Assembly: GCA_965217805.1 (NCBI GenBank) | Contig: CBDCJJ010000006.1 | Span: 269,806-333,805, forward strand | Direction: 5' to 3' | DNA: 64,000 bases | From: Sphingomonas sp. | Lineage (GTDB): Bacteria; Pseudomonadota; Alphaproteobacteria; Sphingomonadales; Sphingomonadaceae | In this document: one piece after another, positions 1 to 64,000 of the stretch | Position numbering within the stretch: position 1 is the stretch's first letter | Layout: each line of letters starts with the position of its first letter | Translations under genes and position numbers: made by a program | Notes under the pieces: model-generated | What the model was told of the DNA's origin: nothing | Database searches by the model: none | Seen by the model: only the letters and a program-made list of their open reading frames with translations

Positions 1-174
1 GGCGAGCTGTCAATGTTGGAATACCAGAAAGGGCGCATCCGGGCATTGGAACGGATTTCCCTCGAATTTGCGGCGCATACCTTGGCCATCGACCCAACGA
101 CTCACCGGCTCTACGTTGGCTACCTCAGCCTGTTGCGCGACCCGTGTCTCGCGGTTTTCAGCCCGCGTACCTGA
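1..174 (+). CDS. 3' end of an ORF cut by the window edge; possible beta-propeller repeat protein
   Basis: Frame 1 is open from base 1 to TGA at 172-174. The tail ...[16 protein letters not shown]... resembles YVTN/lactonase-type propeller repeats. Confidence 0.3.
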
Positions 175-206
175 TCGCATCTCGCCACCAAGATTGCCAC
201 CATCGC

Positions 207-332
207 ATCACGCTCAAAGAGGCTCGCGTCAACGCCGCCATCGAGGCCGCACGCGCAGGAGACGCCGGCAGGGGCTTTACAGTCGTTGCCAATGAGGTGA
301 GGCAGCTTGCCGGACAGGCCGCGGAGGCGACG
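207..332 (+). pseudogene. Methyl-accepting chemotaxis protein signalling-domain fragment
   Basis: Translation [43 protein letters not shown] matches the highly conserved MCP hairpin motif ([27 protein letters not shown]). No complete ORF surrounds it. Confidence 0.5.
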
Positions 333-343
333 GCGCACGTTCG

Positions 344-452
344 CGCCGACCCCAAGGTCGTCCTCGATCTGCCGCTTGGTCCGGCCGCTGGTTCCCACCA
401 GCCGTACTGCCTCGTCCTCAAATTCCTTCGTAAATCGATTCTGCTTCGTCAT
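344..452 (-). pseudogene. IS3-family transposase OrfA, N-terminal fragment
   Basis: [36 protein letters not shown] is a typical IS3 OrfA helix-turn-helix N-terminus. The reading frame then runs into antisense of the MCP fragment. Confidence 0.6.
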
Positions 453-508
453 CGGGTTCGCCTTTCATCTCAAGGGAACTCTCCACTTTTCCGAAGCAAG
501 TCCACTAC

Positions 509-730
509 ATCGCGCCGGGCAAGCCGACGCAGAACGGGCTCGGCGGGAGCTTCAATGGTCGCATGCGCGACGAACTGCTCAACGAGACGCTGTTCTTCAC
601 AATTGGTCAGGCCCGCTCGATCCTCGCGAGATTAGTCGACGACTACAACAACGAGCGGCCGCACTCCTCGCTCGATTATGCCACCCCGGCGGCATTCGCT
701 GCCGATCTCGAACAGCAACGGGTGGGTTAA
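509..730 (+). pseudogene. IS3-family transposase OrfB, C-terminal fragment
   Basis: Translation [64 protein letters not shown], stop TAA at 728-730. This is the classic C-terminus of the rve integrase core, and no N-terminal part is present. Confidence 0.75.
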
Positions 731-798
731 CCCCGCCCGTTGCCTCACCCGCGCTCATGCGGGACAACACCGATCGGTCTCTGGTCGCCGCTGGATGA

Positions 799-1080
799 AT
801 GGCGGGGGTCACGTCAGCCGACGGCGGTTATGCTGGGCAGAAGCTCGAAGCTGCGGTCGCGCACATTGATCGGCTGACGATCGAAATCATCAGACGTTCC
901 GACCTGGCGGGCTTCGTTATTCTGCCCCGGCGCTGGGTCGTCGAACGGACCCTGGCGTGGCTGAACCGGTGTCGTCGCCTCGCCAAAGACTGGGAGGTCT
1001 CTATCGCGTCATCCGAAGCGTGGACGGTAGTCTCATCGATATGGCGAATGACGCGCCGTATCGCTAGACTCGAATTATGA
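799..1080 (+). pseudogene. IS5-family (DDE_Tnp_1) transposase, C-terminal fragment
   Basis: ADGGYAG...LPRRWVVERTLAWLNRCRRLAKDWEVSIASSEAW... is the conserved IS5-family C-terminus. An in-frame stop lies immediately upstream (796-798). Confidence 0.7.
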
Positions 1081-1098
1081 GTCGGGCTCTAAAGAGAA

Positions 1099-1467
1099 TT
1101 ATTCCTTTCCATACGATGTATCTAATGTTAGCGTTGGCACTTGGCGTTGCTGAAGCAAAGCTTCGATTTTCGCGGCCGAAATTCCCGCGCTCGCGGCGCC
1201 ACGGACGGCCCGCTCTTTCTGTTGAATTGTGCCATACAGGGCTATAACTAGTATTCGCAACGCCTCCAGATCCGGAGCAGTAAGGGGACGTGGGCCGCGA
1301 TATCCGAAGAACGAGCGAAGCCTGAGCCATCCTTTCGTTGAGCAACCCGCACTCAACCCGTCAAGATGACCTACATGTATAGCCATTCGCTCAGTATCGT
1401 TGAACAACGGAATATTGACAACTGCCTTCGGTAGAAAGCGGGGGGCGAGAGTTTGAGAGCCGAGCAT
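1099..1467 (-). CDS. hypothetical protein (122 aa)
   Basis: ORF in an AT-richer island between IS fragments. Its start lies 2 nt downstream of the stop of the preceding small membrane ORF. No family recognised. Confidence 0.3.
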   Translation of the reverse strand: MLGSQTLAPRFLPKAVVNIPLFNDTERMAIHVGHLDGLSAGCSTKGWLRLRSFFGYRGPRPLTAPDLEALRILVIALYGTIQQKERAVRGAASAGISAAKIEALLQQRQVPTLTLDTSYGKE

Positions 1468-1468
1468 T

Positions 1469-1777
1469 TCAGTGCCGACGATCTTGGTTAGTACTGATCA
1501 TAACTTTTAGCGCGACAAAAAATAGAAATAGAAGGCAGGCTAGCACAAATCCAATAAGTTGAGAGTCGAGGCGAACACCGATCCAGTGACCCACACTGGC
1601 AAAGAGCATCGCGGCACTTAGCCCGGCAATCAGCCTCAAAATGAACAAGCGCAGTGACCAAACCTGCTTTTCAGCTCGACTTCTGTAGCAACTGTCGAGA
1701 TTTTGACACGCAGCGTGGTTCGAAGCGGCTTTGCTCTTGGAAAATTGCCTGCCTGCGTTCTGTGGGCATTTATTCAT
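1469..1777 (-). CDS. hypothetical small membrane protein (102 aa, two hydrophobic helices)
   Basis: Internal ATG of the 1469..2080 ORF, chosen because the upstream part is IS3 pseudogene sequence in another frame. The segments LRLFILRLIAGLSAAMLFASV and LIGFVLACLLFLFFVAL look transmembrane. Confidence 0.3.
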   Translation of the reverse strand: MNKCPQNAGRQFSKSKAASNHAACQNLDSCYRSRAEKQVWSLRLFILRLIAGLSAAMLFASVGHWIGVRLDSQLIGFVLACLLFLFFVALKVMISTNQDRRH

Positions 1778-1919
1778 GGTTATCCTCGATGGAACTCGCC
1801 ATAATTGACTATGGCTTTCACTCAGGTCTGCCGTCAGAACATTGCCAAAGCCTGACGGTGCTTGGTGATTAAGGTTGATCTGAACCGCCCCGGGTCTGCC
1901 GGAGGCCTTGGGTTGTGAG

Positions 1920-2590
1920 TCACGCTGCCATATTGATGTTGTCCGCGGCAGCATAATATTGATCTTCGGCCTTGGCGGGCGGGATGTTGCAGATGGGCTC
2001 CAGCAGCCGACGATAGTTGAACCAGTCGACCCATTCGAGCGTGGCAGACTCGACAGCTTCGAAGCTGCGCCAAGGCCCACGCCTGTGGATCACCTCAGCC
2101 TTTTAGAGACCGCTGATCTCGGCCAAAGCGTCATAGCTGTCGCCGACACTGCCGACCGACGGCTCGATGCCGGCCTCGGCAAGGTGTTCGGTGTATTTTA
2201 TGGACACAAATTGCGCTGCCGCGATCCGAATGATGAATGAGTCCTTCGGGCGGACGTCGTATCGTCAGGGCCTTGCGCAAGGCAGCCAGCGCCAGATCGC
2301 GATGCAGCCGGTCGCCGACGGCCCAGCCGACGACGCGGCGGGAAGACAGATCGATGACCACGGCCAGGTACAGCCATCCCTCCCGCGTGCAGATGTAGGA
2401 GATGTCGACACCCCATTTCTGGTTCGGTGCCGTCGCGGTAAAGTCCTGGTCAATGATGTTGGGCGCGATCGGCCAGCTATGTTCGCTGTCCGTCGTTTCC
2501 TTGAACCGTCGTTTCTGCCTCGCCACCAAGCCGTTCTCACGCATCTGTAGCGCGGCGATCTGGATGAGAAGCACTCGCACTGTGATCGCC
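1920..2590 (-). pseudogene. IS3-family transposase OrfB, 5'-truncated and frameshifted
   Basis: ORF 2131..2580 reads ...MRENGLVARQKRRFKETTDSEHSWPIAPNIIDQDFTATAPNQKWGVDISYICTREGWLYLAVVIDLSSRRVVGWAVGDRLHRDLALAAL...LIHHSDRGS. The protein continues in another frame as AEVIHRRGPWRSFEAVESATLEWVDWFNYRRLLEPICNIPPAKAE to the stop at 1920-1922. Confidence 0.8.
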
Positions 2591-2708
2591 GCGCAGCAAA
2601 CAAGCTGCGTCGCATCGTCACGTCATACTGACGTTTGGCTTCTCCACCCTGATCAACTTTTTAAGCTGGATTGCCGCTTTTGCCATCGGCGCTAAGGTCA
2701 CGGCGACA

Positions 2709-2915
2709 TTGTTCTTGCTGATCGCGAACAAGGACATGCGCGATCAACCCGGATGGGGATCGGCCTTGTGGTGGGTGACCAAGATAACCTCGATCATCGT
2801 GGTTCCCTGTCTCATCTGCGTTGCCCTGCTCCAACGCGATACAGGGTTGGTCTGGTTCTCCTATGCTGCGGGGCTATTCGGTCGTCGCGGTGCTGCTGAA
2901 GATCCGGGAGCATGA
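2709..2915 (+). CDS. hypothetical membrane ORF whose 3' end runs into the IS terminus at 2906
   Basis: 68-aa ORF with a hydrophobic stretch. Its last codons and stop lie inside the IS terminal repeat, so it is probably a truncated gene. Confidence 0.2.
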   Translation: MFLLIANKDMRDQPGWGSALWWVTKITSIIVVPCLICVALLQRDTGLVWFSYAAGLFGRRGAAEDPGA

Positions 2916-2927
2916 AAAAGCTGGGGG
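2906..2927. repeat. Terminal inverted repeat (left end of ISKra4-like unit)
   Basis: GGGAGCATGAAAAAGCTGGGGG. The reverse complement is found at 5760-5781 and 17811-17832. Confidence 0.8.
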
Positions 2928-2929
2928 TC

Positions 2930-4321
2930 TCATGCGGCTACGGCCATCTCGGCTGACGGTGCTTGTCGCTCTTTTCGCCAGCGCTGGAAGTCGCTCTCGA
3001 GCGTCCCGTCGAGGACACGGGTGCGCAGCTGCATGAGGAGGTGGACGCCGCGCGGCGTCCACTGCATCTGCTGCTTTTTAGCGAACCGCTTGGCGATCAC
3101 CTGGTTGACGGTGGACTCGACGAACGCGGTCGAGACCACCTCGCCGTAGCGGCGGCGCTCGGCGTAGTTCGGGATCAGCCCGGCGTTGTTGGTGACATAG
3201 CCGCTGAACTCGTCCAGCTGGCGCCGGAACTTCCTCACCCCGGGCGGCGGGTGATCGAGGAGGTCAACCGCGTCGCCGAGATCCTCTGCGAGGCCGAGCG
3301 CGCGGCCGACGTTGCCATGCCACACGAAGCGCCGGACGCTTTCGAGCGCCTCGACCATCGCAGTCGTCGCCTCGCTCAGCGGCGGCGGCAGTCCGCGCGC
3401 CATCTGCTGGAGCACGGTCACGCGCATGGCGACATGAAAATAGTCGAGCACGTGGTCGGCATTCGGGCGCATATAGAGCTGGAGATCGCGCACGCTCTCG
3501 CCACCGTCGGACATGAACGTGATCTCCTGGTTCATGGCAACGCCTTGCGCGACTAGCAGTTCGTGCAGCCGTCGCTTGGGCTTGGCGTCGTGCCCGACCA
3601 CGAACCCGAACCGGCGTGCCGGCCTGTCCTCGGGAACCGACTTGCCCACGATCACCTCGAAATTGGCGGGCCGGTCGGCCCAGCTGCGCACATAGCCCCC
3701 GTCAATGCCGACCGTGACCGGCGGACCGGGGATCGGCATCTCGTCCCACTCGGCCTGGCAGCCGGACGCGAACATCGCCTGCTCGGGGCCGAATTCGGCT
3801 TCAAGCCGCTCGGCGACGCGGGTGACGTCGTTCCTGATCGTGGACGCGTTCACGGTGTCGCCGATCGGCAGCACCTCGGCGAGTAGCGCCGCGGTCACGC
3901 CATAGGCGGCGAGCGACGCCCAGCGCGCCTCGAGCGCGAGCAGGTCCGGGGTTATGCGCTCGGGCAACGCCGCCACGATCGGAGCGGCGACACCGGGCGC
4001 GACCTCGCACCGGCAGCGCGCGAAGCGCGGGCTCGGCAGCGCCAGCTTGCCGAACGGCGTCCGCACCGCGATTGTGCGATAATCCTTCACCCGACGGGGC
4101 CGGTGGCAGCACGGGCAAGGCCGCTCGCGCTCCGCGAGGGTGGCGGCCTGCACACGAGCCATGCTCGCCTGCAGGTTGGCGAGCACCGCCTTTGAATCCG
4201 CGAGCGTCAACCCAAGATCATCGATCGAGAGGCCGTTGTCCGGCCGCTCGATCGCCGCGACCATGCTGGGAGCTTGGGTGCCATCGCCGGTGTAGGCGAC
4301 GAGTTGAACGACGAAGCGCAT
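2930..4321 (-). CDS. ISKra4-family transposase (463 aa)
   Basis: MRFVVQLVAYTGDGT...LGLTLADSKAVLANLQ...CPCCHRPRRVKDYRTIAVRTPFGKLALPSPRFARCRC...LEARWASLAAYG matches my recollection of the ISKra4-type transposase N-terminal architecture. It is identical to 16417..17808. The 731-aa ORF on the track is a read-through artefact. Confidence 0.75.
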   Translation of the reverse strand: MRFVVQLVAYTGDGTQAPSMVAAIERPDNGLSIDDLGLTLADSKAVLANLQASMARVQAATLAERERPCPCCHRPRRVKDYRTIAVRTPFGKLALPSPRFARCRCEVAPGVAAPIVAALPERITPDLLALEARWASLAAYGVTAALLAEVLPIGDTVNASTIRNDVTRVAERLEAEFGPEQAMFASGCQAEWDEMPIPGPPVTVGIDGGYVRSWADRPANFEVIVGKSVPEDRPARRFGFVVGHDAKPKRRLHELLVAQGVAMNQEITFMSDGGESVRDLQLYMRPNADHVLDYFHVAMRVTVLQQMARGLPPPLSEATTAMVEALESVRRFVWHGNVGRALGLAEDLGDAVDLLDHPPPGVRKFRRQLDEFSGYVTNNAGLIPNYAERRRYGEVVSTAFVESTVNQVIAKRFAKKQQMQWTPRGVHLLMQLRTRVLDGTLESDFQRWRKERQAPSAEMAVAA

Positions 4322-4375
4322 GACGGATCTCCCGTTGTGCCCCCACCGGATGATGGAATCACGATGCGGCGCGCT

Positions 4376-4401
4376 TGTCGAGAAACACCTGAATATCGCG
4401 C
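4376..4401. other. Candidate serine-recombinase crossover site (hix/res-like, 12-2-12)
   Basis: TGTCGAGAAACA-CC-TGAATATCGCGC(A) lies 110 bp upstream of the recombinase gene. A related half-site, CGACAAAC, is at 4451-4458. The partner site in copy 2 (14672-14686 plus 16348-16362) reconstructs to TGTCGAGAAACA-CC-TGTTTGTCGTCA, with 10 of 12 arm positions symmetric. Confidence 0.35.
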
Positions 4402-4510
4402 ACGTCCGGCGACCACGGCCGAACGCCCCGTGAGCGCCGCGATTTCTGCGCGACAAACCCGGCCGGAATGCTAAGTAGCGCGGATACTCTCCTCCGCAGG
4501 TTTTCCGCAC

Positions 4511-5182
4511 ATGCTCGTCGGCTACATGCGCGTCTCCTCCGCCGACGACCGGCAATCGACCGATCTCCAGCGCGACGCGCTGGTCGCCGCCGGGATCGAT
4601 CCGCGTCATATTCACCAGGATCGCGCCTCGGGTGCCCGCGACAACCGGGCCGGGCTGAAGGCCTGCCTCGACTACCTCGCCGCGGGCGACGTGCTCGTCG
4701 TCTGGAAACTCGACCGGCTCGGCCGCTCGCTCTCGCATCTGCTCGGCATCGTCGCGGAACTGAAGGAGCGCAGAGTGGCGTTCCGGTCTCTCACCGAAGC
4801 GATGGACACCACTACCGCGCAAGGCGAACTCCTGTTCTCGGTATTCGGCGCGCTCGCCCAATATGAGCGCGCGCTGATCCAGGAGCGGGTCAAGGCGGGT
4901 CTCGCCGCCGCCAAGCGTCGCGGTCGCCAGGGCGGGCGTCCGCCGGCCGTTAGCTCCGAGGGCGTCGAACAGATCGTGGCGGCGCTCGATGCGGGTGCCA
5001 GCAAGGCGAGCGTCTGCCGCACGTTCAAGGTCGCGCGCTCCACGCTCGGCGACACGCCGCGACGCGCCGGCTGGACCGGTCCCGCGGTGAACGACCCGCC
5101 GAAGGCAACGGTCAGTTCTCGGCATGCGCGTCCGCGTCCGCCCACTCGCGCTTCAGCTCGGCGTTCACCTCCCGCCGGCTGA
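4511..5182 (+). CDS. Serine recombinase (Hin/Gin invertase / resolvase family)
   Basis: MLVGYMRVSSADDRQSTDLQRDAL...VLVVWKLDRLGRS...ALAQYERALIQERVKAGL...GRQGGRP plus a C-terminal HTH. The catalytic Ser is in the YMRVSS motif. An unusual tail of about 30 aa overlaps the convergent gene. Confidence 0.9.
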   Translation: MLVGYMRVSSADDRQSTDLQRDALVAAGIDPRHIHQDRASGARDNRAGLKACLDYLAAGDVLVVWKLDRLGRSLSHLLGIVAELKERRVAFRSLTEAMDTTTAQGELLFSVFGALAQYERALIQERVKAGLAAAKRRGRQGGRPPAVSSEGVEQIVAALDAGASKASVCRTFKVARSTLGDTPRRAGWTGPAVNDPPKATVSSRHARPRPPTRASARRSPPAG

Positions 5183-5729
5183 AGCGCTCGGGATCGAAGG
5201 CGGCGATGAGGTCGTCATCATCGAGGTCATCATCCTCTTCACGATCCGTTCTGTCGAGCAGCCGGTCGATGTCGCGGAAGCGCAGCCGGTCGAGAAGCGC
5301 ATGGTAGCCGGCGGGTCCGCCGACATCCTCGGGTGGCCCGGCGCGCGATCCGGCGATGCAGGACGGGTACGCCTTGCCCTGATCGCGCTCGCGCCTGGTC
5401 TCGACGCGGACCTCGTGCTCCCACAAATCGCCGAAATCGTACTCGTAAAGGACCTTCTGGCGCAGGCGCAGCTCAAGATCGGCGAGCGCGACCTCACGGC
5501 CATCCTCATGGCGGTGACGCTCGCCCGTCCACATCGTGCCGTAGCGGCGGCCGTGCAGCTTGAACGCGTGCAGGTGATAGTCCTCCCACCCGAACGCGAT
5601 CTGGATGGCGCGGTGCAGGCCATACAGGGTAAGGTCGGCGGGCACGAGCAGTCGCCGCCAGATCATCGGTGAAATGTCACGCAGGCTCACCTTCAACTGG
5701 TAAACGGTGTCGGCCGCCGCGTTGAACAT
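5112..5729 (-). CDS. pRiA4b ORF-3-like family protein (PF07929-type)
   Basis: VYQLKVSLRDISPMIWRRLLVPADLTLYGLHRAIQIAFGWEDYHLHAF is the signature N-terminus of this family. The C-terminus is acidic. Confidence 0.8.
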   Translation of the reverse strand: MFNAAADTVYQLKVSLRDISPMIWRRLLVPADLTLYGLHRAIQIAFGWEDYHLHAFKLHGRRYGTMWTGERHRHEDGREVALADLELRLRQKVLYEYDFGDLWEHEVRVETRRERDQGKAYPSCIAGSRAGPPEDVGGPAGYHALLDRLRFRDIDRLLDRTDREEDDDLDDDDLIAAFDPERFSRREVNAELKREWADADAHAEN

Positions 5730-5759
5730 GCGCGGAAGCCTACTGCAAGGGCTCGGACT

Positions 5760-5781
5760 CCCCCAGCTTTTTCATGCTCCC
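5760..5781. repeat. Terminal inverted repeat (right end of ISKra4-like unit)
   Basis: CCCCCAGCTTTTTCATGCTCCC, a perfect reverse complement of 2906-2927. Confidence 0.8.
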
Positions 5782-6003
5782 CCGTGCCCGCCTGCGATGG
5801 AATGCTATCTCCGATACGATCATAACGCCTCCGGCGCGGCATATTAATTGTTCGATCGCGTCAGCTCTATAATCGGGATTAATAGAGGATGATCCAAGCT
5901 TCGGGGGCCCCGGATCGACTTGGTGCCAAAGCGCGAATTCTGCCTCAGCGGATACATGTTACCCGCCACCAGGATCCAGACGGGCGGGATAGCGTTTTGG
6001 GCG

Positions 6004-6255
6004 TCAGGCGGCGATCGTGTTCGGGGTGTAAAACCTTAGGATGATCCGCGTCACCAGCGTCGGGGGCACGCCCTCGTCGAGCAGCATTGCGAACATCGCG
6101 TCTTCATCGGGGGTGGGGGTCATGCCTTCGATAACGAGGTTGGCGCGGGATTCTTCGTTGTCTTCGCGCCACTGTGCGACCTCCTCCGGAGTGCCACGTA
6201 CATAGTCCATCGTGCGAACCTGGGCGCGCAGGGCTTCCACATCGATCGTTGCCAT
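6004..6255 (-). CDS. VbhA-like antitoxin domain protein (83 aa)
   Basis: Internal ATG at 6255 preceded by GAGGAGG. The segment ...ESRANLVIEGMTPTPDEDAMFAMLL... resembles the S/T-x-x-x-E-G Fic-inhibitory motif of VbhA-family antitoxins. Confidence 0.45.
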   Translation of the reverse strand: MATIDVEALRAQVRTMDYVRGTPEEVAQWREDNEESRANLVIEGMTPTPDEDAMFAMLLDEGVPPTLVTRIILRFYTPNTIAA

Positions 6256-6303
6256 TGCGCCGCCTCCTCGTTGCCAGCTGCTCGCTTTATACTTGAACTG
6301 GTG

Positions 6304-6319
6304 ATGTATGTACATACAT
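6304..6319. promoter_or_regulatory. Perfect 16-bp palindrome in a divergent intergenic region (candidate operator)
   Basis: ATGTATGTACATACAT lies between the divergent genes 6004-6255 (-) and 6344-6634 (+). Confidence 0.4.
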
Positions 6320-6343
6320 ACGACAACAATTCAGGAGATTGAT

Positions 6344-6634
6344 ATGGCGTACATCGACCCACGCTTGGTCACCTCGCCCAAAGGCCGGGTGGAAAAGCTC
6401 GACGTGATTTATGACAGCGGCGAAGGTGATTATTCCGTAGCCACCATGTTGTGGGACGGCCAGCCCGCTATGGGTATCCGTTGGAATGGCGGTGACCAAG
6501 GCGACAAGTTTCAGGGGCTTGGCAATCCGCAAAGCCGGGGGATTGCCACCTGGTTCATCCTTCCCGACCCGATCGCGGAACTCGTTCGGGCCAATCCTGG
6601 CGCACTCGTTCCTTCCGGTCCTGCAGCGCACTAG
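6344..6634 (+). CDS. hypothetical protein (96 aa)
   Basis: ATG at 6344 with CAGGAG 6 nt upstream. No family recognised. Confidence 0.5.
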   Translation: MAYIDPRLVTSPKGRVEKLDVIYDSGEGDYSVATMLWDGQPAMGIRWNGGDQGDKFQGLGNPQSRGIATWFILPDPIAELVRANPGALVPSGPAAH

Positions 6635-6738
6635 GATCGATCTATGAGTAACGCGGAAGCCGGAAAGCCGGATATTGTCGCGCTCGATCTTGGTCCCTTG
6701 CCGGTAGACCAGATCAACGGCGTTCTGAGTTTAAATTC

Positions 6739-7047
6739 GTGACAGCGGATGCGCATTATTCGGTCCGGGCGCAAAACCATTCCTTCACGCGGCATCCCGC
6801 CGATTTCGAGCTATGCCGTCGCTACGTCGCCCAGATCGTCGCGAAGCCCGACTATATCGGGCGAGCGCCGGATCAGGTCGATGGGATTGAGCTGATTGGT
6901 GAGATACCCGGCGAGGGCCCTATCATCCTCGTGGCAATCAAGCTCCGGATGGACCATGCCGGTCGCTACATTGTCGCCAGCACCTATCCGATCGATCGGA
7001 ACAAGCTGGAGCGACGATTGCGCAAGGGCTTCATTACCGCGACCTAG
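6739..7047 (+). CDS. hypothetical protein; fold reminiscent of small phage/plasmid Barnase-EndoU-ColE5/RelE-like nuclease domains (weak)
   Basis: GTG-initiated ORF followed by a strong terminator. A short ORF (ATG 6644, MSNAEAGKPDIVALDLGPLPVDQINGVLSLNS*) ends just upstream in another frame, so a frameshifted longer gene is possible. Confidence 0.4.
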   Translation: MTADAHYSVRAQNHSFTRHPADFELCRRYVAQIVAKPDYIGRAPDQVDGIELIGEIPGEGPIILVAIKLRMDHAGRYIVASTYPIDRNKLERRLRKGFITAT

Positions 7048-7059
7048 CGACAAAAAAAG

Positions 7060-7081
7060 GCCCCGCCGAAGCGGGGCTTTT
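7060..7081. terminator. Rho-independent terminator (bidirectional: A-tract / hairpin / T-tract)
   Basis: AAAAAAA-G-GCCCCGC-CGAA-GCGGGGC-TTTT lies 13 nt after the stop at 7045-7047. Confidence 0.75.
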
Positions 7082-7413
7082 AAAGCTATCGGCGGGGCGC
7101 CAAATTCCCGCATCCCTTCGGCTTGCGCCTACTTTGCCACTTGCGTGGCGTGTGAGGAGGCCGTTCTCACCTCGGTAGCTCGAAGCTTTTAGATCGAGAT
7201 AAGTTGAAAAACCGTCAACCAGATCTCTACATACATATGTATCGAACAAATATGGGAAACGGGTTTGCCGGCGTCAAGTTAACACCGGGACGGGCCATCT
7301 TCCAGGCGAGCGCAACCGGCGTGGACGGCTGCGTACCGAGCGGCGGCGCGACTTCTTCGGCGGTGATGGTCGGATTGGCCCGCGTGGCAACATGGAAAGA
7401 TGGCAACCAACGG

Positions 7414-8436
7414 CTATGGGAACCGGCGTGCGCAACTCGACCGCACTATAAGTTCGTAAGGAAGTTCGAGTTTGAACGCCGCTTCCGCCGGATTTGTGGC
7501 GAATGCCGGATCGACCAGGATGTCGACCGCTGCGGCCGCCAATTCTTTCTTAGGTTGGCGGATAGTGGTTAGTTGCGGCCAAGCAACGCGCGCAACGGGC
7601 GCGTCATCATAGCCCGCTACCGATAGCGCCTCGGGAACGGCGATGCCGTATTTGATCGCCGTTACCAGCACACCGAGTGCCATTTCGTCATTGCTTGCAA
7701 AGACTGCGGTGGGCTGATCGGGCACCGACAGAATTGTTTCGCCGAGAGAGAGACCGGAGCGGAATGAGAAGTCGCCCTCCAGCACCCGGTCGGCTGCGAT
7801 CGAGAAGCCGGCCTCAGTCATGGCATCACTAAAGCCAGCAAACCGCAGAGGAGATGCACTGTGCGCGGGGTCGCCCTTGATAAACCCGATGTCGCGGTGC
7901 CCGAGCGCGATCAGATGGCGCGTCATGTCCCGCGCAGCGGCGCGTTCATCCATCCGTACCGATCCCGTGCCGGCGCTGGCGTCGCCAGGCGAAATTCGAA
8001 CAAAGGGAAGCCTGCGTCGCTCCAGCAGATCAAGCAGTTCAGCGTGATCGCATAAGGGGGGAGTAAGAATTGCGCCGGCCAGACCGAGAGCGTCCAATCC
8101 AGCATCGATCGCCTTGAGCCAGTCGGGAGCACCGGGGTCAATTGCCTCGATTACCAAGTGATAACCCACCTCGCGGCTTCGAAGCAGCGCGCCGAGTTGT
8201 ACGTCGGTAGCATAGCCGGAGGCAGGATCGTCGATGAGCAGTCCGAGTAGATAGGATTTTGAGCTAGAAAGACTCCTCGCGTAGCTGTTTGGACGATAAC
8301 CCATTTCCTTCACGACGCGCATTACCGCCTCGCGTTTGGCCGCGCGGACGTGCGCCTCGCCATTGATGACGCGTGATACCATCTTGGGAGAAACGCCCGC
8401 GCGGGCCGCGACATCCTTTATGGTGACGACCGTCAC
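7414..8436 (-). CDS. LacI-family transcriptional regulator
   Basis: VTVVTIKDVAARAGVSPKMVSRVINGEAHVRAAKREAVMRVVKEMGYRPNSYARSL HTH followed by a periplasmic-binding-fold core. The GTG start at 8436 overlaps the stop of the upstream MFS gene (GTGA). Confidence 0.9.
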   Translation of the reverse strand: MTVVTIKDVAARAGVSPKMVSRVINGEAHVRAAKREAVMRVVKEMGYRPNSYARSLSSSKSYLLGLLIDDPASGYATDVQLGALLRSREVGYHLVIEAIDPGAPDWLKAIDAGLDALGLAGAILTPPLCDHAELLDLLERRRLPFVRISPGDASAGTGSVRMDERAAARDMTRHLIALGHRDIGFIKGDPAHSASPLRFAGFSDAMTEAGFSIAADRVLEGDFSFRSGLSLGETILSVPDQPTAVFASNDEMALGVLVTAIKYGIAVPEALSVAGYDDAPVARVAWPQLTTIRQPKKELAAAAVDILVDPAFATNPAEAAFKLELPYELIVRSSCARRFP

Positions 8437-9644
8437 GTTCGTACATTCCAGGCAAAGGCAGCGATGATCAGATAACAGAAGGCTGGCAGCAAGAGGGACG
8501 TTGCGAGCCCGAAGCGATCGGCAAGAACGCCTGTTACAAAGGGTACAATTGCCCCCCCGACAACGGCCATACACAGCAGCATCGATCCCAGCGGAGCGTC
8601 ATCGTCTTGCGTAGGCAATGCCAGCGCATATATCGTTGGATACATGATTGCGTTGGCCAGCCCGACCATGAGCAGCGCGACCGCCGAGGCGGTGCCGCTG
8701 CCGATCGCTGCGACCGATGCTAGGATCATCGCACCGATGCTCGCCGTGGCTAGCATAACTCCGCCATCAAATCGCCGCAGTAAAAAAGCTCCACCAAACC
8801 GACCGATCATCGCGCCGCCCCAATACAAGCTTGCCATCTGACCGGCCGTCACGGGTTCTGCATCAATGGTGCTGGGCAACATCAAAAAGTTCGGCAGCAA
8901 CGTGCCAATTGTGACCTCGGCGCCGACATAGGCGAACATCGCGGTTGAGCCAAACGCCATGCGTCTGTTGCGCAACAGAATCCAGACCCTGCGCGGCGTC
9001 GCAGACCGAGACAACCCTACTGTTCTAGTGAGCAGGTCTCGCCTGCGGAAGAAGGCGATTGCAAGCGCAGCCAGACCCAGCGCCCCCACGATGAAAGGTG
9101 TGGTTTCCCATAACGTGGATACTGAGCCGGCGCGGATCGAGCCAAGCAGGAACACTGCGCCAATGAGCGGGCCGAGCACAGTGCCCAGAGAGTTGAACCC
9201 CTGCAGGAGCGTAAGGCGCGCCGCGCCCTGACGGGATGGGCCGACGATGGTCACGGCGGTGTTGGCTGCGATCTGGAGAAAGGTGATGCCTGTTGAGAGG
9301 GTGAGCAGCGCGAGCAAAACCAGCGCGAATGAACGAAGTTGCGCGGAGGCTGTCAACATGGAGCAACCCAAGAACATCACGCTCAAGCCCGCGACGATTG
9401 CGCGCATGTAGCCGATCCGAAGAATCGTAAAAGCGATCGGCATCGCGAAGATCAGATAGTTGAGGTGGAAGGCGAACTGAACGAGGAGCGCGCGCGTATA
9501 ATCCAGACCCAGCGTGATCGTCAGTCGCGGGACCAGCAAGCCAACTGTAGAAGTGAGAAATCCCCCAAAGAAAAAGACGCCAACCGAAAGCTCGAACAAG
9601 CTTCGACTGGTCCGTTCGTTGGAAGCTGAAACGCTGGGATGCAC
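8433..9644 (-). CDS. Sugar MFS transporter (FucP/GluP-like)
   Basis: 403 aa and about 12 hydrophobic segments. The N-terminus ...FFFGGFLTSTVGLLVPRL... is typical of glucose/galactose-fucose permease-type MFS proteins. GTG start. Confidence 0.8.
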   Translation of the reverse strand: MHPSVSASNERTSRSLFELSVGVFFFGGFLTSTVGLLVPRLTITLGLDYTRALLVQFAFHLNYLIFAMPIAFTILRIGYMRAIVAGLSVMFLGCSMLTASAQLRSFALVLLALLTLSTGITFLQIAANTAVTIVGPSRQGAARLTLLQGFNSLGTVLGPLIGAVFLLGSIRAGSVSTLWETTPFIVGALGLAALAIAFFRRRDLLTRTVGLSRSATPRRVWILLRNRRMAFGSTAMFAYVGAEVTIGTLLPNFLMLPSTIDAEPVTAGQMASLYWGGAMIGRFGGAFLLRRFDGGVMLATASIGAMILASVAAIGSGTASAVALLMVGLANAIMYPTIYALALPTQDDDAPLGSMLLCMAVVGGAIVPFVTGVLADRFGLATSLLLPAFCYLIIAAFAWNVRT

Positions 9645-9694
9645 ACGCCTGTCTTAACCAACAAAAGCACTTCCGGAAGCGACGACATTCGAAA

Positions 9695-9714
9695 AACCGA
9701 CATCGATGTTGGTT
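9695..9714. promoter_or_regulatory. LacI-type operator O1
   Basis: AACCGACATCGATGTTGGTT is a near-perfect palindrome centred on ATCGAT, in the divergent MFS/TonB-receptor intergenic region. Confidence 0.6.
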
Positions 9715-9718
9715 TGAT

Positions 9719-9736
9719 ATTGACATCGATGTCGGT
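9719..9736. promoter_or_regulatory. LacI-type operator O2
   Basis: ATTGACATCGATGTCGGT contains the perfect 12-bp palindrome GACATCGATGTC (9722-9733). It shares its core with O1, 27 bp away. Confidence 0.6.
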
Positions 9737-9787
9737 CTCGGACAAATCACACTCAAGCCCGGCAAAGGGCGATCAAGGAGGGACGTT

Positions 9788-12268
9788 ATGAAAAAGCATC
9801 TGCTTGCTGCGGGCGGCATTCTCGCAAGCTCTATCTTCATCACGGCACCCGCGAAGGCGCAGGCTGATCCGCAGAGTCCACCCGCCGGATCGCCTGCGCG
9901 AACCACGGCCCAGGCTGGTGATGTGGCACCGGTCCAGCCAGCAGATCAAGGCGACATCATTGTCACTGCTACCCGGCGCGAAACCACCTTGCAAAAGACG
10001 CCGCTCGCGGTGTCGGCGTTCAGTCAGGCAACCCTCGACCGGCAGCAAGTCACCAACGTGACCGACTTGGCGCGCTTCGTTCCCAGTCTTCAATTCAATC
10101 AGCAGGGCGATCAGTCGGCAGTGCTGTTGACGCTTCGCGGCATTGGTAACGACACCGCCTTCACGGAAGTGGCGGATCCTGAAGTAGCAATCTACATCGA
10201 CGGTATTTACAGCGCGCGTGCTCAAGGTGCAACGGTGCTGTTTTACGATCTGGAGCGCGCCGAAGCGCTACGCGGGCCGCAGGGCACGCTGTTCGGTCGC
10301 AACGCAACCGCGGGCGCGCTTAGCCTCATTACCGCCAAGCCTAATTTCGATGGGCTTCACGGCTACGTCGAGGGGATCGCGGGGGATTATAACCGCGTCG
10401 GCACGCGCGGCGCGATCAACGTGCCGATCACGAACAACCTGGCAGCGCGCTTTGCGTTCGTGACCGAGCAGCATGATGGCTACGCCGACTTTCAGTCTGC
10501 ACCGAATGTGCCCAACGTTGACCGTTCGGCCTTCATTACCACCGGTAAGAAATACTACGCACAAGACCAAAGGTCGGGCCGCGTTAGCCTCCTTTGGACG
10601 CCGGGTCGGTTCACATGGAATCTGAGCGCGGAGGGCTTTCTTGACAAGGGCGCGCCGGTCATCTCGCTGCTGCAAACGCCGCGGCCGGGCACCAAGCTCT
10701 TCTCAACGCTTAGCGACACCGCACCAGATACCGATCGCTACTCTGTCGCCGTGCGCAGCGACGCCCGCTACGACATAAACGATAACGTGCAGCTCGAATA
10801 TATTGCGGGTTTCACGCGGCTTGGCGGCAGCACGCAGGCCGATGCTGATGCGGGTGCTCTACCGCCGACCGGCAATTTCGATCCGAAGACCGGTCTTCAA
10901 TTGTATCTCGGCGGCTTTGGCGAAAACCGTACGGTTAAGTCACGTTACGATTTCACCAGCCACGAGCTGCAGCTCAAATCGACCGGCCAGAACACGTTCG
11001 ATTATATTGTCGGTGCATATTATTCGCATGAGAACAACAGCATTCGTTTCGACGTCGATCAGCGCGACGGCTATCGTGACGGTGCGACGCGCGCGTTTGT
11101 CGGCAGCTTCATTCAGGCCAAGCGTACTATCGATTCGCTAGCCGGGTTTGGGCAGGTAACATGGCATGTCGACGACGCAATCCGGCTGACCGGGGGATTG
11201 CGCTACACCCGCGACCGGAAGGCGGATATCGGCGGCCGCAACGTGACGGCATTCGGGTGCCCCGCGCCTGGCGATCCTCAATGCACTGTGAACTTTTTCG
11301 GCGCTTATCCCGACGCGACCGCGCAAGAGCTGATCGCGCTATTCCCCGATGGTGGCTTTTCCATCTCAAACAACGACGTGAAAGGCAGCTGGGGCAAACT
11401 CACCTACCTCGCGCGCGCCGATGCGGATCTGACACAGAACATCCTCGGTTACGCCAGCATCAGCAGCGGTTTCAAATCCGGCAACATTCAGGATGGAGGC
11501 CAGACCACAAACCCCGAGACGATCACCAACTATGAAGCGGGCATCAAGAGTAGACTCTTCGATCGTCGCCTGACGCTCAACGTGTCGGCCTATTATTCCG
11601 ATTTCCGTGGTTATCAGGTCAATCAGGTTGTCAATATTCGTGACTCGAACGGCAATTTGGTGAAGAGCCAGGTTGGAACACAAAACGCCAAGGGTGCGAA
11701 GGCCTACGGTCTGGAAATCGAGGCGCTCGCCAACATTACCGAGCACGACCGGTTGCAGCTCTCGAGCTCTCTCCAGAAAACGCGGCTCGATACGTTGATC
11801 GCGATCGACGGGCGGCTCGACGACGGCGGTAATACTGCCGCTGCGCGCGATCTTGCCGGTAACGAACTGGCGCACGCGCCGCGTTTCTCTGCCACCGCGA
11901 CGTACGAGCATGACTTCGAGCTGCCCAACGGGGGTAAGATCACTCCCCGCGGTACAATCCACTATGAGACGAAGAGTTTCCTTACCTATTTCAACGGCGA
12001 CTTCCGTCCCCGCACGCTGACCACTGGGCAGACAGTGGTCTACGGCGATGGGTTCGACTCGCAGAAGGCCTATACCCGAAGTGATGTCGCGCTCCGGTAC
12101 ACCGCTCCCGACGAGAAGTTCAGCATCGAAGCGTTCGTCCAGAATGTCGAAAATTCGTCGATCCGAACCGGGGCCAGCACGTTCGGCCCGACGCGGTACG
12201 ATCCGGTCTTCCTGTCGGTTTACCAGTCGCCCCGCACCTTTGGTGCGCGCGTGCGGGCGGGGTTCTGA
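9788..12268 (+). CDS. TonB-dependent receptor
   Basis: Signal peptide MKKHLLAAGGILASSIFITAPAKAQA, plug motif DIIVTATRRE, terminal ...FGARVRAGF, AGGAGGG Shine-Dalgarno. Confidence 0.9.
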   Translation: MKKHLLAAGGILASSIFITAPAKAQADPQSPPAGSPARTTAQAGDVAPVQPADQGDIIVTATRRETTLQKTPLAVSAFSQATLDRQQVTNVTDLARFVPSLQFNQQGDQSAVLLTLRGIGNDTAFTEVADPEVAIYIDGIYSARAQGATVLFYDLERAEALRGPQGTLFGRNATAGALSLITAKPNFDGLHGYVEGIAGDYNRVGTRGAINVPITNNLAARFAFVTEQHDGYADFQSAPNVPNVDRSAFITTGKKYYAQDQRSGRVSLLWTPGRFTWNLSAEGFLDKGAPVISLLQTPRPGTKLFSTLSDTAPDTDRYSVAVRSDARYDINDNVQLEYIAGFTRLGGSTQADADAGALPPTGNFDPKTGLQLYLGGFGENRTVKSRYDFTSHELQLKSTGQNTFDYIVGAYYSHENNSIRFDVDQRDGYRDGATRAFVGSFIQAKRTIDSLAGFGQVTWHVDDAIRLTGGLRYTRDRKADIGGRNVTAFGCPAPGDPQCTVNFFGAYPDATAQELIALFPDGGFSISNNDVKGSWGKLTYLARADADLTQNILGYASISSGFKSGNIQDGGQTTNPETITNYEAGIKSRLFDRRLTLNVSAYYSDFRGYQVNQVVNIRDSNGNLVKSQVGTQNAKGAKAYGLEIEALANITEHDRLQLSSSLQKTRLDTLIAIDGRLDDGGNTAAARDLAGNELAHAPRFSATATYEHDFELPNGGKITPRGTIHYETKSFLTYFNGDFRPRTLTTGQTVVYGDGFDSQKAYTRSDVALRYTAPDEKFSIEAFVQNVENSSIRTGASTFGPTRYDPVFLSVYQSPRTFGARVRAGF

Positions 12269-12307
12269 CGCTGCGCTCCCCGACACTCCGACACTAGGAG
12301 ACGAGAA

Positions 12308-14563
12308 TTGCGTAATTGGTGTGTTGCTTTGCTATTCGGCACGGCGATTGTCACAGTACCTGCTTCCTCGATACCGGCTGCATCCCCCCGCCGGATTGCT
12401 CCGCTCGCGCCGCTCACGACAGAAGCGCGAGCGGAGGCTTTGTTGAAGCGAATGACTCGCGCCGAGAAGCTTCAAATGGTGCGCAGCTTTTTCCCGCCCC
12501 GGGTTGTCGGCAAGCCAGGGATGCCCACCGACATCATCCAGTCGGCGGGCCACGTTCCAGGTATCCCGCGCCTTGGAATTCCGACGTTGCGAGAAAGCGA
12601 TGCCAGCCTCGGCGTCGCCAACCAGGTCGAGCAGCGCAAGGGAGATGTTGCAACGGCGCTACCTGCCGGTCTCGCCACGGCGGCGACCTTCGATCCGGCC
12701 ATGGCTTATGCCGGCGGTGTCATGATCGGATCCGAAGCGCGAGCGAAGCGATTCAACGTCTTATTAGCAGGCGGCGTCAACCTGACGCGTGACCCGTGGA
12801 ACGGTCGGAACTTCGAATATTTCGGCGAAGATCCATTGCTCGTCGGTATAATGGCGGGGGAAGCGATCAGGGGTGTCCAGAGCAACCATATCGTCTCCAC
12901 GGTCAAGCATTTCGCACTTAACGCGCAGGAGACTGGACGCTTCGTCCTCGACGCGCGGATCACACCGAGCGCATTGCGCGAGAGCGACTTGCTCGCCTTC
13001 CAGATAGCAATCGAGCGCGGTCACCCCGGATCGGTGATGTGCGCCTATAACAAGGTCAATGGCGATTGGGCTTGCGAGAATCCTACGCTACTAACAGATG
13101 TTCTGCGCAAAGACTGGCACTACCCAGGCTGGGTGATGTCCGATTGGGGAGGCGTGCATTCCACGGTCAAGGCTGCGCTGGCCGGGCTCGATCAGGAATC
13201 GGGGGAAGAGCTCGATAAGGAAATCTATTTCGGCCAGCCCCTCATCAAAGCGCTCGCGGACGGCAGCGTCCCCGCATCACGGCTCGACGAGATGGTCCGT
13301 CGCATCCTGACTGGCTTGATCGAAACCGGTGTGCTCGACCATCCGATGCCTGAGTCTCCTCAGCCGATCAACTACTCAGCGCACGCCGATGTCGCGCAGC
13401 GCGTCGCCGAGGCGGGTATCGTCTTGCTCAGGAATGAACACGGCATCTTGCCGTTGGCCCAGAACACAAAGCGCATCGTCGTTATCGGCGGTCATGCCGA
13501 CGTAGGCGTGCTGTCGGGGGGCGGGTCCTCGCAAGTCCGCTCTGTCGGAGGCGTGCCTATTGAAATCCCGCTAACAAGCGGGGCAGCGGCGTCATTCGCG
13601 CGCGTAACTTATCATGCGTCGTCGCCGCTCGACGCCATCCGCAAGCTCGTGCCGGGGGCACAGGTCGATTTCATCGACGGTAGCAATCCCGCAGCCGCGG
13701 CTGCGGCGGCCAAGTCGGCCGACATCGCTCTGGTCTTTGCGACGCAGTGGCAGACCGAGGCGCAGGACGCCGAAACCCTGGCCCTACCGGATAATCAGGA
13801 TGCGCTGATCGATGCAGTGGCGGCGGCCAACCGCAAGACCGTCGTTGTACTCGAGACCGGCGGGCCGGTACTGATGCCATGGATCGACCGCGTTGATGGG
13901 GTGATCGAGGCCTGGTATCCGGGCCAGCGCGGCGGACCGGCCATTGCCGCGATCCTGTTGGGCGCGGTCAATCCGTCGGGGCGCCTGCCGATTACTTTCC
14001 CAAAGTCGGCCGACCAGCCGGTGCGTGCAGGCCCGGTCGGGCTCGACCGGTTCAAGTCGGCCGCGGAGCGCACTGCCGGCGCCAACGCCGCCGGCGGGGG
14101 TGAGCCGGTGTCGTCCTATCCGGTCGACTATCCCGAAGGCAGCGATGTCGGCTATCGCTGGTACGAGGCCAAGCGGATCAAGCCGCTGTTCGCATTTGGC
14201 CATGGCCTGTCCTATTCGAGCTTCGCCTTCAGTCGCCTGACTGTGACCGGCGGGAAGACGCTCACCGCTAGCTTCGAGGTCGCGAACACCGGGCACCGCG
14301 CGGGTGCCGTCGTTCCGCAGATCTACGTCACGCGCGGATCCACAGCTGCGCGGCTCGCGGGATTTGGCCGACTGACGTTAAAGCCGGGCGAGCGCAGGCA
14401 CGTGACGTTCACCGCTGAGCCGCGCGTGCTCGCCGACTGGAATGACGTCGGGCACGGATGGCACATCGCGGCGGGACGCTACCGCGTGACGGTCGCAAAT
14501 CAGGCCGGTGACAATTCTCTGAGCACCGAAACAGTGCTTTTCGAGCGGCACTTTAAACCGTGA
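12308..14563 (+). CDS. Glycoside hydrolase family 3 beta-glucosidase (BglX-like), secreted
   Basis: Motifs GIPRLGIP, KHFALNAQE and GWVMSDWGG (nucleophile Asp), plus a C-terminal FnIII-like domain. TTG start with AGGAG 7 nt upstream. Confidence 0.9.
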   Translation: MRNWCVALLFGTAIVTVPASSIPAASPRRIAPLAPLTTEARAEALLKRMTRAEKLQMVRSFFPPRVVGKPGMPTDIIQSAGHVPGIPRLGIPTLRESDASLGVANQVEQRKGDVATALPAGLATAATFDPAMAYAGGVMIGSEARAKRFNVLLAGGVNLTRDPWNGRNFEYFGEDPLLVGIMAGEAIRGVQSNHIVSTVKHFALNAQETGRFVLDARITPSALRESDLLAFQIAIERGHPGSVMCAYNKVNGDWACENPTLLTDVLRKDWHYPGWVMSDWGGVHSTVKAALAGLDQESGEELDKEIYFGQPLIKALADGSVPASRLDEMVRRILTGLIETGVLDHPMPESPQPINYSAHADVAQRVAEAGIVLLRNEHGILPLAQNTKRIVVIGGHADVGVLSGGGSSQVRSVGGVPIEIPLTSGAAASFARVTYHASSPLDAIRKLVPGAQVDFIDGSNPAAAAAAAKSADIALVFATQWQTEAQDAETLALPDNQDALIDAVAAANRKTVVVLETGGPVLMPWIDRVDGVIEAWYPGQRGGPAIAAILLGAVNPSGRLPITFPKSADQPVRAGPVGLDRFKSAAERTAGANAAGGGEPVSSYPVDYPEGSDVGYRWYEAKRIKPLFAFGHGLSYSSFAFSRLTVTGGKTLTASFEVANTGHRAGAVVPQIYVTRGSTAARLAGFGRLTLKPGERRHVTFTAEPRVLADWNDVGHGWHIAAGRYRVTVANQAGDNSLSTETVLFERHFKP

Positions 14564-14686
14564 TGCAGCTCCGGGCCGAGACGTCCAACATAATTGGGGT
14601 TCGGCATTTATGGGGCTCCGTGGGAGATTCTTCAGTCGTGTACGCTAAGCGGTTTTGGTGGCGCTAGAGAGTGACGACAAACAGGT

Positions 14687-16347
14687 CAGACCGTCCGAAA
14701 ACTCCGGGATGGCCATGCTTTAGGCGTGCGGCTGGCCTGGAGGGCGCGTGAGGCAGGATTTTTGGATTGGACCGCTCATCGGCGGGTCAAATCCCTCACA
14801 TTGGGCATCTTCATCGCGATATTCTCTTGAGAAAGGATGTCCGGCCTTTTCAGGCTTGCACGGCGCGTAGCAGGGCCGGAATGCCGAGGATGTTGATGGC
14901 TCGCCGCAGGTTGTAGGCGAGCGCTGTCAGGCTGAACTCGGCGTTGACGTTGGCGAGCCCGCGCATGAGGAACGCACCCTGGTTCATCCACTGCTTGATT
15001 GAGCCGAAGGGATGCTCGACCATCTCGCGTCGCTTGTCGAGGATATCGGGCCGCGCGACAAGTCGTTCGGCCATTCGTTCAAGCACCGCCTCGTTTTCCC
15101 AGCGATCAATACTTCGCCGGGAGCCTGAAGTGCATTGCGGCTTAAGGGAGCAGGTTTAGCAGGCCCGCATATTGGTATAGCGGATGGAGATATGCTCGTC
15201 CTTGCGGGTGCGGGTATAGGGATCAAGGCGATCACCACTCGGGCAGACGTAACAGTCGGCCTCCGGGTCGTAGCATAACTCGGTTCTGTTGAAATAGCCG
15301 CTTGCAACCGCCGAGCCGCGTTGCGGCCGCGCGACATAGGGCACGACGCCGATAATCTCGCAGGCGGCAATATCCTCACCCTTGTAGTAGCCCTTGTCAG
15401 CGACTGCATCGATACGTTCGACGCCCAGCACCTCACGCGCGGCACCGGCTGTCTGGGCCAGGAATCCAAGGTCGCTGCCCGAATTGGTGACGTTCTGCTC
15501 GACGATCAGCTTGTATCGGGCATCGACCGCGACCTGTGCGTTGTAGCCCACCCCGACCTTGGGGTGCATCGCAATCCCCCGGGCATCAGGGTCGGTAAGT
15601 GACAGCTGGCTTTCGCCGCTGGCGACCAGTTCGGTGAGCATCGCCTGGTGCAGCTCACGCCGTTTTCGCACCCGCGCGAGCTTCGCCTCGAGCGTGGCCG
15701 CACGGCGCGCCGCGCCTTGCGCCTCGATTTCCGCGCGGTCGGCCCGATCGAGCCGTCCCAAATACTCTTCGATCCGCTCGTCGGCGAGCTTGATCCATCC
15801 GGCCAGCTTTTGCTGCGTGAAGTTGCGTTTGCGGCTGTTCACCGCCTTGAGGCGCGTGCCGTCCACGGCAATCAGTTCCCGCCCGAACAGATCGAGCTTG
15901 CGGCACAGCAGCACGAAGGCGCGAAACAGCGGCTTGAATGCTGCCCGGTTCACGCGCCGAAAATCCGCGATCGTGCAAAAGTCGGGACGCAGGCCGCCCA
16001 GCAGCCAGATCACTTCGAGATTGCGCCCGGCTTCCGCCGCCAGGCATCGGCTTGAGCGGACCCTATTGAGATAGCCATAGAGATAAAGCTTCAGCAGATC
16101 CGCGGGATCGTAGCCGGGTCGGCCCGTCGCCTTTGGGCGAAAGCGGTCAAAGCTCAGTTCCCCCAGATCCAGATCGTCGACAAAGGCCGCGATGAAACGC
16201 ACCGCGTTGTCTGCCGCCACATAGTCATCGACCGAGGCTGGCAGCAGCAGCATTTGATCGCGCGATTGACGTTGGATGTAGCCCATGCCCGATCATACCG
16301 GATACGAAACCTGACGGGAATCCATCAGGCAGTTTTCGGACGGTCTG
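14687..16347 (-). mobile_element. IS1182-family insertion sequence (1,661 bp)
   Basis: Terminal inverted repeats CAGACCGTCCGAAAACT (14687-14703) and the reverse complement at 16331-16347. Flanked by AGGT at 14683-14686 and 16348-16351. Confidence 0.85.
14850..16286 (-). pseudogene. IS1182-family transposase with one in-frame TAA
   Basis: ORFs 15156..16286 and 14850..15086 are in the same frame, separated by TAA at 15156-15158 (...YTNMRAC*TCSLKPQCTSGSRRSIDRWENEAVLERM...). The combined length of about 478 codons fits IS1182 transposases. Confidence 0.85.
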
Positions 16348-16416
16348 AGGTGTTTCTCGACAAGCGCGCCGCATCGTGATTCCATCATCCGGTGGGGGCA
16401 CAACGGGAGATCCGTC

Positions 16417-17808
16417 ATGCGCTTCGTCGTTCAACTCGTCGCCTACACCGGCGATGGCACCCAAGCTCCCAGCATGGTCGCGGCGATCGAGCGGCCGGAC
16501 AACGGCCTCTCGATCGATGATCTTGGGTTGACGCTCGCGGATTCAAAGGCGGTGCTCGCCAACCTGCAGGCGAGCATGGCTCGTGTGCAGGCCGCCACCC
16601 TCGCGGAGCGCGAGCGGCCTTGCCCGTGCTGCCACCGGCCCCGTCGGGTGAAGGATTATCGCACAATCGCGGTGCGGACGCCGTTCGGCAAGCTGGCGCT
16701 GCCGAGCCCGCGCTTCGCGCGCTGCCGGTGCGAGGTCGCGCCCGGTGTCGCCGCTCCGATCGTGGCGGCGTTGCCCGAGCGCATAACCCCGGACCTGCTC
16801 GCGCTCGAGGCGCGCTGGGCGTCGCTCGCCGCCTATGGCGTGACCGCGGCGCTACTCGCCGAGGTGCTGCCGATCGGCGACACCGTGAACGCGTCCACGA
16901 TCAGGAACGACGTCACCCGCGTCGCCGAGCGGCTTGAAGCCGAATTCGGCCCCGAGCAGGCGATGTTCGCGTCCGGCTGCCAGGCCGAGTGGGACGAGAT
17001 GCCGATCCCCGGTCCGCCGGTCACGGTCGGCATTGACGGGGGCTATGTGCGCAGCTGGGCCGACCGGCCCGCCAATTTCGAGGTGATCGTGGGCAAGTCG
17101 GTTCCCGAGGACAGGCCGGCACGCCGGTTCGGGTTCGTGGTCGGGCACGACGCCAAGCCCAAGCGACGGCTGCACGAACTGCTAGTCGCGCAAGGCGTTG
17201 CCATGAACCAGGAGATCACGTTCATGTCCGACGGTGGCGAGAGCGTGCGCGATCTCCAGCTCTATATGCGCCCGAATGCCGACCACGTGCTCGACTATTT
17301 TCATGTCGCCATGCGCGTGACCGTGCTCCAGCAGATGGCGCGCGGACTGCCGCCGCCGCTGAGCGAGGCGACGACTGCGATGGTCGAGGCGCTCGAAAGC
17401 GTCCGGCGCTTCGTGTGGCATGGCAACGTCGGCCGCGCGCTCGGCCTCGCAGAGGATCTCGGCGACGCGGTTGACCTCCTCGATCACCCGCCGCCCGGGG
17501 TGAGGAAGTTCCGGCGCCAGCTGGACGAGTTCAGCGGCTATGTCACCAACAACGCCGGGCTGATCCCGAACTACGCCGAGCGCCGCCGCTACGGCGAGGT
17601 GGTCTCGACCGCGTTCGTCGAGTCCACCGTCAACCAGGTGATCGCCAAGCGGTTCGCTAAAAAGCAGCAGATGCAGTGGACGCCGCGCGGCGTCCACCTC
17701 CTCATGCAGCTGCGCACCCGTGTCCTCGACGGGACGCTCGAGAGCGACTTCCAGCGCTGGCGAAAAGAGCGACAAGCACCGTCAGCCGAGATGGCCGTAG
17801 CCGCATGA
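16417..17808 (+). CDS. ISKra4-family transposase (second, identical copy)
   Basis: 463 aa, identical to 2930..4321. Confidence 0.75.
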   Translation: MRFVVQLVAYTGDGTQAPSMVAAIERPDNGLSIDDLGLTLADSKAVLANLQASMARVQAATLAERERPCPCCHRPRRVKDYRTIAVRTPFGKLALPSPRFARCRCEVAPGVAAPIVAALPERITPDLLALEARWASLAAYGVTAALLAEVLPIGDTVNASTIRNDVTRVAERLEAEFGPEQAMFASGCQAEWDEMPIPGPPVTVGIDGGYVRSWADRPANFEVIVGKSVPEDRPARRFGFVVGHDAKPKRRLHELLVAQGVAMNQEITFMSDGGESVRDLQLYMRPNADHVLDYFHVAMRVTVLQQMARGLPPPLSEATTAMVEALESVRRFVWHGNVGRALGLAEDLGDAVDLLDHPPPGVRKFRRQLDEFSGYVTNNAGLIPNYAERRRYGEVVSTAFVESTVNQVIAKRFAKKQQMQWTPRGVHLLMQLRTRVLDGTLESDFQRWRKERQAPSAEMAVAA

Positions 17809-17810
17809 GA

Positions 17811-17832
17811 CCCCCAGCTTTTTCATGCTCCC
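17811..17832. repeat. Terminal inverted repeat (outer end of second, partial IS copy)
   Basis: CCCCCAGCTTTTTCATGCTCCC, identical to 5760-5781. Confidence 0.8.
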
Positions 17833-17926
17833 TTTTGCAACAGAGCCCATCGACGCTACCCGGATTGTATTACAAAACAGGGGCGCCCCAGTCTTGTGAT
17901 CCGTTCCCATTTGGCTCGGATGCACC

Positions 17927-19873
17927 TCATGACGAACTGACTGGGGCATCACCCCGCGCGATGCGGACGAGGAGCGCGCCTTCGCTAACGTGCCCACCGA
18001 TCTCTACGTTTAGCTCCACCACGGCTCCGTCGAACGGCGCGGTAAGGCTATGCTCCATTTTCATCGCCTCCAGCGTGACGAGCTTCTGGCCCTTGCTAAC
18101 CGGGTCCCCTGCCGCGACCTCGACCGCAATGACGCGACCCGGCATAGGCGAAAGGATTGCGCCGTCCCCCGCTGCACCGGTCGTTTCCCCGCCCGCTCGG
18201 AACGAAGCGAACCGATGGGACCAGCCTCGGTCTACGATGAGCGTCTCGTCGCCATCGTACGCGAATGGATATCCCGGAGTTTCAGGACTAGTACCGATCT
18301 CAGCCTTTTCGGCTCGGCCATCGACGAGAAGCCACACCGATTGCTGAGCGGCGGCATTGGCCCGGAAGCAGAGCAGGCCAGTCCAAGGGCTTGTCGGCGC
18401 AGCGTTTCGGCTACCGTGAGCTACCGCACCGCCGCTCCAGCCAGCCCGCTTCGCAACATGAATTGCTCCTGCTTCCAACAACGAAGTCGTGGGGTCAGCG
18501 CCTCGAGTGAGCGTTTCCAGATTACGAGCGACATAGCCGGTGTCCAGTTGACCCGCGCGCACCACGTCGTCGCGCAGGAGCGCGGATAAAAACCCGGCAT
18601 TGTTCCTTACCGGCCAGCTCAGAATTCCGTCGCAGGCTCGCGCAAGCCGTTCGATCGCTTCGGCTCTGTTTTCGCCGCTGCAGACCAGCTTGGCAATCAT
18701 CGGGTCGTAGAAGGGCGAAACCACATCGCCCTGCTCAACTCCCGTCTCGACACGGCAAATTTCATCGCTGAGTCGCAGATGGCGCAAGGTCCCAGTGCTC
18801 GGCAGAAAGCCCGTGAGCGGATCTTCGGCATAGAGTCGTGCCTCAACGGCCCAGCCATCGATGCGAAGCTCGTCCTGACGCTTTGGTAGTGGCTCGCCGC
18901 TCGCAACCCGAAGCTGCCACTCGACAAGGTCTTGGCCGGTGATCTCCTCGGTAACAGGGTGCTCCACCTGGAGGCGGGTGTTCATCTCCATGAACCAGAT
19001 GCGGTCGGCTCGCAGGCCCTCGCTCGCATCGGCGATAAATTCGATCGTGCCGGCGCCGACATAGTCGACCGCCTTGGCAGCGCGAACAGCGGCGGCGCAG
19101 ATCGCCTCCCGCGTCGCCTCATCCATCCCAGGGGCGGGTGCTTCCTCGATGACCTTCTGGTGGCGGCGCTGGAGCGAGCAGTCGCGTTCGAACAGGTGGA
19201 CGACGTTGCCGTGCGTGTCGCCGAACACCTGTACCTCGATGTGGCGTGGCGATAGGACATATTTTTCCAGCAAGACGCGGTCATCGCCGAAGCTGGATCC
19301 GGCCTCGCGTTTGCAGCTCTCAAGCGCCTCGACGAACTCGTCGCCGTCGTCTACTCTGCGCATGCCCTTTCCACCGCCCCCGGCGACGGCCTTGATGAGC
19401 ACGGGATAGCCGATCGCGTCCGCCTCGGCCTTCAATCGCGCAGGTGACTGATCGTCTCCCAGATAGCCTGGCGTGGTGGGAACGCCAGCCTCGATCATCA
19501 GCTTTTTGGCCGCGTCCTTCAGCCCCATGGCGCGGATACTGGCAGGCTTCGGTCCGACCCAGATCAGGCCCGCGTCAATCACGGCCTGCGCAAAATCGGC
19601 ATTTTCGCTGAGGAAGCCGTAGCCGGGGTGGATGGCCTCAGCGCCCGTCGCCTTCGCCGCGGCGATGATCCGTTCGGCGACTAAATAGCTTTTGCGTGCT
19701 GGTGACAGGCCGATGTGAACCGCTTCGTCTGCCGCCCGTACGTGGAGCGCGTCGGCGTCTGCATCCGAGTAGACCGCGACCGTACGAATGCCGAGGCGAC
19801 GCGCGGTACGGATCACGCGGCAGGCGATCTCGCCACGATTGGCGATCAGAAGGGAGGTGAACATGCCCCTCAT
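17927..19873 (-). CDS. Biotin-dependent acyl-CoA carboxylase alpha subunit (biotin carboxylase + BCCP; methylcrotonyl-/geranyl-CoA carboxylase type)
   Basis: LLIANRGEIACRVIRT, ATP-grasp core and C-terminal biotinylation motif EAMKMEH. The ATG overlaps the upstream stop (ATGA). Confidence 0.9.
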   Translation of the reverse strand: MRGMFTSLLIANRGEIACRVIRTARRLGIRTVAVYSDADADALHVRAADEAVHIGLSPARKSYLVAERIIAAAKATGAEAIHPGYGFLSENADFAQAVIDAGLIWVGPKPASIRAMGLKDAAKKLMIEAGVPTTPGYLGDDQSPARLKAEADAIGYPVLIKAVAGGGGKGMRRVDDGDEFVEALESCKREAGSSFGDDRVLLEKYVLSPRHIEVQVFGDTHGNVVHLFERDCSLQRRHQKVIEEAPAPGMDEATREAICAAAVRAAKAVDYVGAGTIEFIADASEGLRADRIWFMEMNTRLQVEHPVTEEITGQDLVEWQLRVASGEPLPKRQDELRIDGWAVEARLYAEDPLTGFLPSTGTLRHLRLSDEICRVETGVEQGDVVSPFYDPMIAKLVCSGENRAEAIERLARACDGILSWPVRNNAGFLSALLRDDVVRAGQLDTGYVARNLETLTRGADPTTSLLEAGAIHVAKRAGWSGGAVAHGSRNAAPTSPWTGLLCFRANAAAQQSVWLLVDGRAEKAEIGTSPETPGYPFAYDGDETLIVDRGWSHRFASFRAGGETTGAAGDGAILSPMPGRVIAVEVAAGDPVSKGQKLVTLEAMKMEHSLTAPFDGAVVELNVEIGGHVSEGALLVRIARGDAPVSSS

Positions 19874-20220
19874 CGTGGCCGATCGTGGCAGGATGTCTCC
19901 ATTACCACCTTGTCCTGATCGTCGAACAGAACCGTTTCGATTACCTGTCGTCCATTGCCATCACGATAGTGAATCGCCAGCGTCAAATGGCCGCTGTAGG
20001 CTTTCATAAGTTCTAGCTTGAGGTTCGGCATGCGGCGCATCGCCTCTCCCCAGTACACGCGCAGCTCCGCCTTGCCGGAGATCAGTCCATTGCCAGCATA
20101 TAGTTTCGCTAAAGGCGAGCGCACGACAACCGTTTCGGCGTACATCTCCAGCAGGTTATCAAGATTGCGGGCATTCCATGCACCGATCCACTCTGCGGCC
20201 CATCGATCCGATAAAATCAT
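19870..20220 (-). CDS. SnoaL-like / NTF2-fold protein
   Basis: 116 aa. The pattern W..AWN..D.D.L..LY and overall size fit the NTF2-like superfamily. It sits between the two carboxylase subunit genes. Confidence 0.55.
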   Translation of the reverse strand: MILSDRWAAEWIGAWNARNLDNLLEMYAETVVVRSPLAKLYAGNGLISGKAELRVYWGEAMRRMPNLKLELMKAYSGHLTLAIHYRDGNGRQVIETVLFDDQDKVVMETSCHDRPR

Positions 20221-20230
20221 ATGTTACTCC

Positions 20231-21703
20231 TCACATCCGGAACACGCCGAAGTGCATCTGTTGAGGTACTGGAGCGTCCAGTGTCGCGGCAAACGCCAGC
20301 CCTAGTATATCGCGGGTCTGCGCCGGATCGACGACGCCGTCGTCCCATAAGCGCGCGGTCGCGTAGAACGGATTACCTTCATCCTCGTACTTTCGTCGGA
20401 CGGGCGCCTTGAAGGCTTCAGCCTGCTCGGGCGTCCAACTGTCGGCATCGCGGTGGACGGTGGCGAGCACCGACGCTGCCTGCTCGCCGCCCATCACGCT
20501 GATCCGGCTATTGGGCCAGGTGAACAGGAAACGTGGACTATAAGCGCGGCCGCACATGCCGTAATTGCCGGCCCCGAAGCTGCCGCCGATCAGCACCGTT
20601 ATCTTGGGTACGGTCGCCGTGGCAACGGCTGTGACGAGCTTTGCGCCATGTTTCGCAATGCCTTCCGCCTCGTATTTACCACCGACCATAAAGCCGGAGA
20701 TGTTCTGGAGGAACAGCAGCGGCACGCGCCGCTGGCAGGCGAGTTCGATGAAATGCGCGCCCTTCTGCGCGCTCTCGCTGAACAGCACGCCGTTATTGGC
20801 GAGGATCGCGACGGGAATGCCCCAGATATGGGCGAAGCCGCAGACGAGGCTGCTGCCATACAGCGCCTTGAACTCGTGGAACTCGCTGCCGTCGACCAGC
20901 CGCGCGATCACCTCGTGGACATCGTAGGGCGCGCGGACGTCGCTCGGCACGATGCCGTAGAGCTCGTCCGCGGCGAACTTCGGCGGGCGCGGGTCGCGCA
21001 GGTTGAGGTCGGGCTTGGTCGGCGGCTGCAGTGTCGAGACGATGTCGCGAACGATCGTTAGCGCGTGTTCGTCATTCTCCGCGACGTGATCGACAACACC
21101 CGACTTGCGCCCATGCGTGTCGGCCCCGCCCAGCTCCTCGGCGGAGATCACCTCGCCCGTCGCGGCCTTCACCAGCGGTGGCCCGGCGAGGAAGATCGTG
21201 CCTTGGTCGCGGACGATGACGCTCTCGTCGGACATGGCCGGGACGTATGCGCCGCCCGCGGTGCAGCTGCCCATCACGCAAGCGATCTGGGGAATACCCT
21301 TCGCCGACATGTTAGCCTGATTGAAGAAGATGCGGCCGAAATGATCGCGGTCGGGAAACACCTCAGCCTGATGTGGCAGGTTGGCACCGCCCGAGTCGAC
21401 GAGGTAGATACACGGGAGCCGGTTCTCTTGTGCAATCTCCTGGGCGCGTAGATGCTTCTTGACGGTGAGCGGGTAATACGTGCCACCCTTCACCGTGGCA
21501 TCGTTGCAGACGATCATGCACTGTCGGCCGGACACCCGGCCGATGCCCGCGATCAGCCCCGCGCCGGGAACCTCGTCGTCGTAAAGGCCGTTCGCCGCGA
21601 GCTGGCCGATCTCGAGCAAGGGCGAGCCGGGGTCGAGCAGACGCTCGACGCGGTCGCGGGGAAGAAGCTTGCCACGGGCGGTATGGCGTTCGCGCGCGCG
21701 CAT
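20231..21703 (-). CDS. Acyl-CoA carboxylase beta subunit (carboxyltransferase). The true start is probably upstream, near 21832-21837.
   Basis: [26 protein letters not shown]..., two carboxyltransferase halves. An in-frame, family-like N-terminal extension exists upstream without a canonical start codon (see findings). Confidence 0.9.
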
Positions 21704-21937
21704 TCCGCCACCGAGAGCGGTTTTCGCAACTTCGGCACGAAGCTGATCGGCCAGCGCACGATTCTGCGCGGCGTTGGTTTCGAACTGCTCGGCCTCAAGC
21801 GAAATCTTCGTGTCGAGAACGGGGGCGGTCAGTTCATTAACTCCTGCAAAGCGTCGGCAGCGTCGACGGGTGCCGTCGTGACCCGGTGGAAGAACACCGG
21901 CGGGCGTGACAAGGTCGCGGGCCTCGGATCCGCCAAA

Positions 21938-22414
21938 TTAGCCAATGGAATCGGTCGTGGCGTGACTGCTTGCTTCACCTGCGGCGATGGTTCCTCCGGT
22001 GATCATCTTGAGCCTGCCCGCGATCGAGACATCCGTTTCCCACATTTCGACCGAGCTGATGTCGAAGCGGTTCAAGCGGGCATCGGGCTTGCCGTTTGGG
22101 AACCAAGCTTCGACGTGGTTGTCCCACAACGCATCGAACAGCGCCTGATCTCGTTCCTCGCCAACGGTGCCGCTCAAGCAGGCGAAGAAGTCGTGCCCCT
22201 TTGCAACGAATTGCGCCATTGCCTCGCCGCCTGGTGCAATGCGATTATCCCGGGCTGAAAACAGGAACAGGGTATTGGCCTGTGTGTCATCGAGCTTGAC
22301 GCTCATTGGCTCGGCGTGCTGCCCGTCCAGCAAGCCGATCATGATGAACGGACTCGCCTTGAGCTTCTTGAGGAATAAAGCGGCGATCTCCTGCGGTGAA
22401 TCTTTGTGAGCCAT
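21938..22414 (-). CDS. Pyridoxamine 5'-phosphate oxidase-like / general stress protein 26-like protein
   Basis: ATG at 22414 with AGGAGA upstream. 158 aa with a split-barrel-like pattern (weak by-eye call). Confidence 0.5.
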   Translation of the reverse strand: MAHKDSPQEIAALFLKKLKASPFIMIGLLDGQHAEPMSVKLDDTQANTLFLFSARDNRIAPGGEAMAQFVAKGHDFFACLSGTVGEERDQALFDALWDNHVEAWFPNGKPDARLNRFDISSVEMWETDVSIAGRLKMITGGTIAAGEASSHATTDSIG

Positions 22415-22522
22415 GTTGCTTCTCCTACTGCTGAAAGGGTGGGAAATCGAAGGGCTGCAATCTTGAAGGTGAAAAAAGGGTTCAACCAACGACTATGGAC
22501 AGAATAACGGTAAGACCGTGGG

Positions 22523-23179
22523 TCAAGGCAAGTTCGCCTTTCCACTAACCATGAAATGCGCGGTCGTCCTCGCGGCCACATCGGACACTGTAATATGGTC
22601 TGCCAACTCGATCAGTTCGAAAGCTGTCACCTTGTCGGGTCGACGGAACACCGCCAGGTCGGTGATGATCATATCCACCACGTTGCGTCTGGTCAGCGGC
22701 AGCGTGCAGGCTGGGATGAATTTCGGCTCGCCCGTCTTGGACGTGTGCTCCATCACGACAATGATCTTCTTCACGCCCGCAACCAAGTCGATGGCACCGC
22801 CCATGCCCTTGATGACCTTGCCGGCGATCATCCAGTTGGCGATATCGCCATTCTCCGCCACCTCCATCGCACCCAGCACCGTCAGGTCGATATGGCCGCC
22901 GCGGATCATCGCGAAGCGGTCGGCGGACGAGAAATAGGCCGAGTGCGGCAGCTCGCTGATTGTTTGCTTGCCGGCGTTGATGCGGTCGGGATCAACGTCA
23001 TCTTCATAGGGAAACGAACCGATGCCAAGCATCCCGTTCTCGGATTGTAGCGTCACCGTCACGCCATCCGGAATATGGTTGGCGACCAGCGTCGGAATGC
23101 CGATGCCGAGATTCGAATAATAGCCGTCGCGCAGCTCCTGCGCTGCACGCGCGGCCATTTGGTCTCGTGTCCAAGGCAT
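22523..23179 (-). CDS. scoB: 3-oxoacid CoA-transferase subunit B
   Basis: ...LQSENGMLG...AMIRGGHIDLTVLGAMEV...GDIANWMIAGKVIKGMGGAIDL... contains the catalytic-Glu motif SENG. Confidence 0.9.
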   Translation of the reverse strand: MPWTRDQMAARAAQELRDGYYSNLGIGIPTLVANHIPDGVTVTLQSENGMLGIGSFPYEDDVDPDRINAGKQTISELPHSAYFSSADRFAMIRGGHIDLTVLGAMEVAENGDIANWMIAGKVIKGMGGAIDLVAGVKKIIVVMEHTSKTGEPKFIPACTLPLTRRNVVDMIITDLAVFRRPDKVTAFELIELADHITVSDVAARTTAHFMVSGKANLP

Positions 23180-23983
23180 TTAGTCCGCTACTTTCAATTC
23201 AAAAGCTTCCGGCCTCATTTCGTCGGCCGACAAACGCTGACCTGATAGGGTCACGCTCTGTGCGCCGGCGGACATGCGCGAGGCGCGCGCGCTCATCGGT
23301 TCAGAGCCACAATCGAGCATTTGCGAAGCTAATTCAGGCGTGACGACCTCGGCCATAAACAGACGACCAAGTGCGATGGCCGCCGCTCGCTTGATCGTCG
23401 CGGAGACGATGGACGTACGTTCCTCCCGGCCCAGCTCGGACTCGATCTCGAAGGCAAGGGATGCCGACGCGGTAGCCGAAAGGATTTGAGTGACGATCAT
23501 CATAACCTCGATCGGCGTCGATGATACGCAAGGCTTCCATGTTGCGCGCAGGGCTTCCAGCAGCCTGAAGGCGAGCAGCAGCGGCACAGTATTCCCGAAC
23601 ACAGAAGTTTCTGGCATCGCCTCTCTTGCACAGAATCGCGCAAGGTCTTCTTTGTCCGGCTCGAACAAGCAATCGACCAGCGCGTCGGTCGCGTTCGACA
23701 TCTGCTGCCGCGTCACGCACGACGCGTTAACATTGCGATCCGCGAGGTGATCGTTCAACACACTGACGAGAATATCCTCTCCATGGCGGCGGACGGCGAC
23801 GTACAAGCCGAGCTTGCTCGCGAAATGATAGGACAGGCATGACATCGTCGTGCCGGCAGACTCAGAGATCGCCCGGGTACTCGCGCCAGCGTAACCGCTT
23901 CGCCCAAAGTGGTGCAGCCCCGCTCGGATGAGGCGCGCCGGGAGAGCGTCCGCGCCGGTGACGCGGGGGCGTGCTATCTTCAT
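23180..23983 (-). CDS. TetR-family-like transcriptional regulator (267 aa) lying between scoA and scoB
   Basis: N-terminal HTH ...GYAGASTRAISESAGTTMSCLSYHFASKLGLYVAV.... It abuts both neighbours, with gaps of 2 nt and 0 nt. Confidence 0.6.
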   Translation of the reverse strand: MKIARPRVTGADALPARLIRAGLHHFGRSGYAGASTRAISESAGTTMSCLSYHFASKLGLYVAVRRHGEDILVSVLNDHLADRNVNASCVTRQQMSNATDALVDCLFEPDKEDLARFCAREAMPETSVFGNTVPLLLAFRLLEALRATWKPCVSSTPIEVMMIVTQILSATASASLAFEIESELGREERTSIVSATIKRAAAIALGRLFMAEVVTPELASQMLDCGSEPMSARASRMSAGAQSVTLSGQRLSADEMRPEAFELKVAD

Positions 23984-23985
23984 CG

Positions 23986-24690
23986 CTACGCCGCCTTCTG
24001 GCGAACGGTCTGAAACTCGATTTTCTTGGCGTAGGGAGCGCCAATAATTATGCTATTCACATAGATGCCGGGCAGGTGGCTGCAGTGGGAATCGAGGCTG
24101 CCGGTCGGCACCACCTCCTCCACCTCGGCAACACAAACTCGTCCCGCAGTCGCCATCGGCTGGTTGAAGTTTCTTGCGGTCTTGCGGAAGACGAGATTTC
24201 CGCTCGTATCCGCCTTCCAGCCCTTGATGATCGCTAGATCTGCGCGGATGCCGCGCTCAAGGAGATACTCGTCGCCATCGAACGCCTTCACCTCCTTGCC
24301 CTCGGCAACCTGCGTGCCGACACCCGTTTTCGTATAGAAGCCCGGAATGCCGGCACCGCCTGCACGACAACGTTCGGCGAGCGTTCCCCGCGGGCAAAAC
24401 TCCACCTCCAGTTCGCCCGAGAGATATTGGCGCTCGAATTCCTTGTTCTCGCCGACGTAGGACGAAATCATCTTGGCGATCTGGCGCGAGCGTAGCAGCT
24501 TGCCGAGGCCTTCATTGTCGATCTCGGCATTGTTGCTGACGACGGTCAGTTCGCGCACGCCCGACGCCTGAATCGCATCGATCAGCCGCTCGGGGATGCC
24601 GCACAGTCCGAAACCGCCTGAGCAAATCGTCATTCCATCATGCAGCAGGCCATCCAGCGCGACGATGGCGCCGGGAAAAGTCTTGTTCAT
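23986..24690 (-). CDS. scoA: 3-oxoacid CoA-transferase subunit A
   Basis: MNKTF...GMTICSGGFGLCGIPE...LTVVSNNAEIDNEGLG...YVGENKEFERQYL. Start chosen at Met45 of the long ORF. Confidence 0.9.
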   Translation of the reverse strand: MNKTFPGAIVALDGLLHDGMTICSGGFGLCGIPERLIDAIQASGVRELTVVSNNAEIDNEGLGKLLRSRQIAKMISSYVGENKEFERQYLSGELEVEFCPRGTLAERCRAGGAGIPGFYTKTGVGTQVAEGKEVKAFDGDEYLLERGIRADLAIIKGWKADTSGNLVFRKTARNFNQPMATAGRVCVAEVEEVVPTGSLDSHCSHLPGIYVNSIIIGAPYAKKIEFQTVRQKAA

Positions 24691-25092
24691 GCGTTGCTGC
24701 TCTCCCTCCCCGGTAACCATCGCGCGCGCAGGAGCGGGTCCGAGACGCTTCGATACTGAGATCAGCGATTTCCGCGTTTGTGCGCGATTCCGGGCCGGGC
24801 AAGCTAAGGTTGACCAAAACACACCCAGAACCTTCTTTCGCCCAAGCCATATTGCTACCCGTCTTCGTCACGTTATAGCAGAAGCAGCGCGACGGCGGGC
24901 AACGTCACGATCAAGGCGATGGCGGTCATCAGGCAGAACTGGCCGAAACCGCACGCGGATATCGATGAGTCGAAATGCATCGCGCTCTCCAGCCTTGATA
25001 TTGTCAGGCCATGAGAACGTCTAACACAGCGCGCGCGTGTCGGAAAGCTATTATGAACGACGGGCCATGTTTCAGATCGGCAACGCTGCAAC

Positions 25093-26226
25093 TCATATTT
25101 CCAAGGCACGTTTGCCGACGATGTTCAGGCCATAGGCGTCGATACCGACTCGGTTCCGATGGCCGGTCGTGAGCAGGACCATGTCTTGGATGCCGAGATC
25201 GGCGAGGATTTGGGCGCCGATGCCATAGCTTCGTGAATCCATTTCAGGTTCGTCCCCGGCTGCGAGACGCCATGACCCGTGCCGCTCTTCGGGCCGTAGC
25301 ACGACGATGACGCCTGAGCCGGTTCGACCAATTTCGCTCATCGCACGCTGTAAGATGCGCTTGCGCAGTCCTGGCCGGCCGAGAAGATCGTCGAATAACG
25401 ATACGGAATGAACCCGCACCAGGGTCGGTTCGTCCGCCGCCACGCGCCCCTTCTGCAGGACAAGCTGCTCGGAGCCGTCGACCTTGTTGCGGTAGACGAG
25501 CGCCTTCCATTCGCCGCCATAGTCTGAGGTGAATGGCCGCTCGCCGATCCGCTCGACCAGATGGTCGTGACGGCGGCGATAGGCGATCAGATCGCGGATG
25601 GTGCCGATTTTGAGCGCGTGCAACTGAGCGAATGTAACCAGATCATCCATGCGGCTCATTGTGCCATCGTCGTTCATGATTTCGCAGATCACGCCCGACG
25701 GATTGAGCCCAGCGAGCCGCGCGACGTCCAAAGCGGCCTCGGTGTGGCCGGCGCGCACCAAGACCCCGCCATCGCGCGCGACCAGCGGGAAAACATGACC
25801 TGGTGTCACGATCTCGTCGCGTCCCTTGCCAGCGTCGATAGCAACTGCGACCGTGCGCGCGCGATCAGCCGCCGAGATTCCGGTCGTCACACCGTCGCGC
25901 GCCTCGATCGAGGTGGTGAACGCGGTCTCGTGCCGCGTCCCGTTTGCGCGGGTCATAAGGTCCAGCCCGAGTGCTTCGACGCGACCGCGCGAGAGCGCAA
26001 GGCAGATCAAACCACGGCCGTGCTTGGCCATGAAGTTGATCTTTTCCGGCGTCGCCATCTGCGCGGGGATGACCAGATCTCCTTCGTTTTCGCGGTCCTC
26101 GTCATCGACAAGGATGAACATTCGCCCGTTTCTGGCTTCGTAGATGATCTCCTCCGGAGTCGACAGAAATGGGTGAGCAAGCCGGGACAAGGCTGCGGGC
26201 TTGCGGGACAATCGTCGTCTCCTCAT
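25093..26226 (-). CDS. ribB: 3,4-dihydroxy-2-butanone-4-phosphate synthase fused to a GTP-cyclohydrolase-II-like domain
   Basis: [19 protein letters not shown]...GHVFPL...[21 protein letters not shown], followed by a C-terminal RibA-like domain that contains no cysteine. Confidence 0.85.
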
Positions 26227-26311
26227 CTTTCTGGAACGTGTAAGACCTCGCTCCGGTGGACTGGTTCAGTCGGTCATGTCGCGGCCGCACCGGGGCATTG
26301 AGAGGTGCGTG

Positions 26312-27274
26312 CTAAGCTGCCGGTTCGGCGACCTGCTGCTGCTCGAACGGCGTCTCGTCAGCTTCGTAATTGTGGACGAAGTCATGCGGGACCTCTGGCC
26401 CCCAGTTGGCGAGGCTATCCGCCATCTCGTAGTTTGTCGGGATCCACAGGGCATAGTCGTCGATGTGATCCATGTCGGAATAATATTCGAACCAGGACCC
26501 CCAAGGATCCTGGATATAGTGGAAGAAGTTGGAGCCGATCGTATGGCGGCCAAATCCCCAGTCGCCGCGACCCGACGCCGCGAGCAGGGCACGCCCGCCG
26601 CGTCCGACCTCGTCGGGATCGTGCACCTGCAGGCTGGCGTGATGAAAACCGATATCGGGCGACTTCGCAAAGGCGACGACGTGATGATCGGAGTTCTTGC
26701 GCGCACAGCAGAAGGCAATGACATCCTGCGCGCGGTCGGCCAGCCCCATGCCTAGCGCCTCGGTCATGAACGCGACGCTGCGCGGTACGTCGGGGCTGAA
26801 CAAGAGCAAATGCCCGAGCCGCAGCGGCTTGACAGGCGGATAGGCCGACTCCGGCAGCATGGCCGAGCGCCGGGTCCTCACGACACGGCCGGGCGCGTTG
26901 ATCGTATACGGGTCGCGCGCGGCGAGCTCGGGGTCGGCGGCTCGCTCGGACATATGGATCAGCATTCCATTTGGGTCGGTAACCCACAAACCATTGTCCT
27001 CGAACCCTTCCGGCGCGGCGACCACCTTGCCCCCCTGCTCACTGACCCGCGCGGCGATGGTGTCCAGCTCGTCGGCGCGCAGCGAGATATGGTGAAGCCG
27101 CTTTCGCGTCGCCCCTCCCAGTAGTACGATCGTGTCGCGATCCTGACTGTCGCATCGCAGCCGCGCGACATCTCCGTCGCGCGTCGCGACCAGCCCGGCA
27201 TCCGTGTAGAACTTGACGCCCGGCGCAAGCTCCGGCACCTCCAGCGTCACCGACAACGCTCCAAGCACAGTCAT
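26312..27274 (-). CDS. VOC-superfamily extradiol ring-cleavage dioxygenase (two-domain)
   Basis: Two glyoxalase/VOC modules with His/Glu-containing motifs (HHISL, HHVAF, FHHASLQV, FFHYIQDPWG..FEYY). Confidence 0.7.
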   Translation of the reverse strand: MTVLGALSVTLEVPELAPGVKFYTDAGLVATRDGDVARLRCDSQDRDTIVLLGGATRKRLHHISLRADELDTIAARVSEQGGKVVAAPEGFEDNGLWVTDPNGMLIHMSERAADPELAARDPYTINAPGRVVRTRRSAMLPESAYPPVKPLRLGHLLLFSPDVPRSVAFMTEALGMGLADRAQDVIAFCCARKNSDHHVVAFAKSPDIGFHHASLQVHDPDEVGRGGRALLAASGRGDWGFGRHTIGSNFFHYIQDPWGSWFEYYSDMDHIDDYALWIPTNYEMADSLANWGPEVPHDFVHNYEADETPFEQQQVAEPAA

Positions 27275-27290
27275 TTCTATTCTCCTTGCA

Positions 27291-28130
27291 TCACGCGACC
27301 CGGTTCTCGATCGCGCCGATCCGATCGATCTCGCAGCGCACCACGTCTCCCGATCGCAGGAACTGCTGCGGCTCCATGCCGACGCCCACGCCTTCGGGCG
27401 TGCCGGTCGCGATCAGGTCGCCCGGCTCCAGCGTGAACGCGGTCGAGAGATAGGCGATCTGCGCCCAAAGGTTGTTGACCATCTGGCTCGTGTTGCTCGA
27501 CTGACGAAGCTCGCCGTTCACATAGGCGCGTAAATCCAGGTCATGCGGGTCGCCGATCTCGTCGGCGGTAACGATCCATGGCCCGATCGGTCCGTGCGTG
27601 TCGAACGACTTGCCCATCGTGAAGGTCGGCGTGTGGAACTGCCAGTCGCGCGCCGAGACGTCGTTGGCGACTGTGTAGCCGAACACATAATTCTTCGCGT
27701 CCGCCTCCGATACGCCCTTGGCGCGCTTGCCGATCACCGCGGCGAGCTCGACTTCATAGTCCAGCTTCTCGGTGACGCCGGGCTCGATCGCGTCGAACGG
27801 ACCGCTGATGCAGGTCACCTGCTTGTTGAACCAGGTCTGGTACGCAGCCCGCGCCACCCCCAGCCTGTCCGCCTCGGCGACATGCTTGGCATAGTTCATC
27901 CCGATCGCAAGATACTTGCCCGGCCGCTCGATCGGCGCCAGAAGCCGGGCGTCCCGCAACGATAACGTCTCGGCAACCGCATCGCCCTCTGCCTCGACAT
28001 TCGATAGCCCCTCTCGCCCCGCTTCGATCAAGGCGAGCATCGTAGGATATGATGTGACCGGCGCGATTACGTCGCCCTTGACGACGCCAAGTGCCGCATC
28101 CGCTCCGTGTACGAACCTAACCAATTTCAT
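27291..28130 (-). CDS. Fumarylacetoacetate hydrolase (FAH) family protein
   Basis: ...NYAKH..E...P..F.K......DYEVELAAVIG......GYTVANDVSARDWQ....GKSFDT..P.GPW... is the typical FAH signature. Confidence 0.85.
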   Translation of the reverse strand: MKLVRFVHGADAALGVVKGDVIAPVTSYPTMLALIEAGREGLSNVEAEGDAVAETLSLRDARLLAPIERPGKYLAIGMNYAKHVAEADRLGVARAAYQTWFNKQVTCISGPFDAIEPGVTEKLDYEVELAAVIGKRAKGVSEADAKNYVFGYTVANDVSARDWQFHTPTFTMGKSFDTHGPIGPWIVTADEIGDPHDLDLRAYVNGELRQSSNTSQMVNNLWAQIAYLSTAFTLEPGDLIATGTPEGVGVGMEPQQFLRSGDVVRCEIDRIGAIENRVA

Positions 28131-28160
28131 ACGTGAAGCTCCATGGTCCGGCTGAACTTG

Positions 28161-29156
28161 TCATCGCTTGATGGCTGCGCATAAGCGATCCCAATTGCCG
28201 CTCGCGATCCCCTCGCGACCCGCGCTGCCGAGCTCCGCCTCTTCGACAAACGCGCGAGCCGCATTGCCCTCGCTCATGATATAGGGATAATCCGTCGCGA
28301 AGAGGATTCGCTCAATGCCAAGCGCCTCCGCGGCCCAGCGGAGGTAGCGCTGGCTATAAATGCCGGCGGGCGTGACATGAATATTGTTGCGGAAATAATC
28401 CGAGACCGGGCGCTGAAGCTTCATGATCTGCGGCGGCAGACCCGACAGGATATCCAGCCGCTCGAGGTAGAACAGAACCACTTCGCCCCAGTGGCCCAGA
28501 ATGATCTGAAGATCTGGATAGCGATCGAAAACACCCGACAGCACGAGCCGTACCGCCTGGATTCCGGTCTCGAAATGCCAGCCAATTCCCGCGGTTGCAA
28601 AGATGGTATCGAGAGGCGGGCTGAAACCGTCGTAATAGGCGGCCCGAACCGGCGCACTCGGCGATTGCGGATGAAGGTATAATGGTGCCCGGAGTGTCGC
28701 GGCCGCCTCGAAGATCGGCAGGAAGTCGGGATGATCGAGATTGCGTTCGCCAGTCCGACCATGAAGCATCGCACCATTCAGGCCAAGCTTGATCGCGCGC
28801 TCCAATTCTCGCGCGGCGGCATCCGGTGCCGGGGTCGGTAGCGTCGCAAAACCTTGAAGCCGCGCCGGATGAGCGCGGATCGCCTCGACCACGACGTCGT
28901 TTGCCTGTGCCGAAAGGGCGATGGCAGCGTCGGCATCGAGATTCTGCGTGCCCGGCGTCGTCAGCGACAGCACCTGCACGTCGACCCCCATCGCGTCCAT
29001 GTGCTCGATGCGCCGATCACCGAGATCAAACAGCCGTTCCTCGAAACCCGGCGCGCGCAACGCGAGATCCTGCCGTTCAGGGCTGAGCGCCCGCCATGCC
29101 GCCATGATCTCCGGTGTCGCGAAATGCTCTTCCAGTGCGACGATCTTCATGCGCAA
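28161..29156 (-). CDS. Amidohydrolase-2 family enzyme (ACMSD / hydroxyaromatic-acid decarboxylase-like)
   Basis: KIVALEEHF..., HP..., ILGHWGE..., ILFATDYPY are the metal ligands and motifs of PF04909-type decarboxylases/hydratases. Confidence 0.8.
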   Translation of the reverse strand: MRMKIVALEEHFATPEIMAAWRALSPERQDLALRAPGFEERLFDLGDRRIEHMDAMGVDVQVLSLTTPGTQNLDADAAIALSAQANDVVVEAIRAHPARLQGFATLPTPAPDAAARELERAIKLGLNGAMLHGRTGERNLDHPDFLPIFEAAATLRAPLYLHPQSPSAPVRAAYYDGFSPPLDTIFATAGIGWHFETGIQAVRLVLSGVFDRYPDLQIILGHWGEVVLFYLERLDILSGLPPQIMKLQRPVSDYFRNNIHVTPAGIYSQRYLRWAAEALGIERILFATDYPYIMSEGNAARAFVEEAELGSAGREGIASGNWDRLCAAIKR

Positions 29157-29295
29157 TTCTCCACGCTCAGCAAGTCAGGCGGGCTGAGGCCATAGCAGCC
29201 GTAAAGATCACGCGGCAGCGGTGCGTCGCACCGCGCTGAAACATTGGCCGCTCCGACGGGACGCGCGACACAGGCGATAAGCTTGAACGAGACCA

Positions 29296-31656
29296 TCAGT
29301 CGAACTTGAAGCTCAACTGGACGCCGTAGGTTGCGGGCATTCCGGTATATCGCCGAAGTGTGTCACCGCCGGCGGCGACATTATTCCAGTAATATTGATT
29401 GAAGATGTTGCGGCCGTAGAAACCAGCGCTCCAGCGCCCGTTTGCGGCCTCGATGCCGGCCCTTAGGTCAGCGAGCCAATAGCTATCAATTGTAAGACGA
29501 GGATCGCCGCCAAAACCCGACGTCGTTGAGCTGCGGTAGTTGGCGTTGGCTCCGATATAACCAACAAGCGTCGGCGAAATCGGAATGCGGTCCTCTGCGT
29601 CGAAAACCAGCTGCCACTTGGGCGTATAGGGAAAGGCATTGCCACCAAAGTTCGCCTGCGCGCCCAGCAAGCTGTAGTTGATGAAGTCACCTCTTACCTT
29701 GGTGTCGAGGTATGTTGCGGCAGCCGAGAGGCTCAGGCCCTGCACTGGTCGAACCGTCGCCTGCGCCTCGGCGCCGACAATGCGGCTCTTCGGAATGTTG
29801 ACGAGCGCGCTCTGTGCACCGAAGATGTTAGGCGTAAAGACGTTGCGACCGAGAAGCTGCTTGTCGCGATAATCGTAATAGAAGCCAGCAGCGGTCATAT
29901 CGAGGGTGCGGTTGAACATTGAGGTTTTGATGCCAGCCTCATAGGCGAGCACGGATTCCTGTGTCACTGGCCGGAACTGCTCGACGCTGGACGCGCCGGG
30001 TGCCGAGATACTGCCGCCCTTATAGCCCTTGCTGACATTTACGTATAGTAGCGTCCGCGGCGTGGGTTTGAAGTCGAGACCCGCCCTCCACGATATGTTG
30101 TCCTCGTTCAAATTGCCGGAAGCGAGCGCGGGGTTGTACTGAGCGTTCAGCGACGCGCATTGTCCTACCGTAAGCGCAGCGATGGGCCCTAATCCGGCGC
30201 CAGCACGAACGAAGTTGATCGTACCGGTATATGTCGTGGCGCTAAACTGATTTTGTACCCTGAGGCACCCGCTATAATCGAGGTCCTGCCTTGTATAGCG
30301 AATGCCCCCAGTCAGGCGCAGGCGCGTGGCCGCTTGATACGTGGCGTCGGCGAATACCGCCTTCGTATCGAACTTCTGGTGGGCGAACGCAGCATCATTA
30401 TCACCTGCGATCGGCGTGGTCGTCGCATACCCGGTCAACGTTGCGACAAGTTCATCTGTCGTGTCGTGTTGGTAATTCGCGCCAACAATATAGTGCAGCG
30501 GCCCGACATCGCCCGATGCCCGCACTTCCTCGGAAATTGAATCAACCGTGCCTACATCGGTGACGTTGAAATTGTTGAGGGTCGTGCCGTCGCTCAAATA
30601 GCTATTCACATGCTCGCGCGAGTAGGACGTCAACGATGTCAAGGTCAGTTGACCAGATACCTCGTAATCGGCACGCAGGACACCCTGATAGAAAGAGTTC
30701 TTGCGCGGGAAATCCGATCCCGGATTCCAGTCAGCCGCCCGATCGTTCTGCGGCGCAGTGGGATAAGTGAGCAAAAGAGGTGTATAGGCGCGCGACTTGA
30801 AGGCCCCGATGAACTGCGGCGCCTGATTGTCAGACCCGTCGTAGAAGCCGTTGACGTTCGCCAGGACGGTCAGCTTGTCTGTGGGCTTCCAGTCGAGCAG
30901 CAAGCGTGCTTGCGTGAAGTTTTGTCTGCCGATCGTGTCGTCGCGCGTGTAGCTGCGCTGCCAGTCGCTGCTCTGTTGTGTATGCACTGCGATCCGCGCA
31001 TCAAGCGTGCTCGTTAGCGGGCCGCTGACGTGCGCCTGAACGTCGGTCATGTTGAATCGACCGTAGGAGGCGCTGATCCCGGCAGAGAAGACGTCGGTAG
31101 GTTTCGCAGCGATGTAGTTGATCGCACCGCCGGTCGAGCTCTGCCCGAACAACGTTCCTTGAGGTCCTTTCAGAACCTCGACGCGTTCGAGATCAAATGC
31201 GCCGGCCTTTGCCTCGATAGAGAAGGGAAGCGGCGCTTCGTCCATATAGACGCTGACGGTAGGCCGTGCGCCGATCGTGTTGTCGAAAAATCCAACGCCG
31301 CGCAACGAAAAGATCGGTGCCGCCTTGCCAGTATCGGCGAAGGTCAGCCCTGGGGTGACCTTCACAAGATCCTGAACATCGTTGATTCCCTTGCTGACGA
31401 GTTGGGCGCCGGTAAGCGCGGTCACGGAGACGGGAACATCTGAAAGCGCCTGAGAGCGCTTTTGCGCAGTCACGATGATGTCCTGGCTGCCGAGATCGTT
31501 CGTCGCCGCTAGCGGCAGTGCGGCCGGCGCTGGGACCTGATCCACCGGCGCAGCGCTCGGCGTAACCTGGGCCGCTGCTTGCGTGGCAGTAGTGACACCG
31601 AGCACGGAAGTCCCCAAGGCGAGAACCCGTACCAGCCGCAGCTTCGATCCGATCAT
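29296..31656 (-). CDS. TonB-dependent receptor
   Basis: Start taken at MIGSKLRLVRVLALGTSVLGVTTATQAAAQ (GGAGAGGG upstream). Plug motif DIIVTAQKR, terminal ...YGVQLSFKFD. Confidence 0.9.
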   Translation of the reverse strand: MIGSKLRLVRVLALGTSVLGVTTATQAAAQVTPSAAPVDQVPAPAALPLAATNDLGSQDIIVTAQKRSQALSDVPVSVTALTGAQLVSKGINDVQDLVKVTPGLTFADTGKAAPIFSLRGVGFFDNTIGARPTVSVYMDEAPLPFSIEAKAGAFDLERVEVLKGPQGTLFGQSSTGGAINYIAAKPTDVFSAGISASYGRFNMTDVQAHVSGPLTSTLDARIAVHTQQSSDWQRSYTRDDTIGRQNFTQARLLLDWKPTDKLTVLANVNGFYDGSDNQAPQFIGAFKSRAYTPLLLTYPTAPQNDRAADWNPGSDFPRKNSFYQGVLRADYEVSGQLTLTSLTSYSREHVNSYLSDGTTLNNFNVTDVGTVDSISEEVRASGDVGPLHYIVGANYQHDTTDELVATLTGYATTTPIAGDNDAAFAHQKFDTKAVFADATYQAATRLRLTGGIRYTRQDLDYSGCLRVQNQFSATTYTGTINFVRAGAGLGPIAALTVGQCASLNAQYNPALASGNLNEDNISWRAGLDFKPTPRTLLYVNVSKGYKGGSISAPGASSVEQFRPVTQESVLAYEAGIKTSMFNRTLDMTAAGFYYDYRDKQLLGRNVFTPNIFGAQSALVNIPKSRIVGAEAQATVRPVQGLSLSAAATYLDTKVRGDFINYSLLGAQANFGGNAFPYTPKWQLVFDAEDRIPISPTLVGYIGANANYRSSTTSGFGGDPRLTIDSYWLADLRAGIEAANGRWSAGFYGRNIFNQYYWNNVAAGGDTLRRYTGMPATYGVQLSFKFD

Positions 31657-31752
31657 GACCCTCTCCCCATCTCGCCCGCGCCGTGTCCGCTGCGCACGGC
31701 TTCTGCTGGTTAGCCTACGCGCCTTTTCCAGACAAGCCAAGCCCGATGTCCG

Positions 31753-31768
31753 ATGGGCCACCGTTCAT
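31753..31768 (-). promoter_or_regulatory. Recurrent 16-bp motif, copy 1 (ATGGGCCACCGTTCAT on + strand)
   Basis: Lies 97 bp upstream of the TonB-receptor start at 31656. One mismatch to the other three copies. Confidence 0.5.
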
Positions 31769-32000
31769 CGACCAACGCCCGGAAGTGGATTGGGAACGCC
31801 ACTCGGGCATTCGGGGGCGATTCCCTGATACTGTTAGAATGATCGTTGATCAGCGAAGCCACGCCGGGGTGCCATGTTCGTCGTATGATGCCGCCTGTGA
31901 CACTATGAAAGTGAACTATGGTCCGTTGATCACAACGAGCGCGGATGCTATCGGGTCATCGATCGTTGTCGTGCGGCGCACTTGGAGGAGGTGTTTCAGA

Positions 32001-32519
32001 ATGGGCATTGCGCCTCTTGCTCTTATGGTATCGATCGCCGCGCTTGGGGTTGAGCCATTGCCTACACCCGCGGGAACGCTTCCGGTCAGATCTTATCTCC
32101 CGCTCGCCATGGCGCAGACTGCCGCGTCGGCAGCGATGACCAAGTGCCGGGCGAACGGATTTTCCGTCGTCGTGTTCGTGTTGGATCGTGCAGGCGAACC
32201 GATCGTCATGTTGCGCGGTGACGACGTCAGTCCACACCACGTCGATTCCGCTCGCCGCAAGGCGTTCACCGCGCTGACGTTCAAGATGCCATCTGGCGAT
32301 CTGGCGACCTTCATCGAACGAAACCCAAGCGCCGCAGGCCTCAAGGATATGAACGGGGTAATCGCGTTTGGCGGCGGCCTGCCGATCCGGAGCGGCGCTG
32401 ATATCGTGGGTTCGATTGGCGTCGCCGGCGCGTGGGTCAAGGGCGCGACCGGAGATAAGGAAGCAGATGTCGTTTGCGCCCAAGCTGGCCTCGACAGCAT
32501 CGCGGCTCGGCTGAAGTGA
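32001..32519 (+). CDS. GlcG/HbpS-like (DUF336) haem-binding-type protein with signal peptide
   Basis: ATG at 32001 after GGAGGAGG. ...DRAGEPIVMLRGDDVSPHHVDSARRKAFTALTF...GGGLPIRSGADIVGSIGVAGA... is characteristic of the family. Confidence 0.7.
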   Translation: MGIAPLALMVSIAALGVEPLPTPAGTLPVRSYLPLAMAQTAASAAMTKCRANGFSVVVFVLDRAGEPIVMLRGDDVSPHHVDSARRKAFTALTFKMPSGDLATFIERNPSAAGLKDMNGVIAFGGGLPIRSGADIVGSIGVAGAWVKGATGDKEADVVCAQAGLDSIAARLK

Positions 32520-32580
32520 ACAGCGGACCCATCCGCGCCCGGCCTGCTCGACGCTTTCGCTCGCACCGAGATCATCACGG

Positions 32581-33909
32581 ATGACAAGAACCGCCGTCCC
32601 GGCCGTTTCGCGGCAGGCGAAATTAACCTTGGCGTTCATGTTCGCGGCGGCGACGCTCAACTATATGGACCGGGCGCTTCTCGGCGTGTTGCAAGAGGCG
32701 ATCAAGGTCGATCTGTCGCTCACCGATACGCAACTCGGGCTTGCCGGAGGGCCGGCCTTTGCCATCCTCTATACGTTGATGACGATCCCGCTCAGTCGTG
32801 TGGCCGACCGCAGTCACCGTACTCGATTGATGGTAGGGATCCTCAGCTTCTGGAGCGTCATGACGGCGCTTTGCGGTGCGGTCGCGAATTTCGGCCAGTT
32901 GCTGCTCGCGCGCTTTGCTGTCAGCATCGGCGAGTCCGGCGGCACGCCGATTGCTCAATCGCTCCTATCGGATCGCTTCCCGCCGGCGCGGCGTGCAGGT
33001 GCGCTGTCGATCTACACCGCCGGCGGGTTCATGGGCTACCTTGTAGCCGGCTTTCTCGGCGGAGCCATTGAGCATTCTCTCGGGTGGCGTGCGACCTTTG
33101 CGATTTGCGGTGGCCTTGGTGTTGCGGTTGCATTCCTGCTCGCACTTTTTGTCCAGGAGCCGAAGCGCTTGAACGCGCCTGCGGCTCGCGCTGTGCCGCT
33201 GCTCGAAGCCCTGCACGCGTTCAAGACCAGGAGGAGCTTCATTCACCTGTGCGTTGGCATGGGCCTGGCCAGCTTCTCGATCAACGCGATCGTATCCTTC
33301 TTCACGTCCTTTCTGCATCGCTGCTATGATCTGCCGCTGAACAAGGCCGCGTTGATCGCTGGCTTGATGACCGGCGGGGTGGGCATGGTCAGCAGTTTCG
33401 GAACTGGTTTTGCGATCGACCGGTTGCGTAAACGTGAACCGCGGATCGGCTTTTTGCTCGCTATGGCTGGGTGCGTTATCGGGTGTTTGTCTTACCTCAT
33501 CATTTTCCAGATGACGTCCTTGTCGCTTGCGCTACCGGTGATGATCTTCGCTGCTTTCTTCGGACAGATCTATCTCGCCGCCGGCTGGTCGAGCGCCCAA
33601 GACGTGGCCCCTCAGCATCTGCGCGCCACCGCTGCTGGGCTCGTCACGCTCGCGATCGGCCTGTTTGGCATCGGCACCGCTCCACCGCTGCTTGGCCTCG
33701 TCAGCGATGCCGTTGCTGCGTCGCATCTTGCCGGAACCGGCCTCTCGCCTCAATCATGCGCGGCGCTCGCGGCCGATCCTCGCTGCGCCGTCGCTCTGGC
33801 AGCGGGAGTGCGCGCGGGCCTGTCGGTGATCAGCCTGCCCCTGCTCTGGGCCGCCTTTCATTTCTGGCGCGGCAGCCGTAGCGTCGTTGCCGACATTTCG
33901 ACGCTCTGA
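32581..33909 (+). CDS. MFS transporter
   Basis: 442 aa and about 12 TM segments. Motif-A-like LSRVADRSHRTRLM. Confidence 0.85.
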   Translation: MTRTAVPAVSRQAKLTLAFMFAAATLNYMDRALLGVLQEAIKVDLSLTDTQLGLAGGPAFAILYTLMTIPLSRVADRSHRTRLMVGILSFWSVMTALCGAVANFGQLLLARFAVSIGESGGTPIAQSLLSDRFPPARRAGALSIYTAGGFMGYLVAGFLGGAIEHSLGWRATFAICGGLGVAVAFLLALFVQEPKRLNAPAARAVPLLEALHAFKTRRSFIHLCVGMGLASFSINAIVSFFTSFLHRCYDLPLNKAALIAGLMTGGVGMVSSFGTGFAIDRLRKREPRIGFLLAMAGCVIGCLSYLIIFQMTSLSLALPVMIFAAFFGQIYLAAGWSSAQDVAPQHLRATAAGLVTLAIGLFGIGTAPPLLGLVSDAVAASHLAGTGLSPQSCAALAADPRCAVALAAGVRAGLSVISLPLLWAAFHFWRGSRSVVADISTL

Positions 33910-33912
33910 TCC

Positions 33913-34845
33913 ATGCGCGCCTTCCTCTATCGCGACTATGCAGCCGACATCGAACTGATCGACCTTCCCCTTCCCTCACTCGCCGAAGACCAGGTTCTGG
34001 TCGAAGTCGAGGCGGCAGCGCTCAATCCGCGCGACCTCGCCATGCATTCGGGCGCGACACGCGAGGTCTTCGATGTCGTTTTCCCCTATATTGTCGGATC
34101 GGATCTCGCGGGTCGCGTGAAGGTGGTCGGTGCAGGTGTGTCGACGCGAGCAGTGGGCGACGCGATCATAGGCCGCTGTTCGCCTTTAGTGGGCGGCGCG
34201 TTCGCCGAAATTGCAGCGATCGACGAAGCGAATTGCGCCGCGTTGCCCAACGGCATGGGAATGGTCGAGGGCGCTGGAGTTCCGACGACCGCAGCAACGG
34301 CATGGCATGCGCTGTTCGATGCTCCGGGCCTCGGAGCTGGACAAAAGGTGCTGATCCACGCGGCTGCGGGCGGTGTCGGGAGCATCGCAGTGCAGTTCGC
34401 CAAAATCGCGGGCGCATTCGTCGTCGCAACGGCATCGGGCGAGGGCGTTAACCTCGTCGCCAAACTAGGCGCGGACGAGGTGATCGACTATCGCCAAGCC
34501 GACTTCGCTGCCCAGGTGCGCGACGTCGACCTTGTTCTCGATACCGTTGGGGGCGAGACACAGGACCGCTCCTATGGCGTCCTCAGGCCCGGTGGCCATC
34601 TTGCCTCGATCGTGCGCGAGCCGGACCAGGCGATGGCTCGTTCGATGGGTGTTCGCGCGACCCGAGTCAGCTACCGGCTAGCCCCTGGCGAACTGGAACA
34701 GCTGGTCCGATACATCGCATCAAATAAGATTGCGGTAACGATCGACAGTTGCTTTGCCATCGAAGAGTTCGACGCCGCGTTCGCGCGTCAGGCCACCGGC
34801 CGAGCACGCGGCAAAATCGTCGTGCGCATGGCCCAACGATCGTGA
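33913..34845 (+). CDS. NADPH:quinone oxidoreductase-like MDR (zinc-independent alcohol dehydrogenase family)
   Basis: ...VEVEAAALNPRD..., AAGGVGSIAVQFAK nucleotide-binding motif. Confidence 0.85.
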   Translation: MRAFLYRDYAADIELIDLPLPSLAEDQVLVEVEAAALNPRDLAMHSGATREVFDVVFPYIVGSDLAGRVKVVGAGVSTRAVGDAIIGRCSPLVGGAFAEIAAIDEANCAALPNGMGMVEGAGVPTTAATAWHALFDAPGLGAGQKVLIHAAAGGVGSIAVQFAKIAGAFVVATASGEGVNLVAKLGADEVIDYRQADFAAQVRDVDLVLDTVGGETQDRSYGVLRPGGHLASIVREPDQAMARSMGVRATRVSYRLAPGELEQLVRYIASNKIAVTIDSCFAIEEFDAAFARQATGRARGKIVVRMAQRS

Positions 34846-35121
34846 GCGTCTTGGCGCCGGCACTGGGAAGCCCCGTTTTCGCGGCTCGAGCGAGGTCTCC
34901 CGACGGCGGTTTGTCTTCCTTTTTGAGTTCTGACGTAGGCCAGGACACAGCAGTCGGTCGTTGCGCGAAACTGGTCTTTGACCTGTGCGCGGCTGAGCGG
35001 GAAGCCGCAGATCTAGTTGATTGTTCGCGACCAATCATCATCCGCGAAGGTCCGCATTGAGGCTAAGGCAAGAACGGCATGCCCCGTCAAGAGCCATTCG
35101 AGGGAGATCGGCAACGTGAAC

Positions 35122-35853
35122 ATGACCACATCGACCGTAGAATTGGGGTCGGCGCATGCCGAGATCAGCGCGCCCTCGCAGCCATCGGGGATCGGGGTCC
35201 TGCTGTACCCAACAATCTTCGGCATCGACCCGCCCATGCGCCACTTCGCGGCATATCTTGTCGCCCGCAATCACACAGTAGCAATCTGGGATCCCTATGA
35301 CGGCACGCCTGTCAGCGTGGATGTGATGGAGATGGTCGGCCGATCCAAGGCGATCGAAGATGATCACGCGACCGCCTCGCTTACCCGCGTCGTCGATCAT
35401 ATGCGCGACGCCTTAGGGCTTGGACAGATCGTGGGAATCGGTTGGTGCTTCGGCGGCCGTATTGGTCTATTGCACGCGGGACTCGACAGCCGTGTCGCGG
35501 CGCTCAGCACCTATAATCCGACGATATTGTCTCCCACACCGATCGAGATCAAGGGCGTTGGCGTCGTGAGCAGGGCTGACAATCCTGGGCAGACGATGGA
35601 TGAGTTCGATCTGGCGGGAAAGATAGCCGGTCCCGTACAGGTCACTCGACCCGCACACGACTTCACCCAGCCTGCCGAATACGAGAAATTGGTCGCTGCA
35701 TTGTTCGCGCGCGAGGCGCCGACCTTCTACGAATATTATCCAGGCGTCGGACACGGCTTCTCTTACACGCCGGGAGAGGCGAACGAGCAAGCGCAGCGTT
35801 ACGCTTGGAGTGGGACCGTGTCGCTGATCGACAGCTTCGCACCGATCGGCTGA
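35122..35853 (+). CDS. Dienelactone hydrolase family protein
   Basis: Alpha/beta-hydrolase pattern with GWCFGG nucleophile elbow and C-terminal YPGVGHGF. The start could instead be GTG at 35116. Confidence 0.7.
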   Translation: MTTSTVELGSAHAEISAPSQPSGIGVLLYPTIFGIDPPMRHFAAYLVARNHTVAIWDPYDGTPVSVDVMEMVGRSKAIEDDHATASLTRVVDHMRDALGLGQIVGIGWCFGGRIGLLHAGLDSRVAALSTYNPTILSPTPIEIKGVGVVSRADNPGQTMDEFDLAGKIAGPVQVTRPAHDFTQPAEYEKLVAALFAREAPTFYEYYPGVGHGFSYTPGEANEQAQRYAWSGTVSLIDSFAPIG

Positions 35854-35858
35854 GCGGG

Positions 35859-36611
35859 TTACCGGGCGAACCGCGGCGCTCTCTTCTCAAGAAACGCCGC
35901 GACCCCTTCGTCAGTGTCGGTTCGACGGGTCTTCTGGACCAACTCCCGCTCGAGGTCGACCAGCTCGGCCGAAGGGGCGCGTGCGGCATGCAGGTAACGC
36001 TTCAACCCGAGCAGTGCCGCCGGACTGTTTGCGCTGATTTGACGCGCGATCGCTAACGCTTCTTCGTCCAACGTTTCGACGGGCACGATCTTCGTGACCA
36101 AGCCCATCTGTAGCGCCTCTTCAGCGCCAAACAGGCGTCCGGTCAGGAGCAGCTCGGAAGCCCGAGCGTAGCCGATCTCGCTGGCCAGCTTGCGGGCCCC
36201 GCCGCCCGACGGGAAAATGCCCCATCGGGGTTCCGGCAGTCCAAAACGTGCGCCGGGCGTGCAAATTCGAATGTCAGAGCCGAGCGCCAGCTCGAAGCCA
36301 CCGGCAACGCACGCGCCGTCGATCGCGGCAATAATCGGTATCGGGAAGAACATGGTCTTGAGGAGTGCGACATCAACCAGCGAATCGACGTCCGGCATCT
36401 TCGTCAAGCCAGCGGAGAGATCGGCGCCGCTGCAGAACGCGCCTGCGGCGCCGGTCAAGATAACGCAAGACAACGAGCGCGCGGCCGCGAGCTCCGGCCA
36501 GAGCCGAGCGAGGTGTCGGTACATCGCTTCGTCCAAGGCGTTGCGCCTTGCCGGATTGTCGATCATGACGGCGACGATTCCGTCCTGGTGCTCTAAGACG
36601 CTGATGGGCAT
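35859..36611 (-). CDS. Enoyl-CoA hydratase/isomerase (crotonase) family
   Basis: ...NPARRNAL...LTGAGAFCSGADL...AAIDGACVAGGFELALGSDIRI.... Confidence 0.85.
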   Translation of the reverse strand: MPISVLEHQDGIVAVMIDNPARRNALDEAMYRHLARLWPELAAARSLSCVILTGAAGAFCSGADLSAGLTKMPDVDSLVDVALLKTMFFPIPIIAAIDGACVAGGFELALGSDIRICTPGARFGLPEPRWGIFPSGGGARKLASEIGYARASELLLTGRLFGAEEALQMGLVTKIVPVETLDEEALAIARQISANSPAALLGLKRYLHAARAPSAELVDLERELVQKTRRTDTDEGVAAFLEKRAPRFAR

Positions 36612-36641
36612 GCCTTCTTCCTGCCGAAGTTCTTCCTGCCC

Positions 36642-38573
36642 TCAGGCCGATGCTGCCGCACGTTCGTCGATGGCGAAGTCCGACAATCGTGGTTCGTGCG
36701 TCATGTCCCAATAGTCGACGAGGCGGAACGGCATCACCGAGACGACCCGACCCTTACTGTTCTTATAATAGGTCGACACGTCGGGATGGGTCCAGATCAG
36801 TTGCTCGTGTTCGCGGTCGACATGCTCGACGAACTGCTCGAACGGCTCAGGCTTGATGTCGACCGCCGCGACGCCGTTCTCGACCATTTGGACCAGGAGG
36901 CCGGAGATGTAGCGTGCCTGACTCTCGGCCTGGAAGATAGCGCTGCCGCCGTGACCCAGCCCCGTATTGGGACCTCCCATCATGAAGAAATTTGGGAATC
37001 CGGGCACCGCAATGCCAAGATAGGCTCGTGGATTCTCGTCCGCCCAGACCTCGGTGAGGTTCACCCCGCCGCGACCGTGAACGTTCAAGCGCGAGGCCAT
37101 CGTGGTCACATCAAATCCGGTTGCGTAGACGATGATATCTGCCGGCCGCTCCGCTCCATCTTCGGCGCGGACACCTGTCGGGGTGATCGCGACGACACGA
37201 TCAGTAATTAACTCCGTCTGGGGTCTGACCAACGCCCGGTACCATCCGTTGTCGAGGAGGATGCGCTTGCCGAACGGCGGATAGGACGGCGTGCACGCGG
37301 CGATCAGCTCGGGACGCGCGGCGAGTTCGCTGTGGATGTGCGCGAGCATTTCGACGCGATGACGGTCGTTGCGCTCGTTAAGCGATCGCGCGGGATGAGG
37401 CCATGACGGATCCTTCCGCAGGAGCGGCAGCAAGCCGTCGCCGTAACGCCACCACATGGTAAAGCGGAACCAAGCCGCATAGAGCGGAAAATGATCCAGC
37501 AGCCACTGCGCAGGACCCATGTTCTCCTGGTAGCGTGGGATCGGGCGAACCCATTGCGCCGTTCGCTGGTACACGGTGACTTTGCCGACGCGGTCGATGA
37601 TGGTGGGCACGATTTGCATAGCCGAGGCGCCGGTGCCGATGATCGCGACATTCTTGCCGGCGACGTCGAGACCCGCAGGCCAGCGGGCCGAGTGGAACGC
37701 GGGCCCCTTGAACGTGTCGGCGCCCGGGATAAGCGGCACGGCAGGCACGCCAAACTGACCGATCGCGCTGATCAGAACCCCTGCTATGATTTCCTCGACG
37801 CCTTGCGGTCCGTTGAGCGTGACGACCCAATGCTTGGCAGTCTCATCCCAATGGGCGCTCTCGACATTGGTGTTGAAGCGGATGTTGGGTCGGACGCCAA
37901 AGCCCTCGGCCGACTGGCGCAGGTAATCATGTATCTCGTCACGCGTCGAGAAAAAGCGGCTCCAGGAATAGGGTTTGCCGAAGGAGTAGGAATAGGAGTG
38001 ATTGGGGGTGTCGACCCCGGCCCCTGGATATTGATTTTCGAGCCAGACACCGCCCACGTCAGGATGCCGCTCGACGATCGTGTAAGGCAGATTGAGCCGC
38101 TCAAGCCTGGCGCCAAGCGCAATGCCGCTGACGCCTGCGCCGACGATCAAGACGGGCTCGATCGCTTCGGCCGGGCGAGCTCGCCACGCGACATCTCGCG
38201 AAACGAAGCCAAGTTCCTCGCGCATCAGCGGCGCATATTCCGCCGCGACGTCTTCTCCCAGGCACAGATCCATCATCCGCTTCATCAGCGCATTACCGGG
38301 ATCTCTGATCGCCGGCTCGCCTTGGACTTCTGACAGGATGCGGTGAGCGGCCTGCCGGATTTCGCGCTGCTCGGCGCGGGAGAGCCCCGCATCCTCGTCC
38401 GCGATCAGCTTGACGTCGCGCTTGGGCCGATAGGACAGCCAGCGCTCGTCGCCAGTCATCTGAAAGAGCACCATGATCAGGACGCGCAGGTCGGCGCCGG
38501 CAATTGCCGACTTCAACTCGCTCGAACGATCCACTTCACCACTGGGAATAGGCTCGGGAGCCAAGCTTGCCAT
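36642..38573 (-). CDS. Type I Baeyer-Villiger (flavin-containing) monooxygenase with N-terminal extension
   Basis: GAGVSGIALG (FAD), BVMO fingerprint FKGPAFHSARWP, GTGASAMQ (NADP). 643 aa. Confidence 0.85.
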   Translation of the reverse strand: MASLAPEPIPSGEVDRSSELKSAIAGADLRVLIMVLFQMTGDERWLSYRPKRDVKLIADEDAGLSRAEQREIRQAAHRILSEVQGEPAIRDPGNALMKRMMDLCLGEDVAAEYAPLMREELGFVSRDVAWRARPAEAIEPVLIVGAGVSGIALGARLERLNLPYTIVERHPDVGGVWLENQYPGAGVDTPNHSYSYSFGKPYSWSRFFSTRDEIHDYLRQSAEGFGVRPNIRFNTNVESAHWDETAKHWVVTLNGPQGVEEIIAGVLISAIGQFGVPAVPLIPGADTFKGPAFHSARWPAGLDVAGKNVAIIGTGASAMQIVPTIIDRVGKVTVYQRTAQWVRPIPRYQENMGPAQWLLDHFPLYAAWFRFTMWWRYGDGLLPLLRKDPSWPHPARSLNERNDRHRVEMLAHIHSELAARPELIAACTPSYPPFGKRILLDNGWYRALVRPQTELITDRVVAITPTGVRAEDGAERPADIIVYATGFDVTTMASRLNVHGRGGVNLTEVWADENPRAYLGIAVPGFPNFFMMGGPNTGLGHGGSAIFQAESQARYISGLLVQMVENGVAAVDIKPEPFEQFVEHVDREHEQLIWTHPDVSTYYKNSKGRVVSVMPFRLVDYWDMTHEPRLSDFAIDERAAASA

Positions 38574-38753
38574 TCTAACACCTTGATCGATTCCATGATC
38601 GCTCAGCTATCCCACAATCGGGCGACACGAACAACATCAATGATGCGTGGCTCACGAGCCATCTTTCGCTACTGCACCGCGTTTGAGGGTTCTTCGTGCA
38701 GCGAAAAGGAGGTACCTTGAGGCGCTTAATTCAGGACGAGAGCAGAGGAATAT

Positions 38754-38775
38754 CCCCGGCACGTCAGTGCCGGGG
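38754..38775. terminator. GC-rich hairpin downstream of the MBL hydrolase gene (possible terminator, no clear U-tract)
   Basis: CCCCGGCAC-GTCA-GTGCCGGGG lies 14 nt beyond the stop at 38789-38791. Confidence 0.3.
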
Positions 38776-38788
38776 AGACGCGAGAGCC

Positions 38789-39787
38789 CTAGTTGGCGGA
38801 GGCCGGGAAAGCAGGAAGCATGTTGAAGGCACGCTGGTCGTGCGCGGGAATGGCGCGAAGCTGCGGATATCGAGCGGTTGCAGCTCTGATCAGCGCGATA
38901 TCCTCGTGAATCACCTTGTTGTTCTCGCCGATGAGCGAGCGCAGCATCCAAGGCTTTTCCGCGGGGATTTGAAGCCCTTCATCCTGAAACACCATGTCGC
39001 CGATCAGCGCGTACCGTTTGCCGGAAGGGAGTGCCACGAACACCGCTACCGAGTCAGGGGTGTGACCCGGCGCCGGCACGATTACGACCGAACCGTCGCC
39101 CCAAACGTCGTGGCTGCGCGGGAAGCCAAGATACGGACCGCCATCAAATTTGTAGGACTTGTAGTTGACCGACCGAAGGCTGTTGATCACCTCGGCACCC
39201 TTCGCCTTGCTGCGAATGAACGCCTGCCCCGCGGCACTCTCGAGCACCGGCACACCCTTTAAATCGTCGACGCCGCTTATATGATCCCAGTGAGCGTGGG
39301 TCGGAATGATTGCCGCAATATCGCTCGATTTCAGGCCGTGGGCAGCCAATTGCTGTGCAACCGTTGCTCCCTTATGGTGCGTCGATCGCTGCATGGATGG
39401 TAGCAGCGTCATCTGCTCGTCGACGTTCGCGCCGAAACCGGAGTCGATCAGGATATCGCCCTTGGGATGATGCACGAGCACCGCGGTTGTTGCCAAATGA
39501 CGCGTATCTCCCCAAGCGCCGCCGCGGTACGTGAGCGCGGCCGGGCTGTCATAAGATCCCGTGGGGAGCTGACTGATCGTCATGCCGGGCGGCGGCGATG
39601 CCGGCGGCAAGGGGCCGACGCTTACTTGTGGAAGTGCTAGGCTTCGAGGCGTGAAGGTCAGCATGAGGGCAGCCAAGCCGACCACGATGACAAGCGCCAA
39701 TCCGCCTAGGATTTGCAGAATGACGCGCCTGCGTCCTTTTCCGCCGGGGGTCCGCGTTGCGCCAGCACTGTCTGCCATAATAGCCAC
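38789..39787 (-). CDS. MBL-fold metallo-hydrolase (lactonase-like) with N-terminal membrane anchor/signal
   Basis: THAHWDH motif and N-terminal hydrophobic segment ILQILGGLALVIVVGLAALML. Confidence 0.8.
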   Translation of the reverse strand: MAIMADSAGATRTPGGKGRRRVILQILGGLALVIVVGLAALMLTFTPRSLALPQVSVGPLPPASPPPGMTISQLPTGSYDSPAALTYRGGAWGDTRHLATTAVLVHHPKGDILIDSGFGANVDEQMTLLPSMQRSTHHKGATVAQQLAAHGLKSSDIAAIIPTHAHWDHISGVDDLKGVPVLESAAGQAFIRSKAKGAEVINSLRSVNYKSYKFDGGPYLGFPRSHDVWGDGSVVIVPAPGHTPDSVAVFVALPSGKRYALIGDMVFQDEGLQIPAEKPWMLRSLIGENNKVIHEDIALIRAATARYPQLRAIPAHDQRAFNMLPAFPASAN

Positions 39788-39904
39788 CCTTTAATCGCTG
39801 CGTGTCAAAGCGCAGGTGGCATTGCCGGGTCTCGCCTGACGACGTCGGCCAGACCGCTCGATCTCGCGACGAAGACAGCCCATATGGCGTTTGACCTGCG
39901 CTTG

Positions 39905-39922
39905 CGATAATACAGACCATCG
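39905..39922. promoter_or_regulatory. Imperfect TetR-type operator (CGATAA-N6-CCATCG)
   Basis: Lies 27 bp upstream of the stronger site, in the divergent MBL/TetR intergenic region. Confidence 0.35.
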
Positions 39923-39931
39923 CAGGTGTAG

Positions 39932-39949
39932 CGATAATGCCCATTATCG
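39932..39949. promoter_or_regulatory. TetR-type operator (CGATAA-N6-TTATCG)
   Basis: CGATAATGCCCATTATCG has 7-bp perfect arms. It overlaps the first ATG of the TetR ORF; an alternative ATG is at 39967. Confidence 0.55.
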
Positions 39950-40620
39950 TTCGGAGTCAAGACAGAATGAAGGATTGGCCAGCTGACCACCCCAAAGCGC
40001 GCTTGATGGCGAGCAAACAAGCCGCCATATTGGAAGCTGCCCGAGACGCGTTCCTTTGCCACGGCTATGACGGTGTCAGCATGGAAACGATCGCCGACTT
40101 AGCGGGCGTCTCGGTGATGACGCTTTATCGCCATGCGCAGGGCAAGGACAATCTCTTCGCAGCGGTCGTAGCCGCGGTCTGCCATCCCGCCGACCCAGTC
40201 GAACAGGCCCGGATCGAGGAGTCGCTGCTGAAACCGCTGGGCGAGATCCTGGAGTTCGTGGCGGTCATGTTCCAGGAGCGGATCAAAAATCCGACCACCA
40301 CATCTTTGTTCAGGGTCGTGATGGTCGAGACAAGCCGGCATCCACATCTGGCGCAAATGGCGTTCGAGGGGCTGATCGGCGCTCACCAAGATGCGCTTGA
40401 TGCGTTCCTAGCGGACCGTGCCGAGACCGCATCTATAGAGGTCGAGCGCCGGCGTGAACTCGTACTCGCGTTTCTCGACCGACTTGTTGGGCTTGATAGT
40501 TACAGGGTTCTGCTCGGTTTAAGCGGTATCTCAGAAACGGAACGGTTGCAGCGAGCGCGATCGGCGACCGCCGAACTGCTCCTCGAGCTTGATCAGCAAG
40601 CGTGCACGAGGCGCGACTGA
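39937..40620 (+). CDS. TetR/AcrR-family transcriptional regulator
   Basis: ...AILEAARDAFLCHGYDGVSMETIADLAGVSVMTLYRHAQGKDNLF.... The start may be 39967. Confidence 0.85.
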   Translation: MPIIVRSQDRMKDWPADHPKARLMASKQAAILEAARDAFLCHGYDGVSMETIADLAGVSVMTLYRHAQGKDNLFAAVVAAVCHPADPVEQARIEESLLKPLGEILEFVAVMFQERIKNPTTTSLFRVVMVETSRHPHLAQMAFEGLIGAHQDALDAFLADRAETASIEVERRRELVLAFLDRLVGLDSYRVLLGLSGISETERLQRARSATAELLLELDQQACTRRD

Positions 40621-40649
40621 TCTCCGGCTTGTCGGCGCTGATACACAGC

Positions 40650-41717
40650 TTACGCGGTCGTGCTGAGCCTCGGCAGAAGGCGGAGCGCGTTGCCTCGCTC
40701 GATTGCGCGGCGCTCGGCAGGAGAAAGCCGCAGGTGCTCGAAATGCGCGAGGTTGAGCGCCATGTCATTCCCGATCGGCGAATCGGTGCCGAGCAGAATT
40801 TGTGATGTCGGAACATACGAGCGCAACAGGTCCATTGTTGCCTTGTCAGCTGAACTGGAAATCTCGAAAAACAACTTTGCGATTTGGGCAGCGAGATCGC
40901 TGGGCAATTTGAAATCAGGCTGCGTCTGAACGAGTACCTGCAAGCGACCAAGACCCGCAAGGAGCAAGCCGCCCGAATGCGAAAAGATCATGCGCAGATC
41001 GGGATAGGTGCTGGGCGACCGCGTGGTGATCCAATGTAAAATTACCCGGCTGGTGTCGATCGGATACTCAAGCAGCACCGCAGGCATTCCGGCGAGCAGC
41101 CGCTGGCAGCAGCTTGGCGCGGTGGGATGGACGTACACCACAGCCTTTCGACGGTTCAACTCCTGAAACACCGGCGCAAAGGTTGGGTCAGTGATCCACT
41201 TATCGCCGTAGCTGGTCACCAGGCCTATGCCATCCGCCTTCAGAACATCGAGCGAGTAGGCAAGCTCGATCAAGCTTCCTTCGACGTCGCGCAGCGGAAG
41301 CGCGGCGAACATCCCGAAGCGCCCAGGATAGTCGCGCACCATGGCGGCCATATAGTCGTTGCAGCTACGGGCGAGCCTCCGCGCCTGCTGGACCTCGCCA
41401 AACCAGACGCCCGGACTCGAAACCGAGCAGACGGCGGTCTCGATGCCGTTGCGGTCCATCTCGCCAAGCGCGACCTGCGGGGTCCATGCTCGCGCTCGCG
41501 CGAGGAAGGGGGGCGGTAGCCTCGGCGCGATGACATCCACCCACGCCGGCACCATAGCGTGATAGTGGACATCGATCCGCCTGCGCGACTTGCTGGCGGG
41601 AGATGCTGCGGAGGTCAGCGCGGTTGCGCCGAGTGCGGCAAGGCCGACAAGGACCTCTCGTCGCAATAAAGCCGTATCACGCACCGACTGTTCCTTAGCT
41701 GAGGTCATCGAAATCAT
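40650..41717 (-). CDS. Amidohydrolase-2 family protein with Tat-like signal peptide
   Basis: Start at 41717 (ATGA overlap with the upstream stop). MISMTSAKEQSVRDTALLRREVLVGLAALGATALTSAASPA, then IDVHYH..., FSHSGG..., LLGTDSP motifs. Confidence 0.75.
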   Translation of the reverse strand: MISMTSAKEQSVRDTALLRREVLVGLAALGATALTSAASPASKSRRRIDVHYHAMVPAWVDVIAPRLPPPFLARARAWTPQVALGEMDRNGIETAVCSVSSPGVWFGEVQQARRLARSCNDYMAAMVRDYPGRFGMFAALPLRDVEGSLIELAYSLDVLKADGIGLVTSYGDKWITDPTFAPVFQELNRRKAVVYVHPTAPSCCQRLLAGMPAVLLEYPIDTSRVILHWITTRSPSTYPDLRMIFSHSGGLLLAGLGRLQVLVQTQPDFKLPSDLAAQIAKLFFEISSSADKATMDLLRSYVPTSQILLGTDSPIGNDMALNLAHFEHLRLSPAERRAIERGNALRLLPRLSTTA

Positions 41718-42349
41718 TGCGCCAGAACCGACGGCTCGCCGTGGGCGCGATGGCTCCTGTTTCGGACTGCGGCTTGGGCGACCTGCTGGCCGACGCTCCG
41801 GAGTTGCTGGTCGAAGGCATCGACGGTGCAGTCGCCGTTTTTGAAGATACCACCCGCACAGTTGATGCCGGCGCCAAGTGGGGTCGGCCAGCCGCGCAGG
41901 GCATGCACAATTGAGCGCAGAGCCGCCAGGGTAGACCCCGTAGCCTGCCATCCATAGGCGGTCGCGATCAGACCAACCGGCAGCCCGTCGAAATACACAC
42001 GCGTGTCACGAGCCATCTCCTCGGTATAGTCGATTGCATTCTTGACCAGTCCCGAGACGCCTCCGTGATAGCCTGGACTGGAGATTATGACCCCGTCCGC
42101 CCGGCGCATCGCTGCGACGAGGCGAACCGCGGCGGGACTTACGTCCGCGCCGGGCAGCCCGTAATGCGGCAGTTCGGCCAACGCTGCGCCGCCGAACAGC
42201 TCCACCTCGGCGTGCTCGGCGTCAGCTGCGTGCATCGCAATCTCGAGCGCTTGCTCGGTCGAAGAGCCCGCCCGCACCGTACCGCCGATGCCGACGATGA
42301 ACGGCCGTCCGCCGCGATTTTGCCCGATTGTCGACACCCTTAGCGTCAT
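41714..42349 (-). CDS. NADPH-dependent FMN reductase (SsuE/MsuE-like)
   Basis: IVGIGGTVRAGSSTEQAL...ADGVIISSPGYHGGVSGLVKNAIDY. Start at 42349 (ATGA overlap with the upstream LLM gene). Confidence 0.8.
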   Translation of the reverse strand: MTLRVSTIGQNRGGRPFIVGIGGTVRAGSSTEQALEIAMHAADAEHAEVELFGGAALAELPHYGLPGADVSPAAVRLVAAMRRADGVIISSPGYHGGVSGLVKNAIDYTEEMARDTRVYFDGLPVGLIATAYGWQATGSTLAALRSIVHALRGWPTPLGAGINCAGGIFKNGDCTVDAFDQQLRSVGQQVAQAAVRNRSHRAHGEPSVLAQ

Positions 42350-43449
42350 GCCGCCAATGTCGTGCGCAGCGCGGCGTTCACAGCCGGCATGACCTTCTCG
42401 GCCATCAACTCCATCGATCGCCGGCCAAGCGCTGGGTCCGTCCAATTCTTGCCTGCATAAAGCAGCTTTCCGAAGCCGCCCGACAGCTCATTGAGTTCCA
42501 AAAGCTGATCGACCACCTTATTGACCGATCCGGTGATGACGCATTGGTCCAGTGCATAATCGAGCGTCACGTCTTCGTCGGCGACCGACTCGTCACTCTT
42601 GAACATGCGGAGCGCACGGCCCCTGCTGAACTTCTTGTGGAAGTGATGAAAGTGCTCGCGGTAGGGGCTTTGCGCATCGGTGCGGCCGTAGCGTTCGGCG
42701 ACGCTGTCATCATCGGCGACCATGATCGCGCGCACGACGCGCCACGAACTTCGATCCGCTTGCTTGCCCGCTTCCGTGCAGCCGGCAGCATAGCCCTCCC
42801 AATGCTGGCGCAGGCGGCCGCCGGGGATCGTGTCCGACGAGATCAGCGACCAGCCGCGACGACCGAACATGCCGACTCGCGACGACTTCGGATCGCCTGA
42901 CGCTGCCAATATGGGCGGGTGGGGACGCTGGAATGGCTTCACCATGTCGCCGCTGCCGAGTTCGGGCCAGTGGCTACGCGCGGTACTAATCTTCCAACGC
43001 TCACCCGCAAGATCGTAAGGACCCTGACCCCGCCACAGTGCGAGCACATGGTCGATTGCCTCTTCGAACATCGCTCCGCGGTCGGCTTCAAGTAACCCAA
43101 GAGACTCGGCATCGGCCCGCGATACGCCCGGGCCGATGCCGAACAGAAAGCGCCCCTTCAGCATGGTGTCGACCATGGCTACGTTGGCAGCGATCACCGC
43201 CGGATGGCTGAATGGCAGGTTGTGGACACCTGTCCCAAGCTTGATGTCCTTGGTCTGGCCCGCCAGCCAAGCCACAAAGGTGAGCGAATTCGGCACCGTT
43301 TCCGTAGTGTCAAAAATGTGCTCGCCGCAGTAGGCCTCGCTATAGCCGAGCGCGTCCGCCAGCACGAAGATGTCCCGGTCCTCATGCAAGGTCGCGACGT
43401 AATCGCGCTCCTTCGGGTGGACGGGTTGTGTAAAGAAGCCGAGTTCCAT
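42346..43449 (-). CDS. LLM-class flavin-dependent monooxygenase (diketocamphane/limonene monooxygenase-like, type II BVMO-like)
   Basis: MELGFFTQP...GEHIFDTTETVPNSL...LGTGVHNLPFSHP...LKGRFLFGIGPG. Paralogue of 47910..49049. Confidence 0.8.
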   Translation of the reverse strand: MELGFFTQPVHPKERDYVATLHEDRDIFVLADALGYSEAYCGEHIFDTTETVPNSLTFVAWLAGQTKDIKLGTGVHNLPFSHPAVIAANVAMVDTMLKGRFLFGIGPGVSRADAESLGLLEADRGAMFEEAIDHVLALWRGQGPYDLAGERWKISTARSHWPELGSGDMVKPFQRPHPPILAASGDPKSSRVGMFGRRGWSLISSDTIPGGRLRQHWEGYAAGCTEAGKQADRSSWRVVRAIMVADDDSVAERYGRTDAQSPYREHFHHFHKKFSRGRALRMFKSDESVADEDVTLDYALDQCVITGSVNKVVDQLLELNELSGGFGKLLYAGKNWTDPALGRRSMELMAEKVMPAVNAALRTTLAA

Positions 43450-43471
43450 CGTGATCTGCCTTGCTGCTTTG

Positions 43472-44242
43472 TTAAAGAGCCTTGATCGATCCGCCGTTCA
43501 CGATCAGGGTCTGACCAGTCATGAAGGCAGCGTCATCGGACGTCAGGAACGATAGCGCTCCCACCAAATCCGAAGGAAGCGAGGTCCGTTTGATCGCCTG
43601 CGTTTTCGCGAGCATCTCGAATATGGGTACGTCTCCCGCCTCTTGCTCGGAGCGCGGCGTGCGCGTTAATCCGGGCGCAAGGCAATTCGCCGTCACTCCC
43701 TGATCCCCGAACTCGTTCGCAATCGCTCTGGTCAGCCCCACAACCCCCCCTTTGGAGGAGAAATAGGCGTAGAACCCTGCCGCTGTGAGCCCGATCATGT
43801 CCGACCCGACGTTAACTACCCGACCGTAGCCACGCTCCGCCATGCCGGGAACCAGCGCGCGGCAGACCAGGAATATCGCATCAATGTTCGTCGCCATGAC
43901 ACGACGCCAGCTTGCGAAACTGGTTTCGGCAAGCCCTTGATGCGATGCAATTCCTGCATTGTTGACGACGATGTCGCAACGACCGAACCGTTCGTTGATG
44001 GAGCTCGCCATGGAGGAGACCAGCGCCTCATCGCTAACGTCCATCTGAATAACCAGGACATCAGGCGCTCCTTGGCCTTTCAGATCATCGACGAGCCAAT
44101 TCGTATCTTGGAGGTCGGCCACCACAATTGATGCGCCCTCAGAAGCAAGCCGCCTAGCATAGGCAAGACCAAGCCCCTGCGCAGCGCCGGTGACGAGCGC
44201 AACTTTTCCCTTTTTCGGTTGAAATGCTTGCACGGTGGTCAC
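43472..44242 (-). CDS. SDR-family oxidoreductase
   Basis: KVALVTGAAQGLGLA, NNAG, YxxxK (YFSSK). The GTG start at 44242 was chosen to avoid an 80-nt overlap with the upstream gene and remains uncertain. Confidence 0.8.
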   Translation of the reverse strand: MTTVQAFQPKKGKVALVTGAAQGLGLAYARRLASEGASIVVADLQDTNWLVDDLKGQGAPDVLVIQMDVSDEALVSSMASSINERFGRCDIVVNNAGIASHQGLAETSFASWRRVMATNIDAIFLVCRALVPGMAERGYGRVVNVGSDMIGLTAAGFYAYFSSKGGVVGLTRAIANEFGDQGVTANCLAPGLTRTPRSEQEAGDVPIFEMLAKTQAIKRTSLPSDLVGALSFLTSDDAAFMTGQTLIVNGGSIKAL

Positions 44243-44273
44243 CTCAAGTGATTGGTTCAATAGCGGCCTGGTC

Positions 44274-45320
44274 TCAGGCAATGTAACCGACCTCCCGCCA
44301 ATATTGCTCCGCAGCCGGATGGTATGGAACATTGATCGGCACGTCGGGCGCATCGGTGACCATACGCTTGAGCGGGAGGTCTTCCTGCTTGATCGGACCC
44401 CAGTTCCATGGGATGGAGTCTTTGCGGGCCTCCATGGCTTCGCAGAACTTACGGATCAGCAGCTCGGGCGCGTCGATCCGGGTAAAAATCGGCCAGCCGC
44501 TGAAATCGACGGTTTGAATGTCACGATCGAGCCAATTGTAGAATTTCTGCTCCAGCTTGGCCGGCGAGAAGCCCTGTTTGACGAGTTCGGCGAGCCGCGT
44601 GTCATCGATCTCAAGCAACCGCATGCCGACCTGTGGCAGCGCTCCGACCCAGATAATCACCCCCTCTTCAAAGATCGCCTCCAGCTCGCCGCTTGCCGCG
44701 CGGGCGAGCCGCGACTGGTGCCCACCCGGCGGCGTCTGTGGTGGCATCGGCTGGTCGTAGGAGATGGAGCCGCCCCAGGAGATGATGTCCTCATAGCAAA
44801 AGCCGTGCGCGCGAAGCACTAGCTCGACGGCCTGCGCCGTGCTCGCATCAAGTGAGCCACGCACCGAGAGGCGCAAGGGATAACGCTTCTCGCGAATGTC
44901 GTCGAGCGACGTCAGCCCGGTGTCCTCGCGTACCGCGAAGCCCAGCTGGTCATAGTGTGGCATGGTCGCGATCAGCGCGACTTCTTGTGGCTGGTCGAAC
45001 ATGCCGATGCCGCGATGCGCCATCGATAGGAGCACCGTCGGATTGAGGATCGAGATATTGAGCTCGCGCCGGAAGACCTTCCCAACGGAACTCGGATGAT
45101 TGGCACCATAGAGGCGGAATCGTCCGATCTCGTCGCCCTGGCTTCCCAGCTCGATCGTCGCCTCACGATACGGCCAGTCCCAATCGGTCATCATGTGCGA
45201 CACCGTCTCCAGCATGAGCTTCGAGCGGATGTTCAAAGGATCGATCGGACCGACGCCGGGCGGGATGATTGACGGGACTCCGCCTTCTTTCAAGGGCACG
45301 GGGGGAGCCTGATACGCCAT
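44274..45320 (-). CDS. hypothetical protein (about 348 aa), family not recognised
   Basis: ATG at 45320 (MAYQAPP...) with AAGGAA upstream. No signal peptide. Embedded in the monooxygenase operon. Confidence 0.5.
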   Translation of the reverse strand: MAYQAPPVPLKEGGVPSIIPPGVGPIDPLNIRSKLMLETVSHMMTDWDWPYREATIELGSQGDEIGRFRLYGANHPSSVGKVFRRELNISILNPTVLLSMAHRGIGMFDQPQEVALIATMPHYDQLGFAVREDTGLTSLDDIREKRYPLRLSVRGSLDASTAQAVELVLRAHGFCYEDIISWGGSISYDQPMPPQTPPGGHQSRLARAASGELEAIFEEGVIIWVGALPQVGMRLLEIDDTRLAELVKQGFSPAKLEQKFYNWLDRDIQTVDFSGWPIFTRIDAPELLIRKFCEAMEARKDSIPWNWGPIKQEDLPLKRMVTDAPDVPINVPYHPAAEQYWREVGYIA

Positions 45321-45386
45321 CTTCGTTCCTTCAGATTGTTTTTGCCACAATGCGGCTCGATCGTTCGCGGGTTGTTTACGGTCGCC

Positions 45387-46454
45387 TCAGCTTACCAGTT
45401 CCGACGCCCGAGACTGTTCGGCCTGCCCCGGCCGCTCGCTTTCGATCAGCTTGGCAAGCTTGCGACGTGCCCGCACGCCACCTTCGTCAATGCGCAACAA
45501 GAGCGGATCCATTTGCCAGAAATTGCGGTCGCCCATGACCGCTTGCTGGGCTGCGATCATCGGCTTGTCCTCGTTCGTGAACGCAGCGGTGAGTGCCGCT
45601 CCCAAACGCGCGTTGAGCGTGGCGTCCTCGATCAGGAAATTGCGGGTCTGAGCGAAGAAGTAATGGGTGGTATGTTCGGTCTCGGGGGTCATGATGTGCG
45701 CACTGATCATCTGCCCCGCGCGATCGCGCGGCGTACCGGTCGGGCCTGTCGTCGCATCGAGAGTCATGATCGACGGTGCCGACCAGTCGACGCTCATCCA
45801 GGTGTCGACCCGGTCGTCGTCGCCCATATGAAACATCGCCTTTTCAACCGGCGACGGAACCTCGTTCGAAAAATCATATTGAACGACGATGCGATCGTCG
45901 TTCTCGTCGATTTTCGCTTTGGTGCGGGTCAGAGCGCCGCTTCCGAGCGTCGCTTCGTGCAGATAATCGGCATGCGTGAGGTCCAGGATGTTATCGGTGA
46001 AAAGCTGGTAATTCCCCTCCCCGCATAGATAGCCGGTGCTGAATGCGGTATCGGGACACTCCGCCAGAAAATCGAGGCGGCGGAGAAGCGCCGGTGAAGC
46101 CGCGTCGGGATCACCCATCCAGATCCACAGGGCGCGGTAGGCTTCCAGCATCGGATAGTGACGTACTGTCATGTTGCCGAGCACCGGACCGTGGGGGTTG
46201 CGGACGCATCGACCCTCGCCGTTGAACGCCAAACCATGATAACCGCAGACCAGCGCACCCTCGACGACCTTGCCCCGGCTCAGCGGCGCAAAGCGATGCG
46301 GGCACTGGTCCCTTACCGCCCGCACCACACCTTCGGAATCGCGGAAAATTACTATTGGCTCTTCGAGGAAGATGCGTGCGAGTAGCGCACCCTCTTCGAT
46401 CTCCTCGCCCCACCCCGCCATATACCAGCAATTGCGCAAGTACGTCATCGCCAT
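45387..46454 (-). CDS. Rieske [2Fe-2S] oxygenase, VanA/phthalate-family alpha subunit
   Basis: CPHRFAPLS...CGYHG Rieske motif and a C-terminal mononuclear-iron domain. Confidence 0.85.
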   Translation of the reverse strand: MAMTYLRNCWYMAGWGEEIEEGALLARIFLEEPIVIFRDSEGVVRAVRDQCPHRFAPLSRGKVVEGALVCGYHGLAFNGEGRCVRNPHGPVLGNMTVRHYPMLEAYRALWIWMGDPDAASPALLRRLDFLAECPDTAFSTGYLCGEGNYQLFTDNILDLTHADYLHEATLGSGALTRTKAKIDENDDRIVVQYDFSNEVPSPVEKAMFHMGDDDRVDTWMSVDWSAPSIMTLDATTGPTGTPRDRAGQMISAHIMTPETEHTTHYFFAQTRNFLIEDATLNARLGAALTAAFTNEDKPMIAAQQAVMGDRNFWQMDPLLLRIDEGGVRARRKLAKLIESERPGQAEQSRASELVS

Positions 46455-46574
46455 CTCCGCTTAAGCGCACGTGATCGTGCCGCAGCAAACCCTTGCAGCG
46501 CCCGGACGCTTAGTGCCGTTTCTACCTATCGATCTACACCGGTTCACGGCTCAATCCAATAGGTAAATGATTTT

Positions 46575-46590
46575 ATGGCCCACCGTTCAT
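46575..46590 (-). promoter_or_regulatory. Recurrent 16-bp motif, copy 2 (ATGGCCCACCGTTCAT on + strand)
   Basis: Lies 121 bp upstream of the Rieske oxygenase start at 46454. It overlaps the stop codon of the ADH gene. Confidence 0.5.
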
Positions 46591-47726
46591 CTTTGATCGC
46601 GTCCCATATCGACGTCGATGACGATCTTGCCTACATGCTTGCCAGAATCGAGCAGCGCGTGGGCGGCCCGGATTTCGGTAAAGTCGAACACATGCTCTAT
46701 TGGCATTTTGATTTTTCCCGATCCGCCAAGATCGACGACAAGTTTTTGTTCAGCATAAAGCGATCCGCGCGACGTGACGACACGCAGTTCCTTCCCAAGC
46801 GCGACCAGCCCTGGAATGGCAACGGTGCCGTCCCAAGCTTCTCCTTGCCAAGCGAGCATGACGATGCGGGCCTGGAAACCGGTGATGGCGAGCGCGAGAT
46901 CCATCATCTCCTGCCCCCCATAATTGTCGAGGACCACGTCCACGCCGCCAAAAGGCGGCGATCCAGCAACCGCTTTTACGCGGTCAATGCCATCTGGTTG
47001 AGTATAATCGACGACGTAGTCCGCGCCAGCTTCCAGCAGCTGCTCAGCTTTACCCGGCGAACGTGAGAGGGCAATGACGGTGCGGGCACCCTTAAGCCGG
47101 GCCAACTGCATCGCGGCGATACCCATGGCGCTCGACGCTGCGGTCACCGCGACGATGGATCCTAGCCCGACTCCGCCGGCGGTCACTCCGTGCAGCGCAT
47201 TGCCATAGGCCCAGGGAATCGTCACAGCTTCGATGTCTGATAGCTCATGCGGCGTCTTCAGCAGCCAGGCAGCGGGCAAGGCGACGTATTCGGCATAGGT
47301 GCCGGGCGCTGCATGACCGGGATAGTCGATGCGCGTGCACAGATTGCCCTTGCCGCGCATGCAGAAGTCGCATTCACCGCAACTTGGGGCACTCGTCAGC
47401 ACAACCCGATCGCCGACGACGAGGCTGTGAACCTCAAGCCCTGCAGCGACGACCACGCCGGCCATCTCGCGGCCTGGCTGGATCGGCAATTCGATAGGAC
47501 TGCGACCTGGAAGCTGCGGCGCGCGTCCCTGCCGCACGCGAGCATCCCAGCCGTTCACCGCTATGGCGCACACGCGTAGGAGAACATCCTTGGGACCGTA
47601 TTGAGGGACCGGCACGCGGTCGGCCTGCAGCACTTCCGGCCCGCCATAACGGTGTAGCCGAAAAGCGCTCATCTGGGCCGGAATAACCGGTGCGGCCTGT
47701 AGGCTTGGATTCGTTGAGGCCGCCAT
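46587..47726 (-). CDS. Zinc-type alcohol dehydrogenase (MDR) family
   Basis: ...PSCGECDFCMRGKGNLC... structural-zinc Cys cluster and a Rossmann region. The start may be the internal MSAFRLH at 47672. Confidence 0.8.
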   Translation of the reverse strand: MAASTNPSLQAAPVIPAQMSAFRLHRYGGPEVLQADRVPVPQYGPKDVLLRVCAIAVNGWDARVRQGRAPQLPGRSPIELPIQPGREMAGVVVAAGLEVHSLVVGDRVVLTSAPSCGECDFCMRGKGNLCTRIDYPGHAAPGTYAEYVALPAAWLLKTPHELSDIEAVTIPWAYGNALHGVTAGGVGLGSIVAVTAASSAMGIAAMQLARLKGARTVIALSRSPGKAEQLLEAGADYVVDYTQPDGIDRVKAVAGSPPFGGVDVVLDNYGGQEMMDLALAITGFQARIVMLAWQGEAWDGTVAIPGLVALGKELRVVTSRGSLYAEQKLVVDLGGSGKIKMPIEHVFDFTEIRAAHALLDSGKHVGKIVIDVDMGRDQR

Positions 47727-47909
47727 TTCAATGTGCTCCGCTCGAACGGTAATTTCGGGTGAATGGCCATGGATACGCCAACAAACGATTGCTCACTGTC
47801 TCGAGCGAAAGAAGCAGATCAGCAGAAGCGAACCAGCGCGGCGGCACCGCTGCGCGAATGATGCTGATAGCGCGCCTTCTTCTCCATCCGCTAGATCGGC
47901 GCTCGCGCA

Positions 47910-49049
47910 TCAAGAGGAGACCTGTCCAGTCATCGCCGTGATTGGTGCGTCCCAGCTTTCAGCGCCGAGGGCGGCGTTGACAGCGGGCATGACCCGTTCG
48001 GCCATCAGTTCCATTGATCGGCGGCTGAGCGCGGGATCGCTCCAGTTCTTGCCGGCATACACCAGTGTCCCGAATGGACCCGTCGTCTCGCGCAGCGCCA
48101 GAACCTGCTCGACGACCTCGTCGACCGTCCCTGCGATGACGCAAGCGTCGAGCGCATAATCGAGCGTCACCGCCTGATCGGAAATGGCAGGATCGGCCTT
48201 GAACATGTCAAGGAGATTAGCGCGCCGAAACTTCTGATGAAACTCGTCGAAATGATGTCGATAGGGGCTTTGCGGATCCTTGTTGGCGTAGCGGCGGGCG
48301 CGGTCGCCGTCCTCGGCGACGAAGATCGAGCGCACGATCCGCCACTGGCGTCGGTCGGCCGCGCGCCCAGCGGCCGCGCAGCCGACCGCATAGTTCGACC
48401 ATTGCTCGGGTAGCCGGCTCGCCGGCAGAGTATCCGATGAAAGCATGGACCAGCCGCGCTCGCCGAAGATTGCGAGACGCTTCGATCGAGCATCCCCCGA
48501 TCCGAACAGGATCGGCGGGTGCGGCTGCTGTAGCGGCTTGGGCACGATTCCCAGTCCAAGCTCCGGCCAAAGAGTCTCTAGAATCGTGATGTCCCAGAAC
48601 GCACCCTTGAGTTCGTAGGGCGGCTCGCCACTCCACAAGTCCAGCACATGAGCGATCGCCTCGTCGAACATCGCTCGACGGTCCTTGCCGAGCAAGCCAA
48701 GCGCTTCCGCGTCGGTCGGGGTGACCCCTGCTCCGATCCCGAACAGAAATCTGCCCTTCAGCAAGTGGTCGACCCATGCGACGTTGGACGCAATCACTAG
48801 TGGATGGCTGAACGGCAAATTGTGCATGCCGGTGCCAAGTTTGATCGTTTTGGTCGTGTCGGCGAGCGAGGCAATGAACAGCAGAGCGTTGGGCACATTC
48901 TCCCGTGCCGCCGACATATGCTCGCCCATAAACCCTTCGATGTAGCCAAGGCGATCCGCCAGGCGGAAGATCATGCGATCCTCCTCGAGCGTGTCCGCCA
49001 TGGCGCGTCCCGGCAGGTGATTGGGCTGCGTAAAAAGACCTAATTCCAT
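47910..49049 (-). CDS. LLM-class flavin-dependent monooxygenase (paralogue of 42346..43449)
   Basis: MELGLFTQP...GEHMSAARENVPNAL...LGTGMHNLPFSHP...LKGRFLFGIGAG. Confidence 0.8.
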   Translation of the reverse strand: MELGLFTQPNHLPGRAMADTLEEDRMIFRLADRLGYIEGFMGEHMSAARENVPNALLFIASLADTTKTIKLGTGMHNLPFSHPLVIASNVAWVDHLLKGRFLFGIGAGVTPTDAEALGLLGKDRRAMFDEAIAHVLDLWSGEPPYELKGAFWDITILETLWPELGLGIVPKPLQQPHPPILFGSGDARSKRLAIFGERGWSMLSSDTLPASRLPEQWSNYAVGCAAAGRAADRRQWRIVRSIFVAEDGDRARRYANKDPQSPYRHHFDEFHQKFRRANLLDMFKADPAISDQAVTLDYALDACVIAGTVDEVVEQVLALRETTGPFGTLVYAGKNWSDPALSRRSMELMAERVMPAVNAALGAESWDAPITAMTGQVSS

Positions 49050-49118
49050 CGGTGACTGTTCCGATCTCCTGAGTCAGTGGCCCCTGGGCATAGTCCGAGT
49101 GTCGAGTAAGGCGCTTTG

Positions 49119-51506
49119 TTAAAAACGGTATCCAAGCCGAACACCATAAGTGCGAGGCGGCGCAAAGGCGCCGCTCAGCAGCGTGCCGGCGAAGCCTGAC
49201 GAGTTGAGCTTTGAGATTGTGCGGGTCGTGCGGTTCGTGACATTACGAACGAAAAGCTGGGCGCGAAAGCCGCTCTGATCCTCATAGGTCAGGAACGCAT
49301 TCCCCTTTGCGAACGAACCCTGCGATGCAGCGATGATATTGGTGGGATCAAAGTAAAAGCGTGATGAATATTCCACCTCACCACGCAAGTTCAGAGCCCC
49401 GCTGCCTAGGTCCGCCTTGTAGGTCGCACCTAGATGGCCCTGCCAGTCCGGCGCATTGCTCAGCCGCTTACCCGTGAAATCGGTCGCTACCGCTGGAAAG
49501 ACGCTGTTGTCCGGTCCGATATAAGTTCCATAACGCGCATGCTGATAGCTGCCATTTGCGTCGAGGGTGAAAGCCGGACTGATCAAAGCGGTTATCTCAG
49601 CTTCACCGCCGTAGATCTTTGCCGTAGCGGCATTTACCGTTATGAGAGTCAGGCCCGCCAATTGCTGAACCTGAAGATCGGCGTACTTGTAATAGAATCC
49701 CGACAGGTTAAATCTTAGCTTGCCGCCAGCCAATGTTGTCTTGATGCCGCCCTCATAATCGGTCAACTTCTCCGGGCTGAACCCGGCCGCAGCGAGGGTG
49801 TTGTCCGCTGCTGCGGCAAAGCCGCCCGATTTAAACCCTTGTGCGTAAGTTGCGTAGAACAACGTGCGCGAATCCAGCTGGTACTGAATGCCAAACTTCG
49901 GGGTGGTCGCGTTAAAGGTCCGCGCTGGCAGCTTAGTCGCGGAGATCAGCGGATCGCTTTCGAAGTCGCCCCGGTAGGCAGTTTGCACATCGACCAAGAA
50001 CTGATTGAACAACTGCTTGCGCTCGCTGCTATAGCGGATGCCAGCCGTCAACGAGAGTTGATCAGTCACGTTGACCGTTGCCTCCGCGAACCCCGCCCCA
50101 GCCTTCACCTCCTGGCGGCCTCCGGTCTCGAACCCACGCGTATATCCGAACGGTACCCCGAAAAGGCCGTTGTCGATGATGATGACGCCGGGATCGGACC
50201 GATCGGTTTCTCTAAAATAATAGCCGCCAATCGTCACATGCACAGTTGAAATGTCGAAATGCGCTTGCAGTTCTTGGCTGAACTGATGCGCGGGCTCGCC
50301 AGAGATATAGGTCAAGCCTGGATCGCCACCCGAAATATTAACGCGGCTGAGCGATTTCTGCTTTCGGTAGCCGGTGATCGACTTCAGGCTGAACGGACCA
50401 TGGTTCCATTCAACAATGCCGGTCGCCGATGAGGTGCGCAAACGAAAGATCGGATCGAGCTGAGTGGCCAGATCGCGTTCCTTGGCCGGCACGACACCGC
50501 CGAGCAGTTGAAAGCTCGGCAGCGGTGCATTGGGACGAGGAGTGCCAAAATAGTACAGACCACCGCTATTATCGTTTTCATTAAAGTACTCACCGATCAC
50601 CGTCGCCGTCAGCATGCTGGTCGGCTTCAGGACGATCGTGCCTCGGACACCTTCCGAAGCATTATCGTCGACGAAGCTCCCGGTCTTGATGTTGCGCCCA
50701 TAGCCCTGGCGTCTTTCCCTGAATCCGGCGATACGCGCCAGGACCGTGTCGCCGACGATGGCGCCGCCGACCGCCCCTTCGGTGCGGATGTCCTGATAAT
50801 TACCGAACGTCACGCTGGCATAGCCTGACCGCTGCGCGGTAGGGCGGACCGTAGTCATATTGATCGCCCCCGCCGTCGCGTTGCGGCCGTACAGCGTTCC
50901 CTGCGGCCCGCGCAGCACTTCCAAGTCGGCGATGTCGTACAGCCCCGCCAGAAACGCAATCGGGCGTGATACATAAACCTCGTTGATGTTGAGCGCAACC
51001 GCGCTTTCCGCCAACGGAGTGAAGTTATTGATGCCAATCCCGCGAATGGCGACATTCGGGTAACCACCGGAATTGCCTATCTTAAGCGCTGGAACGCGTC
51101 CGACCACGTCCTCCAGGGTTCGCACCTGCACCCGCTGCAGCGCTTCCCCGTCCAACGCCGTGATTGCAAGCGGCGTACGTTGCAAGCTGGTTGAGCGTTT
51201 CTGCGCAGTTACAATAATGTCAGCGAGCTGGCCGTCGGTGGATGAGGATTGCGTCAGTTGGGTAGCCTGTGGTTTGTCAGCCGCCGAGTCTTGACTTTGC
51301 GAAGCTATGATTTGGTCCTGCGGCGCCGCCTCCTGGCTCAGCGGTCTCGAGGTGGGACTCTGGGGCGCTGAAGGCTGGCCTCGTTGAGCTGGCACCCGAC
51401 CTATTGCTGAGGTCTGAGCGTGAGCCATGGTCGTTAGGCTGACAATCGACACACTCACCTCCAACGCGATGCGTAGCGGTTGCCTCCCAGCTTGCTTGAC
51501 ACTCAT
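49119..51506 (-). CDS. TonB-dependent receptor
   Basis: Start at ATG 51506 after AGGAGGGG. Plug motif DIIVTAQKR, terminal ...YGVRLGYRF. Confidence 0.9.
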   Translation of the reverse strand: MSVKQAGRQPLRIALEVSVSIVSLTTMAHAQTSAIGRVPAQRGQPSAPQSPTSRPLSQEAAPQDQIIASQSQDSAADKPQATQLTQSSSTDGQLADIIVTAQKRSTSLQRTPLAITALDGEALQRVQVRTLEDVVGRVPALKIGNSGGYPNVAIRGIGINNFTPLAESAVALNINEVYVSRPIAFLAGLYDIADLEVLRGPQGTLYGRNATAGAINMTTVRPTAQRSGYASVTFGNYQDIRTEGAVGGAIVGDTVLARIAGFRERRQGYGRNIKTGSFVDDNASEGVRGTIVLKPTSMLTATVIGEYFNENDNSGGLYYFGTPRPNAPLPSFQLLGGVVPAKERDLATQLDPIFRLRTSSATGIVEWNHGPFSLKSITGYRKQKSLSRVNISGGDPGLTYISGEPAHQFSQELQAHFDISTVHVTIGGYYFRETDRSDPGVIIIDNGLFGVPFGYTRGFETGGRQEVKAGAGFAEATVNVTDQLSLTAGIRYSSERKQLFNQFLVDVQTAYRGDFESDPLISATKLPARTFNATTPKFGIQYQLDSRTLFYATYAQGFKSGGFAAAADNTLAAAGFSPEKLTDYEGGIKTTLAGGKLRFNLSGFYYKYADLQVQQLAGLTLITVNAATAKIYGGEAEITALISPAFTLDANGSYQHARYGTYIGPDNSVFPAVATDFTGKRLSNAPDWQGHLGATYKADLGSGALNLRGEVEYSSRFYFDPTNIIAASQGSFAKGNAFLTYEDQSGFRAQLFVRNVTNRTTRTISKLNSSGFAGTLLSGAFAPPRTYGVRLGYRF

Positions 51507-51591
51507 ATCCCCTCCTATCCCTGCCACCGCTGTCCGATGAGCTAGGTTAACTTACGGGCTTTTAGCTCCTGGTCAAACAGAATCTGCCACA

Positions 51592-51607
51592 ATGGCCCAC
51601 CGTTCAC
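51592..51607 (-). promoter_or_regulatory. Recurrent 16-bp motif, copy 3 (ATGGCCCACCGTTCAC on + strand)
   Basis: Lies 86 bp upstream of the TonB-receptor start at 51506. Confidence 0.5.
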
Positions 51608-51671
51608 CTGCGACTATTTTATTGCCCTTTTGCCTTTCAGCTAGCTGACGCGGGTCATTGCCGGCACCGCG

Positions 51672-52769
51672 TCAAACAGCTCCGCCTCGCGAATTTTGCG
51701 GCTTCGCAAACGAGGGCGGCGCTTTGCGCGACATCATCTGAATGTGTGCCGTCGCAGGCCCGCGGATAGACTGATACCGGTCCAAAGCCGAAGCGAGATC
51801 ATCCCACTGCAACCCTTCGAGAGCCGCCGCTAACGCGCCGGCATCCTGCATCGCCTGGTTCGCACCTTGCCCGTTCATTGGCGACATCGGATGCGCCGCA
51901 TCTCCCAATAACACGATATGTCGGCCCGCCCACTGCGCTATCGGTTCCTTATCATAAAGCGCGTGGGTGGTGATCGGGACGGTTCTGCCCTCGATGAGGC
52001 TCGTGATCGTCGGATGGAAGTCGGTGAACAGCGCCAGGAGATCGTCGGCTGGCATTGATCCCCAAAGTGCCGGCGCTGTGTCCGCTGGGATGGCGGCGTT
52101 GATCGTGACCTCCGATCCGCCACGGATCGGTAACATGATGATGCGCCGATCGACCTCGCCGAGGTCGCCGGCCTGCCAAACGCGGATACGGTCATTGGGC
52201 AGGTCTGGTGACAGCAATGATGCGGGCGCGATGAAACGGTTCGTGACCTGCTTCAGGTAGGTCATCGGCGTCGCGTCGATCAGCGTGCGCACCACCGAGC
52301 GAAGGCCGTCCGCGCCAATCAGCAGCCGCGCGCGGACGCCGCGCCCATTCTCGAACAGCGCCTCGGCATAGTCATCTTTGTCGCGGATCTGAGCAAGCCG
52401 GTGTCCGAGATGGATGCGGTCCGAAGCGGTCCGCGAGACCAGAGCTGTATGGACATCGGCACGATGCGCGCAGTGCGTCTCCCCGCCCTCCATCCCCGCT
52501 GGAGCCGTATGCAAAACGACACCCGTCTTGAGGAGAATTTCCAAGTTTTCGACGCGCGCGAGCTTTGGTTTGAGCTCATCGAGCACGCCCCATTGAGCGA
52601 GAAGCGCTCGGCTCGGCTCGCGCACGACGATGCCGCCGCCAACCTCCTTGAGTTCGGACGCCTGCTCGAAGACGTGAACATCGAGCCCGGCTTGACGCAG
52701 CGCTAGCGCCGCCGCAGCGCCGCCGATACCGCCGCCGATGATGGCGATGTCGACCAGATCGAAGTCCAT
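51672..52769 (-). CDS. FAD-dependent aromatic-ring monooxygenase (salicylate/3-hydroxybenzoate hydroxylase-like)
   Basis: DIAIIGGGIGGAAAALAL (GxGxxG), DG..S, LLGDAAHPMSPMNGQGANQA. Confidence 0.85.
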   Translation of the reverse strand: MDFDLVDIAIIGGGIGGAAAALALRQAGLDVHVFEQASELKEVGGGIVVREPSRALLAQWGVLDELKPKLARVENLEILLKTGVVLHTAPAGMEGGETHCAHRADVHTALVSRTASDRIHLGHRLAQIRDKDDYAEALFENGRGVRARLLIGADGLRSVVRTLIDATPMTYLKQVTNRFIAPASLLSPDLPNDRIRVWQAGDLGEVDRRIIMLPIRGGSEVTINAAIPADTAPALWGSMPADDLLALFTDFHPTITSLIEGRTVPITTHALYDKEPIAQWAGRHIVLLGDAAHPMSPMNGQGANQAMQDAGALAAALEGLQWDDLASALDRYQSIRGPATAHIQMMSRKAPPSFAKPQNSRGGAV

Positions 52770-53177
52770 AGCGCTCTCTACCATAATGTGTTTCCCGGAA
52801 AGATTCGGCATTAGTTGCCAAAGATCGTCAGTACGAAGTTCAACGTGAACGACGCCTCACCATTCGCTGCAGTCTGACAGCCGCGGCGCTCGAGTCAAAC
52901 CGGGAAGTCGTCAGGCCGTCATCTGAGCAGCGATACGGGTCCGTCGAGCCTACCTCTCACGATCTCGCCGCGCCGAGGGCCGCAACAAACATTGCGACGC
53001 ACCAGCATCATTCGGAGGATCACCATGGATGGCTGTGCCGGAACCCCTCACAGTTCGGCAACCCGTCGCCTGTCGCTGCTGGTAGCCGCTGTAGGTGCCG
53101 GGTCCTAACCGCCTTTCCAAGCGCAGACAGATGTTTGGCGAGCAAAAGCGGCGCGCCCTTCGAAATGGCATGGCTTG

Positions 53178-54152
53178 TTAGTCGCGTTCCGCTTTGCTGA
53201 GCCTAGTTGTGGCCTGCGCCGCCGGATTTGTTTCGTCCCAGCCGGTGATCACCATCGTCGTCCGATCATTTGCGACGGCGTAGACGCTCCAGGTCGTCCG
53301 TTCGCTCTTAATGATTGTCTTTCGGACGAGCAGATGCGGATCGATCCACCAGGATGTCGTGGTGGCATCCTCCGCATCTTGGTGCGGCTGCCCGTCCGAC
53401 CGATGATGAATTAACGCAACGGCAGGAGCGAGTGGGTCGACAAAACGCCGTTCGGTCAGCCCGCCCGCCTCGAGCGCGAAGTGAACTTCGCTCTGCAGAT
53501 CTAAAGGATTCTCCACCTCTTCATGCCACCGACCGCTGAAAAGGCTTTCAACGATATGGTCGGTGCCAGAGGTTTGGGCCGAGCGGCCGCAGCTGCCGCC
53601 TCGCAGGACATTTGCAATTCCGTGCCTGTTGAACACGCAGAGGTCTCGAGCGGCTGGCTCGGCATCCGGCCAGGTCGCGACGGCAAGCAGAGTGCCATTC
53701 GTCGATGCCGCACAGATCATCCATTCCCGTCGCTCCGGCGGAGCGACGTTATCAAGCACCAGTCTGACAACGAACCGCGCGTCAAGCCGCCAATGCTGCA
53801 CTAGCTCGCCCAGATAGGCTGGGCCTTGCGGATCCGCCCAGGGCCGACCGTCCAACGTCGAAAAGAAGTCGATCGACGCTGCGTCGGGACTCTCCGGATC
53901 CCTGTCGGCAAATTGCTGAAATCGAACGCCCTGTCCCTCGGGCGTGAACCGCCACCTGCCGAGCGTGCGCCGCATCGGTGGAAGTGCGCCGTAGCGCATT
54001 GGGGCCGCAACGCCGCGGGCCCGTTCGGGCCGGCTGCGACCCAGATCCACCAGCCAAATCCCCATCATGGGGTCATCGGGATTGACGTAAGGATCGACCC
54101 CCGACACCGGCTCTGTCACAAGCCCGCTTGCGGCTTCACCGACCGATTGCAT
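53178..54152 (-). CDS. hypothetical protein, paralogue B of a tandem pair (internally duplicated)
   Basis: Start at ATG 54152 (MQSVGEAASGLVTEPVSGVDPYV...) aligns with the N-terminus of the upstream paralogue. No family recognised. Confidence 0.55.
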   Translation of the reverse strand: MQSVGEAASGLVTEPVSGVDPYVNPDDPMMGIWLVDLGRSRPERARGVAAPMRYGALPPMRRTLGRWRFTPEGQGVRFQQFADRDPESPDAASIDFFSTLDGRPWADPQGPAYLGELVQHWRLDARFVVRLVLDNVAPPERREWMICAASTNGTLLAVATWPDAEPAARDLCVFNRHGIANVLRGGSCGRSAQTSGTDHIVESLFSGRWHEEVENPLDLQSEVHFALEAGGLTERRFVDPLAPAVALIHHRSDGQPHQDAEDATTTSWWIDPHLLVRKTIIKSERTTWSVYAVANDRTTMVITGWDETNPAAQATTRLSKAERD

Positions 54153-54181
54153 GAGCGATCTCTCGTCTAGGCGTATGGAAC

Positions 54182-55267
54182 TCACTGCTTTTCCACCCTG
54201 CTGAACACCTGAATGTCGCGATTCGACGGCGTGGCCTCGTCCCATGATGTGACGGCCATCGTGCCTCCATCGCCTGACCACGCGTAGATCGCCCACTCGC
54301 TGGTCACACCGTGCAGGCGCAGCCGCCGAATCATCAACTCGGGGCCGAGCCTCCAATTCGTGACGGTCTGTTCCGACTCCGACTGCTGCGCAGCGGGATA
54401 GTCGACGCCGTCACAGCGAAAGAAGAGAAATCGGGAGGGAAATGTGTCGCCGGAAGAACCGATGTGCCGCTCGCGAAACCCATCGCCGTCCCGCTCGAAA
54501 CTCAAGTCCGAGTGAATGGATCCACCTTGCGGCTCCATAGCGTCCTGGCCGCGGCGCAGGAACGATGACTTGTTCACGTCGAATGTCCAAGTGGCCAACA
54601 TTGGATCGCCTTTTTCGACGAGGACAGAACCCTCAGACGCTACTCCGCACGTTGGCGCGTCAGTCCCGCGCGAGTCGTAGATAGGTCCGAGATGCTTGGT
54701 GAACACCTGAAGATTATGACGATCGGGATCGGTCGAGTCCCAGCTTGTGCAAGCAAAGGTACGTCCGTCCGTCGACGGTGCCCATACCGCCCATTCCCAG
54801 CGCTCATAAATGGGGCTTGTGTTATCGAGAACCAACCGGACGATGCAGCGCGGATCGAGCCGCCACACCTGCGCAAGCTGCCCCGGCAACAAGGTGGAAT
54901 GCGGATCGGCCCAGGGCACGCCGTCCCACGTCGCGAAATACTGCATCATTGGCGCAGGCGTCGAGTCCGGTCCGTTGCCGAAGAAATAGAACGTCCGCAC
55001 TCCCTCGCCTTCCGGCACGTATGTCCATTTGCCGACACCGATACCGCCTGCGCCCGACGTCGGGCGAACGCCGTTGCGGCGGAGCGGCGTCCAGCCTTCG
55101 GGATCGGGCGGCACTGGCGACGGTCGATCATAATAGCACCGCGACGGATCGATCCACCATTCCCCAATGATGGGATCCGACCAAGACACCCGAGGGTCGA
55201 CGCCGGGGACCCCAGTGACGAGCTCCGTTCCGGGCCGGGAGTTGAGCACGGATGGAAAAGAGGTCAA
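54182..55267 (-). CDS. hypothetical protein, paralogue A of a tandem pair (internally duplicated)
   Basis: 361 aa. The motif W(R)L.P...(V/I)R.......EW..(W/Y)A.S.DG.T.A.TSWD......QVF occurs twice. Confidence 0.55.
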   Translation of the reverse strand: MTSFPSVLNSRPGTELVTGVPGVDPRVSWSDPIIGEWWIDPSRCYYDRPSPVPPDPEGWTPLRRNGVRPTSGAGGIGVGKWTYVPEGEGVRTFYFFGNGPDSTPAPMMQYFATWDGVPWADPHSTLLPGQLAQVWRLDPRCIVRLVLDNTSPIYERWEWAVWAPSTDGRTFACTSWDSTDPDRHNLQVFTKHLGPIYDSRGTDAPTCGVASEGSVLVEKGDPMLATWTFDVNKSSFLRRGQDAMEPQGGSIHSDLSFERDGDGFRERHIGSSGDTFPSRFLFFRCDGVDYPAAQQSESEQTVTNWRLGPELMIRRLRLHGVTSEWAIYAWSGDGGTMAVTSWDEATPSNRDIQVFSRVEKQ

Positions 55268-55407
55268 GGCTTCATCTCCGCTCGATCCATTATCAGCTCG
55301 GTGTCCACACGCGCGAATCTGCGCCGTGGTTCATCAGTCATTCTATTGTCTCCGAAGCGTTTGATGTCTACCCCCGCGAGAACCGGAGAAACGATGGAGG
55401 GAGCGCA

Positions 55408-57006
55408 ATGGAAGACCGTGTCGAGATCGAGTCCGCGGACAATGCCCCGGTGGCGGCGATCGCTACCGGCCAGCTCCGCGGCTACCGGGATCGAGGCGTC
55501 AGTGTCTTCAAGGGCATCCCCTACGGTGCGCCGACGGGCGGCGCCAACCGCTGGATGCCACCCGCCGAGCCCGCCGCGTGGAGCGGCGTGCGAGATGCAA
55601 CCGAGCTAGGGCCGATGTGTCCGCAGATGTTCGGCGCTCCGTTGGCGGAAGAGACAGCGGTCCTCCAACAGGGTCCAATGAGCGAAGATTGCCTCAACCT
55701 CAACGTCTGGACGTCCAGTCTCGACTCCGGTCGGCGCCCCGTCATGGTTTGGTTTCATGGGGGCGGGTTTGCGATTGGGTCAGGTGGTACGTCAACAAAC
55801 GACGGGGTCAATCTTGCGCGCAAGAACGATGTGGTGCTCGTTACGATCAACCATCGCCTAAATCTGTTCGGCTTTCTCAATCTTGCTGAGCTCGCCGGTC
55901 CGGCTTACGCCCGGTCCGCGAACGTTGGCATGCTGGACTGTGTTGCCGCGCTGGAATGGGTCCGCGACAACATCAGCACGTTCGGCGGCGATTCCAGCAA
56001 TGTCACAATCTTTGGCCAATCGGGCGGTGGCATGAAGGTGATGAACCTGATGGCTATGCCGGCGGCGGCCGGTCTTTTTCACCGTGCGATCACGCAGAGC
56101 GGATTTGCAATTCGAGCCAATGCTCCTGAGCAGGCAACTGAGATCGCGCGACTGGTTCTGAACACGCTCGAACTGAAACCCGATCAGATCGCCGAGCTTC
56201 AGGCGCTTCCGGCCGATCGGTTCGTCGCCGTGCTTGAGGCCCGTCCCGAGCTGACCTTTGCGCTGGGGCCGGTCGTCGACGGCGACACTCTGCCCGCCGG
56301 TCCATTCGATCCGTCTGCGCCCGCGCTTTCAGCTGACGTACCGATCTTGCTGGGCAGCACCGAAACCGAAATCGTGTTCCTGCCCTTTGCGCCCTTGGAC
56401 CCGATCGACGATGTCACGCTGTTTGCCAGCCTCAAGCAATATACCGCGCTTGACGATGCGAGTCTCGCCAAGCTCATCGAGGTCTATCGCACGGAGTATC
56501 CGGACCACGACAACACGTATCTGTACCAAGTGCTCGCCAGCGACTGGCTGCTCGGTGCGGATGCGGCGCTTGCGGCGGAGCGCAAGTGGGCGCTCGGCAA
56601 CGCGCCCGCATGGCTCTACTATTTTAATAAACATACCAATGCTCGCGGCGGTAAGCTGCGATCGCCGCACACATTGGAAATTCCATATGTGTTCGATACC
56701 GTCGACCGCCATCCGCCGATCCTCGGCACGGCCACAGAGGCGGATCAGACACTGGCAGACACCCTCAGTCGTACGTGGGCTACATTCGCCCGCTCTGGCA
56801 ACCCCAACAACGAAGCGATCCCCGTCTGGGCCCCGTACCATCCGCGAACGCGGCCCGTGTTGATGATCGGCGAAGAGCTCACGACAGCCGCGGACCCCCA
56901 TCGCGCCACGCGCGTGGCGGTGGCTCAGTTGAAGGCTCAAAACTCGCAGTCGCTCGCGAGTCTCGCAACAGGCGACGCGGCGGACCCTCCGATCGCCACA
57001 CCGTGA
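55408..57006 (+). CDS. Type-B carboxylesterase/lipase (PnbA-like)
   Basis: ATG at 55408 after GGAGGGA. GQLRGY..., FKGIPYGAP, VMVWFHGGGF, nucleophile elbow GQSGGG. Confidence 0.85.
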   Translation: MEDRVEIESADNAPVAAIATGQLRGYRDRGVSVFKGIPYGAPTGGANRWMPPAEPAAWSGVRDATELGPMCPQMFGAPLAEETAVLQQGPMSEDCLNLNVWTSSLDSGRRPVMVWFHGGGFAIGSGGTSTNDGVNLARKNDVVLVTINHRLNLFGFLNLAELAGPAYARSANVGMLDCVAALEWVRDNISTFGGDSSNVTIFGQSGGGMKVMNLMAMPAAAGLFHRAITQSGFAIRANAPEQATEIARLVLNTLELKPDQIAELQALPADRFVAVLEARPELTFALGPVVDGDTLPAGPFDPSAPALSADVPILLGSTETEIVFLPFAPLDPIDDVTLFASLKQYTALDDASLAKLIEVYRTEYPDHDNTYLYQVLASDWLLGADAALAAERKWALGNAPAWLYYFNKHTNARGGKLRSPHTLEIPYVFDTVDRHPPILGTATEADQTLADTLSRTWATFARSGNPNNEAIPVWAPYHPRTRPVLMIGEELTTAADPHRATRVAVAQLKAQNSQSLASLATGDAADPPIATP

Positions 57007-57269
57007 ATGTTCGAACATCGACTTCTTCACGCCACTTTCAAGCTGGTTGCCCAAGATCGTCCCCGACCGAAGCTGCGCAGCGGCTCGCGACCGGACGGTC
57101 GACTGTCCATCCGAGATAACGTGACACAATAAGGCGCGAAGCAAAGGCCCAAAAACGGCACGGCCCTTGGGAATTCGGTGCTTCAAGCGGATTCGGTGCG
57201 TCTCGAGTTAGCAATTTCGAAGGGCACGCTCCACCGGCCAACGACGTTCGTTGGCGTGCTTGTCACATG

Positions 57270-57293
57270 ATACGATAAGGTATATTATCGTAT
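57270..57293. promoter_or_regulatory. Operator-like inverted repeat (ATACGATAA-N6-TTATCGTAT)
   Basis: 9-bp perfect arms in an AT-rich stretch 60 bp upstream of the cupin gene. It has the same CGATAA-N6-TTATCG architecture as 39932-39949. Confidence 0.55.
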
Positions 57294-57353
57294 GCTACAC
57301 GGATGTTCTGCTTCACGCTCGGAGTTGGAATCCCTGTTGAGGAGGCAATTACG

Positions 57354-57797
57354 ATGCTGGCGGCGAAAATCATTCCTGGAGAAGATGGCGAAATTCTGCA
57401 GTTTGGACCGACGAGAATACACATTCTGGAAGACGGCTCTGGTACGGAAAACCGCATAAGCGCGATTTCATCGACGATGGCCCCGCAAACCAAGGGGCCG
57501 CCGCCCCACATTCACCTGATGCACGACGAATGTTTTCTCGTTACCGATGGCACTCTGCGTTTCATCATAGGCGACGAGCAAAGGGACGCAAAAGTCGGAG
57601 ATTACGTAGTCGTGCCGGTGGGTGCGCCGCATACTTTCGTTAACGCGAGCGACCATCCGGTGACGTTCTTTACGACATTTACATCCGCCTTTTACATCGA
57701 GTCCTTTCGGGAACTGGCTAAGCTTGCTGCGGAGGGAAACTGGAATAAGCAGACTGAGGCGGATGTTCTGCATAAATATGCGACGATACTGATCTAG
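57354..57797 (+). CDS. Cupin-domain protein
   Basis: ATG at 57354 after GGAGG (8-nt spacer). PPHIHLMHDECFLV..G.....VGDYVVVPVGAPHTF are the cupin motifs. Confidence 0.75.
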   Translation: MLAAKIIPGEDGEILQFGPTRIHILEDGSGTENRISAISSTMAPQTKGPPPHIHLMHDECFLVTDGTLRFIIGDEQRDAKVGDYVVVPVGAPHTFVNASDHPVTFFTTFTSAFYIESFRELAKLAAEGNWNKQTEADVLHKYATILI

Positions 57798-57874
57798 GTA
57801 GCGATCGCTTACCCCTTTGATATCCTGGCTCACTCTCGTCCGTGAGCCAGGATCGAACGGTCAAGGTCTCTCTA

Positions 57875-58249
57875 ATGACAAATCTGCTGAACGGAACTCT
57901 ATGGGCGGCGCAAGTCGGCCTGTGCTCGGTCTTCATGTTCGCCGGCGCCATGAAACTGACGAAGACGCCTCAGGGCTTGGCTGATATGGGATGGGCTTGG
58001 GCCGAAGCCATCCCACCGCGGTTCACTCGATTGGTTGGCATTTTAGAGTTGCTCGGCGCGATCGGCATTGTGTTGCCTGCGCTCACGCACATCAAACCCT
58101 TTCTAGTGCCGCTCGCCGCGATCGGGTTCGTCGTGCTACAGGTTTCAGCAATCGTCCTGCACGCGAGTCGCGGAGAGGCATCCAAAACGCTGTGGTTCAA
58201 TCTTCTGCTTCTCTCAGCGTCCTTATTTACGGCATGGGGACGCTGGTGA
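57875..58249 (+). CDS. DoxX-family membrane protein
   Basis: Four hydrophobic helices. ...FAGAMKL...LVGILELLGAIGIVLP... is the DoxX-like pattern. Confidence 0.7.
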   Translation: MTNLLNGTLWAAQVGLCSVFMFAGAMKLTKTPQGLADMGWAWAEAIPPRFTRLVGILELLGAIGIVLPALTHIKPFLVPLAAIGFVVLQVSAIVLHASRGEASKTLWFNLLLLSASLFTAWGRW

Positions 58250-58491
58250 CTGATTGTTGAACCAGGAGCACGGAATCTGCCAGAGAGGCTCGGATCGCGG
58301 CTACGGACTCGTAACTTCCCGATAAGCCAAACGATGGGCATGTTCGCGCTGCCGAACTTAGAGATTCTTTTGGCGTGGGATCAGCGCTTGTTCTCAACCA
58401 GATCAATGCAACGCGGATCTCAATGCCGGTCTATCGCGACTATTTGAACTTTATACGGCCCAGCGGGTCTACACCTAGCGAGATGTAAAGT

Positions 58492-59316
58492 TCACCGCCC
58501 GCGAAACACGGGACGACGTTTTTCCGAAAATGCCTTGACTGCTTCGCGATGATCCTCGCTTGCGTCGGCGGCGGCGATTTGCCGACAGAGTTCAGTGCTT
58601 CGCGCCTCGACAGTACCATTCGCCAGCGCTTCCAGAATGGACTTGATGCCGCTGACCGCCAATGGTGCTCCGCTCGCCAGGACCGCCGCAAGATCGTTTG
58701 CCGCAGCTAACGCGTTTCCTTCCACCAGCTCGTCAAGCAATCCCATAGAAAGCGCGCTCTCTGCATTGAATCGTTGGCCGGTCATTAGCAGGCGTTTGGC
58801 GCCCACCAGGCCGACAAGCTGGTAGAGTCGTGCGCACTTCGCAACATTATAGACCAGGCCCATTTTAACTGCAGATACAGAGAAGTTGGCTGTTAGGTCC
58901 GCGACGCGAAAGTCGGTACTCGCGGCAAGCGCAACCCCTCCGGCGAAGCAGACGCCCGATATCACTGCAATCGTCGGTTTCGAAGAGGCGGTAATCGCTG
59001 CAAGAGCGCCGTCGACAGACCCCTCATAAAGCGACACCTGATCCGGCGTCGAACGCACCTGCGGAAACTCGGCGATGTCGGCGCCCGCCGAAAAGCACTG
59101 GTCTCCGCCCGTCAGAATGACGACCCGCACGTCAGGATCGGCGTCAATCTCACGGAAGAGATTGCGAAGGTGGCGCCACATGCCCAGCGTGATTGCATTC
59201 TTCTTGGCGGCGCGGTCGAGATCGATCGTCAGCACGCCATTGGCGAGTGTGCGCTTGATCGGGACGTGGTGACCGGTTTCGGCGGCGTTGCGATTGGGAT
59301 CAGTCACGCAGGCCAC
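58492..59316 (-). CDS. Enoyl-CoA hydratase/isomerase family
   Basis: ...KKNAIT...LTGGDQCFSAGADI...AVISGVCFAGGVALAASTDFRV.... Confidence 0.85.
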   Translation of the reverse strand: MACVTDPNRNAAETGHHVPIKRTLANGVLTIDLDRAAKKNAITLGMWRHLRNLFREIDADPDVRVVILTGGDQCFSAGADIAEFPQVRSTPDQVSLYEGSVDGALAAITASSKPTIAVISGVCFAGGVALAASTDFRVADLTANFSVSAVKMGLVYNVAKCARLYQLVGLVGAKRLLMTGQRFNAESALSMGLLDELVEGNALAAANDLAAVLASGAPLAVSGIKSILEALANGTVEARSTELCRQIAAADASEDHREAVKAFSEKRRPVFRGR

Positions 59317-60076
59317 CGTATGATGCCCAGGAAGCGCCTACCAACCATCCGGCATCGACCGGCAGGTTGACGCCCGTAATCGCGCTCGACATCGGCGAAC
59401 ATAGAAACAGCACTCCATCGGCAATCTCCTCGACGTCGACGAGGCGTCTGAGCGCGGAATGTCGGCACATCAATTCCGGGTCCGTCACATGTTCTTCAAA
59501 TCCGCGCACCACGCCCGGGGTCGGTACTGTTCCCGGCGACAAAGCATTCACCCGCACGCCGCCCCCCCCCCATTCGGCAGCGAGACATTCAACCTGGCTG
59601 ATCAGCGCCGCCTTTGCAGGCGCGTAGGCATGAAGCGGTGTGGAACGCATTCCGGCAACCGACGCGATCGTTACAATCGCCCCCTTTTCCCGCTGCGTCA
59701 TTCGAAGCCCCACCGCTCGCGTAACTAGGTAGGTGCCGCGCAAATGCACGCCGACAATCCTGTCCCAGACGCTCTGCGCCAGTTCGTTCGGCGGTACCGT
59801 GTTCTGTAAGTTGCCAGCGCAATTGACCAGGACACCCAGCGGTCCGATATCCCGTTCGATCTGGTCGACCACCCTATCGACTATCGCATCATCGGAAATG
59901 TCCAGCTCGTACGCCTTGGCGCCGATTTCGTCTGCCGCTGCGCGCGCGAGGTCGATTCGTCGATCAGCGATCGCGACTTGCGCGCCGGCTTCAGCAAGTT
60001 TGCGGGCGGAGGCAAAGCCGATGCCGCGCGCACCGCCGGTGACCAGCGCCGACGTACCCGACAGATCAATCGTCAT
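59300..60076 (-). CDS. SDR-family oxidoreductase
   Basis: ALVTGGARGIGFA, NCAG, YAPAK. Confidence 0.85.
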   Translation of the reverse strand: MTIDLSGTSALVTGGARGIGFASARKLAEAGAQVAIADRRIDLARAAADEIGAKAYELDISDDAIVDRVVDQIERDIGPLGVLVNCAGNLQNTVPPNELAQSVWDRIVGVHLRGTYLVTRAVGLRMTQREKGAIVTIASVAGMRSTPLHAYAPAKAALISQVECLAAEWGGGGVRVNALSPGTVPTPGVVRGFEEHVTDPELMCRHSALRRLVDVEEIADGVLFLCSPMSSAITGVNLPVDAGWLVGASWASYGGLRD

Positions 60077-60143
60077 ACACGCTTCCTTCGCTCACATTGG
60101 ATTGCGCTGTTCACATGCCGCTGGGGTCGCCCGTGCATCGGCA

Positions 60144-60683
60144 TCAATGGAAAACCCAAGCATCGCGACTCAAGCTTCTCTCCGTCGGCTGAAATTCAGT
60201 AACGAAGTCGGCGCCGCCCTTGGCGATACGAACGTTGACGTCCGGTCCCGTCAGTCGGACGTCAACGACCGCGTCACCGTGCACCAGAGACTCGACCACC
60301 TGCGCCGCTATGTCCTCCCGGTTGCAAAGAAGCCCAAGCGCAAACATTCCAATGATCAGTTTGAGATGTTCTTCATTCTGTGAGTACCGCGCATCACCAG
60401 CGAGCCGCTCCTCCTCGATTTCCGCGTGCAGACGACAGATATTCTCTCGAAGCAGAGCAAGTAACTCAAGTTCGGGCAAAGCGTGTTGCATCCTGATCGC
60501 GTGCGCAATGGCTGCACTTCCTTGCGTTGAGGGCACGAGTATCGAAAAGCTCGCTCCCTCGCACGCGATCGTCACGAGCGTTCCCGCGTCGGCGCTAAGT
60601 TGATGCAGCTCTGCTTTCTTCATGATGTCCTCGAAAGGGTCCAAAGCATCAGAGTTGCGGCGATCACCTCGTAGGGTCGCCAT
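60144..60683 (-). CDS. hypothetical protein
   Basis: 179-aa ORF (an alternative start, MKKAEL, is at 60623). No family recognised. Confidence 0.4.
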   Translation of the reverse strand: MATLRGDRRNSDALDPFEDIMKKAELHQLSADAGTLVTIACEGASFSILVPSTQGSAAIAHAIRMQHALPELELLALLRENICRLHAEIEEERLAGDARYSQNEEHLKLIIGMFALGLLCNREDIAAQVVESLVHGDAVVDVRLTGPDVNVRIAKGGADFVTEFQPTERSLSRDAWVFH

Positions 60684-60696
60684 TGAGGCCGTACAC

Positions 60697-61044
60697 TCAT
60701 AACGTAAGCTCGAAGCTGAGCAGGCCGATGACGATCAGCGCCGGAACCGCGTGGACATATTCACGGTGGCGGACGAGTGTCGCAACTGCAGCAAGCATAG
60801 TCACAAGACCCAGTGCAGCACCGAGCGGCCGAGTTATTGAAACGACAAGGAGAATGGCGGTAGCGAGCTCGACCACGCCAGTCACCAAATTGAACCACGA
60901 AGGATATCCCCATCGCCTGAAATCGTTGACGACCGACTTAGGTCCGACAAGATTTACCGCGCCACCGAAGATGAAAAATATTGTCAAAAGGCCGAGGACG
61001 ACCCATTCTAGCAAGCTACTCGGCATATCCTGATGAACTCCCAC
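60697..61044 (-). CDS. DoxX-family membrane protein
   Basis: LLEWVVLGLLTIFFIFGGAVNL..., WFNLVTGVVELATAILLV..., four helices. Confidence 0.7.
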   Translation of the reverse strand: MGVHQDMPSSLLEWVVLGLLTIFFIFGGAVNLVGPKSVVNDFRRWGYPSWFNLVTGVVELATAILLVVSITRPLGAALGLVTMLAAVATLVRHREYVHAVPALIVIGLLSFELTL

Positions 61045-61113
61045 TAGAGCCGAGATCCTATGTCGATCAGGGCAAAAGTGACCGGCAGGTTCGTCCTCCC
61101 TTCGGCAACGGGA

Positions 61114-62355
61114 CTACTTGAACCGTGGCCACACCTTACCCATGAATCGATCGAGTTGATCCAGCTGCTGGTCGCGCGATGTGTCGGGCGCCACCCAATA
61201 TTCCCAGATCAGCCATTCAACGTTGCCGTCATCGGAATAGCAGCCTTGCAGCCCCTCCAACTGGCGGCTGACATCGTCGGGCGTACCGCAGATCAGTTGC
61301 CCTTGATCGAGCATGCGCTGAGCGCATTCGCGGTCGCTCGCGAACGTGACCATCTTGTTGGGATCGTCCGACGGGATGCGGCTTTGCTCATTGATGCCCC
61401 AAAGGCTGAAATAGTTGTTGAACCAGTATCCGCCCGTCTGCACCGCCAGTTCGAAGGCTTCCTCGAACGTATCCCCAATGTATATCTTGCGTAAGGGAGC
61501 AATGCCTTGTCCGAGCTGCCTATCCTTTCCGACTTTGGCCGCTTCGGATTGATAATCCTCGCACGCCTTGCGAAAGCGCTCGGGCGCACCGTCGTATATG
61601 ATGGTGGTGAATTGCTGCTGCGCGACCTGCACGAATGTCGCCCATGAATGAGTGTACGGGATCCAGATGTCCGGTATCTTCAACGGCTTTGGTACAACGC
61701 CTATTCTATGGACGGTTCCCTCATCGTCGACCTCGCCCTCGCCGCCGAAATCGCGGGTCCACGTTGCCACGGGCCAATTGGGAATGCCCGTCGCGGGATA
61801 GGGTGCCTGATAGTGCTTGCCGTTGTGATTAAAGGTATCCTCGGTCCAGGCCTTCATGACCACGTCAAGATACTCATTGAAAATCTCGCGATTGAGGGCG
61901 TCGGCCTCGCGATCCATGGGCCCCGAGCCGATGCGTTCTCGTTGCATCAGCGTTTGCATCCAGCGGGTCACGTAACCGCGGGCGAAGCAAACCCCTGCAA
62001 GCCGATCGGGAAACATATTGTCGAAGAATGCGACGTTTTCTGCCGAACGGATCGGATCATTGGCCGGCAGCACAATCGACAGAGGAATAAATTTGAGGCG
62101 ATCGGTTAAAGCCGCAAGTTTGGAGTACCAAAGCAGGCTGTTCGGAATCGACTCGTTACCTTCGGTGTGGAAGTGATGTTCCGTAACGCCGAAGGCATCG
62201 ACTCCCGTCGTGTCGCAAGCCCGGGCGAGCATCTCCAGGTCCGAGAGCGTTTTTTGATACGTCTCGACATCGCGACCGATCGGGCGCTTGGCACGACGCT
62301 CCTCCGGGCTGACACGCGCGCCGGTCGGCGGGAGCACAACTAATTTCATCGACAT
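61114..62355 (-). CDS. LLM-class (luciferase-like) flavin-dependent oxidoreductase
   Basis: ...GVDAFGVTEHHFHTEG.... 413 aa with a TIM-barrel LLM pattern. Confidence 0.75.
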   Translation of the reverse strand: MSMKLVVLPPTGARVSPEERRAKRPIGRDVETYQKTLSDLEMLARACDTTGVDAFGVTEHHFHTEGNESIPNSLLWYSKLAALTDRLKFIPLSIVLPANDPIRSAENVAFFDNMFPDRLAGVCFARGYVTRWMQTLMQRERIGSGPMDREADALNREIFNEYLDVVMKAWTEDTFNHNGKHYQAPYPATGIPNWPVATWTRDFGGEGEVDDEGTVHRIGVVPKPLKIPDIWIPYTHSWATFVQVAQQQFTTIIYDGAPERFRKACEDYQSEAAKVGKDRQLGQGIAPLRKIYIGDTFEEAFELAVQTGGYWFNNYFSLWGINEQSRIPSDDPNKMVTFASDRECAQRMLDQGQLICGTPDDVSRQLEGLQGCYSDDGNVEWLIWEYWVAPDTSRDQQLDQLDRFMGKVWPRFK

Positions 62356-62580
62356 TGTCCCTTCATGAGCGCGCCTCGAACCGGCGCGGCCGGGCGATCT
62401 TGCAGTTCAGCCGTGCGGCGCGGCCTTCGAAGCCCGGCACCGACCCGCGCAGCAATAATGGCTGGGGAATCATCTTTCGTAAAGAGGCGCATTCGCCTAT
62501 GCCCGCGTCGTGACGTCAGCTCGGCGTTCGCCAATGAGGTCATCGAGCGTCGAAGCCATAGCCGTCGTCCACAATTCTCT

Positions 62581-62596
62581 ATGAACGGTGGGCCAT
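62581..62596 (+). promoter_or_regulatory. Recurrent 16-bp motif, copy 4 (ATGAACGGTGGGCCAT on + strand)
   Basis: Lies 73 bp upstream of the PaaK-like ligase start at 62669 and abuts the predicted -35 box. Confidence 0.5.
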
Positions 62597-62624
62597 TGAT
62601 CGCGGTGTGCCGATTTGCTAATAT
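62596..62624 (+). promoter_or_regulatory. Sigma-70-like promoter (-35 TTGATC, 17-bp spacer, -10 TAATAT)
   Basis: Read directly from the sequence. It lies 45 bp upstream of the TTG start at 62669, which has AGGAGAG upstream. Confidence 0.35.
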
Positions 62625-62668
62625 GACGAAGGATCGGCCATTGCTGCCGGTCGACAGGAGAGATACCG

Positions 62669-63982
62669 TTGACAACCGACTCCCCCACCGCATGGGAAAG
62701 CCGAGCCTGGGAGGCAATGCAACCCGAGCGGCAAGAGCTGTGGGAGAAGCAGTGGGCGTACCTATGGAAGATGTCGGATTTCTACCAGGCTAAGTTCAGT
62801 GCGGCGGGCCTTCGTCCGGAGAAAATTCCGGATCTGCGCGATCTCTCCAGCCTTCCCGTGACCTTCAAGGAGGAGATGCGCGACAGCCTCGACAGGCACC
62901 CCCCGCTCGGCGAGCATCTGGCTGCCCCCCGTGGCTCGATTAGCCAGATTCAGACTTCGTCCGGGACAACCGGTCGACCGATGGCGATTGCGCTTACGAC
63001 GGCTGATGCAGACATGTTCGCCGAGATACTACGACGCGGCTATGTCGCCATCGGGTTCCGGCCCGAGGACACGGTGCTACACGCCTTCTCAATGAGCCGC
63101 GGCTGGATCGGCGGCTTGTGCATGGTGCAGGGCTATCTGAAGCTTGGCTGCACTATCTTGCCAATCGGAGCCGAAGCGGGACGCGACAAGATTTTGGAGC
63201 TAATGCAGATTTTCCGTCCATCGGGCATCTCGGCGACTCCAGGGTTTCTGATGTCGTTGGGCGAGCGAGCACTCGAGATAGGGTTGGAACCGGCGTCGCT
63301 TGGGCTGCGCCATATGCTCACCGGAGGTGAGCCGGGCGGCGGCATTCCAGAAGTGAAGCAACGCCTTTCCACGATGTGGAACGCGACGTTGCGCGAAGTT
63401 ATGGGCGGCACGGACGTGACGCCGATCTGCTGGGCGGAGTGTGAGCAGGAAGGTGGCATGCACTTCATCGGCGCCGACGCGGTTTCCTTCGAGATCGTCG
63501 ACCCCGAGACCAATCAGCCCAAATCGATTGAAGAAGGCGCCGTCGGCGAGCTTGTTTACACTCATATCCAGCGTGAGGCCACGCCGGTAGTGCGCTTCAA
63601 ACATCGCGATATCGTCAAGATCACGCGCACCGGTCCCTGCCCTTGCGGTCGGCAAACGCCTCAGATTCGGTGCATCGGTCGCGCCGATGACATGCTGATC
63701 GTGCGCGGCGTGAATCTGTTCCCGTCGGCGGTGCGCGCCATGTTGAGCGGGGTGGAGGGCGTCGGGCCGGAGTTCCGCATCGTCCGACCCAAGGGGCAAT
63801 ATACGCTGCCGGGACCGGTGATGATTAAGATTGAACGCCACCCAGACGCTGCCCTGAGCGAGGAAGAGCTCGCGCGGCTGCTTCACCATAAGCTTTCGGT
63901 TGCGTTCACGGTTCAATTCGTATCGCCCGGTGCCACGTCAAGCGAGACTGCACACAAGTCCAGTTATTTCGAGGACGCCTGA
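62669..63982 (+). CDS. Phenylacetate-CoA ligase-like (PaaK / coenzyme F390 synthetase family) adenylating enzyme
   Basis: ...QTSSGTTGRPMAIALT... AMP-binding P-loop-like motif. Size and domain order fit the PaaK family. Confidence 0.8.
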   Translation: MTTDSPTAWESRAWEAMQPERQELWEKQWAYLWKMSDFYQAKFSAAGLRPEKIPDLRDLSSLPVTFKEEMRDSLDRHPPLGEHLAAPRGSISQIQTSSGTTGRPMAIALTTADADMFAEILRRGYVAIGFRPEDTVLHAFSMSRGWIGGLCMVQGYLKLGCTILPIGAEAGRDKILELMQIFRPSGISATPGFLMSLGERALEIGLEPASLGLRHMLTGGEPGGGIPEVKQRLSTMWNATLREVMGGTDVTPICWAECEQEGGMHFIGADAVSFEIVDPETNQPKSIEEGAVGELVYTHIQREATPVVRFKHRDIVKITRTGPCPCGRQTPQIRCIGRADDMLIVRGVNLFPSAVRAMLSGVEGVGPEFRIVRPKGQYTLPGPVMIKIERHPDAALSEEELARLLHHKLSVAFTVQFVSPGATSSETAHKSSYFEDA

Positions 63983-64000
63983 GGTGAGCGTGAGCGCCAT

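Follow-up and report, generated by a model that had tools for sequence, protein, structure and literature searches.

A res region within an ISKra4-family element and a probable resolvase-made hybrid of its crossover site in a Sphingomonas-like genome

The ISKra4-family element and its half copy

The window (the whole 64,000-nucleotide stretch of Sphingomonas sp. DNA that was analysed) contains one complete element of the ISKra4 family, designated copy 1, and part of another in inverted orientation, designated copy 2. On the plus strand, the complete element has the order IRR, transposase, res, recombinase, PRiA4_ORF3, IRL. Copy 2 adjoins an IS1182-family element, on the far side of which lies a short half-site that is foreign to the ISKra4-family element. 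The features of both loci are as follows.

2906-5781, minus strand: complete ISKra4-family (ISAzba1-group, p-MULT4) element of 2,876 bp with perfect 22-bp terminal inverted repeats
2906-2927, plus strand: terminal inverted repeat IRR, GGGAGCATGAAAAAGCTGGGGG (22-bp match)
2930-4321, minus strand: transposase of 463 aa (NCBIfam NF033572, ISKra4 family, 321 bits, cut-off 205)
4376-4401, plus strand: predicted res subsite I (crossover site), TGTCGAGAAACA-CC-TGAATATCGCGC, with a 12-2-12 layout, assigned by positional homology to other site I sequences
4402-4510, plus strand: predicted accessory part of res, with a conserved block at approximately 4441-4475 in an alignment of related res regions
4511-5182, plus strand: small serine recombinase, TnpR-like (Pfam Resolvase, 147 bits, and HTH_7)
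5112-5729, minus strand: PRiA4_ORF3-like accessory gene (Pfam PF07929, 176.6 bits)
5760-5781, minus strand: terminal inverted repeat IRL (exact 22-bp match)
14672-14686, plus strand: foreign half-site TGACGACAAACA (14672-14683), central GG (14684-14685) and a T
14687-16347, minus strand: IS1182-family element of 1,661 bp with inverted repeats (NCBIfam NF033551, 275.9 bits)
16348-17832, plus strand: half element (copy 2), comprising the left half of site I (16351-16362), the transposase gene (16417-17808) and IRR (17811-17832)

The limits of the element are set by its terminal repeat, which is found three times in the window (at 2906, 5760 and 17811; 0 expected). The outer end of both copies (…CCCCCAGCTTTTTCATGCTCCC) is a real terminus: five contexts diverge directly outside it. 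The left terminus is confirmed by the related sequence L204, which shares 4421-5782 with the window at 98.8% identity and diverges immediately after 5781. Because the third terminal repeat lies at 5760-5781, copy 1 is part of the larger element 2906-5781, and the sequence that it shares with copy 2 is not a whole IS. The type of the element is indicated by the PF07929 and Resolvase genes, both located between the terminal repeats, and the transposase is predicted to be a Mutator-type DDE enzyme of the ISKra4 family. The original prediction had described two IS copies with a recombinase gene beside them; the repeated sequence is instead the transposase half of the 2,876-bp element, and both the recombinase gene and the recombination site are internal to that element. 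Its natural termini are 2906 and 5781, not a position within 4376-4401.

When all pairings of the window flanks were compared, a target-site duplication was absent from both the complete element and the half element, which is consistent with later rearrangement. Exact-protein look-ups with the window transposase and recombinase returned no record, and neither the repeat nor the GH3 flank yielded informative matches in plasmid megablast searches.

Relatives with the same terminal repeats have the arrangement IRL-PRiA4-(recombinase)-tnp-IRR and are 2,084-2,964 bp in length. A two-gene form (IRL-PRiA4-tnp-IRR, 2,084-2,166 bp) is found in Mesorhizobium and Allomesorhizobium genomes, and a three-gene form with a divergent recombinase gene (2,964 bp) is found in sphingomonads. 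A PRiA4 homologue lies upstream of the transposase gene on the same strand in 45 of the 58 relatives surveyed, and a recombinase gene lies between PRiA4 and tnp in 17 of the 58; in an ISKpn19-like enterobacterial element, PRiA4 and the transposase gene are accompanied by a co-oriented recombinase gene. Target duplications are about 9 bp in the relatives L011 and L012 (9 bp in L011, ATCAATATG; 7-8 bp in L012). Compared with L011, a sphingomonad three-gene element, the window proteins are 37% (recombinase), 63% (transposase) and 55% (PRiA4) identical. L233 is an element of the window type, with a recombinase that is 84% identical, a convergent PRiA4 gene and 75% DNA identity. One sphingomonad copy (L010, 2955-2985) shows a tandem duplication of the terminal-repeat tip at its right end (CTCATGCTCCC CCTCATGCTCCCC). 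The architecture of this group, with a pRiA4_Orf3-like gene and, in some members, a serine recombinase, has already been published (Guerillot et al. 2014, PMC3942029), and it was proposed that this recombinase resolves cointegrates (PMC3942029).

The inverted repeat and its end point

In a whole-window repeat comparison, 2906-4390 and 16348-17832 form an inverted repeat of 1,485 nt that is 100% complementary, with the 463-aa ISKra4-family transposase encoded in each copy. The half element is without the left terminal repeat, the PRiA4_ORF3 gene and the recombinase gene, and the inner end of the repeat, at the copy junction at 4390, has no matching terminal repeat. In copy 1, this end point falls in the sequence TGTCGAGAAACA (4376-4387)-CC (4388-4389)-TGAATATCGCGC (4390-4401), upstream of the recombinase ATG at 4511. 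In copy 2, the IS1182-family element is flanked by AGGT at 14683-14686 and 16348-16351, a 4-bp target duplication, and removal of this element and one AGGT gives TGACGACAAACA-GG-TGTTTCTCGACA. On the opposite strand, the rebuilt site reads TGTCGAGAAACA-CC-TGTTTGTCGTCA, a 12-2-12 sequence with 10 of 12 arm positions symmetric. Identity between the rebuilt copy 2 and copy 1 extends one base further, to the G at 4391, which is 2 nt beyond the central CC.

The probability of symmetry at 10 or more of 12 positions at a fixed location is approximately 3.8e-5 (computed here, assuming equal base frequencies). Within the 64 kb of the window, the motif TGWCGNNAAACA of the half-sites is found three times, each time at these junctions (0.12 expected). 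The original prediction had claimed that the two copies are identical, that their identity breaks at the centre of a dyad, that a symmetric 12-2-12 site reappears once IS1182 and one AGGT are removed and that the arms share a motif. All of these sequence observations are correct (the copies agree over 1,485 nt in pairwise comparison, the break lies 1-2 nt past the central dinucleotide and the motif is restricted to the three junction arms in the window), and chance is excluded.

Several further features of the copy 2 locus were observed. The dyad of the rebuilt 26-bp site falls exactly at the centre of the AGGT duplication, which suggests that the IS1182-family element may prefer palindromic or recombinase-bound targets. 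Position 15158 is one of seven SNPs between this element and its counterpart in the assembly L001 (discussed below) and appears to change a Gln codon to a stop; such a stop would account for a transposase ORF of 376 aa in the window versus 478 aa in L001. At 17834-17847, 1 nt outside the IRR of the half element, there is a lone 14-nt IS6100 terminal inverted repeat (GGCTCTGTTGCAAA, minus strand), the sequence of which was confirmed in PMC4478539; the IS6100 body is absent, and no second such terminal repeat is present in the window.

The recombinase and its res region

The recombinase aligns over its full length with the TnpR proteins P0130, P0146 and P0161, with TnpR homology ending at approximately 5077. 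It has thousands of close homologues and is 78-81% identical to TnpR proteins encoded directly upstream of Tn3-family tnpA genes. P0130 (80% identical, annotated in Sphingomonadales) is encoded 4 nt upstream of a Tn3-family tnpA (DUF4158 and DDE_Tnp_Tn3), an arrangement observed in 10 of 10 contexts examined (one contig is without a downstream gene call), and P0146 shows the same tnpR-tnpA arrangement in those contexts for which domains were called. As judged from this gene order, the closest homologues serve as transposon resolvases. With respect to characterized enzymes, the recombinase scores higher against the Gin invertase (170.7 bits, in an alignment of 176 residues with approximately half of the positions identical and the GGRPP arm included) than against gamma-delta resolvase (87 bits), which fits the 26-bp hix-like geometry of the site; its score against the NCBIfam invertase model is 54.7 bits versus a cut-off of 272. 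The recombinase ORF has no stop codon at the usual position: it is approximately 35 codons longer and overlaps the convergent PRiA4_ORF3 gene by 71 nt (5112-5182). P0121 and P0122 carry the same extension, indicating that it is a feature of the lineage.

The regions upstream of the P0130, P0146 and P0161 genes align colinearly with 4376-4510. The sites homologous to 4376-4401 are TGACGGAAAACA-CC-TGTTTGCCGACA (L215), TGACGGGAAACA-CC-TGATTGCCGTCG (L225) and ..ACA-CA-TGTTTGCCGACA (L205-L211), and the distance from the site centre to the ATG is 123 nt in the window, 124 nt in L205, 125 nt in L215 and 123 nt in L225. The accessory part includes an invariant CGCGACAAACCC at 4449-4460 and a conserved GGTTTTCCGCAC just before the ATG. 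The additional half-site that the original prediction had read as an accessory subsite, CGACAAAC at 4451-4458, is present and lies in the conserved accessory block, in a stretch that is invariant across five related res regions; the limits of the individual subsites II and III within 4402-4510 are putative.

Four homologous res regions are colinear with the window over site I and the conserved accessory block, but the window deviates from the consensus in the right half of site I and in one accessory motif. The right half, TGAATATCGCGC, agrees with the family consensus at 5 of 12 positions, and the accessory motif is GGCCGG in the window and TGTCGG in the relatives; the poor right half and the changed motif may weaken the window res. 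In L233, the left half-site is identical to TGTCGAGAAACA at 12 of 12 positions and the right half-site is irregular, as it is in the window, and the irregular recombinase-proximal half may thus be either a trait of the lineage or a sign of decay.

Comparison of different contexts of the same module shows that identity breaks at the site centre in L205, L206, L207 and L211 as well as in the window. The P0130 transposon was compared in four contexts: these are identical solely from …CA-CA-TGTTTGCCGACA toward tnpR, with a different left partner each time (TGCCGAGAAACA, TGTCGGAAAACA, TGTCGTCAATCA and one non-consensus sequence). The break in these Tn3-family contexts is of the same kind and at the same position as that in the window. 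In addition, L204, L227 and L228 contain Tn5053-like tni insertions approximately 30-35 nt away from the site centre (31 nt in L204, at the equivalent of 4420/4421), and Tn5053/Tn402-like tni elements are known to target res sites, for which they have been called 'res hunters' (PMC7765201). The tni modules (L204, 2132-5910; L227 and L228, 1-1400) encode TniA, with a Mu-transpos_C domain, and TniB, with an additional resolvase gene in L204; they sit in the res of a window-type recombinase gene (L204, inside an ISKra4-type element) and of P0161-type recombinase genes.

Taken together, the colinearity, the equal centre-to-ATG distance, the mosaic breakpoints and the res-hunter insertions bear out the proposal that the adjacent recombinase gene has a res-type region and that the 26-bp sequence is its crossover site: by homology, 4376-4401 is assigned as res site I and 4402-4510 as the accessory part. 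The point at which identity between the two copies ends is best read as the crossover point of site I, and thus as the footprint of site-specific recombination.

Equivalent sites can be recognized in more distant members of the group. L011 has a palindrome, TGACCGTAACCG-GT-CGGTTTCGGACG, in the equivalent position, 53 nt before the tnp ATG, and L020 has a positionally equivalent 12-2-12 palindrome that adjoins the PRiA4 gene, the module being reversed. The recombinases of these two elements (L011, 1732-2500; L020, 330-1050) are 70% identical and are encoded in opposite orientations between PRiA4 and tnp. In both elements, the 12-2-12 site occupies the module end distal to the recombinase gene, and two-gene relatives are without the module. 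A metagenome scan with the pattern GTGTTTCTCGACARGSSC gave 120 matches, none of which (0/120) had the transposase leader downstream, indicating that these are chance matches.

Two other relatives, L002 and L003, resemble independent breakpoints at the same nucleotide but, on the evidence of their junctions, are not counted as separate events. L003 (85% identity) has a window-like irregular right half and remnants of the recombinase gene, and it probably keeps a window-type junction with internal deletions. The junction of L002 resembles that of L003 and is ambiguous as a breakpoint. On the non-conserved side of the site centre, L002 (750-770, TGAAGCTGTTGCAAAGTGCTCCGG) and L206 (approximately 2410-2440, TGGGGCTGTTGAAAAATGCGCCGC) agree at about 18 of 24 positions; both flanks resemble IS6-family terminal repeats, and the agreement could reflect common descent, an IS6 remnant or chance.

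The low recombinase identity to L011 (37%, versus 63% for the transposase and 55% for PRiA4) points to an exchange of the res-recombinase module with Tn3-family transposons. Flank homology gives no direct support for such a swap: a blastn comparison of the left flanks of the Tn3-family sites with ISKra4-type elements found no match.

Origin of copy 2

Three things are observed directly: how the element is built, that its res is homologous to those of Tn3-family transposons and that identity breaks at the centre of site I. The interpretation that we favour builds on them. At a probability of roughly 0.68, 4376-4510 is an IS-internal res with site I at 4376-4401, and copy 2 is a hybrid of site I and a secondary site that was split by IS1182, with the repeats kept identical and flipped by homologous recombination. 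For copy 2 itself, a hybrid made by the resolvase with a secondary site and later split by IS1182 is the most likely origin; a res-mediated hybrid was one of the alternatives offered in the original prediction and is the best reading of this locus.

The events leading to copy 2 may be pictured in four steps. The element would transpose replicatively, and its recombinase would exchange strands at the central CC with a 2-bp stagger, thereby resolving cointegrates. Transposition would first have made a second full copy; this prior transposition is assumed because conservative recombination cannot duplicate 1,485 bp. The recombinase would then have carried out an exchange between site I of the second copy and a secondary site (the TGTTTGTCGTCA half-site) downstream of the GH3 gene. 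Acting as a deletion, this exchange would have discarded the recombinase half and joined the crossover-to-IRR half (16348-17832) to foreign DNA. In the third step, the IS1182-family element would have inserted on the dyad of the hybrid site, with AGGT symmetric about its centre, and in the fourth, the 1,485-bp repeats would have been homogenised, and flipped, by homologous recombination.

Several observations support the hybrid, among them the 10-of-12 symmetry of the rebuilt site and the restriction of the half-site motif to the three junctions. The independent assembly L001, which is 99.6% identical to the window, contains the same hybrid junction, split by IS1182 at the same place; the junction is therefore real and older than the split between the strains. 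The DNA past the foreign half-site is unrelated to res: when the copy 2 flank was treated as a decayed res, local alignments to four res regions were no better than shuffles. The foreign half-site itself matches the recombinase-proximal half-site of the family, TGTTTGCCGACA, at 10 of 12 positions, and the central CC is common to both. Against this reading, resolvases normally require accessory sites on both partners, and the partner of copy 2 shows none. The deviations of the window res from the consensus and the missing target duplication of the element also count against the favoured interpretation. We infer the exchange itself, as neither an empty secondary site nor a reciprocal product was found; the search for an empty site by way of the GH3 protein failed because its closest homologue other than itself shares 77% identity, which is too low for intergenic regions to be compared.

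L001 also bears on the later history of the repeats. There are five SNPs between L001 and the window in the 1,485 nt and none between the two copies in the window, which indicates gene conversion. As the original prediction had suggested, relatives were searched for both orientations of the segment between the sites, and L001 has the opposite arrangement: the half-element IRR is followed by the reverse complement of window positions 2373-1, with 2374-2905 missing. This order is the one expected if the segment between the copies had been inverted, and the difference between L001 and window positions 1-2905 looks like an inversion plus an IS-adjacent deletion. At this junction (L001, 4770-7142), IRR is joined to window position 2373, which falls within a remnant of an IS3-family transposase that runs on without a break in the window. 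As the site is split by IS1182 in L001 and the window alike, the flip is explained more economically by homologous recombination between the inverted repeats than by site recombination. Some 15 kb of this Sphingomonas-like genome would record a transposition, a site-specific exchange, an IS1182 insertion and a large inversion.

An alternative origin for copy 2, which we consider unlikely, is that it is a deletion derivative. In this scenario, copy 2 would originally have carried res, recombinase, PRiA4 and IRL beyond a complete and canonical site I (TGTCGAGAAACA-CC-TGTTTGTCGTCA), and a later deletion, possibly IS-mediated, would have taken everything outside the 12-nt half-site; the crossover would then have occurred in the copy 1 lineage. 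The rebuilt copy 2 site does match the family consensus much better than the copy 1 site, and the region is crowded with IS remnants (IS1182, the IS6100 terminal repeat and an IS3 fragment). However, it would take chance for a deletion to end exactly at the outer edge of the half-site. Moreover, the copy-1-type junction is old, as the left half and an irregular right half are shared by L233 (75% DNA identity) and probably by L003 (85%); since copy 2 is 100% identical to copy 1, it is the junction of copy 2 that is recent.

Less probable still is a Hin- or Gin-like system in which the recombinase flips a programmed invertible segment, approximately 10.3 kb long and bounded by the two sites. The inverted 26-bp 12-2-12 sites, the closer alignment of the recombinase with Gin than with gamma-delta resolvase and the opposite arrangement of the flanks in L001 would all fit such a segment. 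However, the 78-81% identical homologues occupy the TnpR position and have approximately 125 bp of conserved accessory sequence upstream, and the recombinase falls well below the cut-off of the NCBIfam invertase model. The copy 2 site is already split by IS1182 in both assemblies, so the flip is younger than this split, and the 1,485-bp homology accounts for it better. Because the same IS half would lie on both sides in either isomer, no gene or promoter is switched. The original prediction had suggested that the intervening segment could once have been invertible; a programmed hix-type switch is not supported, and the partner in copy 2 has neither accessory sites nor a recombinase gene.

We give equally little credence to the idea that the IS1182-family element made the breakpoint, by adjacent deletion or by recombination between IS1182 copies, and that the palindrome is coincidental. 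This element does lie exactly at the copy 2 boundary, but its intact 4-bp AGGT duplication is that of a simple insertion, and the far flank has a consensus half-site (P of approximately 4e-5; three motif matches in 64 kb). The symmetry of the insertion on the dyad also implies that the palindrome was there first. Finally, although blastn homology to the window element stops in L002 and L003 no more than 2 nt from this point and the right end at 2906/17832 is a true terminus, the notion that the break is the natural left terminus of a 1.5-kb IS, with the palindrome reflecting the target choice of that IS, is refuted by the real left repeat 1.4 kb further on (5760-5781), by the left repeats of two- and three-gene relatives, which lie beyond PRiA4_ORF3, and by the colinearity of the site with res site I of Tn3-family transposons.

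Comparison with known systems

The present analysis assigns, by sequence, a concrete res site with a crossover position to a serine recombinase of the ISKra4/ISAzba1 type, for which a role in cointegrate resolution had previously just been suggested. The res-recombinase module of the window is nearly the same as that of alphaproteobacterial Tn3-family transposons. For annotation, genes labelled 'ISKra4 family transposase' are often part of multi-gene elements of 2-3 kb, and repeat boundaries within such elements can be footprints of recombination sites rather than IS ends.

More speculatively, ISKra4/ISAzba1-type ISs and Tn3-family transposons might share a pool of Gin-like resolvases with 26-bp site I sequences, with crossovers at site I swapping halves between the families and onto chromosomal secondary sites. 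We regard this broader proposal as tentative. If it were true, such exchanges would give rise to chimeric elements and to orphan transposase halves, of which 16348-17832 would be one, and the occurrence of the recombinase module between PRiA4 and tnp in either orientation, or its absence, would be a trace of them.

The window element resembles other ISAzba1-group/ISKra4 elements in its ISKra4-model transposase, its terminal repeats of approximately 22 bp and its pRiA4_Orf3-like gene upstream of tnp, and in the serine recombinase that some of them carry. It differs from this group in having a recombinase and a res whose type is otherwise known from Tn3-family transposons (approximately 80% identity to TnpR), and from the relatives L011 and L012 in being without a target duplication.

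The similarities to the res-tnpR modules of Tn3-family transposons extend to a predicted res that occupies approximately 125 bp upstream of the gene and has its putative crossover subsite at the distal end, to identity breaks at the site centre in different contexts and to the attraction of Tn5053-family res hunters. Unlike these modules, that of the window is partnered with an ISKra4-family Mutator-type DDE transposase and has no adjacent TnpA (DDE_Tnp_Tn3), and, unlike in the Tn3-family mosaics, one of the recombination partners appears to be a lone secondary site. Site I of gamma-delta and Tn3 is 28 bp, whereas that of the window is 26 bp (12-2-12).

The latter geometry is shared with Hin/Gin and their hix/gix sites, as is the A-tract beside a 2-bp non-palindromic core. 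In contrast to Hin and Gin, the nearest homologues of the window recombinase are transposon resolvases, conserved accessory sequence lies upstream of the gene and no switched gene is apparent. All components of the locus are of known kinds, namely recombinase-bearing ISAzba1/ISKra4 elements and res-mediated mosaics, and the locus is therefore a well-documented example of these rather than a new system.

Follow-up and report, generated by a model that had tools for sequence, protein, structure and literature searches.

At least eight promoters of a degradation island in the 25-64 kb part of the window (the whole 64,000-nucleotide stretch of Sphingomonas sp. DNA analysed here) carry a 21-bp operator, and we consider it probable that these operators are bound by a FadR-like TetR-family protein and that the resulting repression is relieved by a CoA thioester. 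The units with operators comprise two TonB-dependent receptors, Rieske and flavin oxygenases, luciferase-like monooxygenases, an esterase, an MFS transporter and a PaaK-like CoA ligase. Taken together, they appear to form an ordinary, previously unannotated local regulon of at least eight promoters in a sphingomonad-type degradation island, and its layout is the standard multi-operator arrangement of TetR repressors. An anonymous repeated word hereby becomes a regulatory model in which eight operators are mapped, a candidate regulator is named and an inducer class is predicted for an island of approximately 40 kb.

The operator and its sites

The motif TGAACGGTGG(G/C)CCAT occurs four times in the window, in all cases in intergenic DNA and far above chance. 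The 15-mer ATGGSCCACCGTTCA is located at 31753-31767, 46575-46589 and 51592-51606 on the plus strand and, as its reverse complement, at 62582-62596; three of the four copies agree at all 15 positions, and the fourth deviates at the G/C position alone. When up to two mismatches are allowed, the window contains five matches compared to 0.29 expected, a number attained in none of 100 dinucleotide shuffles, and with up to three mismatches there are seven matches compared to 1.7 expected. As pointed out in the earlier note, the motif has a single orientation relative to the downstream gene, toward which all four copies read TGAACGGTGGSCCAT, and lies 73-121 bp away from it (the distances from the motif end to the gene starts at 31656, 46454, 51506 and 62669 are 97, 121, 86 and 73 nt, respectively). 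The motif columns are the sole invariant ones: the flanks of the four copies do not align, the similarity is limited to 21 bp, none of the longer repeats in the window includes the operator sites, and no Rfam family matched at these sites. The site at 46575 overlaps the TGA stop codon of an upstream alcohol dehydrogenase gene (46587-47726), a detail absent from the earlier note.

Judged from the sequence, the 15-mer makes up two thirds, the better-conserved part, of a 21-bp palindrome with the clade consensus TGAAYG-RTGG-N-CCAY-NRTTCA. The 15/16-mer had been described as weakly dyad-symmetric; the full palindrome replaces that description, with the variable G/C base as the centre of symmetry. 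The operator consists of three 7-bp units or, in an alternative reading, of two overlapping TGR-N8-YCA inverted repeats with a 7-bp offset. Some of the window operators show a single strong half, others full symmetry, and the palindrome is retained through substitutions (e.g., TGACTGATGGACCATTGATCA in contig L125). Scanning the window with a matrix for which the training sites came exclusively from other genomes (hereafter, the ortholog-only matrix) yielded, as the eight best-ranked matches, the four original copies and four additional sites at 25054, 31912, 52846 and 55320 (Table 1), so that the four-site regulon proposed originally expands to at least eight sites in the window. All eight matches are intergenic although about 84% of the window is coding, an outcome with a chance probability of about 4e-7, and no copies at true-site score were found in the coding sequence of the window, contradicting a random spread that would include genes. 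With regard to the additional site at 31912, the HbpS-like Pfam domain encoded next to it begins only at residue 140 of a long ORF, so the true start probably lies near 32001, which would put the operator upstream of it.

Table 1. Operators and putative promoters in the window (numbered sites are those of the earlier note)
Feature	Sequence	Position	Strand	Context	Score (bits)
Ligase operator (site 4)	TGAACGGTGGGCCATTGATCG	62582..62602	+	Before PaaK-like ligase operon	23.1 (ortholog-only matrix)
Receptor operator (site 3)	TGAACGGTGGGCCATTGTGGC	51586..51606	-	Before TonB-dependent receptor-LLM-ADH operon	
Rieske operator (site 2)	TGAACGGTGGGCCATAAAATC	46569..46589	-	Before Rieske oxygenase-NMT1_3-SDR-LLM-FMN reductase-amidohydrolase operon	
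Receptor operator (site 1)	TGAACGGTGGCCCATCGGACA	31747..31767	-	Before TonB-dependent receptor 29296-31656	22.6
Additional operator, near-perfect palindrome	TGAACTATGGTCCGTTGATCA	31912..31932	+	Faces divergent HbpS-like/MFS/oxidoreductase/dienelactone hydrolase operon	20.9 (ortholog-only matrix); 17.4 (distant-family matrix)
Additional operator	CGAATGGTGAGGCGTCGTTCA	52846..52866	-	Before FAD-dependent monooxygenase 51672-52811	16.6
Additional operator	TGACTGATGAACCACGGCGCA (minus-strand reading)	55320..55340	.	Between divergent genes for unknown 340-aa protein (54182-55210, minus) and carboxylesterase (55405-57006, plus)	15.5
Probable outlying operator, palindrome	TGAACGACGGGCCATGTTTCA	25054..25074	.	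19 nt past ribBA, 230-365 nt upstream of CoA-transferase operon; target gene uncertain	14.9 (ortholog-only matrix); 19.3 (distant-family matrix, top window match)
Putative ligase promoter (predicted from sequence)	-35 TTGATC (62596-601), 17-nt spacer, -10 TAATAT (62619-24)	62596..62624	+	-35 element overlapped by right arm of ligase operator	
Divergent LLM promoter block	-35 TTTACG (62478-83), 17-nt spacer, -10 CATTAT (62455-60)	62453..62484	-	Second conserved island in alignment A4	

The operators exist, are exclusively intergenic and are kept at orthologous promoters; in particular, all four original sites are retained in related contigs in which the flanking DNA diverges. Orthologs of the ligase operator are present in L001 (9940-60), L005 (9922-42), L125 (2209-29) and L127 (7574-94), and in the corresponding alignment (A4) the operator stands out as a conserved island. 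The receptor operator at 51586 has orthologs in L209 (7993-8013, TGAACGATGAGCCACTGTGGA) and L210 (9545-65, TGAATGGTGGGCCATCAAGCA); in the alignment of receptor promoters (A8), with which the operator at 31747 also aligns, the operator, -35-like and -10-like blocks are conserved. For the Rieske operator, the orthologous sites are L001 699-719 (with an exact 15-mer), L005 2243-63 and L209 12970-90, and the Rieske/NMT1 alignment (A6) shows conservation of the operator together with TTGGAW-17-TAnAnn. Among the additional sites, 52846 has an identical copy at the orthologous place in L209 (6713-33), and 55320 has an identical copy at L209 4234-54 and a related site, TGAACCGTCAGCCAT, at the equivalent place in L001 (4962-76). 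The original proposal of a shared cis-regulatory site that defines an unannotated regulon upstream of several operons hence survives the tests of both randomness and conservation at orthologous promoters. The spacer and the -10 element of the divergent LLM promoter also seem to resemble a weak operator (TGATTCCCCAGCCATTATTGC).

The candidate regulator

The likely binder of the operator, as predicted from sequence and synteny, is a FadR-like TetR-family protein. Its gene is absent from the window, and the earlier note was correct in finding no regulator there that could be paired with the motif. All syntenic loci (L001-L005, L125 and L208) have the TetR gene behind the ligase-SGL-ACAD operon, and it adjoins the CoA ligase in all close loci. 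Contig L208 overlaps the window at positions 63107-64000, with 96.9% nucleotide identity, and runs on into the SGL, ACAD and TetR genes, whereas no TetR homologue was listed for a contig matching in length the one that carries the 100%-identical ligase; because of this 97%-identical contig, we infer the presence of the TetR gene in the source genome, where it likely lies about 2.3-3 kb beyond position 64000. The TetR copies are 71-77% identical to that of L001, the helix-turn-helix segment (ILMITQ..VANGTFYNYFESRQDLF) is nearly unchanged, and operator-like sites are present upstream of the TetR gene in L125, L001, L005 and L208.

Membership of the protein in the TetR family is indicated by the PF00440 (TetR_N) domain recorded for the gene in L001, L005, L125 and L208. 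The AlphaFold model (pLDDT 88.6) consists of nine helices, and the top Foldseek matches were all TetR proteins, with SaFadR, FasR, BsFadR and BhFadR represented. A phmmer search retrieved 6el2 (1e-18), 5gp9 (9e-12) and 3whb (3e-7). Thus, the nearest relatives by both sequence and structure are acyl-CoA-binding TetRs, which places the protein in the FadR-like subgroup. The operator is FadR-like as well, being a pseudo-palindrome of about 16-21 bp with overlapping inverted repeats that occurs at multiple promoters, including upstream of the regulator gene itself. With 46-49 bits against a cut-off of 200 for the NCBIfam equivalog NF053878, the protein is a relative of the named FadR rather than its ortholog.

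The palindrome also accompanies the TetR gene over larger evolutionary distances. Among 80 metagenomic loci with TetR homologues that are 27-63% identical (best segment), 29 have a palindrome, called as TGAATNRTGRNYCAYNATTCA with at least 15 of 18 positions matching, in the 300 bp that precede the TetR gene, and the gene content of these 29 loci is otherwise different. These upstream regions account for 3.4% of the DNA and contain 29 of the 60 palindrome matches; similarly, the 7% of the DNA outside ORFs accounts for 49 of 66 sites. The neighbours of the distant TetR homologues include CoA ligases, acyl-CoA dehydrogenases, enoyl-CoA hydratases and SDRs, with an enrichment of CoA-metabolism genes. 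This type of palindrome recurs across many metagenomic contigs ahead of distantly related TetR genes, so the matrix can serve to predict regulons of the subfamily elsewhere.

Repression, activation and other explanations

In the scenario that we favour, TetR dimers bound to the operators would repress the island units in the absence of an inducer. As the candidate effector, either the CoA thioester that the ligase produces or an acyl-CoA related to it would fill the C-terminal pocket; ligand-bound TetR would then leave the DNA, such that the uptake and degradation genes would be induced together. In the TetR family, ligand binding normally abolishes DNA binding, which for catabolic genes implies repression. 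If the model is true, deletion of the TetR gene should turn the whole island on, which would make it easier to find the substrate and to work out what the two TonB-dependent receptors do.

The position of the operators relative to the promoters bears on the direction of control. At the ligase, TTGMTC-17-TAnnnn is found at unchanged spacing in L001, L005 and L125. The promoter, previously described as a good sigma-70 TTGATC-17-TAATAT, holds up in its position, which is conserved in four orthologous loci, but not in its quality because it matches 8 of 12 positions and was not called by the promoter scan. Indeed, the scan called none of the target promoters, and all assignments are weak consensus matches, the -35 elements of the target promoters being poor. 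Based on these weak predictions, the operator centres would be located at about -39 (ligase), -52 to -55 (receptors, Rieske/NMT1 and distant TetR promoters) and -72 to -77 (TetR genes of close relatives). The TetR gene promoters have a perfect TTGACA, and in a distant clade the operator is 7 nt from TTGACA on either side.

Simple promoter occlusion seldom involves centres near -53, or at -72 to -77 as at the TetR genes, whereas activators typically have them; class I and class II activator sites are centred near -41.5 or -61.5, and at further helical turns upstream. On the alternative reading, the same sites would be activator sites, and RNA polymerase would be recruited by the TetR-like protein or a different factor, in a class I-like manner from about -53 or a class II-like manner from about -40. 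The activator role suggested in the earlier note retains some probability because several sites centre near -53, a position that the promoters of the receptors and of Rieske/NMT1 share with the distant clade, and the poor -35 elements of the target promoters fit such a role. TetR-family activators do exist: FasR of Mycobacterium tuberculosis, which ranks second among the structural neighbours of the candidate and is also an NCBIfam match, is a TetR-like sensor of long acyl-CoA with a binding site upstream of the promoter that it controls. FasR, however, activates a biosynthetic gene and its ligand turns expression off, a logic that is ill-suited to a degradative island; given the usual ligand release of TetRs, the substrate would then turn the catabolic genes off. 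Moreover, the ligase operator overlaps the conserved -35 hexamer, and TetR promoters with a perfect TTGACA should need no activation, so we regard activation as unlikely. A more elaborate proposal, to which we give only a modest chance, is that three tandem TGAnTCA-like heptamers constitute the operator code of a widespread, uncharacterised FadR-like TetR subfamily. Instead of covering the promoter, its members would bind at a constant distance of about 53 bp ahead of the transcription start, where they would activate under ligand control or else block the polymerase alpha subunit, and in sphingomonads they would couple TonB-dependent uptake to a CoA-dependent pathway.

Assignment of the palindrome to a different regulator, such as the island TetR encoded at 39937-40620 or a factor encoded elsewhere, with the FadR-like protein linked merely by synteny, appears quite improbable. 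The FadR-like gene is indeed outside the window, and a homologue of the 39937-type TetR adjoins the FadR-like TetR in L125, with another one in L209, which suggests that two TetRs travel with the cluster. Nevertheless, the palindrome tracks the FadR-like gene in the 29 distant loci, whereas the matrix scan found no site in the region upstream of the window's own TetR gene (39788-39936), and an alignment of the helix-turn-helix segment shows differences between the two proteins along its whole length. Finally, the notion that the motif is a dispersed repeat (a REP/MITE end, transposon terminus or recombination site) or recurs by chance can draw on the four exact or near-exact copies over 15 nt and on the IS elements present in the window. 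It is hardly credible, given that the similarity ends at 21 bp outside any longer repeat or Rfam family, that copies are lacking in genes, that chance would give 0.29 matches in the window, and that the position relative to genes is conserved across genomes, with substitutions preserving the palindrome; all good copies are intergenic and at conserved promoter positions, unlike a REP/MITE-type repeat.

Relation to characterised regulators

Several known catabolic regulons were compared with the proposed FadR-like TetR regulon. The ligase is not a PaaK equivalog, with 206-211 bits against PaaK cut-offs of 646-700, and no Pfam or NCBIfam match to the paa ring-oxygenase was found among the cluster proteins and called neighbour genes examined, in contrast to what a PaaR/paa regulon would contain. 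In actinobacterial steroid catabolism, the TetR repressors KstR and KstR2 act through numerous operators across a large catabolic island, an arrangement like the one proposed here; their half-sites contain GAAC, and the KstR2 effector is a CoA thioester. The 14-bp KstR motif TnnAACnnGTTnnA differs in length and spacing from the 21-bp site, and the candidate TetR scores 28-31 bits against the NCBIfam cut-off of 280 for the KstR equivalog.

The FadR proteins of Bacillus (B. halodurans FadR and B. subtilis YsiA) share with the candidate the TetR fold and an acyl-CoA-type pocket (target-normalised TM 0.75-0.80), as well as several operators per regulon and a site at the regulator's own promoter. 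The B. halodurans protein binds as a dimer of dimers to a 21-bp pseudo-palindrome that consists of two overlapping inverted repeats with TGA...TCA half-sites (PMC5397183). The differences are the sequence identity of only 17-21%, the offset of the overlapping repeats (7 bp here vs 4 bp in Bacillus) and the targets, which are receptors, oxygenases and the PaaK-like ligase here and beta-oxidation genes in Bacillus. The best match overall is S. acidocaldarius FadR (SaFadR; PDB 6el2 and 6en8; phmmer 1e-18, target-normalised TM 0.86), which represses a 30-kb cluster from four semi-palindromic sites, is released by acyl-CoA and binds as one or two dimers depending on the operator (PMC6449355). SaFadR is archaeal, its structural alignment with the candidate gives an identity of 22-23%, its motif measures 16 bp compared to 21 bp here, and its cluster encodes lipases and beta-oxidation enzymes; the two systems are alike in the local multi-operator catabolic cluster, with the mix of half-strong and symmetric operators seen here.

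The 15-mer and the predicted 21-bp operator

The earlier note had described, from the sequence alone, a motif standing before four operons in a common orientation, and a pattern search of the window with a position check bore this out: ATGGSCCACCGTTCA occurs exactly four times, each time in the same orientation relative to the gene downstream, with 73-121 nt between the end of the copy and the gene start named in that note. A fifth copy carries two mismatches. Allowing up to two mismatches, the window holds 5 matches against 0.29 by chance, a number that none of 100 shuffles reached; with up to three, there are 7 matches against 1.7 expected. When 265 nt around each of the four copies were aligned, the motif columns were the only invariant ones, and no repeat of at least 40 nt containing the four copies was found in the window. 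An RNA element at the sites is ruled out because they match no Rfam family and the site at the ligase sits on a -35 element or upstream of it. The exact 15-mer is found in at least 119 stretches of GTDB genomes, and the 85 listed have one match each and come from unrelated phyla, as chance predicts; the two sphingomonad-type loci among these listed matches, L053 and L113, have unrelated gene contexts. The L113 locus (Altererythrobacter segetis), in which no homologues of window genes were found, carries the exact 15-mer and, some 50 nt from it, an 11-nt copy in inverted orientation, GAACGGTGGGC; the two could form a further operator pair or be there by coincidence.

Syntenic contigs, reached via homologues of the PaaK-like ligase, have 21-bp palindromes of the form TGA-N3-RTGG-N-CCAY-N3-TCA in front of the ligase gene, at the position orthologous to the window site (L001, L005, L125 and L127; see table). 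Set against these sites, the 15-mer is the left two thirds of the predicted palindrome, and its variable G/C base is the symmetry centre. A symmetric matrix was trained on sites from other contigs only and then run on the window. All of its eight top positions are intergenic, although about 84% of the window is coding (probability by chance approximately 4e-7 by our own arithmetic), and the following ranks score below 11 bits and fall within genes. Therefore, the window regulon has at least eight predicted operators: the motif does precede the four operons of the earlier note, but the number four does not hold. The predicted targets are the two TonB-dependent receptor operons, the Rieske/NMT1_3/LLM operon (LLM, luciferase-like monooxygenase), the HbpS-like/MFS operon, the FAD monooxygenase, the divergent pair of an esterase and an unknown protein, the ligase operon (possibly also the divergent LLM operon) and, probably, the CoA-transferase operon.

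In our own reading, the operator can be taken as a pair of TGR-N8-YCA repeats shifted by 7 bp from each other. Each of the four exact copies in the window would then hold one complete repeat and one degenerate second repeat, and the apparent asymmetry of the 15-mer would result from this degeneracy.

Random spread of the motif, including inside genes, and its loss at orthologous promoters, the outcomes that the earlier note had named as speaking against a regulon, are not what we observe, because the sites are kept at orthologous promoters and the top-ranking ones are intergenic. Only two conserved islands stand out when the divergent LLM-ligase intergenic region is aligned, one consisting of the palindrome and a TTGMTC-17-TAnnnn promoter-like element and the other of the LLM promoter block. 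The site at the Rieske/NMT1_3 promoter is kept in L001 (as the exact 15-mer), L005 and L209, with a conserved TTGGAW-17-TAnAnn at most 9 nt downstream. Four promoters have a site in L209, which comes from a close relative with a 90% identical receptor: those of the receptor, Rieske, monooxygenase and esterase genes. Two of these sites are identical to those of the window, and in the other two the core substitutions are purine-purine or pyrimidine-pyrimidine and allowed by the consensus. The more distant contig L210 has TGAATGGTGGGCCATCAAGCA before its receptor gene, and three blocks, namely the operator, a -35-like and a -10-like element, align across four receptor promoters.

The LLM promoter block itself is strongly conserved in four genomes, and its spacer and -10 region (TGATTCCCCAGCCATTATTGC) have TGA, CCAT and ATT in common with the operator; the block could represent a second, weak operator or reflect plain promoter conservation.

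Coordinates of sites and associated features (positions in the window unless a contig is named)
Feature	Position	Strand	Description
Exact 15-mer copies	31753-31767, 46575-46589, 51592-51606	+	ATGGSCCACCGTTCA
Exact 15-mer copy	62582-62596	-	ATGGSCCACCGTTCA
Fifth 15-mer copy	25054-25068		two mismatches
Predicted operators (starts)	62582, 31747, 31912, 52846, 55320, 25054, 51586, 46569		top eight matrix positions
Ligase-upstream site	L001		TGATTGGTGAGCCATTGCTCA
Ligase-upstream site	L005		TGACTGGTGGACCATTGCTCA
Ligase-upstream site	L125		TGACTGATGGACCATTGATCA
Ligase-upstream site	L127		CGAACGGTGGCCCACCAGTCA
LLM promoter block	62453-62484	-	TTTACG-17-CATTAT
15-mer with inverted copy	L113 7612-7700
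Second TetR (TetR_C_7 type)	39937-40620; L125 7029-7619; L209 18937-19590
tRNA-Gln gene	L001 14815-14889
IS copies	2906-4390, 16348-17832		1,485 bp each, inverted, 100% identical
Skipping-rope RNA (RF02924)	7084-7180	-	51.9 bits, gathering score 36.7, full length
TetR-like ORF	23180-23983		267 aa
LLM paralogues	42346-43449, 47910-49049
Adjacent gene pair	53178-55267		proteins of ~340 aa each

A FadR-like TetR protein as candidate regulator

A convergent gene for a FadR-like TetR protein comes next after the ligase-SGL-ACAD operon in L001-L005, L125 and L208. The copies are 71-77% identical to that of L001 and hardly differ in the helix-turn-helix segment (ILMITQ..VANGTFYNYFESRQDLF). No homologue of this TetR, SGL or ACAD is detectable within the window. 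The L208 contig is 96.9% identical at the nucleotide level to window positions 63107-64000 and runs on into the SGL, ACAD and TetR genes, so that in this near-identical relative the regulator lies approximately 2.3-3 kb past the point where the window ends; by extension, we infer a FadR-like TetR gene beyond position 64000 in the source genome as well. Among the TetR homologues listed, none is on a contig as long as the one with the identical ligase. Operator-like sites are also present upstream of the TetR gene itself in L125, L001, L005 and L208, 26-31 nt before a TTGACA-16/17-TATCSY promoter.

The strongest link between regulator and palindrome comes from the sites predicted in 80 distant metagenomic loci encoding TetR homologues 27-63% identical over the best segment. 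Many of these TetR genes are closely preceded by palindromes that the matrix built on sphingomonad sites detects, and 29 of the 80 loci have a match to TGAATNRTGRNYCAYNATTCA, at 15 or more of 18 positions, no more than 300 bp upstream of the TetR gene; the TetR-upstream stretches make up 3.4% of the DNA but hold 29 of the 60 matches. Of the 66 sites in the metagenomic loci, 49 are located outside ORFs, in a fraction that amounts to 7% of the DNA; in some of the loci, the array reaches four heptamers. Genes for CoA ligases, acyl-CoA dehydrogenases, enoyl-CoA hydratases and SDRs predominate around these homologues.

The candidate carries PF00440, and its nearest solved relatives are S. acidocaldarius FadR (SaFadR; 1e-18), the FadR proteins of B. 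halodurans (BhFadR) and B. subtilis (BsFadR), and KstR. Its confidently predicted structure (pLDDT 88.6) superposes best on SaFadR (TM 0.86, normalised to target length), BsFadR (0.80), BhFadR (0.79) and FasR (0.76). The protein falls short of equivalog status for every named regulator, with 49 bits for FadR (cut-off 200) and about 30 bits for KstR (cut-off 280). BhFadR binds as a dimer of dimers to the 21-bp pseudo-palindrome GATGAATGAATACTCATTCAT, which contains two overlapping inverted repeats (PMC5397183); the operator predicted here would likewise consist of overlapping inverted repeats, but with an offset of 7 bp instead of 4 bp. SaFadR acts from four sites to repress a 30-kb cluster; the number of dimers bound, one or two, varies with the operator, and acyl-CoA releases the protein (PMC6449355). 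The proposed arrangement is that of a standard multi-operator TetR regulon. Searches of the literature found neither the 15-mer nor a description of this TetR subfamily, its operator or its gene cluster, the FadP motif of beta-proteobacteria lying outside the comparison.

The two TetR genes of the window, at 39937-40620 and 23180-23983, were rejected as encoding the binder: neither product has tblastn similarity to the candidate, the aligned helix-turn-helix segments differ from that of the candidate, and no site precedes position 39937. A second TetR accompanies the cluster in L125 and L209 as in the window; the L125 copy, 64% identical to that of the window, is encoded directly upstream of the FadR-like TetR gene.

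Beyond the point matching window position 63107 (L208 13892), the L208 ligase gene is cut, with the C-terminal 291 codons left and unrelated DNA beyond, which is either a rearrangement or an assembly join. In L001, about 590 bp separate the TetR gene from a tRNA-Gln gene beyond it. Past this tRNA gene, beyond the shared region, the genes of L001 and L002 differ, which suggests a tRNA-associated island boundary as the end of the cluster in the L001 genome. No plasmid records resembling window positions 44000-64000 were found.

Promoter geometry and sign of regulation

A consensus promoter scan called nothing at the four 15-mer sites, and promoter positions are therefore taken solely from cross-genome conservation. 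The conserved -35-like hexamer of the ligase promoter is formed by the right arm of the operator, which implies occlusion. The operator centre is at about -52 to -55 at the receptor and Rieske promoters and at about -72 to -77 at the TetR genes of close relatives. In a distant clade, where the site lies between divergent promoters, 7 nt from TTGACA on either side, the centre is likewise at about -52 to -55. All of these promoters match the consensus weakly. In general, TetR proteins come off DNA once a ligand is bound, and catabolic genes have to be induced by their substrate; repression is therefore the most coherent model: the TetR protein would repress the island genes, and a CoA thioester would relieve the repression. 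We consider repression the probable sign of regulation and activation from these sites rather unlikely.

Other features of the window

The window (61% G+C) contains IS copies as well as a catabolic island of sphingomonad type that spans about 25 to 64 kb. The two IS copies, each with a 463-aa transposase-like ORF, flank about 12 kb of sugar-utilisation genes (LacI, MFS, TonB-dependent receptor, beta-glucosidase-like) in a layout that resembles a composite transposon, and the skipping-rope RNA match lies upstream of the LacI-family gene. The TetR-like ORF at 23180 is located between the genes for the A and B subunits of 3-oxoacid CoA-transferase, downstream of the outlying predicted operator at 25054. 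The paralogous LLM genes belong to neighbouring operons of the regulon and have a 214-nt stretch of 73% nucleotide identity; together with the promoter architecture common to both TonB-dependent receptors, they suggest module duplication within the island. Finally, the adjacent gene pair encodes proteins similar to each other in motifs (WRLDPR.IVRLVLDN) and matched by no Pfam or NCBIfam family, and the pair is conserved in L001, L005 and L209 under predicted operator control.
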